From NCBI GenBank assembly GCA_031410295.1, contig JANNYX010000075.1, positions 1 to 29,025 on the forward strand: 29,025 nucleotides of DNA. The letters are read 5' to 3'. Of the stretch, positions 1 to 29,025 are shown piece by piece. The stretch is from Rhodoferax sp. GTDB taxonomy: Bacteria > Pseudomonadota > Gammaproteobacteria > Burkholderiales > Burkholderiaceae_C. Under the pieces are notes generated by a model. That model saw only the letters and a list, made by a program, of their open reading frames with translations, ran no database searches and was not told where the DNA came from. A program made the translations under genes and the position numbers. Numbering within the stretch: position 1 is the first letter of the stretch; each line of letters opens with the position of its first letter.

Positions 1-101
1 CCGGTGATGAAGGGCGCTTCGCGGTGACTGGAGGCGATGGCGCCGCCAGCGGCCACCATTAACAGACACGCTTTGGCGAGTTGGGTGAATTGGGTTTTCA
101 T
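1..101 (-). CDS. DUF4331-family secreted protein, 5' end only (runs off the window)
   Basis: Not in the ORF track. Manual translation from ATG 101-99 gives MKTQFTQLAKACLLMVAAGGAIASSHREAPFIT: a signal peptide followed by SSHREAP, the N-terminal hallmark of DUF4331 proteins. GGAG RBS lies upstream. Confidence 0.8.
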   Translation of the reverse strand, partial: MKTQFTQLAKACLLMVAAGGAIASSHREAPFIT

Positions 102-140
102 GATTGAACTCCGAGTTACTTTAAATGAGTGAAAAAAGAA

Positions 141-185
141 GGGTTGACAGAAGAAAGCTTGACTAAAGTTGGTTTGACCCAAGTA
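141..185. repeat. Three tandem imperfect 15-bp units with core TTGACnnAAG
   Basis: TTGAC at 144, 159 and 174, each followed 2 nt later by AAG (gggTTGACagAAGaa / agcTTGACtaAAGtt / ggtTTGACccAAGta). Confidence 0.6.
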
Positions 186-192
186 GGCTGGA

Positions 193-753
193 TCAAGCCG
201 GCCGCCAGAAGATATAGTCCGCCTGGTATTTCACGACTTGTTTTTGTCCTGCAGTTGATGCGGCGCAAGCCATCGCAGGCGCAACCCCGCCTTGGGTGGC
301 GACGCGCTGGATGTAGGTCACCCCTTGCATGGCGCCAGTACCCACCGCAGGGTTGGCTTTAACCAGTTGCAGTGGAATATTGCCTGTGCCGGCAGGAGAA
401 ACGGCCAGTTGCGCCCCCGTGATCTTCGAACCGTCCTTGTTTTCCCAGGTCGCTGGCGGGCCAAAATAGCGTCCGATTTGAGCGCCATTGCGGTCCATCA
501 ATTTGGCGTCCGGGCCAACAAAGACCCATTCAAACTGATCAGCCATGTCTTTCTTGGCGCGGCATTCATAAGTGATGTCGCCAGCACCTACTGTTTCCAT
601 GGCCACGGCGTGGCCACTGGGTACCTTCACGCTGTCAGGCAAACTCGCTTGGGAATACATCGGCATCGGCGCATTGCCCATGCCGGCGCAGGCGGTCAGA
701 CCGACTGCTGCGAGCACCGCAGCGCAGCGGCGGGTGGCAGAATGTACTTTCAT
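193..753 (-). CDS. DUF3455-family lipoprotein
   Basis: Start moved to ATG 753 (AAGGAG RBS). Lipobox LTAC. Motifs GxGDITYEC, W.FVGP.A.L, GRYFGPPATW...DGSKI, IPLQL and YIQRVATQGG.AP...C...Y.ADY.F are typical of DUF3455. Confidence 0.75.
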   Translation of the reverse strand: MKVHSATRRCAAVLAAVGLTACAGMGNAPMPMYSQASLPDSVKVPSGHAVAMETVGAGDITYECRAKKDMADQFEWVFVGPDAKLMDRNGAQIGRYFGPPATWENKDGSKITGAQLAVSPAGTGNIPLQLVKANPAVGTGAMQGVTYIQRVATQGGVAPAMACAASTAGQKQVVKYQADYIFWRPA

Positions 754-830
754 TTGACTCTCCTTGAAGTGGAACATGTAGAGGTGAATTGGTCAGGTCG
801 GCAGACCAGAAAATCTGCCAACGGTTCTAA

Positions 831-858
831 TACGCAGGTCAGGGACCCACTGGATTCA
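831..858 (-). promoter_or_regulatory. Putative ECF-sigma promoter for the DUF3455-DUF4331 genes
   Basis: Minus strand reads TGAATCCA-GTGGGTCCCTGACCTG-CGTA (TGAATCC-N17-CGTA), the same boxes as the copy upstream of the sigma gene. Confidence 0.65.
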
Positions 859-964
859 GGTTTTTGTTAAATCTTTTTTTGAACTCCTTCCGCCTCAAAA
901 TCCGAGTAACGGCAAGTTTCCGAGTGTTTCGGCGAGGCTGGGAGCGGATGACAACACCGGTTTG

Positions 965-982
965 CGTAGGAAATCTCCTAGC
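965..982. promoter_or_regulatory. Imperfect YGTMRG-N6-CYKACR palindrome
   Basis: CGTAGG-AAATCT-CCTAGC. Confidence 0.4.
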
Positions 983-987
983 CTGGT

Positions 988-1014
988 TGAATCCAACGGC
1001 CCACAATTTGCGTA
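988..1014 (+). promoter_or_regulatory. Putative autoregulatory ECF-sigma promoter
   Basis: TGAATCCA-ACGGCCCACAATTTG-CGTA (TGAATCC-N16-CGTA), 30 nt upstream of the ECF start. ECF operons are commonly autoregulated. Confidence 0.65.
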
Positions 1015-1044
1015 GTCAATACATCCATCGAAGACAATCAAAGC

Positions 1045-1620
1045 ATGAACTCCGAAACCACCGACACTGAGCTGATCACGCTTTTGGATCGCGTTGCCAA
1101 CAAAGACCACCTGGCGCTCAAGGCGCTGTATGACTGCTGCTCGGCGCAGCTTTACGGACTCGCGCTTCGGGTTGTCAGCAACCGCGAATGGGCAGAAGAT
1201 GTATTGCAGGACGCCACCCTCAACATCTGGCGCGCGGCAGGGGATTACCGTGCATCCTTGAGTCCCCCCATGGCCTGGATGGGCTTGATCGTGCGCAGCC
1301 GGGCCCTTGATTTTTTGCGGCGGCGCAAGGCTGAAGGCAGCCAGGTGACCCAGGAACTCGACGACACCTTGGCGCAGACCTTGCCAGGCGACGCGCCCAA
1401 TCCAATGGACAAGGCGCTGGCCAGTGAGCAAGCCTGGGCGCTGCACCAATGCCTGGGCCAACTTGACCATGGGCCCCGCGAGGTGGTGAGCCTGGCCTAC
1501 ATCCGCGATCTCAGCCACAACGACCTGGCGCGACAGCTCAGGTTGCCGCTGGGAACCGTGAAGACCTGGATCCGGCGCGGCCTGGAACAACTGCGACTGT
1601 GCATGGCGCGTTTTGCCTGA
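1045..1620 (+). CDS. ECF RNA polymerase sigma factor (SigK-like)
   Basis: 191 aa. Region 2 (LYGLALRVVSNREWAEDVLQDATLNIW...WMGLIVRSRALDFLR) and region 4 HTH (LSHNDLARQLRLPLGTVKTWIRRGL). Confidence 0.92.
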   Translation: MNSETTDTELITLLDRVANKDHLALKALYDCCSAQLYGLALRVVSNREWAEDVLQDATLNIWRAAGDYRASLSPPMAWMGLIVRSRALDFLRRRKAEGSQVTQELDDTLAQTLPGDAPNPMDKALASEQAWALHQCLGQLDHGPREVVSLAYIRDLSHNDLARQLRLPLGTVKTWIRRGLEQLRLCMARFA

Positions 1621-1631
1621 GGATTGACCGC

Positions 1632-2426
1632 GTGAATTTGTCCCATACGCCTGAACTACTTGACCGCCTGGCCGGTGCCTATGCCCTGGGCACCCTGCGC
1701 GGCGGCGCACGTCGCCGTTTTGAGGTGCTGGCGCGCGAAAGCGCGGTGGTGCGTGCGGCAGCGCTGATTTGGCAAGCGCGCATCGCCGGCCTGAACGAAC
1801 TACAACCCGCGGCCCTGCCGCCGCCCGCGGTTTGGACCCGCATTGACAACTTGATCAAGGGTGAAACCGGCGCCCAGGCGATGCAGGACGCGCGCCTTGC
1901 CGCCGCTGCTTCCCGCGCGCCCGCCCAAGGGCTGGGTGGGTGGTTGCAAAGTTTGCCGTTGTGGCGGGGCGCCGCAATCGCTGGCGCATTCGCAACGGTT
2001 GCGGCGGTGTCGGTCGGATTGAACTTGCGAGGCCAGATGGGCAACGAGATTCAGCAACTTCAGGCCAAATTGCTGGCCACACCCCAAATCGAATACGTGG
2101 CGGTGCTGGCTGACGACAAATTGGCCGCCTCCATGCTGGTGACCTTTGATCCTAAAAACAGGCGGCTCACGCTGCAACGCGTAGGCGCCTACCAGGAAGC
2201 CAACGACCGTTCCCTGCAGCTGTGGGCGCTGCCACCCGCCGGCGGGCCGAAGTCGTTGGGCGTGTTGGGTGGCGACAGGGTATTGCGCCTGACTGCTGCC
2301 GAAGGCGACGTGAAAGAGGTTCCGGCCCTGGCCATCAGCCTGGAACCCAAGGGCGGCGTGCCCAGCGCAGGCGGGCCGACCGGACCGGTGCTCTTCAAGG
2401 GCGCCTTGATTCAAAAGCTGCTGTGA
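1632..2426 (+). CDS. Anti-sigma factor, RskA-like
   Basis: GTG start with GAGG RBS, 11 nt after the sigma stop. N-terminal [10 protein letters not shown]...P..PP.VW.RI, one TM helix, and a C-terminal RskA-type domain (LQLWALP...P.SLG.L; [11 protein letters not shown]...PTGPV). Confidence 0.85.
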
Positions 2427-2502
2427 GGGGCGGCTTGGGGCGCATCGCGTCTGCGCGAATGGTGAATCTATAAAATTCGCTCTTCAACAAAAAATAACGC
2501 CC

Positions 2503-3342
2503 ATGCGCCTCACCCAAGCACCGGTCCGCTCCCAATACGAAGACTTCATGCGCCACGTGTACACCACCGGCGCGCAAAAATCCGACCGCACCGGCACCGG
2601 CACGAAAAGCGTTTTCGGCTACCAGATGCGCTTTGATTTGACCGAGGGATTCCCGTTGGTGACCACCAAAAAGGTGTTCGTCAAGGCCATCGTGCAGGAG
2701 TTGTTGTGGTTCCTCAGCGGCTCGTCCAACAACAACTGGCTCAACCAGCGCGGCGTCACCATCTGGGACGAGTGGGCCAAGCCCGATGGCGATCTGGGCC
2801 CGGTGTACGGGGTCCAATGGCGCAGCTGGCCGACCCCTGATGGCGGCCACATCGACCAGATCAGCGAGGTCGTGCAAACATTGAAAACCAACCCCGATTC
2901 GCGCCGCATGATCGTGAGTGCCTGGAACGTTTCGGAGCTCTCCAAAATGGCGCTGATGCCCTGCCATGCCTTCTTCCAGTTTTATGTGGCGCCTGCCGCC
3001 CTGCCTGGCAGCAAAGGCAAGCTTAGTTGCCAGCTGTACCAGCGCAGCGCCGACATTTTCCTGGGCGTGCCCTTCAATATCGCCAGTTACGCCCTGCTCA
3101 CCCACATGCTGGCGCAACAGTGTGACCTGGACGTGGGCGATTTCATCTGGACCGGCGGCGACTGCCACATTTACAGCAACCATCACGAACAGGTCGAGCT
3201 GCAACTGAGCCGCAGCCCATTCGCCTACCCCACGCTCAACATCAAACGACGCCCGGCCTCAATGTTTGACTATGTGTTTGAAGACTTTGAGATCGTGGAT
3301 TATTTGAGCCACGGCGCCATCAAGGCCCCGGTGGCGGTTTGA
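2503..3342 (+). CDS. thyA: Thymidylate synthase
   Basis: [38 protein letters not shown] (catalytic Cys), [27 protein letters not shown]. Confidence 0.98.
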
Positions 3343-3353
3343 CCGGCGCACCG

Positions 3354-3899
3354 ATGCAGTTACACCTGATCTGGGCCCAGGCCCGCAACCGCGCCATTGG
3401 ATTGAACGGCGCCCTGCCCTGGCGCCTGCCCGAAGACATGGCGCATTTCAAACTCAAAACAGCGGGCTGCCCGGTGATCATGGGGCGCAAAACCTGGCAG
3501 TCCCTGCCAGCAAAATTCAAACCCTTGCCGGGACGGCGCAATATTGTGCTCACCCGCTCCGAGGTATGGCATGAACACGGCGCAGAGCGGTCCAGAACAT
3601 TGCAGGTTGCGCTACTTAAATGCGAGCATTCGACTGACGTTTGGGTGATCGGTGGCGCCGAAATTTACGCGCAAGCCCTGCCTTTGGCACAGACCGCGGA
3701 AGTCACCGAAATTGATGCCGATTTCGCCGCCGACGCCTTTGCGCCGCCATTGGGTCCGAACTGGGTCAAGACCGCCGGCGCGCCCCAGGTTTCGGCCAAC
3801 GGTTTGAAATTTTCATTCAATACTTACCGTCAATTGCGCAGCGGCACATTGCCACCCGGGCGTGTGGCATCTGAAAGCATACAAGCAAATCAGCAGTAG
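3354..3899 (+). CDS. folA: Dihydrofolate reductase
   Basis: IG.NG.LPW.LPEDMAHFK, VIMGRKTW.SL, PLPGRRNIVL, VIGGAEIY, AD.FAP. Follows thyA. ATG at 3354 preferred over TTG 3339. Confidence 0.95.
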   Translation: MQLHLIWAQARNRAIGLNGALPWRLPEDMAHFKLKTAGCPVIMGRKTWQSLPAKFKPLPGRRNIVLTRSEVWHEHGAERSRTLQVALLKCEHSTDVWVIGGAEIYAQALPLAQTAEVTEIDADFAADAFAPPLGPNWVKTAGAPQVSANGLKFSFNTYRQLRSGTLPPGRVASESIQANQQ

Positions 3900-3941
3900 G
3901 CCGTCATATAATATAGCTTTATAGCTATCTTTAATATAGCA
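3893..3941 (-). repeat. AT-rich ~49-bp dispersed element, copy A
   Basis: Minus strand TGCTATATTAAAGATAGC-TATAAAGCTATATTATAT-GACGGCCTACTGC. Aligns with the copies at 17385 and 23517. Confidence 0.7.
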
Positions 3942-4138
3942 ATGTTGTTTTGCGCACAGACTTATCCATGGGGTAAAAATCAAATCATGCATGTCTTGTT
4001 GAAACCAAGCAGCCAAGTGTTTGGTTTGAGCTCGCAACTTCACCCAATGGGCAGCGAAAATTCTTTGGCGCAAAACGCCGTGACGGCGTCAACAACAAAC
4101 GCGGTGGCGCCCGTCATCAGATCGATTGGAGTTTGACC

Positions 4139-5494
4139 ATGGGATTTTTCTCGATCCGCAAGAGCAGTTGGATCACCTTCTCCCTGGCTTGTGTGATGAT
4201 TTTGGTGTTGCTGTTTTTCAACGAAGTGGCGTATAGGCAAGCCTTCAAGACCTTGAACCGCCTGGGCGAAATGGCCCTGGCACGGACCAACCTTCAGGAA
4301 TTGACCCGCAGCATTGTTGACGCCGAAACCGGGCAACGGGGTTACCTGGTCACCGGGCGAAGAGATTACCGGGAACCCTACGACAACGCGCTAAAAAAAA
4401 TCGGGGAAACCTTCGCATCCATAAGCGGGCATTACCAAACTGACCCGCCCGCACGTGAGATTCTGGACAAGCTTCGCCTGGCCTCCGATATCCGGCTCTC
4501 CGAGCTGGCGTTGACGATTGAACGCTTCGACAACGGCAACGCGGATGCCGCACGGGAGATCGTGCTGTCTGACATCGGCAAAGAGCAGATGGAAACCATT
4601 CGGCGTTTGAGCCGGGTGTTGCTGGACTACGAAACACGAAAAGTTGCTGGCGGTCGGGCCGAGGTTTACCAACTGTTGGACGCCGACCGCATCGGTGTCG
4701 CGGTGTTTGGCCTGCTCAGCCTCATCGGTCTTTTCATGTACCTGCGCCAGAACTTCGCGCTTTGGACCAAACAGCAGGAGCTGCTCAATGCAGTGCAGGT
4801 CGAACGCAACCGCCTGGAGGTGGAAGTGATCAACCGCACAGCCCAACTCACCGAGCTGGCGGATCACCTGCAGAACGCCCGGGAAGACGAACGCCATCGG
4901 CTGGCACGAAACCTGCACGACGACCTGGGCGCGTTGTTGACGTCGGTCAAGCTTGACGCGGCCCGCATCCGATCACGGCTGCTCACCTCGTCACCACAAA
5001 GCCTGGAGCTCCTGCAACACATGGTGGCATCGGTGAACGACGCCATTGCGCTGGGCCGGCGCATCATCGAGGATCTGCGGCCATCCGCCCTGAGCAATTT
5101 GGGACTGGCACATACGCTTGAAATTCTGGCACAGGAATTCAGCCAGCAGTCCGGCATCAAAACCCACCAGTCGTTTGAACCCACAAAATTGTCAAGCAAC
5201 GCAGAGCTTGTGGTTTATCGGTTGGTGCAAGAAGCCATCACCAATATCAACAAATACGCGAAGGCGTCAAACGTCTGGATCGACCTTCGTCAACATGATG
5301 AGCATGTCGAGGTGGTGGTTCGCGACGATGGCGTTGGATTTGAGATGGGAACAAGTCCCGACTCCGCATTCGGGCTGGTTGGCATGCATTACCGCGTTGC
5401 TGCCGAAGGGGGCCGCCTGTCGGTGGTATCGGCTCCCGGTAGAGGCACCAAAATTCATGCGACGCTGCCGGCGTCGACCAATCTTCCACCCTAG
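4139..5494 (+). CDS. CHASE3-domain sensor histidine kinase (HisKA_3/NarX-type)
   Basis: ATG 4139 with GGAG RBS. Two TM segments flank CHASE3 (DAETGQRGYLVTG...Y.EPY). H-box ARNLHDDLGALLT, N-box EAITNINKYA, G boxes DDGVGF and FGLVGM..R...GG. Confidence 0.92.
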   Translation: MGFFSIRKSSWITFSLACVMILVLLFFNEVAYRQAFKTLNRLGEMALARTNLQELTRSIVDAETGQRGYLVTGRRDYREPYDNALKKIGETFASISGHYQTDPPAREILDKLRLASDIRLSELALTIERFDNGNADAAREIVLSDIGKEQMETIRRLSRVLLDYETRKVAGGRAEVYQLLDADRIGVAVFGLLSLIGLFMYLRQNFALWTKQQELLNAVQVERNRLEVEVINRTAQLTELADHLQNAREDERHRLARNLHDDLGALLTSVKLDAARIRSRLLTSSPQSLELLQHMVASVNDAIALGRRIIEDLRPSALSNLGLAHTLEILAQEFSQQSGIKTHQSFEPTKLSSNAELVVYRLVQEAITNINKYAKASNVWIDLRQHDEHVEVVVRDDGVGFEMGTSPDSAFGLVGMHYRVAAEGGRLSVVSAPGRGTKIHATLPASTNLPP

Positions 5495-5558
5495 AGGGAG
5501 GCGGATTGACGCTGTTTTGGCTCGGCCAGACGCGGATCGACGATCACGGCAACCAGTC

Positions 5559-6137
5559 TCATTTCTTGATGACCATCTCGTTGCTGACACCCGCCACGTT
5601 CTCCACCGACCGAGCAACCTCAATGGCGCGATCCATCTGCTTTTGGTCATTGACGAAACCGCTGAGCTGAACCTGCGCTTTACTGGTTGCCACTGAGATA
5701 TCGCCACTTTTGACAGCCGGGTCGTTAAGCAGCGCGGCCTTGACGCGCGTTGTGATGACTGCATCGTCTACGCCGGCGCCCAAACTCACCGGCGCCCCTT
5801 TGAGACTGAGGTTGTTCAAAACGCTTTTGACGCCCTGGACCCCTCGCGCCAACGAAACAGCGCGCTCGATCTGCGTCTGGTTCTGCGCGAATCCGCTCAA
5901 TTGCACTTCACCCTTGCGGGTTTCAACTTTGAGGTCGAAACTCTTGACGTCTGGATCGGCCAGCAACGCGGACTTGACACCCGCCGTAATCACTGTGTCG
6001 TCAATTTCAGTGCCGATGGTTGTTGCCACCACCGCGGCATTGGTACTTTCAGGAGGTTTGTTGCAAGCCACCATTGCCAGTGACACCAAGGACAACAAGC
6101 TGGCGGTGAGAAACCAATTCACTGGATAGGTAGTCAT
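5559..6137 (-). CDS. Tandem BON-domain (OsmY-like) lipoprotein
   Basis: Lipobox MVAC. Two BON repeats: DD.VIT..VK.ALL.DP.VKS....V.T.K..VQLSGF. Confidence 0.9.
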   Translation of the reverse strand: MTTYPVNWFLTASLLSLVSLAMVACNKPPESTNAAVVATTIGTEIDDTVITAGVKSALLADPDVKSFDLKVETRKGEVQLSGFAQNQTQIERAVSLARGVQGVKSVLNNLSLKGAPVSLGAGVDDAVITTRVKAALLNDPAVKSGDISVATSKAQVQLSGFVNDQKQMDRAIEVARSVENVAGVSNEMVIKK

Positions 6138-6281
6138 GAAAATTGAACTCCATTCAACAGGTTACGTAAGATCAAATTCAGGCCAATGGCGCCAATTTGC
6201 ACTGTGCGCTGGCGCACATACACGTGACCAAACTGCAGTTAATCTGCGAACTGGCATCAAATAAAGTCACGAAAGGCACAA

Positions 6282-6497
6282 ATGAACCCTACAAAGTTGA
6301 TTGGAATCATCCTCGTAATTGGCGGAATATTGGGTCTCTTATACGGGGGTTTCAGCTACACCAAAGAAACTACGGGACTGAAACTGGGCCCAATCGAACT
6401 CAAGGTACAGGAAAAAGAAAGGGTCAATGTTCCGTTGATCGTCAGCGCTGGCGGACTGGCCTTGGGCATATTCCTGCTTGCAGTTGGACGGAAGTAG
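6282..6497 (+). CDS. Small two-TM membrane protein (DUF3185-like)
   Basis: 71 aa, two hydrophobic helices flanking GGFSYTKET..LKLGPIELKV.EK..V. GAAAGG RBS. Confidence 0.7.
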   Translation: MNPTKLIGIILVIGGILGLLYGGFSYTKETTGLKLGPIELKVQEKERVNVPLIVSAGGLALGIFLLAVGRK

Positions 6498-6506
6498 CCG
6501 GCAATC

Positions 6507-6758
6507 ATGAATCACCCTGAGTCAGCTATCTTCACACCAGGTTATGGAAGCACCACCGCACACCGCTGCCCGCAATGTGACAAGACCTTGGTACGGACGC
6601 CACGCCGTCGCATTGATTTTCTGCTGAGCAAGTTCATACCTGTACACCGTTTTCGCTGTGAGCGGTTTTTATGCCAATGGCAGGGGAACATCCGGACTGA
6701 AAAGGCGCCGGCCATGAAACTTTCCAGCCGGTTGGACCAACCCTGGAAAGCCCCATAA
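6507..6758 (+). CDS. Small putative zinc-ribbon protein
   Basis: 83 aa, CPQC and C-x4-C knuckles separated by a basic stretch. 9 nt downstream of the previous gene. Confidence 0.5.
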   Translation: MNHPESAIFTPGYGSTTAHRCPQCDKTLVRTPRRRIDFLLSKFIPVHRFRCERFLCQWQGNIRTEKAPAMKLSSRLDQPWKAP

Positions 6759-6780
6759 ACAGCGCCAACTCACCGGAAAT

Positions 6781-7344
6781 TCAGTTTTTTCCGAACTTCG
6801 CCTTCGCGCTGGCTACACAACCGGATTTGGCATCGCCAGCCAGTGCATCACATTTTTCCGTGGCAACCTTGTAGTCTGCGTCCATTTTGTCCTGCGCCCC
6901 TTCCTTGCGTGTGTCGCTGATTTTTCCAGCCATTCTGGCATCCACCAGTGCTTTGGTCTCGACCGCTTTGGCTTCTTTTTTGCACACGGATTTAGGATTT
7001 CCGGCCAAATCGTCGCATTTCTCCTTGGCCACCTCATAAGCGGTTTTGGCCTTCGTTTCAGCCACTTTGACGCGGTCTCCTGGCTTCTCCGAATAACTGT
7101 ATTGCAGTTCCGCTCTGGCGACTTTTTCCTTGCCCTTGGCCTCTTCCATGCAGATGTCCTTGGCGTTGGCAGTCAGGGCCTTGCATTTGTCTTTGGCAGT
7201 TTTGTACTCGGAACTGATGCGATCCTTGCCCTGGTTAAAGTCGGCCTTGCTGATAGGCGCAGCAAACACTGGCGCAAATGCCAGAGGCAATGCCAGCAGG
7301 GCGCAGGCGATTATTGACCGATTGAGTTTGGTAAGGGTGTTCAT
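6781..7344 (-). CDS. Secreted Lys/Ala-rich helical protein with three CX10C repeats
   Basis: Signal peptide ending APVFA. Repeats KCKALTANAKDIC, KCDDLAGNPKSVC and KCDALAGDAKSGC. AAGGA RBS. Confidence 0.8.
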   Translation of the reverse strand: MNTLTKLNRSIIACALLALPLAFAPVFAAPISKADFNQGKDRISSEYKTAKDKCKALTANAKDICMEEAKGKEKVARAELQYSYSEKPGDRVKVAETKAKTAYEVAKEKCDDLAGNPKSVCKKEAKAVETKALVDARMAGKISDTRKEGAQDKMDADYKVATEKCDALAGDAKSGCVASAKAKFGKN

Positions 7345-7388
7345 ATATGTCCTTGAAGTTGAGGTAGGGTGGTGGTTGGGAGAAAGCG

Positions 7389-8231
7389 TCAGGCCCTGGG
7401 TTCACCCCGGCGGTTGACAACGATAGTTGGGCCAGGTGGCGTGGTCATTTGAATCTGGTGGTCGATGCCGCGGAACGTATAACCGACGTCCCACAAGTCC
7501 GCGCGCACCTGACCCGGAATATTTGCGCAGCGTTGCACGCTCTGAGTCGGCAACGGCTGGCCGGCACTATTGCGTCCCACCTGCGCGCCCAGGACACCAC
7601 CGGCAATCGCACCGCCGACGGTTGCCAAATCTTTGCCGCGGCCACCGCCCACCTGGTGGCCCAGGATGCCGCCGATAACAGAACCGACTACAGTTCCGGG
7701 AACATTTGAATTGTTTTGTTGTTGCGAGATCTGCTCCCGCTCCACCCAACAGCGTTGTTCGGGTGGCCCCACAACTGCACGCACGGAAGTGACATCGGCC
7801 TCAAACAGGCGTTCGTTGTTGCGCCTGCGATTGTCATAAACCGGTGAAGGTGCCGGTGCATACCGATAGTCTCCAACCTGCGCGTCGTTGCCAATCGGAC
7901 GGACCGAAGAAATACGGTCGTTGATGCCCATCGCAGTCAGCGACGGGTAGCGTCCCGGGCGCAGAACCCTGCATTGGCCGTCATGTTTTGCATGCTCACA
8001 CACTTCCCAGCGACGGCTCAGGACAATGACCGACGACGCGCGGTCGTTGAAGCCAGAGTCGCTGAAGTTTTCGACCCGTTGACCGGTACTGAAGGAGCGC
8101 CCCTCAAAATCGTCGTTTTCAAAAAAAGTCACCTGCGCGACAACTTGGCTGGAAAAGGCAAAGGCAAAAGCAACTCCGGCGATGGATCTTTTCAAGTTGG
8201 TTTTCACGGAATATGTGGAAGTGTTGGACAT
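7389..8231 (-). CDS. Beta/gamma-crystallin domain plus glycine-zipper (2TM) protein
   Basis: Signal peptide ending VVA-Q. Greek-key motifs VTFFEND.FEG...NDRASS and C...G.C..LRPG.Y......NDRISS. C-terminal GSVIGGILGHQVGGGRGKDLATVGGAIAGGVLG. Confidence 0.85.
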   Translation of the reverse strand: MSNTSTYSVKTNLKRSIAGVAFAFAFSSQVVAQVTFFENDDFEGRSFSTGQRVENFSDSGFNDRASSVIVLSRRWEVCEHAKHDGQCRVLRPGRYPSLTAMGINDRISSVRPIGNDAQVGDYRYAPAPSPVYDNRRRNNERLFEADVTSVRAVVGPPEQRCWVEREQISQQQNNSNVPGTVVGSVIGGILGHQVGGGRGKDLATVGGAIAGGVLGAQVGRNSAGQPLPTQSVQRCANIPGQVRADLWDVGYTFRGIDHQIQMTTPPGPTIVVNRRGEPRA

Positions 8232-8288
8232 GGCGTCTACTGTCCGGAAATCGAGGCTGCAGGAACAGCGGACCAGATCGCTAGGCGG

Positions 8289-8306
8289 CGTAGTAAATAT
8301 CCTACG
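8289..8306. promoter_or_regulatory. YGTMRG-N6-CYKACR palindrome
   Basis: CGTAGT-AAATAT-CCTACG in the divergent 8232-8420 spacer. Confidence 0.65.
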
Positions 8307-8321
8307 ATCACCACTGCCACA

Positions 8322-8339
8322 TGTAGGAGATTACTTACA
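8322..8339. promoter_or_regulatory. GacA/UvrY-box-like palindrome
   Basis: TGTAGG-AGATTA-CTTACA, one mismatch to TGTAAG-N6-CTTACA. Confidence 0.7.
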
Positions 8340-8420
8340 ATTGATCGGCCTGGTCGCTCGTAGCATTAAAAATAAAGCAAATTCATAATGGGGCGAAGCT
8401 CGATTGGGTAAATACACTAC

Positions 8421-8831
8421 ATGCATATGCTAAAGACTTACCTTGTCGAGGACAGTGCGGTGATTCGTCAAAGTTTGATCACGACGCTCGAAGAACTCAG
8501 CGACGTCAAGGTCATCGGAACCGCGGAAGATGAGGCTTCGGCGGTGGCCTGGCTGGCGGACACCAGTAACCTGGTAGACCTGGTGATCATCGATATTTTC
8601 CTCAAGGGTGGTTCAGGTCTGGGCGTGCTTAGAAGCGTCAACGCCATGGCCCTGGGTTGCAACCTGGTTGTGTTGACAAACTACGCGACCGTTGACATGC
8701 GGCTCAAATGCATAGAGTTGGGCGCCAGACGGGTTTTTGACAAGTCCAATGACATTGACGCATTGATCCACTTCTGCGAAAAATTGTCATCAGGCGACCC
8801 TGACACCACCTCGCCCGCACTGCTGCAGTAA
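8421..8831 (+). CDS. Single-domain response regulator (receiver only)
   Basis: YLVEDS, DLVIIDIFL.GGSG (phospho-Asp), VVLTN, FDKS. No output domain. Confidence 0.9.
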   Translation: MHMLKTYLVEDSAVIRQSLITTLEELSDVKVIGTAEDEASAVAWLADTSNLVDLVIIDIFLKGGSGLGVLRSVNAMALGCNLVVLTNYATVDMRLKCIELGARRVFDKSNDIDALIHFCEKLSSGDPDTTSPALLQ

Positions 8832-8863
8832 GGTGGCGTCGGCACCGAGCCGGTCTTCCGCTG

Positions 8864-9496
8864 CTACTGGATCAAGCCATTCTTCATGGCGTAGTAGGTC
8901 AGTTCGCTGTTGGAATCCAGCTTCATTTTTTCCATGACACGCGTGCGGTAGGTGCTCACCGTTTTCACGCTGAGCGACATGCTGACTGCCATGTGCCCGA
9001 CCGTTTCTCCTTTGGCCAGGCGTAGAAATACCTGAAGCTCCCGCTCCGACAGCTGTTCGTGAAGGGGTTTGTCGGCGCCGCCGATCAAATTGTCAGCCAG
9101 TTGTTCTGCAACACCGGCAGTAATGTATTTGCGCCCTCGACATACCGTGCGTATCGCTGTCACGATTTCCTGCGGGTCACATTCCTTGTTCAGATATCCG
9201 CTGGCTCCTTGGCGCAACAATGTGGTTGCGTAATGGGCCTCGGGAAATCCACTCAGAATCAACACCGGCAAATCCGGTGCACGGGCCCGAATCGAAGCCA
9301 GTGCGTCAACCCCGCTTTGGTCGGGCATGGAAATGTCCATCAGGATGACGTCCACCTCGCCTTTTCGAACGATGTCGACGGCCTGACGCCCAGTGGTGGC
9401 TTCGGCCACGACTTCGAAGTCGATCTGTTCGGCAAAAAATTGGCGCAAGCCCGCCCGCACCGTGGCGTGGTCGTCAACAATGGCAATTCGAATCAT
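8864..9496 (-). CDS. NarL/LuxR-family response regulator, GacA/UvrY-like
   Basis: Receiver (IVDDH, DVILMDISMP.QSG, GASGYLNK) plus LuxR HTH LSERELQVF..LAKG..V......SLSVKTVSTYRTRVMEKM......ELTYYA.KNGLI, resembling the UvrY/GacA C-terminus. Confidence 0.92.
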   Translation of the reverse strand: MIRIAIVDDHATVRAGLRQFFAEQIDFEVVAEATTGRQAVDIVRKGEVDVILMDISMPDQSGVDALASIRARAPDLPVLILSGFPEAHYATTLLRQGASGYLNKECDPQEIVTAIRTVCRGRKYITAGVAEQLADNLIGGADKPLHEQLSERELQVFLRLAKGETVGHMAVSMSLSVKTVSTYRTRVMEKMKLDSNSELTYYAMKNGLIQ

Positions 9497-9713
9497 GGGG
9501 TGCGGTTAGTTGTTTGGCAGCATGATCCCACAGTTTTGATCCGGGCTGAAACCAGACTGGATTTGTGCCGCCGCCACGCAACAGTGGCAGTTCTATTATT
9601 TCTACTATTTTGCGCGGTCAGCAGGTGCTGTCATCCGCCGATTTCCATCAACCTGCAACGGCGATTGGAGCGAATGACAAGCATAGTGATATCCGCCGAG
9701 CGAACCCGCTTTC

Positions 9714-9731
9714 TGTCGGCAACGTCCTACG
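9714..9731. promoter_or_regulatory. YGTMRG-N6-CYKACR palindrome
   Basis: TGTCGG-CAACGT-CCTACG in the 383-bp divergent spacer between the LuxR regulator and the DUF883-like operon. Confidence 0.65.
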
Positions 9732-9879
9732 CCGGTTGCATCAAATGCCCGACATATGAAAAGCAGTAGCGCTGACATTTGAACAGATCGGGGCAGGACA
9801 TACTTGATTTACAAAAACGTTTTGCGCCAACAGGCCATCACAAAACATCAACCACAGCTCAACCCACCAAGGAATTCAC

Positions 9880-10260
9880 ATGATTTCATCCAACCCTTCC
9901 CAAGACACTTCCCGCTTCGCAGACAAACTTGCCGACAAAGCGGACCAGGCCATCCAGTCCACACAGCACGCGGCAAACGGTGCGCTGGACAGCTTGAGCA
10001 GCAGCGTGCAAGGAATCCGTAACCAGGCCGGGCCGATGTTGGCAAATGTTGCGGGTCAAGCGGGTGAGCTGCTTCAAACTAGCCGGGATGTCGTTCGTAC
10101 CGCATCGAGCCAAGTCACCGACGCCGCGCTCAAAGCACGCGACGGTACGGTGAGTTATGTCAAAGAGGAGCCCGTGAAGGCCATGCTGATTGCCGCAGCG
10201 ACCGGAGCTGCTCTTATGGCCCTGATCAGCATGATGAGTGGTTCGAATCGGCGCATTTAG
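9880..10260 (+). CDS. ElaB/YqjD (DUF883)-like tail-anchored protein
   Basis: Ala/Gln-rich helical body, then YVKEEP.KA.LIAAATGAAL.AL C-terminal TM. AAGGA RBS. Confidence 0.75.
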   Translation: MISSNPSQDTSRFADKLADKADQAIQSTQHAANGALDSLSSSVQGIRNQAGPMLANVAGQAGELLQTSRDVVRTASSQVTDAALKARDGTVSYVKEEPVKAMLIAAATGAALMALISMMSGSNRRI

Positions 10261-10310
10261 GCTGTCTCTTAGCCCAAACTCAGCCACCCGTTAACCAGCG
10301 GTCTAAGCCT

Positions 10311-10706
10311 TTGTTCCATCCACTTTTTCAACCGATCGTCCGCCTGATCACTGCGCGGCCAGAACTCTTGGTGGACCACGCACAGGCCTATGCCGAGTTG
10401 TTGTCCAGTGAACTTGGAATTGCAGGTGAAAACTGGAAACGTCAGTTGCTATTCAACGGCGCGGCTGTTTTCGCCTTGGCAGTTGGCGTTATTTTTGCGG
10501 GTGTCGCTTTGATGTTGTGGGCAATGGTGCCTGTCGCTGAAAGTCCGGCGCCTTGGGCGCTGATCGCAGTGCCGGTTGCGCCTTTCGTATTGGCATTTGC
10601 TTGCCTGTTTTTCGCCAGCCGGTATGCAAAGGCAGTGCCGTTTATCAATGTCAAGCGCCAATTGGCAGCGGATCTGGCGATGGTTCGAGATGCGGGTTCA
10701 GCATGA
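10311..10706 (+). CDS. Two-TM membrane protein, YqjE/phage-holin-3_6-like
   Basis: N-terminal amphipathic helix (HAQAYAELLSSE), two TM helices, and C-terminal F..VKRQL.ADL. TTG start, exact position uncertain. Confidence 0.7.
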   Translation: MFHPLFQPIVRLITARPELLVDHAQAYAELLSSELGIAGENWKRQLLFNGAAVFALAVGVIFAGVALMLWAMVPVAESPAPWALIAVPVAPFVLAFACLFFASRYAKAVPFINVKRQLAADLAMVRDAGSA

Positions 10707-11209
10707 CGGCGGCTTCTGTTCGTGCCACTTTGGCCTGTGAGCGCTTGACGCTGTCGCGCGAAGCCTTTCGCCAGGGACTTGTAGTCAATATTGCCGCAGC
10801 GGGAGCAAATAAACCACCGTTGGCCTGGCTGGAGGGACTCAACAACCTTCCTGGATTTGGCGCTGTATTGACTGCACTGCGCGCTTGGTGGGCTGATCAG
10901 CCCATTCGAAAAGCCAGCTTGGGCGTTGCCGAGGCGGCGAAGACGGCCTTGTTGCCAATAGCACAACGCGCGCCACTAACCCTTGTGCTAGGTGCGCTGG
11001 CGCTCGGAGGAATGTTTGTTTGGGTGCGACCGTGGCGCTGGCTCACCGCGCCTACGGTTCTGGCCGGGCTAATGCCACAAATTTTGAGCAAGATCATCGC
11101 CAATGTGCCAGCACAATCCTGGCTGGCCGGTTTGGCTTCGCTTTCAGCCGCGCGCGGTCAGAGTCCATACCCCGGGCCAGCTGATTTACACGCTTCGGAA
11201 ACGAGATGA
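10703..11209 (+). CDS. Hypothetical membrane-associated protein (third gene of the triad, positionally YqjK-like)
   Basis: ATG 10703 overlaps the upstream stop (ATGA). N-terminal RL..SRE..R and a hydrophobic patch followed by RPWRW. Confidence 0.65.
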   Translation: MTAASVRATLACERLTLSREAFRQGLVVNIAAAGANKPPLAWLEGLNNLPGFGAVLTALRAWWADQPIRKASLGVAEAAKTALLPIAQRAPLTLVLGALALGGMFVWVRPWRWLTAPTVLAGLMPQILSKIIANVPAQSWLAGLASLSAARGQSPYPGPADLHASETR

Positions 11210-11390
11210 ACATGGCGGCCGCCGAAACGCATCCCATATCGCCAAATTGTGTTCGTTATCGCACAGACCAATACCTGTCGCGGCCTTACCCTCACCCCAC
11301 ACGCTACTCGGCAGGAACCTTCCAATCGGTTTGTCTGCGTGTGGCACCACGTCACCTGTGCCTGACTTTTAACTCTCAAAGGAATGCGTC

Positions 11391-11594
11391 ATGAATCACC
11401 CCCTTCTCGCAATCGCCCTGTTCTCCATGGTCGCACTGAGCGCCTGCGACAAACCGGCAGTCGTCGTCACTCCAGCGACCCCAATGGCCGTTCCCGGCCC
11501 GCCCGGTCCCACCGGTGCAACGGGTAACACTGGCAGCTCAGGCAGCACAGTTGTGGTGGTTCCCGCCGCTCCTGCTTCAGCCGCCTCGAATTAG
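11391..11594 (+). CDS. Small lipoprotein with Gly-X-Y repeat
   Basis: AAGGA RBS, lipobox LSAC, then GPP-GPT-GAT-GNT-GSS-GST. Confidence 0.7.
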   Translation: MNHPLLAIALFSMVALSACDKPAVVVTPATPMAVPGPPGPTGATGNTGSSGSTVVVVPAAPASAASN

Positions 11595-11626
11595 GTGTCA
11601 TCAATGTCAATTCCAGGGAGATTTTC

Positions 11627-11785
11627 ATGAGCGTGGGCACCATCTTGTTGATCGTTCTGATCCTGATGTTGATCGGTGTTTTTCCGACCTGGCCACATAG
11701 CAGCAAGTGGGGGTACGGCCCCAGTGGCGGCCTGGGGATTGTCGTCATCATTCTTATTGTGTTGCTGGTCATGGGTCGAATTTAG
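11627..11785 (+). CDS. DUF3309-family small membrane protein
   Basis: Below the ORF-track cutoff. Manual translation MSVGTILLIVLILMLIGVFPTWPHSSKWGYGPSGGLGIVVIILIVLLVMGRI (52 aa) has the P.W.HS..WGYGPSGGLG signature. GGAG RBS. Confidence 0.88.
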   Translation: MSVGTILLIVLILMLIGVFPTWPHSSKWGYGPSGGLGIVVIILIVLLVMGRI

Positions 11786-11801
11786 AGCGGCACGATTGCC
11801 G

Positions 11802-13196
11802 ATGCCGACAGCGCGCGTCCTGGCTAGTTTGCTGGCGTGGTGCGCGATTGCATGGTTGGGTCTGGCTGGTTGCAGCAGCTTGCCAACCATCGATCCAGAT
11901 TTTGCTGGCCCCAAACGACGGGCGGTATTGCTTGAAGGCGCAAAGGGCGAATTAACGGCTGCACAGAGCAAGGTAGTTCTGGACCGATTGCGTAGCAGCA
12001 GCATTGCCAGCAATATTTTCGACCGCCATCTGGCCCTGGAGGAAACGCTCGTCGGTACGCCTTTGACGACAGGCAACCAGGTGCAGCTGTTGCAGGACGG
12101 CCCAACGACCTATCGCGCCATGTTTGCCGCAATCCGGGCGGCAAAGGACCACATCAACCTGGAAACCTACATTCTGGACGACGACGAGATCGGACAGAAG
12201 TTTGCGCAGGCTTTGATTGACAAACAGAAAAAAGGCGTACAAGTCAACATCATCCGGGACAGTGTCGGAACTCTGGGTACGCCGACCACATTTTTTAAAC
12301 AGCTGAGCGACGCCGGCGTTAATGTCCTCGAATTCAATCCCGTCAACCCGCTGGCGGCCCGAAAAACCTGGGCCTTGAACCAGCGGGATCACCGCAAATT
12401 GTTGATCGTCGACGGCGCCATGGCCTTTCTCGGCGGCATCAACATCAGCAGCGTTTATTCCGGGGGATCTTTCGGTCAGCGATCCCGCAAAGAGTCTGAA
12501 GAAAACTTGGCCTGGCGCGATACCGACCTGCAGTTGCAAGGTCCGGTGGTGGCTGAATTCCAGAAGCTGTTCCTGGCCACCTGGGAGAAGCAAAACGGCC
12601 CGCCCTTGGCACAGAAGAATTATTTCCCTCCTCCCAGGAATGTCGGCAAACAGGTTGTGCGGGCGATCGGCAGCTCTCCGACAGACCCCTTCAGCCTGAT
12701 CTACGCCACTTTGTTGTCTGCGATTGGCAACGCGGAGACCAGTGTTTTCTTAACCAACGCGTACTTTGCCCCCGACCCCCAACTGCTGGCCGCGTTGGAA
12801 GCCGCCGCCAAGAGGGGTGTTGCAGTGAAATTGATTTTGCCTAGCCAGACCGATTCCTGGATGGTGTTTCACATCGGGCGCGGTTTTTACGAACAGTTGC
12901 TGCGCGCAGGCGTGAAAATCTATGAACGCAGAGACGTTATCCTGCATTCCAAAACGGCCCTGGTAGACGGCGTCTGGGCAACGATTGGATCAACCAACCT
13001 TGACTGGCGCAGCTTTCTGCACAACGAGGAGCTCAACGCGGTGGTGTTGGGCACCGAGTTTGGCAGCCAGGTGCAGGCGATGTTCAACAAAGACCTGGCA
13101 GCGTCTGACGAAATCATGTTGGAGCAATGGCTGGCACGTCCACTCGATCTTCGAATTAAGGAGATGTTGGCCAGGGTTTGGGAGTACTGGTTATGA
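11802..13196 (+). CDS. cls: Phospholipase D / cardiolipin synthase-like protein with lipobox
   Basis: Two HKD motifs (RDHRKLLIVD, LHSKTALVD...IGSTNLD.RS), GGINI, WRDT and NAYF.P. Start moved to ATG 11802 because the track start overlaps DUF3309. LAGC lipobox. Confidence 0.88.
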   Translation: MPTARVLASLLAWCAIAWLGLAGCSSLPTIDPDFAGPKRRAVLLEGAKGELTAAQSKVVLDRLRSSSIASNIFDRHLALEETLVGTPLTTGNQVQLLQDGPTTYRAMFAAIRAAKDHINLETYILDDDEIGQKFAQALIDKQKKGVQVNIIRDSVGTLGTPTTFFKQLSDAGVNVLEFNPVNPLAARKTWALNQRDHRKLLIVDGAMAFLGGINISSVYSGGSFGQRSRKESEENLAWRDTDLQLQGPVVAEFQKLFLATWEKQNGPPLAQKNYFPPPRNVGKQVVRAIGSSPTDPFSLIYATLLSAIGNAETSVFLTNAYFAPDPQLLAALEAAAKRGVAVKLILPSQTDSWMVFHIGRGFYEQLLRAGVKIYERRDVILHSKTALVDGVWATIGSTNLDWRSFLHNEELNAVVLGTEFGSQVQAMFNKDLAASDEIMLEQWLARPLDLRIKEMLARVWEYWL

Positions 13197-13208
13197 AGCG
13201 GAGTCGTT

Positions 13209-14114
13209 ATGGCCCTTCCTGACTTGGCACGGCCCGCTGCGGTACTGCTGAAGTGCCTCCTTCTGCTGGGGCTGGCAGGATCCTTTTTCCCCGCTCTAGC
13301 TGAAGGCAACGCGACGCAGGATTTGCTCGCTAAATATGCGTCTTTGGAGCCGCAACTTCGGCAAAATCAATTTAATCGTCCGCTGGTTCTGGATTCTCAG
13401 GAAACGCCCAGCCGCGTCACGGGCGAAGTGCATGCGGTAGTCGATTACCCGTTTTCTGACGTCAGCGCGAGATTGAACGACCCCGACCATTGGTGCGACG
13501 TGTTGTCCTTGCACATCAACACCAAGTATTGCCGCGCGGTCATCACACCGGGTGGCACATTTCTCAAAGTAAATATTGGCAAAAAAACTGCCGAAAACCT
13601 CAAAGATGCTGCGCGTGTTGAATTCACCTTCACCACAGCCACGGCGACGCCCACTTACCCTGAAATAAAGCTGAGTACCAAAAATGGGCCAATGGGAACC
13701 AGCGACTACCGCATCAATCTGAAGGCCATTGCGTTACCCGACGCCAAGTCTTTTTTGAAATTGAGTTATTCGTATTCCATGAATTTTGCCGCCCGCCTGG
13801 CGATTCAAACTTACCTTGCAACTGCGGCACGCCATAAAGTGGGTTTCACGCCACTCGGAAAAGCAAGCGACGGGCAGCCCATTTACATTGGCGGTGTGCG
13901 CGGACTGGCAGAGCGCAACACCATGCGTTATTACCTTGCGATAGACAGTTTTCTGGCCGCAGGCTCCGAGCCGCCGCAGGGGCAGCTGGATAAACGCCTG
14001 CAAACCTGGTTCAGCGCCGTTGAGCGTTATCCACGCCAATTGCATGAACTCGATCGCAGCGAATATCTCGCGATGAAACGCGAGGAATACCTGCGCCAGC
14101 AAACTGCCGACTAG
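13209..14114 (+). CDS. Secreted conserved hypothetical protein
   Basis: 301-aa ORF 12 nt after cls, with an N-terminal signal peptide (LLLLGLAGSFFPALA-E). Confidence 0.75.
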   Translation: MALPDLARPAAVLLKCLLLLGLAGSFFPALAEGNATQDLLAKYASLEPQLRQNQFNRPLVLDSQETPSRVTGEVHAVVDYPFSDVSARLNDPDHWCDVLSLHINTKYCRAVITPGGTFLKVNIGKKTAENLKDAARVEFTFTTATATPTYPEIKLSTKNGPMGTSDYRINLKAIALPDAKSFLKLSYSYSMNFAARLAIQTYLATAARHKVGFTPLGKASDGQPIYIGGVRGLAERNTMRYYLAIDSFLAAGSEPPQGQLDKRLQTWFSAVERYPRQLHELDRSEYLAMKREEYLRQQTAD

Positions 14115-14118
14115 GGCC

Positions 14119-14136
14119 TGTCGGAATTGGCCGACA
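14119..14136. promoter_or_regulatory. Palindrome with perfectly complementary arms, TGTCGG-N6-CCGACA
   Basis: TGTCGG-AATTGG-CCGACA, 4 nt after the 13209-14114 stop and 74 nt before the next start. Confidence 0.7.
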
Positions 14137-14210
14137 GCAAGTCAGGCATCTGTCTGATCGATGCCAACGAAGCGCTCAACGAAGATCTTTTCCTTTTATC
14201 GGAGATTTCC

Positions 14211-14372
14211 ATGCGCAGCAATCTTCCCCGGGACTTGCACAGCGTCCCCGTTCTGGATCCGCTGGAGCCGGACGATGAGGGTCCAACATTTGTCGATCCC
14301 GATGAAGGTCCAATTCAAGCCCTGATTCAGGATGATCCGGAATACGACCGGATCGTCAGCCCCAACGATTGA
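14211..14372 (+). CDS. Small acidic Asp/Pro-rich protein
   Basis: ATG 14211 preceded by GGAG. MRSNLPRDLHSVPVLDPLEPDDEGPTFVDPDEGPIQALIQDDPEYDRIVSPND (53 aa). Confidence 0.55.
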   Translation: MRSNLPRDLHSVPVLDPLEPDDEGPTFVDPDEGPIQALIQDDPEYDRIVSPND

Positions 14373-14456
14373 TTCACACTTGCTTTGGCTTCGCTAACGC
14401 ACAGTCGGTCACAGGCAATCAGGCCATCATCGTCATACAAGCGAACGGAGCGTCAA

Positions 14457-14927
14457 ATGAACAAGTCCAATCCCCCCACCTCATTTGGCGTTTTCAAGCC
14501 CGTGGGCCACGTCGTCGTCGCGCTGGGCAGCATTGAGAAATTGCAGGCGCTGGCCAGTGCGTTGGCAGCCCAAGGCTTTTCAGCAGGCGACATGGTCCGA
14601 TACACGCCGCAGGAAATGATCAACCAGGTGGACGCGCAACTGTTGACGGCGAGCCCCTTGGCTTCGGTTGGGCAGGATCTCAACCTCATCAAGGCGCACC
14701 GGGTGCTTGCTGAAGGCGGATGCAGTTTCTTGGTGGTGCACGCCCCCAACGGCGAACAGGTGGCCAGCGTTGCGGCTGCAGCAAAAAAACATCACGCCAA
14801 ATCAGCCCAACGTTACGGCAGTTTGATTGTTGAAGAACTGGTAACGGCGCCTGATGACGAACCGCAGACGTTTGAGTCACCCGACACAGGCCTTGACAGT
14901 CCGGATGCGCGTCAAGCGCAGCCATGA
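14457..14927 (+). CDS. Conserved hypothetical protein
   Basis: ATG 14457 with GGAG RBS. SFGVFKPVGHVV N-terminus and an alpha/beta-like pattern. Stop overlaps the next start (ATGA). Confidence 0.75.
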   Translation: MNKSNPPTSFGVFKPVGHVVVALGSIEKLQALASALAAQGFSAGDMVRYTPQEMINQVDAQLLTASPLASVGQDLNLIKAHRVLAEGGCSFLVVHAPNGEQVASVAAAAKKHHAKSAQRYGSLIVEELVTAPDDEPQTFESPDTGLDSPDARQAQP

Positions 14928-15325
14928 CGCGTTATTTCGCTGCCTACGGCGCCACTGCGGCGTTGATGCTTGCGCTGGATGCAATCTGGCTCGGATTCAT
15001 TGCCAAACCGCTGTACCAGGAGGCTATCGGGCATTTGATGGCCGACCCACCCTATTTGCCGGCGGCGCTTGTGTTTTATGTGCTTTTTCCCCTGGGTTTG
15101 ATGATTTTTGCAGTGGCGCCAAATGGCGTCACCACCTCTTGGGACAAGACGCTGCTGATGGCCGGTTTGTTCGGACTCCTTGCTTACGCCACCTATGACC
15201 TGACCAATCTGGCGACGCTGCGCAACTGGCCGGCCAGCCTGGCCGTGATCGACATGGCCTGGGGCACCTTCATTAGCGTAGCTGCGGCAGCTGCAGGCAA
15301 GGCCGCACTGGATCACATCGCGTAG
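14924..15325 (+). CDS. DUF2177-family membrane protein
   Basis: LD..WLG.IA..LY...IG.L, then GL.GL.AYATYDLTN.ATL.NWP......D.AWG. Confidence 0.85.
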   Translation: MTRYFAAYGATAALMLALDAIWLGFIAKPLYQEAIGHLMADPPYLPAALVFYVLFPLGLMIFAVAPNGVTTSWDKTLLMAGLFGLLAYATYDLTNLATLRNWPASLAVIDMAWGTFISVAAAAAGKAALDHIA

Positions 15326-15405
15326 GCGCACTAGGATGCCCTGGAGCGCCCGATCATTCGATTTTTTACCCTGGATTCTCAACCTGCAATGAAACGGAGC
15401 CCCAC

Positions 15406-16227
15406 ATGCCCATGATCACCACCACCGACGGCACTCAACTCTATGTCAAGGACTGGGGCAGCGGCCAACCCGTCATCCTGATGCACGGCTGGCCGCTCTC
15501 GTCCGACAGCTGGGACGATGCGGCCATGGCTTTTGTGCAATCGGGCTTTCGCACCATCGCCTACGACCGCCGTGGTTTTGGGCGCTCCTCACAGCCCTGG
15601 AGTGGCTACGACTACAACACGCTGGCAGACGACCTGGCGGCGGTGATTGAGCAGTGTGGTGCGAAAGACGCCATTTTGGTGGGTTTCTCCATGGGCGGCG
15701 GCGAAGTGGCGCGCTACATGTCCCGACACAACGGCCGCTCGGTCGCAAAAGCGGCGCTGGTGGCGTCGATCGTTCCGTTCATGCTCAGAACCGCCGACAA
15801 CCCCGACGGCACGGAGCAAGAAGTGTTCGACGGCATGGCGCAGGCGATCAAAGAAGACCGGGCGAAATTTTTCACCGGGTTCTTCAAGGACTTTTTTGGT
15901 GTCGGAATGATGTCGCACCCCGTCAGCGACCCGGTGCTGGAATGGGCGCGCAGTGTGTCAATGCAAGCCAGCCTCCAGGCCACGCTGGAGTGCGCCAAGT
16001 CCTTCGCCACCACGGATTTGCGCGATGACTTGTCCGCTTTCACCGTGCCCACACTCATCATTCACGGTACACAAGACAAGACGGTTCCCATCGACGCCTC
16101 TGCCAGAGCCGCGGCCGCGGGAATTCCAAAAGCAAGCTTGATCGAATATGAAGGCGCGCCGCATGGCCTGTTTGCCACACACAAACAACGCCTGACCAAA
16201 GACCTGCTGGAATTTCTGCGGTCCTGA
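15406..16227 (+). CDS. Alpha/beta hydrolase, non-heme chloroperoxidase/arylesterase family
   Basis: DGT.LYVKDWG.GQPV...HGWPLS.DSW, DRRGFGRS.QPW.GYDY.T.ADDL, nucleophile GFSMGGGEV, HGT.D.TVP, GAPHGL. Confidence 0.92.
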   Translation: MPMITTTDGTQLYVKDWGSGQPVILMHGWPLSSDSWDDAAMAFVQSGFRTIAYDRRGFGRSSQPWSGYDYNTLADDLAAVIEQCGAKDAILVGFSMGGGEVARYMSRHNGRSVAKAALVASIVPFMLRTADNPDGTEQEVFDGMAQAIKEDRAKFFTGFFKDFFGVGMMSHPVSDPVLEWARSVSMQASLQATLECAKSFATTDLRDDLSAFTVPTLIIHGTQDKTVPIDASARAAAAGIPKASLIEYEGAPHGLFATHKQRLTKDLLEFLRS

Positions 16228-16281
16228 GACTGCTTGCAAGACAGCGCGTAACCCCGGATCGCCGGCTCGCCCAATGCCCCG

Positions 16282-17406
16282 TTGGCACTGTTGCAAACCC
16301 GATCGGCATTGAACAAGACCCCAGCATTGGCCAGAGGCACACTCAAACTCTTCGGCAGCCGGGCTTTCAAAAAGAGCCTGACTACGATGACGCGTCTGGC
16401 TGTGCGCGCCGGCGCACAAGCGATTGCGTCGGCGTTGCGGTCAGGAAAAAAAACGGCGCGATCCGGCTCCAAGGTGGCTGCAAAAGCCGGAAGCCGACCG
16501 GCGCAGGTCAAGCCAGGTTCACGCGCAGGCGCGAATTCGGGATGGGCAGGCAGGCGCCGCTACCAGCTTTATAAACCAACCGGCGTGAATATCGGCGAGC
16601 CGTTGCCACTCTTCGTGATGCTGCATGGATGTGGCCAGAATGGCCAGTCGATGGCCAGCGCCAGCCAGATGAACCAGGTTGCAGCGCGGGAACGTTTTTT
16701 AATTGTGTATCCGGAGCAAGACCGCAGCGCAAATCTGCACGGCTGCTGGAATTGGTTCGCCACACGTTCAGGCCAGGCCCAGCGCGAAGCGGACGCCATA
16801 CTTTCGGTGGTTGACCTGATCATTCAAACGCAGCCGGTGGACACGAACCGGGTTGCACTGGTGGGATTTTCCGCCGGAGCTGGCATGGCGGCCCTGTTGG
16901 CAACGCGCCACCCGGGGCGCTTTCGCACGCTGGTTATGCATTCCGGCATCGCACCGGGTGTGGCGCGCTCACAAGCCGGCGCGCTGGCTGCCATGCGCGG
17001 GCGTGGGCCCCAAGCATTGTCCTTGCCGCCGTTGACGGCTGGGAGCGCAGGCGAACCGTTGCCGTCCCTGCTGGTGATCCATGGTGCTGGCGACCACGTG
17101 GTGGTGCCGCAAAACGCAAGTGATGCGGCCCAGCGCTGGGCCGCCTGCGAAGGCGCCCAAAGCGTTTCCGTGCGAACGGTACAGCGCGGCGCGCGTTACC
17201 CAATGACGATCACCGATTATTCAGAGCAGCGTCGGCTGGTCGTCAGGCATTGCCTGATCAAGGGCCTTGGGCACGCCTGGAGCGGCGGCGCAGCAAACCA
17301 GGCCAACAGCGACCCCAAAGGCCCCAATGCGGCGCGGATGATCTGGGCCTTTGCGGCCAGTCAATTTCGCGGACTCCCGCGGAATGCTATACCTTTAATA
17401 GCATAA
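16282..17406 (+). CDS. PHB-depolymerase-family esterase (LpqC-like)
   Basis: PL.VMLHGC.Q, F...YPEQ....N..GCWNWF, lipase box GFSAG, IHG.GD.VV, GLGHAWSGG, D..GP.A. True start uncertain (TTG 16282 or ATG 16384/16387). Confidence 0.85.
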   Translation: MALLQTRSALNKTPALARGTLKLFGSRAFKKSLTTMTRLAVRAGAQAIASALRSGKKTARSGSKVAAKAGSRPAQVKPGSRAGANSGWAGRRRYQLYKPTGVNIGEPLPLFVMLHGCGQNGQSMASASQMNQVAARERFLIVYPEQDRSANLHGCWNWFATRSGQAQREADAILSVVDLIIQTQPVDTNRVALVGFSAGAGMAALLATRHPGRFRTLVMHSGIAPGVARSQAGALAAMRGRGPQALSLPPLTAGSAGEPLPSLLVIHGAGDHVVVPQNASDAAQRWAACEGAQSVSVRTVQRGARYPMTITDYSEQRRLVVRHCLIKGLGHAWSGGAANQANSDPKGPNAARMIWAFAASQFRGLPRNAIPLIA

Positions 17407-17433
17407 CAAGTATATAATTCGACGGCCTATTGC
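17385..17433 (+). repeat. AT-rich ~49-bp dispersed element, copy B
   Basis: TGCTATACCTTTAATAGC-ATAACAAGTATATAATTC-GACGGCCTATTGC. Confidence 0.7.
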
Positions 17434-17472
17434 CATTTTCACTCTGCATCTTTTAGAACAAGGACAAATCCC

Positions 17473-18156
17473 ATGTCTGATTCAAAAATGCCTGACGGCG
17501 ATCACCTGTCGCATCACGCCGCGCAAGGGTTCCGAGACCACTTTGCGTTGGCCTTTACCAAGATGCTGCGCCTGATTGCCGACGCTTTTTTTGCACAGCG
17601 GTATGGGCACCGCGCCATCGTTCTTGAAACCGTTGCGGCGGTCCCCGGCATGGTGGGCGCCACCATCACCCACCTGAAGTGCCTGCGCCGCATGAGTGGC
17701 GATGGCGGCTGGATCCACACGCTGCTGGAGGAAGCCGAAAACGAACGCATGCACTTGATGACATTCGTCGCCCTGGCCCAGCCCACTGCATTTGAACGCC
17801 TGGTGGTGATGTTCACGCAATGGATTTTCTACGTCGGCTTCTTCCTGCTGTATTTGATATCGGCCCGCACCGCGCACCGCGTCGTGGGTTATTTTGAAGA
17901 GGAGGCCGTGCTGAGTTACTCCCAGTACCTGGCCCAGATTGAAAGTGGCAATTCACCCAATGTGGCGGCACCCGCCATTGCCATTGCCTACTGGAACCTG
18001 CGCGCCGATGCCAGGCTCAGCGACGTGGTGCTGGCCGTGCGGGCTGACGAAGCAAATCACCGCGATGTCAACCATGGCTTTGCCGACCAGCTGGCAGCAG
18101 AGGCTTCTGGTGTGTCCAAAACCCGACCAAACAGCAGCGGTTTGTCTGACCAATAA
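17473..18156 (+). CDS. aox: Alternative oxidase (di-iron ubiquinol oxidase)
   Basis: LETVAAVPGMVG, LLEEAENERMHL, HR.VGYFEEEAV.SY and VRADEANHRDVNH contain all di-iron ligands. AAGGA RBS. Confidence 0.95.
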   Translation: MSDSKMPDGDHLSHHAAQGFRDHFALAFTKMLRLIADAFFAQRYGHRAIVLETVAAVPGMVGATITHLKCLRRMSGDGGWIHTLLEEAENERMHLMTFVALAQPTAFERLVVMFTQWIFYVGFFLLYLISARTAHRVVGYFEEEAVLSYSQYLAQIESGNSPNVAAPAIAIAYWNLRADARLSDVVLAVRADEANHRDVNHGFADQLAAEASGVSKTRPNSSGLSDQ

Positions 18157-18212
18157 ATCCCTGGCCGGGGATTCGGGCAGCATCTTGAAACAAGTTGGCT
18201 GGAACTCAGGTT

Positions 18213-18230
18213 ATTCGGATTTGTCCTACA
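18213..18230. promoter_or_regulatory. Imperfect YGTMRG-N6-CYKACR palindrome
   Basis: ATTCGG-ATTTGT-CCTACA, with a further CCTACA half-site at 18273. Confidence 0.45.
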
Positions 18231-18361
18231 GCCACTGGTGCAACCTGCCTGCAGCGCGGCAACCCTGGGAAACCTACAGTTAAAGCCTCTTCGTTGTGAT
18301 GACGCTGTTACGGTATTTCCAATCATCGTCACAACCCTTTGGCCACTTTTCAGGACACATC

Positions 18362-18985
18362 ATGAACAAACGTTTTCAACACATCACTGGCTTGTTTTTG
18401 ACTGCCGCGGCATTGGCTGGCGCTTCGGCAGTGCAGGCTCAAAGCAGCAGTTCCGCCCAAAACACGGGCGGCCCCTTCGCCTGGAACGGCTCGCCCAAGG
18501 CTTACATCGACCTGAGCGCAGGCCAAACCGACTATCGCCTGAACAACGGCACGGGTGTATTCGCCTCAGACAACCGCAGCTCGGCCTACACCCTGTCTGC
18601 TGGCGCCTACTTCACCAACAACCTGGGCCTAGAGGCGGGCTACACCGATTTCGGTCGAATCAACCGCGTCGGTGGCAGCACCCGTGCTGAAGGCTTGAGC
18701 CTGCGCCTGGTCGGCAAACTTCCACTCGCGCCTTCATTAAATTTGCTGGGGAAAATCGGCACGATTTACGGGCGCACGGATGTGGGTTCAGCGGCAGGGT
18801 CAGGCGTCACCGCCGGCGCTGAAAACGGATGGGGTCTGTCCATGGGCATCGGCGCCGAATACCTGTTCACACCCAACTGGTCGGCAGTGCTTCAGTACGA
18901 CGCGCATGACTTGCGTTTTGCCGGCGCTTCGAGCGACCGCGAACGTTTGGGCGTCACCAGCCTGGGCGTGCGGTACGCGTTCTAA
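18362..18985 (+). CDS. Outer-membrane beta-barrel protein (OmpA-like 8-stranded membrane domain)
   Basis: ATG 18362 with CAGGA RBS. Signal peptide ending AVQA. Alternating strands (GAYFTNNLGLEAGYTDFG; GAEYLFTPNWSAVLQYD). Terminal GVRYAF with C-terminal Phe. Confidence 0.9.
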   Translation: MNKRFQHITGLFLTAAALAGASAVQAQSSSSAQNTGGPFAWNGSPKAYIDLSAGQTDYRLNNGTGVFASDNRSSAYTLSAGAYFTNNLGLEAGYTDFGRINRVGGSTRAEGLSLRLVGKLPLAPSLNLLGKIGTIYGRTDVGSAAGSGVTAGAENGWGLSMGIGAEYLFTPNWSAVLQYDAHDLRFAGASSDRERLGVTSLGVRYAF

Positions 18986-18996
18986 AGTTTGCCAAT

Positions 18997-19022
18997 GTGT
19001 GGGCGGCAGGTGCCGCTCACAC
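18997..19022. terminator. Hairpin between convergent genes, possible bidirectional terminator
   Basis: GTGTGGGCGGC-AGGT-GCCGCTCACAC: 11-bp stem with one G-U pair. No strong U tract. Confidence 0.45.
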
Positions 19023-19029
19023 TTGAAAG

Positions 19030-19620
19030 TTACCTCGGGGGTGATCCCTGGGCACCCTGAGTGGCTTGATCGATTTGTTCCAGCATGCGCTCTGGTCGCG
19101 TGGCCTGTTCCATGGCAACCAAATCCGGGTTTTCGTCAAAGCTGGCGCCGACCTTCTGGGCGATGGCGCGAAGCATTTTCAGCATTTGCGTATTTTCCTG
19201 TTCCGTCAACAAGTTGATCTGAAGGTCCAGATGGCTGCGTTGTTGCGCCAGGCGCGTCTCGTGGTTTTGGCTGATCAAAATAAAGGCCGACAGAAAAATC
19301 GCTTCCAGTGACACAACAAAGGTCAGTGCTGGAAATGGAAACGGATCGGGACGGTTGGCAAACCAGGGTGAGCTATTGAAGATCACCCAGACGCCAAAAC
19401 TGGCCAGGTGAATCCAGACAAAAGGCAAACTTCCACAAAATGCCGCGATATGCCCGGCAAGGCGTTCGCCCTGCGTCAAGGCCGACTTTTTTGCCTGTTC
19501 CTGATCCAGGATCGTGCGCAGGTTGCGCCCGGTCAGGTCGTCGACACCTTGCGCATCGCCGGTGTTGACGTTATCTCTGGTGGATTTGCCAGTTGTGGCC
19601 ATTGAAACGGCTTGAGTCAT
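19030..19620 (-). CDS. DUF1003-domain membrane protein
   Basis: A..IA.FCGS..FV..H, N......PDPFPF..L...VSLEAIFLS.FILISQN.......RS.LD..INL. Confidence 0.88.
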   Translation of the reverse strand: MTQAVSMATTGKSTRDNVNTGDAQGVDDLTGRNLRTILDQEQAKKSALTQGERLAGHIAAFCGSLPFVWIHLASFGVWVIFNSSPWFANRPDPFPFPALTFVVSLEAIFLSAFILISQNHETRLAQQRSHLDLQINLLTEQENTQMLKMLRAIAQKVGASFDENPDLVAMEQATRPERMLEQIDQATQGAQGSPPR

Positions 19621-19672
19621 TGTTCACTGCGGTCAGCTGGGTCGCGGTGGTGCAAAAGTGCTGAAATCGCGG

Positions 19673-19690
19673 TGTAACGGGCGGTTGACA
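19673..19690. promoter_or_regulatory. Imperfect YGTMRG-N6-CYKACR palindrome
   Basis: TGTAAC-GGGCGG-TTGACA, 52 nt upstream of the DUF1003 start. Confidence 0.45.
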
Positions 19691-19691
19691 C

Positions 19692-20969
19692 TCACAGTTG
19701 TGAACTCATCAAGGAGGCGGCCCAATCTGACAGTTTCTCGCGCGCCGGCCGCTGCTGCCACGCCGCATACGTCATGCTGCGCGCAAGCGAAAGATCGGCT
19801 TCAAAAATCGCCGTTTGTTGCTTGGCAAATTCAGCGTCAAAGACATTCAGGGTCGCCTCATCATTCAGCCGGAACGAACGGTTGTCAAAATTGGTGGAAC
19901 CCACCGAAACCAGCAAGTTGTCCACGATCAACACTTTGCAGTGGTACATGGTCGGGCGGAATTCGGCGATCAGCGCCCCGGCGGCGAGCAAAGGGCCCCA
20001 GGTCGACCGCGACGCGCTGCGCACGGTTTCACTGTCCATATGTTCGCCTGGAACAACGATGCGCAATTTGACGCCCCGGCGCATGGCGTCAACCAAGGCA
20101 CGGATCGCCATGTCGTCAGGAACAAAATATGCAGCCGACAAATCGATGGAACGCGAGGCGGCAGTAATCGCCAGCAGGTACATCAATTGCATGCTCTCAC
20201 TGCCACCGGTGGGCGAGCTGCTGAACATTTGCGCCAGCGCACGGCCGGCAGGTGGCAACACGGGAAAATAGTCAGGCCCATGCAGCACTTCACCTGTGAC
20301 CTTGATCCAGTTGTCAAGAAACACCGCCTGCATCTGGGCCACGACCGGACCCTCGACCTGAAAATGGGTGTCGCGCCAATGGTCAGGGCTCTGTGCATTG
20401 CCGGTCCATTGCGGCGCGATACCGACGCCACCCGTAAAGGCGGTGTGGCCGTCCACCACCAGCAGTTTGCGATGGGTGCGGTTATTGAACCGCCCAAGGT
20501 GTGACCAGTGCGGCGGGTGAAACTTCCTGATCAACACGCCGGCGGCCATCATCTCATCGACGATGGATTCATCAATTTTTGCGCTGCCCACCCAGTCCAG
20601 CAGCACGTGCACCTTGACCCCCTGGCGCGCTTTGTCGGCAAGGGCCCGGGCAAATTCAAGGCCGATGGCACCCGACCAGTAGATGTAAGTCTCGAAGGTG
20701 ACGGAGGCGCGGGCGCCACGGATCGCGGCGAGCATCGGTGGAAAAATTTCGTCCCCGTTGCGCAGGACCTTGGGCAGGTTGCCGTCGACAAACGCGGGCC
20801 CCAGCAGCACGCCCAGTTCCTGCAGGAACCGCGGGTCATCCAGCGAATAAAGCCGTGTTATGTGTTGCTCGATTTTTTTTTCGCCGCCCATGAAGTTGGC
20901 GACCAGCAGGACGGCCGCCGCCGCCAATACCACACCCGCCGCAACGATGAGGGCCGTGTGGTTTCGCAT
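19692..20969 (-). CDS. cls: Second phospholipase D / cardiolipin synthase-like protein
   Basis: HKD motifs RTHRKLLVVDG and MYHCK.LIVD...SVGSTNFD.RS. One N-terminal TM. Start set at ATG 20969, 2 nt after the katE stop. Confidence 0.9.
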   Translation of the reverse strand: MRNHTALIVAAGVVLAAAAVLLVANFMGGEKKIEQHITRLYSLDDPRFLQELGVLLGPAFVDGNLPKVLRNGDEIFPPMLAAIRGARASVTFETYIYWSGAIGLEFARALADKARQGVKVHVLLDWVGSAKIDESIVDEMMAAGVLIRKFHPPHWSHLGRFNNRTHRKLLVVDGHTAFTGGVGIAPQWTGNAQSPDHWRDTHFQVEGPVVAQMQAVFLDNWIKVTGEVLHGPDYFPVLPPAGRALAQMFSSSPTGGSESMQLMYLLAITAASRSIDLSAAYFVPDDMAIRALVDAMRRGVKLRIVVPGEHMDSETVRSASRSTWGPLLAAGALIAEFRPTMYHCKVLIVDNLLVSVGSTNFDNRSFRLNDEATLNVFDAEFAKQQTAIFEADLSLARSMTYAAWQQRPAREKLSDWAASLMSSQL

Positions 20970-20971
20970 GC

Positions 20972-23347
20972 TCAGACCCTGGGTGGGTTGCGGTCCCTCG
21001 CCGCATGGCGATGCGCCGCGATGGCCTTGATCAAGGCCGGCAGCATGCCGTCCACGTCGTCTGCCGCGCACAGCAGGACGCCGGCGTCTTTGGCCGCGTT
21101 CTGCTGCAGGCCGGCCTGCTCGAGCAGGGCGCGCGACTCACCCAGCGCGAGTATGGTTTTCCCGTGCCGGTACGCGTCCTTCAGGAATTCCATCGTCTGG
21201 CCGTTCTCCCCCAGTGTTTGCACGCCATCCGCCCCGCCAGGCAACACCACGGCATCGAACAGGACAGACGGCGAATTCTCCATTGACTTGTTGGCCTCAA
21301 CCTTGACGTGGCCGCCCTGCGACATGAATTTGCCGACACGCGGCCCGATGAAATGCACCACCGCTCCGGCCGCTGTCAAAGCGGTCTGCACAGCGGCAAG
21401 AGAGGTGTGGTGAACGCCGTCGGCCACCAAAAGGGCAACCTGGCGGGTGCGAATTCCGCACTCTCCGGGCAACGCCATCAAGGACAACGCCGGCGACTTC
21501 TTGACCTCCGGTGTGGGCGGATTGGGCATCGCCCGCGGCATGGCCGCTGGCGCCTTCATCCCCAGGCCGGCGGCCACTTCCGTGGCAAGTGTTGTGGACA
21601 CGTTCATCAAAGACGCCAACATGCGCTCCCGGATGGCAGGCACCGTCAACTTGCTCAGTTCAAAGCGGAAGGCGGCAACGATATGGTCCTGCTCGATTGC
21701 AGTCTGGCTGGCAAAAAACAGGGACGCCTGGGCGTAGTGTTCGGCAAATTTCTCCGGGTTGCCGCGAACCTTGTCTTCCTGCACGGCGGCTGGAAACGAG
21801 ACAAAGCCCGCGCCACCGGCCTGAAACGGGCACCCGCCACCCAGCGAATTGGGCTCGTAGGCGACGCGGCCGCGGTGAATGGCCTGGCGGTGCAGACCAT
21901 CTCGCTGGTTGTTGTGAACCGGCGCCAGCGGCGCGTTGATCGGAATTTCATGGAAGTTAGGGCCGCCAAGACGGGACAGCTGCGTGTCGACATACGAATG
22001 AATCCGCCCGACAAGCAGCGGGTCGTTAGAAAAATCGATGCCTGGCACGACGTGGGCAGTGCAAAAGGCAACCTGCTCGGTTTCGGCAAAAAAATTGTCC
22101 GGATTGCGGTTCAGCAGCATGCGCCCAACGGGTACCACGGGCACCAGTTCCTCGGGAATCAGCTTGGTGGCGTCGAGCACGTCAAAGCTGAATTGTTCGC
22201 TTTGCGCTTCAGTGAAAGTTTGCAGGCCGAGTTCCCACTCCGGGAAATCACCGGATTCAATCGCCTCCCACAAATCACGGCGATGGAAATCGGGGTCCGC
22301 CCCGGAGATCTTCACCGCTTCGTCCCATACCAGGGAATGTGTGCCCTGCAGCGGTTTCCAGTGAAATTTGCAGAATACCGATTCACCAGCGGCGTTGACC
22401 AGGCGAAAAGTGTGCACACCAAAACCCTGCATCATGCGGTAGCTGCGCGGGATGCCGCGGTCCGACATCACCCACATCAGTGTGTGGGTCGTTTCCGGCA
22501 TCAGGGAAGCGAAATCCCAGAAGGTGTCGTGGGCCGAGGCGGCCTGGGGCATGCCGTGGTGGGGCTCGGGTTTGACAGCGTGCACCAGGTCAGGGAACTT
22601 CATCGCGTCCTGGATGAAAAATACCGGCATGTTGTTGCCCACCAGGTCCCAGTTTCCTTCATCGGTGTAGAACTTGACGGCAAAGCCGCGCACGTCACGG
22701 GCGGTGTCCTTGGAGCCGCGCTCACCCGCCACGGTTGAGAACCTGACGAACACGGGCGTCACTTTGCCGGCCTGAGCAAACGGCGCCGCCCGGGTGAGTT
22801 TGGTCTGTGCGTCATAACACTCAAAATACCCGTGCGCCGCAGAGCCGCGGGCATGTACGATGCGCTCCGGGATACGTTCGTGGTCAAAGTGCGTGATTTT
22901 TTCGCGCAGCACAAAGTCCTCAAGCAGGGTCGGCCCGCGCAGGCCCGCCTTCAGGGAATGCTGGTTGTCGCTGACGGGCACGCCCTGGTTGGTGGTCAGG
23001 GTCTGTCCGTCTAGATCAACGCGCACGCGGTCCAACGCGGCGCTGATCGGGTTGGCGCCAGCCACTGCCGATGCGCCCGTCTTGTCGTTGCCATTTTTTT
23101 CAGACTCGGTGCTGGCCAGCAGCACCGCCGACGTGGCTGCCGACTGAAAGCCGGCTGGTGGCGCCAGTGCATGAGCATGGCCGAACTCCAGGTGCTTGCT
23201 TGCATTGAATGGTCGTCCAGCGACCATCTCGTTCATTTCTTGCGCTTTGACTGAGGTGACTTCTTCGGCTTGCAATAAAGTGTTCGCAACTTCTGGCGGC
23301 TGGGTCGTCGTGCGCGGGCGTTTGGGCGGTTTTTTGCTGGCGGGCAT
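20972..23347 (-). CDS. katE: Large-subunit monofunctional catalase HPII with C-terminal DJ-1/PfpI-like domain
   Basis: [15 protein letters not shown] (distal His), RFSTVAG.RGS.DT.RD.RGF, WDLVGNN, proximal R.HSY.DTQ, and C-terminal [19 protein letters not shown]. Confidence 0.97.
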
Positions 23348-23417
23348 TGCGTTTCCTCAAAACCTAAATCTTCCGCGTCGATGACGGTCCCGCCTATCAG
23401 ACGGTCATCAGTGGTTT

Positions 23418-23435
23418 TGTAGGAAGAACGCTATG
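23418..23435. promoter_or_regulatory. Imperfect YGTMRG-N6-CYKACR palindrome upstream of katE
   Basis: TGTAGG-AAGAAC-GCTATG, with a second half-site TGTCAG at 23448. Confidence 0.4.
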
Positions 23436-23516
23436 CCGAGGATGCAATGTCAGGTAAAACCACCGCCCATTTACGGGTTGCAGCCGATCAGCCTGCAACT
23501 CACATAAACAAAAGCT

Positions 23517-23564
23517 GCAAAGGCCGTCGAAACATATAGATAGTTTGCTACGTTATATATAGCA
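23517..23564 (-). repeat. AT-rich ~49-bp dispersed element, copy C
   Basis: Minus strand TGCTATATATAACGTAGC-AAACTATCTATATGTTTC-GACGGCCTTTGC. Confidence 0.7.
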
Positions 23565-23634
23565 TTCTCAGGGTCCTTCAGATGGAACGCTCAGTTGGCA
23601 GCACCTCTGTGCGGGGCTTGTATTGATGACTGGC

Positions 23635-24429
23635 TCATGAAGGCGATGGGTCGATGGCCTGATTGACGAGGGTTTTTGCACGACGCCTCGGGTCCTCATA
23701 GGAACTGAAGACCGACCGCAGCGTTTTCACTTCTGGCAGCACGTAAATCAAGCCACGGCGCTTGGCGAACATGGGACTGACGTAGGTTTCAAAAAACGCC
23801 ACAGGGACGTTGATGCAACCCCAGGAGACCCGGTTATCTGCCACCGTTTCGCTGGCCAGTCGCTCAAGCCTGCGTTCATGTGGGTGCAGCGTGAGCACCC
23901 GGTGCATTGACACGGCGGCGTCGTAATCCACCCAGACCACATCTTCGCCACGGGCGTTGTGGCCACGTTCACCAACAAAGCGCCCGGCCGGGGTGGTGCG
24001 CTCCTGCACCAGCACCTGATCCAGCGGGCGGCTGCCGATGCCTGGCACACTGTCGTCTCCCACCGCGCCACCGAGCAAAACCGGGCTTGAACTGCGCAGG
24101 CGCGCCCGGTGGTCAAACACCAGCGCAGTGGCTGCCTTCTTGTCAACCACGATGAAATCCGCACCGGCGTTGTCTGAGGAATCGGCAATCCAGTCAGCAA
24201 TCTGGCGCGCTTCGGGAGACGGTGAAAAATCTCCAAACTCGGCATATTTGGCAACAGCTTTCCAGACGGCAATGGCCCTTGGATGGGGCAAAGGACGCCA
24301 ATTGATTTCACCATTCAACGCGGGCGTCACAGACACCGGAAACAGGATGACTGAGGCTGCGGCGCCCGCAAGCAACCCCCGGCGGATGGCATCCACCGTG
24401 GTGCTTGATATGGCCGGTCGCTGCGGCAT
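23635..24429 (-). CDS. L,D-transpeptidase (YkuD)-like protein
   Basis: F.IVDKK.A...VF, SPVLLG...GD, TTPAGRF, S.HRV...RL......DNR.SWGCINV (H-x-SxGC catalytic motif). Start ATG 24429 or TTG 24444. Confidence 0.8.
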   Translation of the reverse strand: MPQRPAISSTTVDAIRRGLLAGAAASVILFPVSVTPALNGEINWRPLPHPRAIAVWKAVAKYAEFGDFSPSPEARQIADWIADSSDNAGADFIVVDKKAATALVFDHRARLRSSSPVLLGGAVGDDSVPGIGSRPLDQVLVQERTTPAGRFVGERGHNARGEDVVWVDYDAAVSMHRVLTLHPHERRLERLASETVADNRVSWGCINVPVAFFETYVSPMFAKRRGLIYVLPEVKTLRSVFSSYEDPRRRAKTLVNQAIDPSPS

Positions 24430-24444
24430 GGAGATAGCTGCCAA

Positions 24445-24708
24445 TCAGTTGCGATCGATCTGGGACGGACGCTCAGTGGTCATGGCGCTGTCGGTGTTGG
24501 TCGCGGGACTGGTGTTGTTCATGGCTGGTGGGCTTTGCGGCAGCGGTGTAGCCGACATGCTTCCCGGCGTCGTGCTGGGCGTGGCCCCGGTGGTGGCACC
24601 GGCGTCACCCGGGGTAGTGGGTGGCGTGGTTTGGGCGACGGACAAACCAATCGTTCCAACGATGGCCAAGGCACTGGCAGCAGAGACTAGAAAATTGGAC
24701 ATGTTCAT
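24445..24708 (-). CDS. Small secreted Thr/Pro/Ser-rich protein
   Basis: GGAG RBS, signal peptide ending SVA-Q, low-complexity body, C-terminal ERPSQIDRN. Confidence 0.7.
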   Translation of the reverse strand: MNMSNFLVSAASALAIVGTIGLSVAQTTPPTTPGDAGATTGATPSTTPGSMSATPLPQSPPAMNNTSPATNTDSAMTTERPSQIDRN

Positions 24709-24766
24709 GGTGAAACTCCGGTAGTGGTTGAGAGTGGTTAAAGTGCGGAACCATCAAGGCGCCGTT

Positions 24767-24784
24767 TGCCGGTGATCGCCGACA
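24767..24784. promoter_or_regulatory. Near-perfect YGTMRG-N6-CYKACR palindrome
   Basis: TGCCGG-TGATCG-CCGACA, with extra half-sites CCTACA at 24801 and TGTAGG at 24841. Confidence 0.6.
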
Positions 24785-25106
24785 GTTCCGAGTCTCGACG
24801 CCTACAAAGGCGACTGGCATCAGGCGGCCACGCGGGCGCCTGTAGGACTATGGCCAAGGCCAGCGTTACTTTGGTAAGGGGCTGTGACTGCAAACGCTGG
24901 GACCTGGCAAGATCGAATCCGGACTGAATTTGAATAATGTGCGCAGCCCAATTTGTCTGAAATGCAATTGCGGCCCTGGACTACAAAGCATAGTTTGAGC
25001 TGCACTAGCATTGCGTTGCAAAGGGTTCTCCCATTTCAATCGCGGTTCATATCGACGCGTTGACACAACCCTTTCACCCTACCACTTCAAGCCACGAGAG
25101 GGCCTT

Positions 25107-25346
25107 AAGAAAACGTCCAGTGATTCAAAATCCGTGCAAGGCGAAGGCGACTACAAGTCGGCCAAAAAGTACGACGAATCTGTGCAATCGTTCGTCAAGG
25201 CCGGAAAAGTACCGGAAGCCGCAACGAAATCCAAACCGGCAACCCCTGAGGAAGCACAGGAACTCTTGATTGCGGAACGCGTTGGACTGTCGCATTCCAA
25301 GGGCGAGGACGCTGGCGTCAAACGCAAGGCACGCACCAAGTCCTGA
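25107..25346 (+). CDS. Small hydrophilic hypothetical protein (QGEGDY motif); start codon unresolved
   Basis: VQGEGDY.SAK.Y......FV..G.V..AA....P....EA.EL..AE..G..HSKGED reads as a genuine small protein. The start may be 25011 (TTG) or near 25107. Confidence 0.6.
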   Translation, partial: KKTSSDSKSVQGEGDYKSAKKYDESVQSFVKAGKVPEAATKSKPATPEEAQELLIAERVGLSHSKGEDAGVKRKARTKS

Positions 25347-25376
25347 TGCGTTTTGGGGAGTTTCCGCGGTTCACAA

Positions 25377-26447
25377 CTATTTAGGTCGCGGGCGCACAAT
25401 TTTGGCCTGAACCGCCTGCAAACGCCCGGCGCGCAGTTCCTTCACCGCGTGGGCAACTGCGCTGGCCACATTGCGCACCTCCTGCTGCACCACTAGGTCC
25501 GCATCCAGCGTTTCATGGCTGGTGGCGTAAGGTTCAAAGTAGCCAATGAAACGATCCAGTCGCGCCTGAGCGCCGGCATCGATGAAACCCATCCAGTCAA
25601 GCCAGTCCGACAAGGCGCGACGCGAGCCCTCAATGCCCGCCACGTCACCGTGCACGATCAAACCGTAGACGCGCCCCGCCAGGTGCTGCGGGTAGTCCCA
25701 CCCCGCCATTTCCAGCGCTTTGGCTTTTGCTGGCTTTTTGCCGCCGGTTGACGTCGGGTCGGGATTGCCGCCATCGGCGCATACCAGGCGGTCAATCATC
25801 AGTTTGAGCGGGCTGGGGCTTTGGTACCAGTAGACCGGCGTGGCAATGATGACCGCATGCGCCGCAGTCCAGCGCTCGTAGATTTCGGCCATCCAGTCAT
25901 TGGTTTGGTGCAACGCGTGGTTGGGGTAACAACTGCAAGGCCAGTGGCACAGCGGCATGGCGGTCGATGCGCAACCCTTGCACGGGTATATGTTGAGCCC
26001 ATACTCAGAGGTGATCCGGCTCAGATCCAGCACGTCGGCCTGGATTTGCGCGTGCTCCAGCACCTCGCGCGCCAGACCCACCAGCCGGAAGGTTTTGGAG
26101 ATTTCTCCCGGGCAGGTACCGTCATTACGTGCTGAGCCGCAAATCAGCAGCACGCGGCTTGTGGTGGCGGGGTTCAACCAGTGCAACTGCGCTGCCTCCA
26201 GGCGCTTTTTGGTTGCCACCCACTCTGTCGAAAGCGCGTAGTCCGGGTCGGCATAACCCGCTCCCGCTTTTTGCGTGAATGGGGCTTTGCGGCCTTCAGT
26301 GTAAGCAACCCAGGCGATTTCTTCCAGACGTGAGATTGCGGGGTCTTCGGCCCTGAAAGCGGCGTCGATGAATGAGGCGCGAAAGCGCGCACTGAACTCA
26401 TTGCGTACCAGGGGCGCTGGCGCCTGGCCTTTGCGGATTTCGATCAT
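25377..26447 (-). CDS. Flavodoxin-like / NAD(P)H-dependent FMN reductase family protein with Cys cluster
   Basis: VLLICGSAR, CKGC...CHWPCSC, D.M..IY..W..A......TPVYWYQSPS.LK.MIDR, G.VYGLIVHGD. AGGAG RBS. Confidence 0.85.
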   Translation of the reverse strand: MIEIRKGQAPAPLVRNEFSARFRASFIDAAFRAEDPAISRLEEIAWVAYTEGRKAPFTQKAGAGYADPDYALSTEWVATKKRLEAAQLHWLNPATTSRVLLICGSARNDGTCPGEISKTFRLVGLAREVLEHAQIQADVLDLSRITSEYGLNIYPCKGCASTAMPLCHWPCSCYPNHALHQTNDWMAEIYERWTAAHAVIIATPVYWYQSPSPLKLMIDRLVCADGGNPDPTSTGGKKPAKAKALEMAGWDYPQHLAGRVYGLIVHGDVAGIEGSRRALSDWLDWMGFIDAGAQARLDRFIGYFEPYATSHETLDADLVVQQEVRNVASAVAHAVKELRAGRLQAVQAKIVRPRPK

Positions 26448-26462
26448 TTGGATCTCCTTGGT

Positions 26463-27344
26463 TCAAGCTTCGTTTAGACTTTTGCGGGAGCCGTGCGCAT
26501 TGGCATAGACCCAGGTGAATTCCGCGCCAATCAGGAATATCTGCGCAGAGTAATACACCCACACCAGGACCACCACCAAAGATCCAGCGGCGCCAAAACC
26601 AGACACTACTCCGCTGCGCCCGATGTAGACACCTATCAGCCACTTCCCAACCATAAACAGGATGGCGGTGAACATGGCGCCGATCCATACGTCCCGCCAT
26701 TGCACCCGCACTCTTGGCATGACCTTGTAAATCAATGCAAACATGAGCGTCACCAAAAAGAAACCGCCCAGTGCGTCCGTGACCGCCGCCACGGCGTACC
26801 AGCCGCCGAACGCGGGCCCCACCAGCCTGCCGGCAGTGGCCAGCGCGGCACTCACGACCAATGACACGATGAGCAAGAAACCAATGGCCAGAATCATCCC
26901 GAATGACAACAGGCGAGTGCGCACCAGTTCAACAATTCCGCTGTGACGCTTTTGGGTGGGAACGTGCCAAATGCGGTCCAACGCATCCTGAAGCTCGCCG
27001 AATACGGTGGTGGCGCCGATGAGCAAGAGCACAACGCCTAGCAAGGTGGCGGCCGCCCCTTCTGCCGGTTCCTGCACGCTAGCCAGCAATTCCTGCACCG
27101 CCTTGGCTCCGGTGTCGCCCATCATGGCGCGCAGCTCGGTTTCGATCTCGCCGCGGGCGGCATCTTCGCCAAAAACCAGCCCGGCCACGGAAATGACAAT
27201 AAGCAGCAACGGCGCCAGGGAGAACATCGTGTAATACGCCAGCGCTGCACCCATGCTGGGCACATAGTCTTCGATCCATGAATTCGCCACGCGCTTGACC
27301 AGCGACCACATTGCCTGTGCAGGGCCTACACGTTTTTCACTCAC
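26463..27344 (-). CDS. YihY/virulence factor BrkB-family inner-membrane protein
   Basis: GAALAYYT.FSLAPLL, LL.GATTVF.ELQ.ALD.IW, Y...P..R..W..VW.GA, Y......S.FG.AGSL...L.WVYYSAQI.L.GAE. Confidence 0.92.
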   Translation of the reverse strand: MSEKRVGPAQAMWSLVKRVANSWIEDYVPSMGAALAYYTMFSLAPLLLIVISVAGLVFGEDAARGEIETELRAMMGDTGAKAVQELLASVQEPAEGAAATLLGVVLLLIGATTVFGELQDALDRIWHVPTQKRHSGIVELVRTRLLSFGMILAIGFLLIVSLVVSAALATAGRLVGPAFGGWYAVAAVTDALGGFFLVTLMFALIYKVMPRVRVQWRDVWIGAMFTAILFMVGKWLIGVYIGRSGVVSGFGAAGSLVVVLVWVYYSAQIFLIGAEFTWVYANAHGSRKSLNEA

Positions 27345-27452
27345 TTGAATATCCTTGGTTCATAACCTGTCCGGGTAGACGTTAAGAGCCGCGAAATGGA
27401 TGGTCTGTTCGCCAGCGAACATAGTGCTATCCACAACGCTGGCTCGCATGCG

Positions 27453-27470
27453 ACGCGGAAATTTCCTACA
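27453..27470. promoter_or_regulatory. Imperfect YGTMRG-N6-CYKACR palindrome
   Basis: ACGCGG-AAATTT-CCTACA in the divergent yihY/PNPOx spacer. Confidence 0.45.
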
Positions 27471-27522
27471 GGGAGACGGCCCGCTCGCTGATCAACCGCA
27501 TCTGAAAGCGCTGGTTGAATCA

Positions 27523-27540
27523 TGTCGGTGACAACCAATG
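27523..27540. promoter_or_regulatory. Imperfect YGTMRG-N6-CYKACR palindrome
   Basis: TGTCGG-TGACAA-CCAATG. Confidence 0.35.
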
Positions 27541-27589
27541 AGCCCAAGCGACTTTCCAACCAGGCCAATTCAATTCGAGGGATGCCAAT

Positions 27590-28114
27590 ATGACACGCTT
27601 AAAACCCGCTTCCTCCGACCCGGTTGACGCACGGGCGCACCTTTGGGAGCTGATCAAGGAGATCCGATTTGCCATGTTTACCACCCGTCACCACAATGGC
27701 CATCTGCATTCCCGCCCGATGACCACGCAGAATTCGGGCATTGACGAGGAAATGAGCCTGTGGTTTTTTATGTCTCGGGCAAGTGACCCGGTAGACGAGC
27801 TGACCCATGATCCCATCGTCAACCTTGTCTACGCCGATCCTGACGAGGACACCTATGTGTCGATTTCAGCGACAGCAAGGGTCGTGGAAAACTCCCAGAA
27901 GAAGTCCGAACTTTGGTCGAAGTTTGCCGAGGCCTGGTTTCCCGCCGGAATGAATGACGCCGACCTTGCGTTGGTTCAGGTGACGATCACGCATGCCAAC
28001 TATTGGGACGTGACTGAATCCAAGATCGTTCAGTTGTTCCATATGGCCAAAGCCATTGTCACAGGAAAACGCACCACCAACCTGGGTGAACACGCTGAAA
28101 TCCGGATGGATTGA
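27590..28114 (+). CDS. General stress protein, pyridoxamine-5'-phosphate-oxidase-like (YdaG/Gsp26-type)
   Basis: LW.LIK.IRFAM.TT....G.LHSRPM..Q, LWFF, VN..YA.P....YVSIS..A, LW.....AWFP.G..D..LAL..V......YWD. Confidence 0.9.
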   Translation: MTRLKPASSDPVDARAHLWELIKEIRFAMFTTRHHNGHLHSRPMTTQNSGIDEEMSLWFFMSRASDPVDELTHDPIVNLVYADPDEDTYVSISATARVVENSQKKSELWSKFAEAWFPAGMNDADLALVQVTITHANYWDVTESKIVQLFHMAKAIVTGKRTTNLGEHAEIRMD

Positions 28115-28186
28115 TGCCACCCCAGTACGCCCAGCGCGGCACCTTTGCCGCCCAGTTCATTCATTGAATTCGTCAGGAGATTTCCC

Positions 28187-28567
28187 ATGGCCCTATTGTC
28201 GCAGTCTCCGGAGTCCCGTGGCAAAACGCAATATCCAAATCCGTTCTCTGAAAGCGGGCGATGCATGGTTTTTTCGCCAGTTTTTGTCCTGTGTGTGGCG
28301 TTTGTGACGCTGGCGAGCTGTTCGGAGAAATCTGCACCGCCCACTTCGCGGAATGTGCCACCGATTTCCGGGCCCGTCGGTGTTCCCGCAACAAATGTTC
28401 TGGGCGTCACACCCGCTGCACCCACCAATGACTCGTCTGCGTCAACATCGCCAGCAAAAACGGATATGAGTGCCGCCCAGCAATCCAGTGCCATGCCGAT
28501 GCCGGGGCAGGCCAATGACCACTCGGTTCTGGAACCCAAACCATCGCAGAAGCCCGCGAGTCGATAG
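28187..28567 (+). CDS. Putative Pro/Ser/Ala-rich lipoprotein
   Basis: AGGAG RBS before ATG 28187; alternative ATG 28265 places the lipobox LASC at a normal distance. C-terminal AMPMPGQANDHS. Confidence 0.65.
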   Translation: MALLSQSPESRGKTQYPNPFSESGRCMVFSPVFVLCVAFVTLASCSEKSAPPTSRNVPPISGPVGVPATNVLGVTPAAPTNDSSASTSPAKTDMSAAQQSSAMPMPGQANDHSVLEPKPSQKPASR

Positions 28568-28610
28568 CTTTAAGCAGCGCAACGGCCACCCCTACGATAA
28601 GGACGCTCCC

Positions 28611-29025
28611 ATGCAAAATGCGACAACTGCCCTTGCACCCTCACCACCTCATTTCTTTTTCGCCCCCAATAGCCATTCGTCGTTGGCAAATGCGCGACTC
28701 ACGGCGCAGAACTTGTCGGCAGATCGCGAGTTTGTGGGAATGCTGAACTCCTACCGGAACAGCGGCGGACTGGCAAGGCTGCAAGAGCTCACCAGCTTGG
28801 GGTCAATTGGTACAAAGATTGACATCAGCAGGCTTGCAACCTCCATTTCACAGCGAGAGTTGATTTGTTTCGAGTGGCAGGCGCACGCGTGGCTACCGCT
28901 GTTCCAATTCAATGTGCTCGATATGACGCCCCATCCTCAAATGCAGTCGGTAATACCCGAGTTGAGCTGCATCTATGATCCCTGGGAACTGGCGTTGTGG
29001 TTTTCACAGCCCAACCCCTGGCTTG
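28611..29025 (+). CDS. Hypothetical protein, 3' truncated by the window end
   Basis: Absent from the track (no stop in window). AAGGA RBS, open to the end: MQNATT...FVGMLNSYRNSGGLARLQEL...FEWQAHAWLPLFQF...YDPWELALWFSQPNPWL. Confidence 0.7.
   Translation, partial: MQNATTALAPSPPHFFFAPNSHSSLANARLTAQNLSADREFVGMLNSYRNSGGLARLQELTSLGSIGTKIDISRLATSISQRELICFEWQAHAWLPLFQFNVLDMTPHPQMQSVIPELSCIYDPWELALWFSQPNPWL

Follow-up and report, generated by a model that had tools for sequence, protein, structure and literature searches.

A contig of Rhodoferax sp., referred to here as the window (the whole stretch of DNA analysed, 29,025 nucleotides), carries a NarL/FixJ-type response regulator gene, a sensor kinase gene, a stand-alone receiver gene and a series of genes that are predicted targets of the regulator:

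193 to 777, minus strand: DUF3455 protein (Pfam), a lineage-variable predicted target
4133 to 5494, plus strand: CHASE3-HisKA_3 sensor kinase (Pfam domains), the probable cognate kinase
7389 to 8231, minus strand: beta/gamma-crystallin and glycine-zipper protein (Pfam), predicted target
8421 to 8831, plus strand: stand-alone receiver (Response_reg only, acceptor Asp present), the most conserved predicted target
8864 to 9496, minus strand: NarL/FixJ-type response regulator (Response_reg and GerE domains), the probable binder
9880 to 11209, plus strand: operon of DUF883-like, YqjE-like and YqjK-like membrane proteins (Pfam/NCBIfam matches below cut-off), predicted target
14211 to 15325, plus strand: operon of a 53-aa acidic protein, hyp180 and DUF2177, predicted target
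18296 to 18985, plus strand: OmpA-like beta-barrel outer membrane protein (OMP; Pfam, promoter conservation), predicted target
20972 to 23347, minus strand: large-subunit catalase of KatE type (Pfam), predicted target
26463 to 27344, minus strand: YihY/BrkB family membrane protein (Pfam), a lineage-variable predicted target
27590 to 28567, plus strand: PNPOx-like general stress protein and small lipoprotein (Pfam), predicted target unit

A sequence-only reading of this DNA had proposed that about 11 copies of an 18-bp palindrome with GacA/UvrY geometry mark a regulon here, and all 11 of the sequences that it listed are indeed present. Its degenerate pattern has exactly three perfect matches in the window (8322, 9714 and 14119) as opposed to 0.02 expected from shuffles. 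With up to two mismatches, the pattern is not discriminating (46 matches in the window versus 27.4 ± 5.1 expected), and the weaker listed sites therefore required other evidence. An unbiased k-mer count of the window's intergenic DNA found GTAGGA/TCCTAC to be 27-fold enriched, with 8 copies versus 0.3 expected. The refined consensus, YGTAGGAc-N2-gTCCTACR, is sharper than the earlier version and is built of two inverted heptads, TAGGACA and TGTCCTA, that abut. A scoring matrix, seeded with the window motif and trained only on the loci of other genomes, has its strongest positions at 2-3, 5-6, 13-14 and 16-17 of the 18 bp, and its top four matches in the whole 3.5-Mb assembly all lie in the window (8289, 8322, 9714 and 14119). 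Moreover, 9 of the 17 assembly matches of at least 14 bits are intergenic in an assembly that is 13.6% intergenic, and permuted-matrix controls gave far fewer intergenic matches than the real matrix. Eight sites in the window, all of them intergenic, are supported:

965 to 982, no strand assigned: box, 14.5 bits, predicted leftward promoter of the DUF3455 gene
8289 to 8306, no strand assigned: box A, full palindrome, 20.6 bits, predicted leftward promoter of the crystallin/glycine-zipper gene
8322 to 8339, no strand assigned: box B, full palindrome, 20.6 bits, predicted rightward promoter of the lone receiver gene
9714 to 9731, no strand assigned: full box, 20.2 bits, upstream of the DUF883/YqjE/YqjK-like operon
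14119 to 14136, no strand assigned: full box, 19.0 bits, upstream of the operon of the 53-aa acidic protein (ATG at 14211), hyp180 and DUF2177
18213 to 18230, plus strand: degenerate box with strong right half GTCCTACA, 7.5 bits, predicted OMP promoter
23418 to 23435, minus strand: degenerate box with a TCCTACA half, 2.2 bits as a palindrome, predicted katE promoter
27453 to 27470, plus strand: degenerate box between the YihY and PNPOx-like genes, 1.8 bits

What binds these sites together is a fixed promoter geometry that is common to different target genes. A -10-like hexamer begins exactly 44 nt past the box in 76 cases, with no more than three at other offsets except for a second group at +67 (16 cases), and GTC[CT]G occurs 74 times at offset +15 but at most six times at any other. 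The resulting layout places the box centre near -65.5, with a third element resembling a half-site between -41 and -34. This element, GYCYGMYN, is a putative direct-repeat half-site 23 bp downstream of the second half-site and abuts a weak -35. When read towards their own genes, the eight window sites fall between the 96.7th and 100th percentile for the +15 and +44 elements. For example, box A, in minus orientation, has GTCCGCT at +15 and the -10-like GACAGT at +44 (combined score in the top percentile), while box B is followed at exactly 44 nt by CATAAT (8384-8389), where relatives have CATACT. Similarly, box 9714 has the third half-site-like element GCCCGACA at +15, and box 14119, flanked by a stop codon at 14114 and the true start at 14211, is followed by GTCTGATC at +15 and by GAAGAT at +44. 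Box 965 shows ATCCGCTC at +15 and GAAACT at +44 in the minus orientation only; an ECF sigma gene was rejected as its target, the box elements pointing to DUF3455.

The sites at 18213, 23418 and 27453 are poor palindromes but retain a half-site that matches TCCTACA perfectly, along with the promoter elements at their fixed downstream positions and conservation upstream of orthologues, and are best read as degenerate one-and-a-half sites. TACAGT lies at +44 from 18213; 23418 has GTCTGATA at +15, scoring in the top percentile, and GAAGAT at +44; and 27453, read towards the PNPOx-like gene, has CGCTGATC at +15 and TTGAAT at +44, and this variant of the box is kept in close relatives. In a genome-wide composite scan the three were inseparable from noise, with shifted-offset controls giving 2-10 matches at equal threshold. 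Three further listed sites, 19673 (-8.3 bits), 27523 (-4.0) and 24767 (8.5), lack supporting elements downstream whichever way they are read, and are taken as chance matches; with them, DUF1003 drops out of the proposed target list, of which the YqjD-like triad, katE, OMP, YihY, PNPOx-like and small secreted or membrane proteins stand.

Related loci from many genera of Comamonadaceae/Sphaerotilaceae contain 254 matches of at least 12 bits, 198 of them intergenic. Boxes are also kept upstream of orthologues, as the earlier proposal would predict. In an alignment of the genus, boxes A and B are both conserved, with box A standing out as a conserved island, and box 14119 recurs with its elements and distance in 7 of 19 rows including the window's own (six other genomes). 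GTCCTACA precedes the OMP start in 16 of 17 orthologues at 23-68 nt (52-68 nt in 14 of those), and nine OMP orthologues scored from the box show a CCTACA-like repeat at about +17 plus the -10 at +44. Regulon membership nevertheless varies by lineage. Upstream of katE, TCCTACA is the sole conserved island, in 5 of 10 genus loci; a box like 965 with a matching proximal element occurs in 5 of 25 genus rows including the window's own (four other genomes); and YihY orthologues have a full box upstream in 14 of 79 loci, versus 0 of 79 for in-gene controls. Chance matching, or a repeat without regulatory function, might be suggested by the noise in the two-mismatch pattern and by the three sites dropped above, but this is scarcely credible in view of the enrichment, the fixed geometry and the conservation across genomes within otherwise diverged spacers, the last of which refutes chance for the eight supported sites. 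The palindrome is a real, widely conserved predicted docking site.

The related loci were retrieved through the regulator gene, so that the sampling itself accounts for part of the linkage between motif and regulator. With that proviso, a site lies no more than 3 kb from the regulator gene in 69 of 70 related loci, and site density per 10 kb falls from 4.27 within 3 kb of the regulator to 0.63 over the remainder of those loci, and to about 0.07 when this genome is counted without the window. The kinase is the regulator's divergent neighbour in 58 of 68 loci (here it is displaced by 3.4 kb), and the receiver gene is convergent with the regulator in 61 of 70. All of this fits the earlier choice of the LuxR/NarL-type protein at 8864-9496, with the CHASE3-HisKA_3 kinase, as the likely regulator. 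The protein retains the phospho-acceptor Asp54 and has orthologues of 83-90% identity in many genera. Its recognition region was also read as GacA/UvrY-like, and the protein's best curated family match is UvrY/SirA/GacA, yet below the cut-off (178.7 versus 280 bits); by these scores it is GacA-like but outside the GacA/UvrY family. Its recognition-helix region, SVKTVSTYRTR, presumably resembles that of BvgA/EvgA as much as that of GacA.

Conceivably, a different transcription factor binds the palindrome, such as a Crp/Fnr-like protein whose gene is itself preceded by a box, leaving the response regulator a mere neighbour or target. This genome (C152) and three related loci each have a Crp-like gene with such a box before it, Crp-family sites are also typically TGT...ACA palindromes, and the regulator gene usually has no box of its own in the related loci. 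Such a binder nonetheless seems improbable, with Crp-like genes amounting to only 12 gene calls across 80 loci, the 18-bp width and strongest positions fitting the sites of GacA/UvrY and BvgA and not the layout of CRP (16 bp) or FNR (14 bp), and boxes following regulator orthologues (62-86% identity; flanking sites at 6/6 loci) but not paralogues (42-47%; 0/4). Genomes without the regulator were compared at an unlinked DUF1328 gene, where the positive controls were also without a site. The probable binder is the NarL-type regulator, working with the CHASE3 kinase and the lone receiver.

It is likely that the palindrome is the operator of this regulator, within the following predicted mechanism. 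The kinase would sense a periplasmic signal, leading to phosphorylation of the regulator, a dimer of which would directly occupy the palindrome, centred some 65.5 bp before the start of transcription. An extra subunit may then settle on the third half-site beside the weak -35, and RNA polymerase would be brought to the -10 hexamer. Counting against this model is the 23-bp phasing of the third half-site, since same-face binding would predict 21-22 bp. The receiver gene, preceded by a box in 54 loci (of 71 such genes), probably encodes a feedback component of the phosphorelay, such as a phosphate sink. Some NarL-family proteins repress, and the regulator could instead be a repressor or anti-activator at the boxes; repression would lead one to expect overlap with the -35, the -10 or the start, and the rigidly placed box upstream of the core promoter, with its proximal half-site abutting a weak -35, resembles activator-dependent BvgA-fha promoters, making repression a remote prospect. 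Among public RNA runs, none contains this DNA. We infer activation.

The regulon most likely comprises envelope and general stress genes, for membrane, oxidative and general stress protection. Crystallin/glycine-zipper genes have a box upstream in 20 related loci (of 27 such genes), and the DUF883/YqjE/YqjK operon, whose third gene family matches 10727-11185 by tblastn, retains its synteny with the box; in related loci, the 58 DUF1328 genes heading a DUF1328-DUF883 operon have 40 matrix matches upstream. KatE is encoded some 5-10 kb or less from the regulator in several genus members. The PNPOx-like gene heads a conserved promoter-lipoprotein unit, and in relatives the equivalent promoter runs directly into the lipoprotein homologue. 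Other contigs contribute predicted members encoding a glycine-zipper lipoprotein, DUF1328, the Crp-like regulator and a GlsB-like protein.

These families overlap with the classic RpoS regulon of E. coli, which includes DUF883/YqjD, YqjE, OsmB-like, OsmY-like BON, KatE, GlsB/YeaQ and DUF1328/YtjA. It is therefore possible, though not favoured, that the regulator binds the boxes while an RpoS-like sigma factor reads the promoters, making the system a co-activator atop a sigma-S type response rather than an independent switch. An RpoS-like group-2 sigma gene occurs in this genome (327.7 bits versus about 277 for RpoD), cultured carriers of the regulator have a true RpoS above the curated cut-off, and the -10 elements give the consensus CATACT, not TATAAT. 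Conversely, the -13 C that typifies sigma-S promoters is missing from the conserved -10, and in Rhodoferax antarcticus, where the gene for a 71% orthologue of the regulator is immediately preceded by a box, no RpoS-like match exceeds RpoD level; sigma specificity is not readable from sequence alone. The suggestion that this is a two-component alternative to RpoS is unsupported, since the system is found alongside RpoS-like sigma genes.

Among known systems, BarA/GacS-UvrY/GacA/SirA belongs to the same protein family, has the nearest curated HMM and shares the inverted-repeat geometry, its site being the 18-nt TGTAAG-N6-CTTACA (PMC4682653). The half-sites differ at one position each (TGTAGG/CCTACA here), although box 8322 carries the CTTACA arm. 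BarA/GacS is a tripartite kinase, unlike the CHASE3-HisKA_3 kinase here, and the UvrY/GacA box lies at about -180 with IHF (PMC4682653), as opposed to the rigid position near -65.5. Predicted targets here are protein-coding stress genes rather than Csr/Rsm RNAs, none of which was found in a search of the window.

BvgA of Bordetella (Pfha, Pfim3, Pptx) likewise binds a pair of inverted heptads that abut (TAAGAAATTTCCTA); from there, additional dimers follow at 22-bp intervals as far as a poor -35 (PMC7250471). Its TAAGAAA and TTTCCTA correspond to TAGGACA and TGTCCTA here, and an upstream high-affinity site with weaker promoter-proximal binding is a predicted likeness. By contrast, BvgA places whole dimers where a single extra half-site, phased at 23 bp, is found here, its kinase is of a different type, and it governs virulence rather than environmental stress protection, with binding here being predicted.

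In Mycobacterium, the NarL-family regulator DosR (DevR) of the DosS/DosT-DosR system directly activates clustered stress and dormancy genes through a promoter-near palindromic box of the type GGGAC-N4-GTCCC. The regulator family and the box near promoters of clustered stress genes are thus shared, while half-site spacing and sequence, phylum and gene content differ, as does the sensor (a periplasmic CHASE3 domain here, a haem-GAF domain in DosS/DosT). Finally, the enterobacterial RpoS regulon shares the families named above, including yqjD/elaB-type DUF883 and osmB-like glycine-zipper lipoproteins, but control here would be exerted by a predicted operator and a two-component regulator instead of a sigma factor. 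The predicted regulon is previously undescribed yet mechanistically ordinary, coexisting with RpoS rather than replacing it.

The window is contig C75 of a 78%-complete, 700-contig MAG, whose relatives carry the labels Rhodoferax, Methylibium, Rhizobacter, Roseateles, Paucibacter, Polaromonas or similar names.

Gene content of the window, as assigned by Pfam
4133-5494, plus strand: CHASE3-HisKA_3 kinase
7389-8231, minus strand: secreted protein with crystallin and glycine-zipper domains
8421-8831, plus strand: stand-alone receiver
8864-9496, minus strand: NarL/FixJ-type response regulator
9880-11209: DUF883/YqjE/YqjK-like triad
Elsewhere in the window: DUF3455; ECF sigma/RskA pair; thyA; folA; a BON protein; a second secreted protein
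Elsewhere in the window: two PLD proteins, hydrolases, an alternative oxidase and an OmpA-like outer membrane protein (OMP)
Elsewhere in the window: DUF1003, a KatE-type catalase and YihY/BrkB
Elsewhere in the window: PNPOx-like general stress protein

The sequence-only reading had listed 11 copies of an 18-bp palindrome (the box), and all 11 sequences were found where it had placed them. Its degenerate pattern fared less evenly, with three perfect matches against 0.02 expected but mostly noise at two mismatches, where 46 matches compare with 27.4 expected. In a pattern-free count, GTAGGA/TCCTAC was the most over-represented hexamer of the window's intergenic DNA (eight copies versus 0.3 expected), and an exact 5-mer dyad search of the window returned no repeated dyad, indicating that the motif is degenerate. 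The motif was rebuilt solely from 80 loci of other genomes, fetched by means of the regulator protein, and the resulting consensus, YGTAGGAc-N2-gTCCTACR, amounts to TAGGACA|TGTCCTA with G/C flanks and holds its information almost wholly at positions 2-3, 5-6, 13-14 and 16-17. When the 3.5-Mb assembly was scored with this other-genome matrix, the best four matches were those starting at window positions 8289, 8322, 9714 and 14119 (19-20.6 bits); site 965 reached 14.5 bits, and the remaining six listed sites scored at most 8.5 bits. The predicted intergenic enrichment was borne out, as nine of the 17 matches of at least 14 bits were intergenic although intergenic DNA makes up 13.6% of the assembly, and column-permuted control matrices gave far fewer intergenic matches.

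The related loci also revealed a fixed arrangement downstream of the box. A GTC[CT]G element starts 15 nt after the box end in 74 cases, versus at most six at any other offset, and a -10-like hexamer (CATACT or CACACT) starts 44 nt after it in 76 cases, versus at most three elsewhere save for a secondary cluster of 16 at +67. The +15 element varies by target (GTCCGCT, GTCTGCT, GCCCGACA, GCCTACAG, GTCTGATC) and is best read as a putative third half-site, directly oriented and lying 23 bp beyond the second. If the +44 hexamer is the -10, the box would lie at -74 to -57 (centre -65.5) and the third half-site at -41 to -34, abutting a weak -35. An ECF-sigma promoter of the form TCCTACA-N16-TCTGA was also considered for these sequences and was rejected on the grounds that both palindrome arms are equally conserved, the TCTGA-like element being a variant of the third half-site. 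Placement of box 8322 at -42 with TAGCAT as its -10 is likewise contradicted by the conserved hexamer at +44.

Small matrices for the +15 and +44 elements, trained on other genomes, were used to score the window sites against a background of 20,000 randomly chosen intergenic positions. Eight of the 11 listed sites scored from the 96.7 to about the 100 percentile in the gene-facing direction, and three (19673, 24767 and 27523) failed in both orientations.

Sites with downstream elements facing a gene, and their combined percentiles
965, minus strand: faces DUF3455, ~100
8289, minus strand: faces the crystallin gene, ~100
8322, plus strand: faces the receiver, 99.98
9714, plus strand: faces the DUF883 triad, 96.7
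14119, plus strand: faces a 53-aa protein starting at 14211, ~100
18213, plus strand: faces the OMP, 99.4
23418, minus strand: faces katE, ~100
27453, plus strand: faces PNPOx, 97.5

A genome-wide composite scan (box, proximal element and -10) recovered the strong sites alone, and controls with shifted offsets gave 2-10 matches at the same threshold, so half-sites are not callable genome-wide. Since such a scan does not part degenerate sites from noise, support for 18213, 23418 and 27453 is local. Upstream of the OMP start, GTCCTACA was found in 16 of 17 genus orthologues at 23-68 nt, 14 of them at 52-68 nt; the left arm is usually TGCCAG, and in nine orthologues scored from the box a CCTACA-like repeat occurs at about +17 and a TACAGT/TAAAGT hexamer at +44. 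Upstream of katE, a TCCTACA block is the only conserved island in five of ten genus loci, and one orthologue carries a full 18.8-bit box 50 nt further upstream of this block. The YihY/PNPOx spacer site, 27453, shows the same TGTAGGAAATTTCC variant in close relatives. On this sequence evidence, the three are read as genuine, putatively lower-affinity sites. The oxidase AOX (17473-18156; Pfam 1.4e-80), just upstream of the box-controlled OMP gene, belongs to a family that is uncommon among Betaproteobacteria.

YihY orthologues carry a full box in 14 of 79 cases versus none of 79 in-gene controls. The presence of the YihY box tracks that of the regulator imperfectly, and one genome with an 85% regulator orthologue has no such box, making YihY a variable member of the regulon. 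In three related loci (L111, L116 and L118) the rightward promoter beside YihY runs directly into a small-lipoprotein homologue with a AMPLPGQANDHSVL motif. The window's PNPOx unit contains a lipoprotein gene (28145-28567) homologous to this YihY-adjacent lipoprotein, and its PNPOx gene is thus an extra first gene of a conserved unit. Comparison of window positions 27453-28567 with the same three loci shows the PNPOx-like gene gained or lost within a conserved transcription unit.

Conservation upstream of orthologues was likewise seen for the stronger sites, with box 14119 found in 7/19 and box 965 in 5/25 genus rows, the window's own included, and with the same proximal elements kept at the same distances. 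Box 965 lies in the divergent spacer (778-1044) between DUF3455 and the ECF sigma/RskA anti-sigma operon, and its downstream elements are oriented towards DUF3455 only. In a genus alignment of the DNA separating the crystallin gene from the receiver gene, the two boxes of that spacer stood out as conserved islands amid otherwise unalignable sequence.

Across the 80 related loci and the window, 254 matches of at least 12 bits were found, 198 of them intergenic, and their density fell from 4.27 per 10 kb within 3 kb of the regulator gene to 0.63 over the remainder of these loci; for the part of this genome beyond the window it was about 0.07. A site lay within 3 kb of the regulator gene in 69/70 loci, a linkage biased upward by the fetching of loci via that gene. 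Regulator orthologues at 62-86% identity, including those of Rhodoferax antarcticus and Polaromonas sp. C04, had flanking boxes in 6/6 cases, versus 0/4 for the loci of 42-47% paralogues. The DUF1328 genes of regulator-lacking genomes were examined for a box, and regulator-bearing controls were likewise without one at an unlinked DUF1328 copy. The CHASE3 kinase is the regulator's divergent neighbour in 58 of 68 related loci and the receiver converges on the regulator in 61 of 70. The canonical order is YqjE < DUF883 < DUF1328 (box) < kinase > regulator < receiver (box, box) > crystallin/glycine-zipper (box) > secreted protein. Relative to this order, the window's kinase is displaced by 3.4 kb and DUF1328 lies on another contig (C77), accompanied by two boxes and a glycine-zipper lipoprotein.

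In several species katE, the OMP gene and hyp180 lie a few kb or less from the regulator; together the four form a conserved stress island, the genes of which stand in a reshuffled order in the window. Several species of this genus have all four on a single contig, within a stretch of about 10-20 kb (G012:C125, G014:C174 and G017:C85; loci L194, L201, L199, L278, L279, L292 and L294).

The regulator combines Response_reg (6.5e-30) and GerE (1.4e-14) domains in a NarL/FixJ architecture, and its phospho-acceptor residues (DD at 8-9, D54, S82 and K104) are all present in the translation. Full-length alignment placed it closest to the solved structures of VraR, DevR, NarL and EvgA. The proposal that it is of the GacA/UvrY type holds in part: the UvrY/SirA/GacA equivalog NF007018 is its best-scoring curated family, but at 178.7 bits it misses that family's cut-off of 280. 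The kinase has a periplasmic CHASE3 domain flanked by two membrane helices, HisKA_3 (7.9e-11) and HATPase_c, and is devoid of receiver and Hpt domains; its nearest NCBIfam models (MctS, UhpB, LiaS and NarQ/NarX) all fall below cut-off. Kinases with HisKA_3, as in NarX and UhpB, are the class that pairs with NarL-type regulators, and this domain is present here. By standard comparative reasoning, we infer that the regulator is the candidate binder of the box. Among the targets, conservation is highest for the lone receiver: 54 loci have a box upstream of it, out of 71 such genes. Its acceptor Asp is intact, and a feedback role for it is plausible. The element TGTGGGATCAT (regulator strand; 9515-9535) precedes the start codon of the regulator by about 37 nt. 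It is nearly invariant in all genus members and retained in the window despite the relocation of the kinase; it looks like an extended -10 (TGnGATCAT), which would let the regulator be expressed constitutively.

In this genome and its relatives the targets are DUF883, YqjE-like, YqjK-like and DUF1328 proteins, glycine-zipper lipoproteins, crystallin-glycine-zipper proteins, BON-neighbouring secreted proteins and GlsB/YeaQ-like proteins, as well as the OmpA-like OMP, KatE, PNPOx-like and YihY proteins, a Crp-like regulator, GGDEF proteins and a large glucan-synthase-like protein. Because E. coli has many of these families in its RpoS regulon, a role in envelope and general stress or stationary phase is likely. 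The further suggestion of a two-component alternative to RpoS was not supported, as an RpoS-like sigma occurs together with the regulator in many genomes and the two systems thus coexist. An RpoS-like gene of this assembly (on contig C211) scores 327.7 bits (cut-off 378.7; RpoD ~277, RpoH ~130), similar genes occur in nearly all genus members, and Rhizobacter Root1221, Roseateles PN1 and Polaromonas C04 combine the regulator with an over-cut-off RpoS. In Rhodoferax antarcticus the regulator is present and an RpoS-like match was not found. The RpoS-type sigma is patchy among these Comamonadaceae (G044, G047 and G048 versus G041, G051 and G053), being found in Rhizobacter, Roseateles and Polaromonas isolates and not in R. 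antarcticus or two other Rhodoferax-like genomes. A bolder and rather unlikely reading would make the kinase, regulator and receiver the master switch, throughout Comamonadaceae and Sphaerotilaceae, of a quiescence-like general response to envelope and oxidative stress. The trio would act directly on about ten promoters in each genome, by way of an operator of three half-sites with rigid -65.5/-38 geometry, and largely independently of RpoS. Were it true, sigma-S and PhyR-EcfG would be joined by a third design for the general stress response of proteobacteria.

Two other strong matches in the assembly were set aside. A 17.8-bit box 71 nt upstream of hfq (contig C656, 1168-1185; L204), between der/engA and hfq, was not counted; it is without downstream promoter elements, and a comparable box was found in 0/22 genus orthologues, with one weak 7.5-bit match at the same position. 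A match on C452 between genes for methylmalonyl-CoA mutase and a beta-lactamase-fold protein is probably due to chance. A different palindrome, the AT-rich TATAGC-N6-CCTATA, occurs as an identical intergenic 18-mer three times (C8 16513, C89 3873 and C257 1736) and is listed also for C614 9880 and C228 1087; it is probably another operator or an AT-rich dispersed element.

Comamonadaceae and their kin (Rhodoferax, Polaromonas, Rhizobacter, Roseateles, Paucibacter and Aquabacterium) dominate many freshwater, glacier-fed and root habitats, and to our knowledge almost nothing is known of how they control stress protection. Full-text literature searches found no published description of this system, a preprint on salt stress in Caldimonas contained nothing pertinent, and a search for transcriptomes found no RNA run containing this DNA. 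The system is a previously undescribed regulon whose regulator belongs to a well-known family: solid and useful, and mechanistically ordinary. What is gained is an operator sequence, a precise promoter grammar and a trio of regulator, kinase and receiver that different genera share at 83-90% identity. A single stress regulon can now accommodate genes whose function is unknown (DUF883, DUF1328, DUF3455, the glycine-zipper proteins and the 53-aa acidic protein), and the regulon hypothesis is directly testable in cultured strains.

Among known systems, UvrY recognizes the inverted repeat TGTAAG-N6-CTTACA, which is 18 nt long and located around -183 of csrB/csrC (PMC4682653). The window's box has the same width and symmetry but reads TGTAGG/CCTACA, with one base changed per arm. 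Unlike BarA/GacS, the linked kinase is not tripartite (HisKA-REC-Hpt), and whereas UvrY/SirA/GacA mainly target Csr/Rsm small RNAs, the supported boxes here all precede protein-coding genes; no Csr/Rsm RNA was found in the window, where no Rfam family reached its gathering score. For a member of the NarL/FixJ family the mechanism is a conventional one. The high-affinity upstream site of BvgA is a pair of abutting inverted heptads, TAAGAAATTTCCTA, and further dimers bind at weaker sites spaced every 22 bp down to a poor -35 (PMC7250471). The box is likewise composed of abutting inverted heptads, followed here by one extra half-site-like element at a fixed +15 (23-bp phasing) and a -10 at +44, and by analogy the BvgA arrangement is the closest counterpart of the promoter geometry proposed for this regulon.
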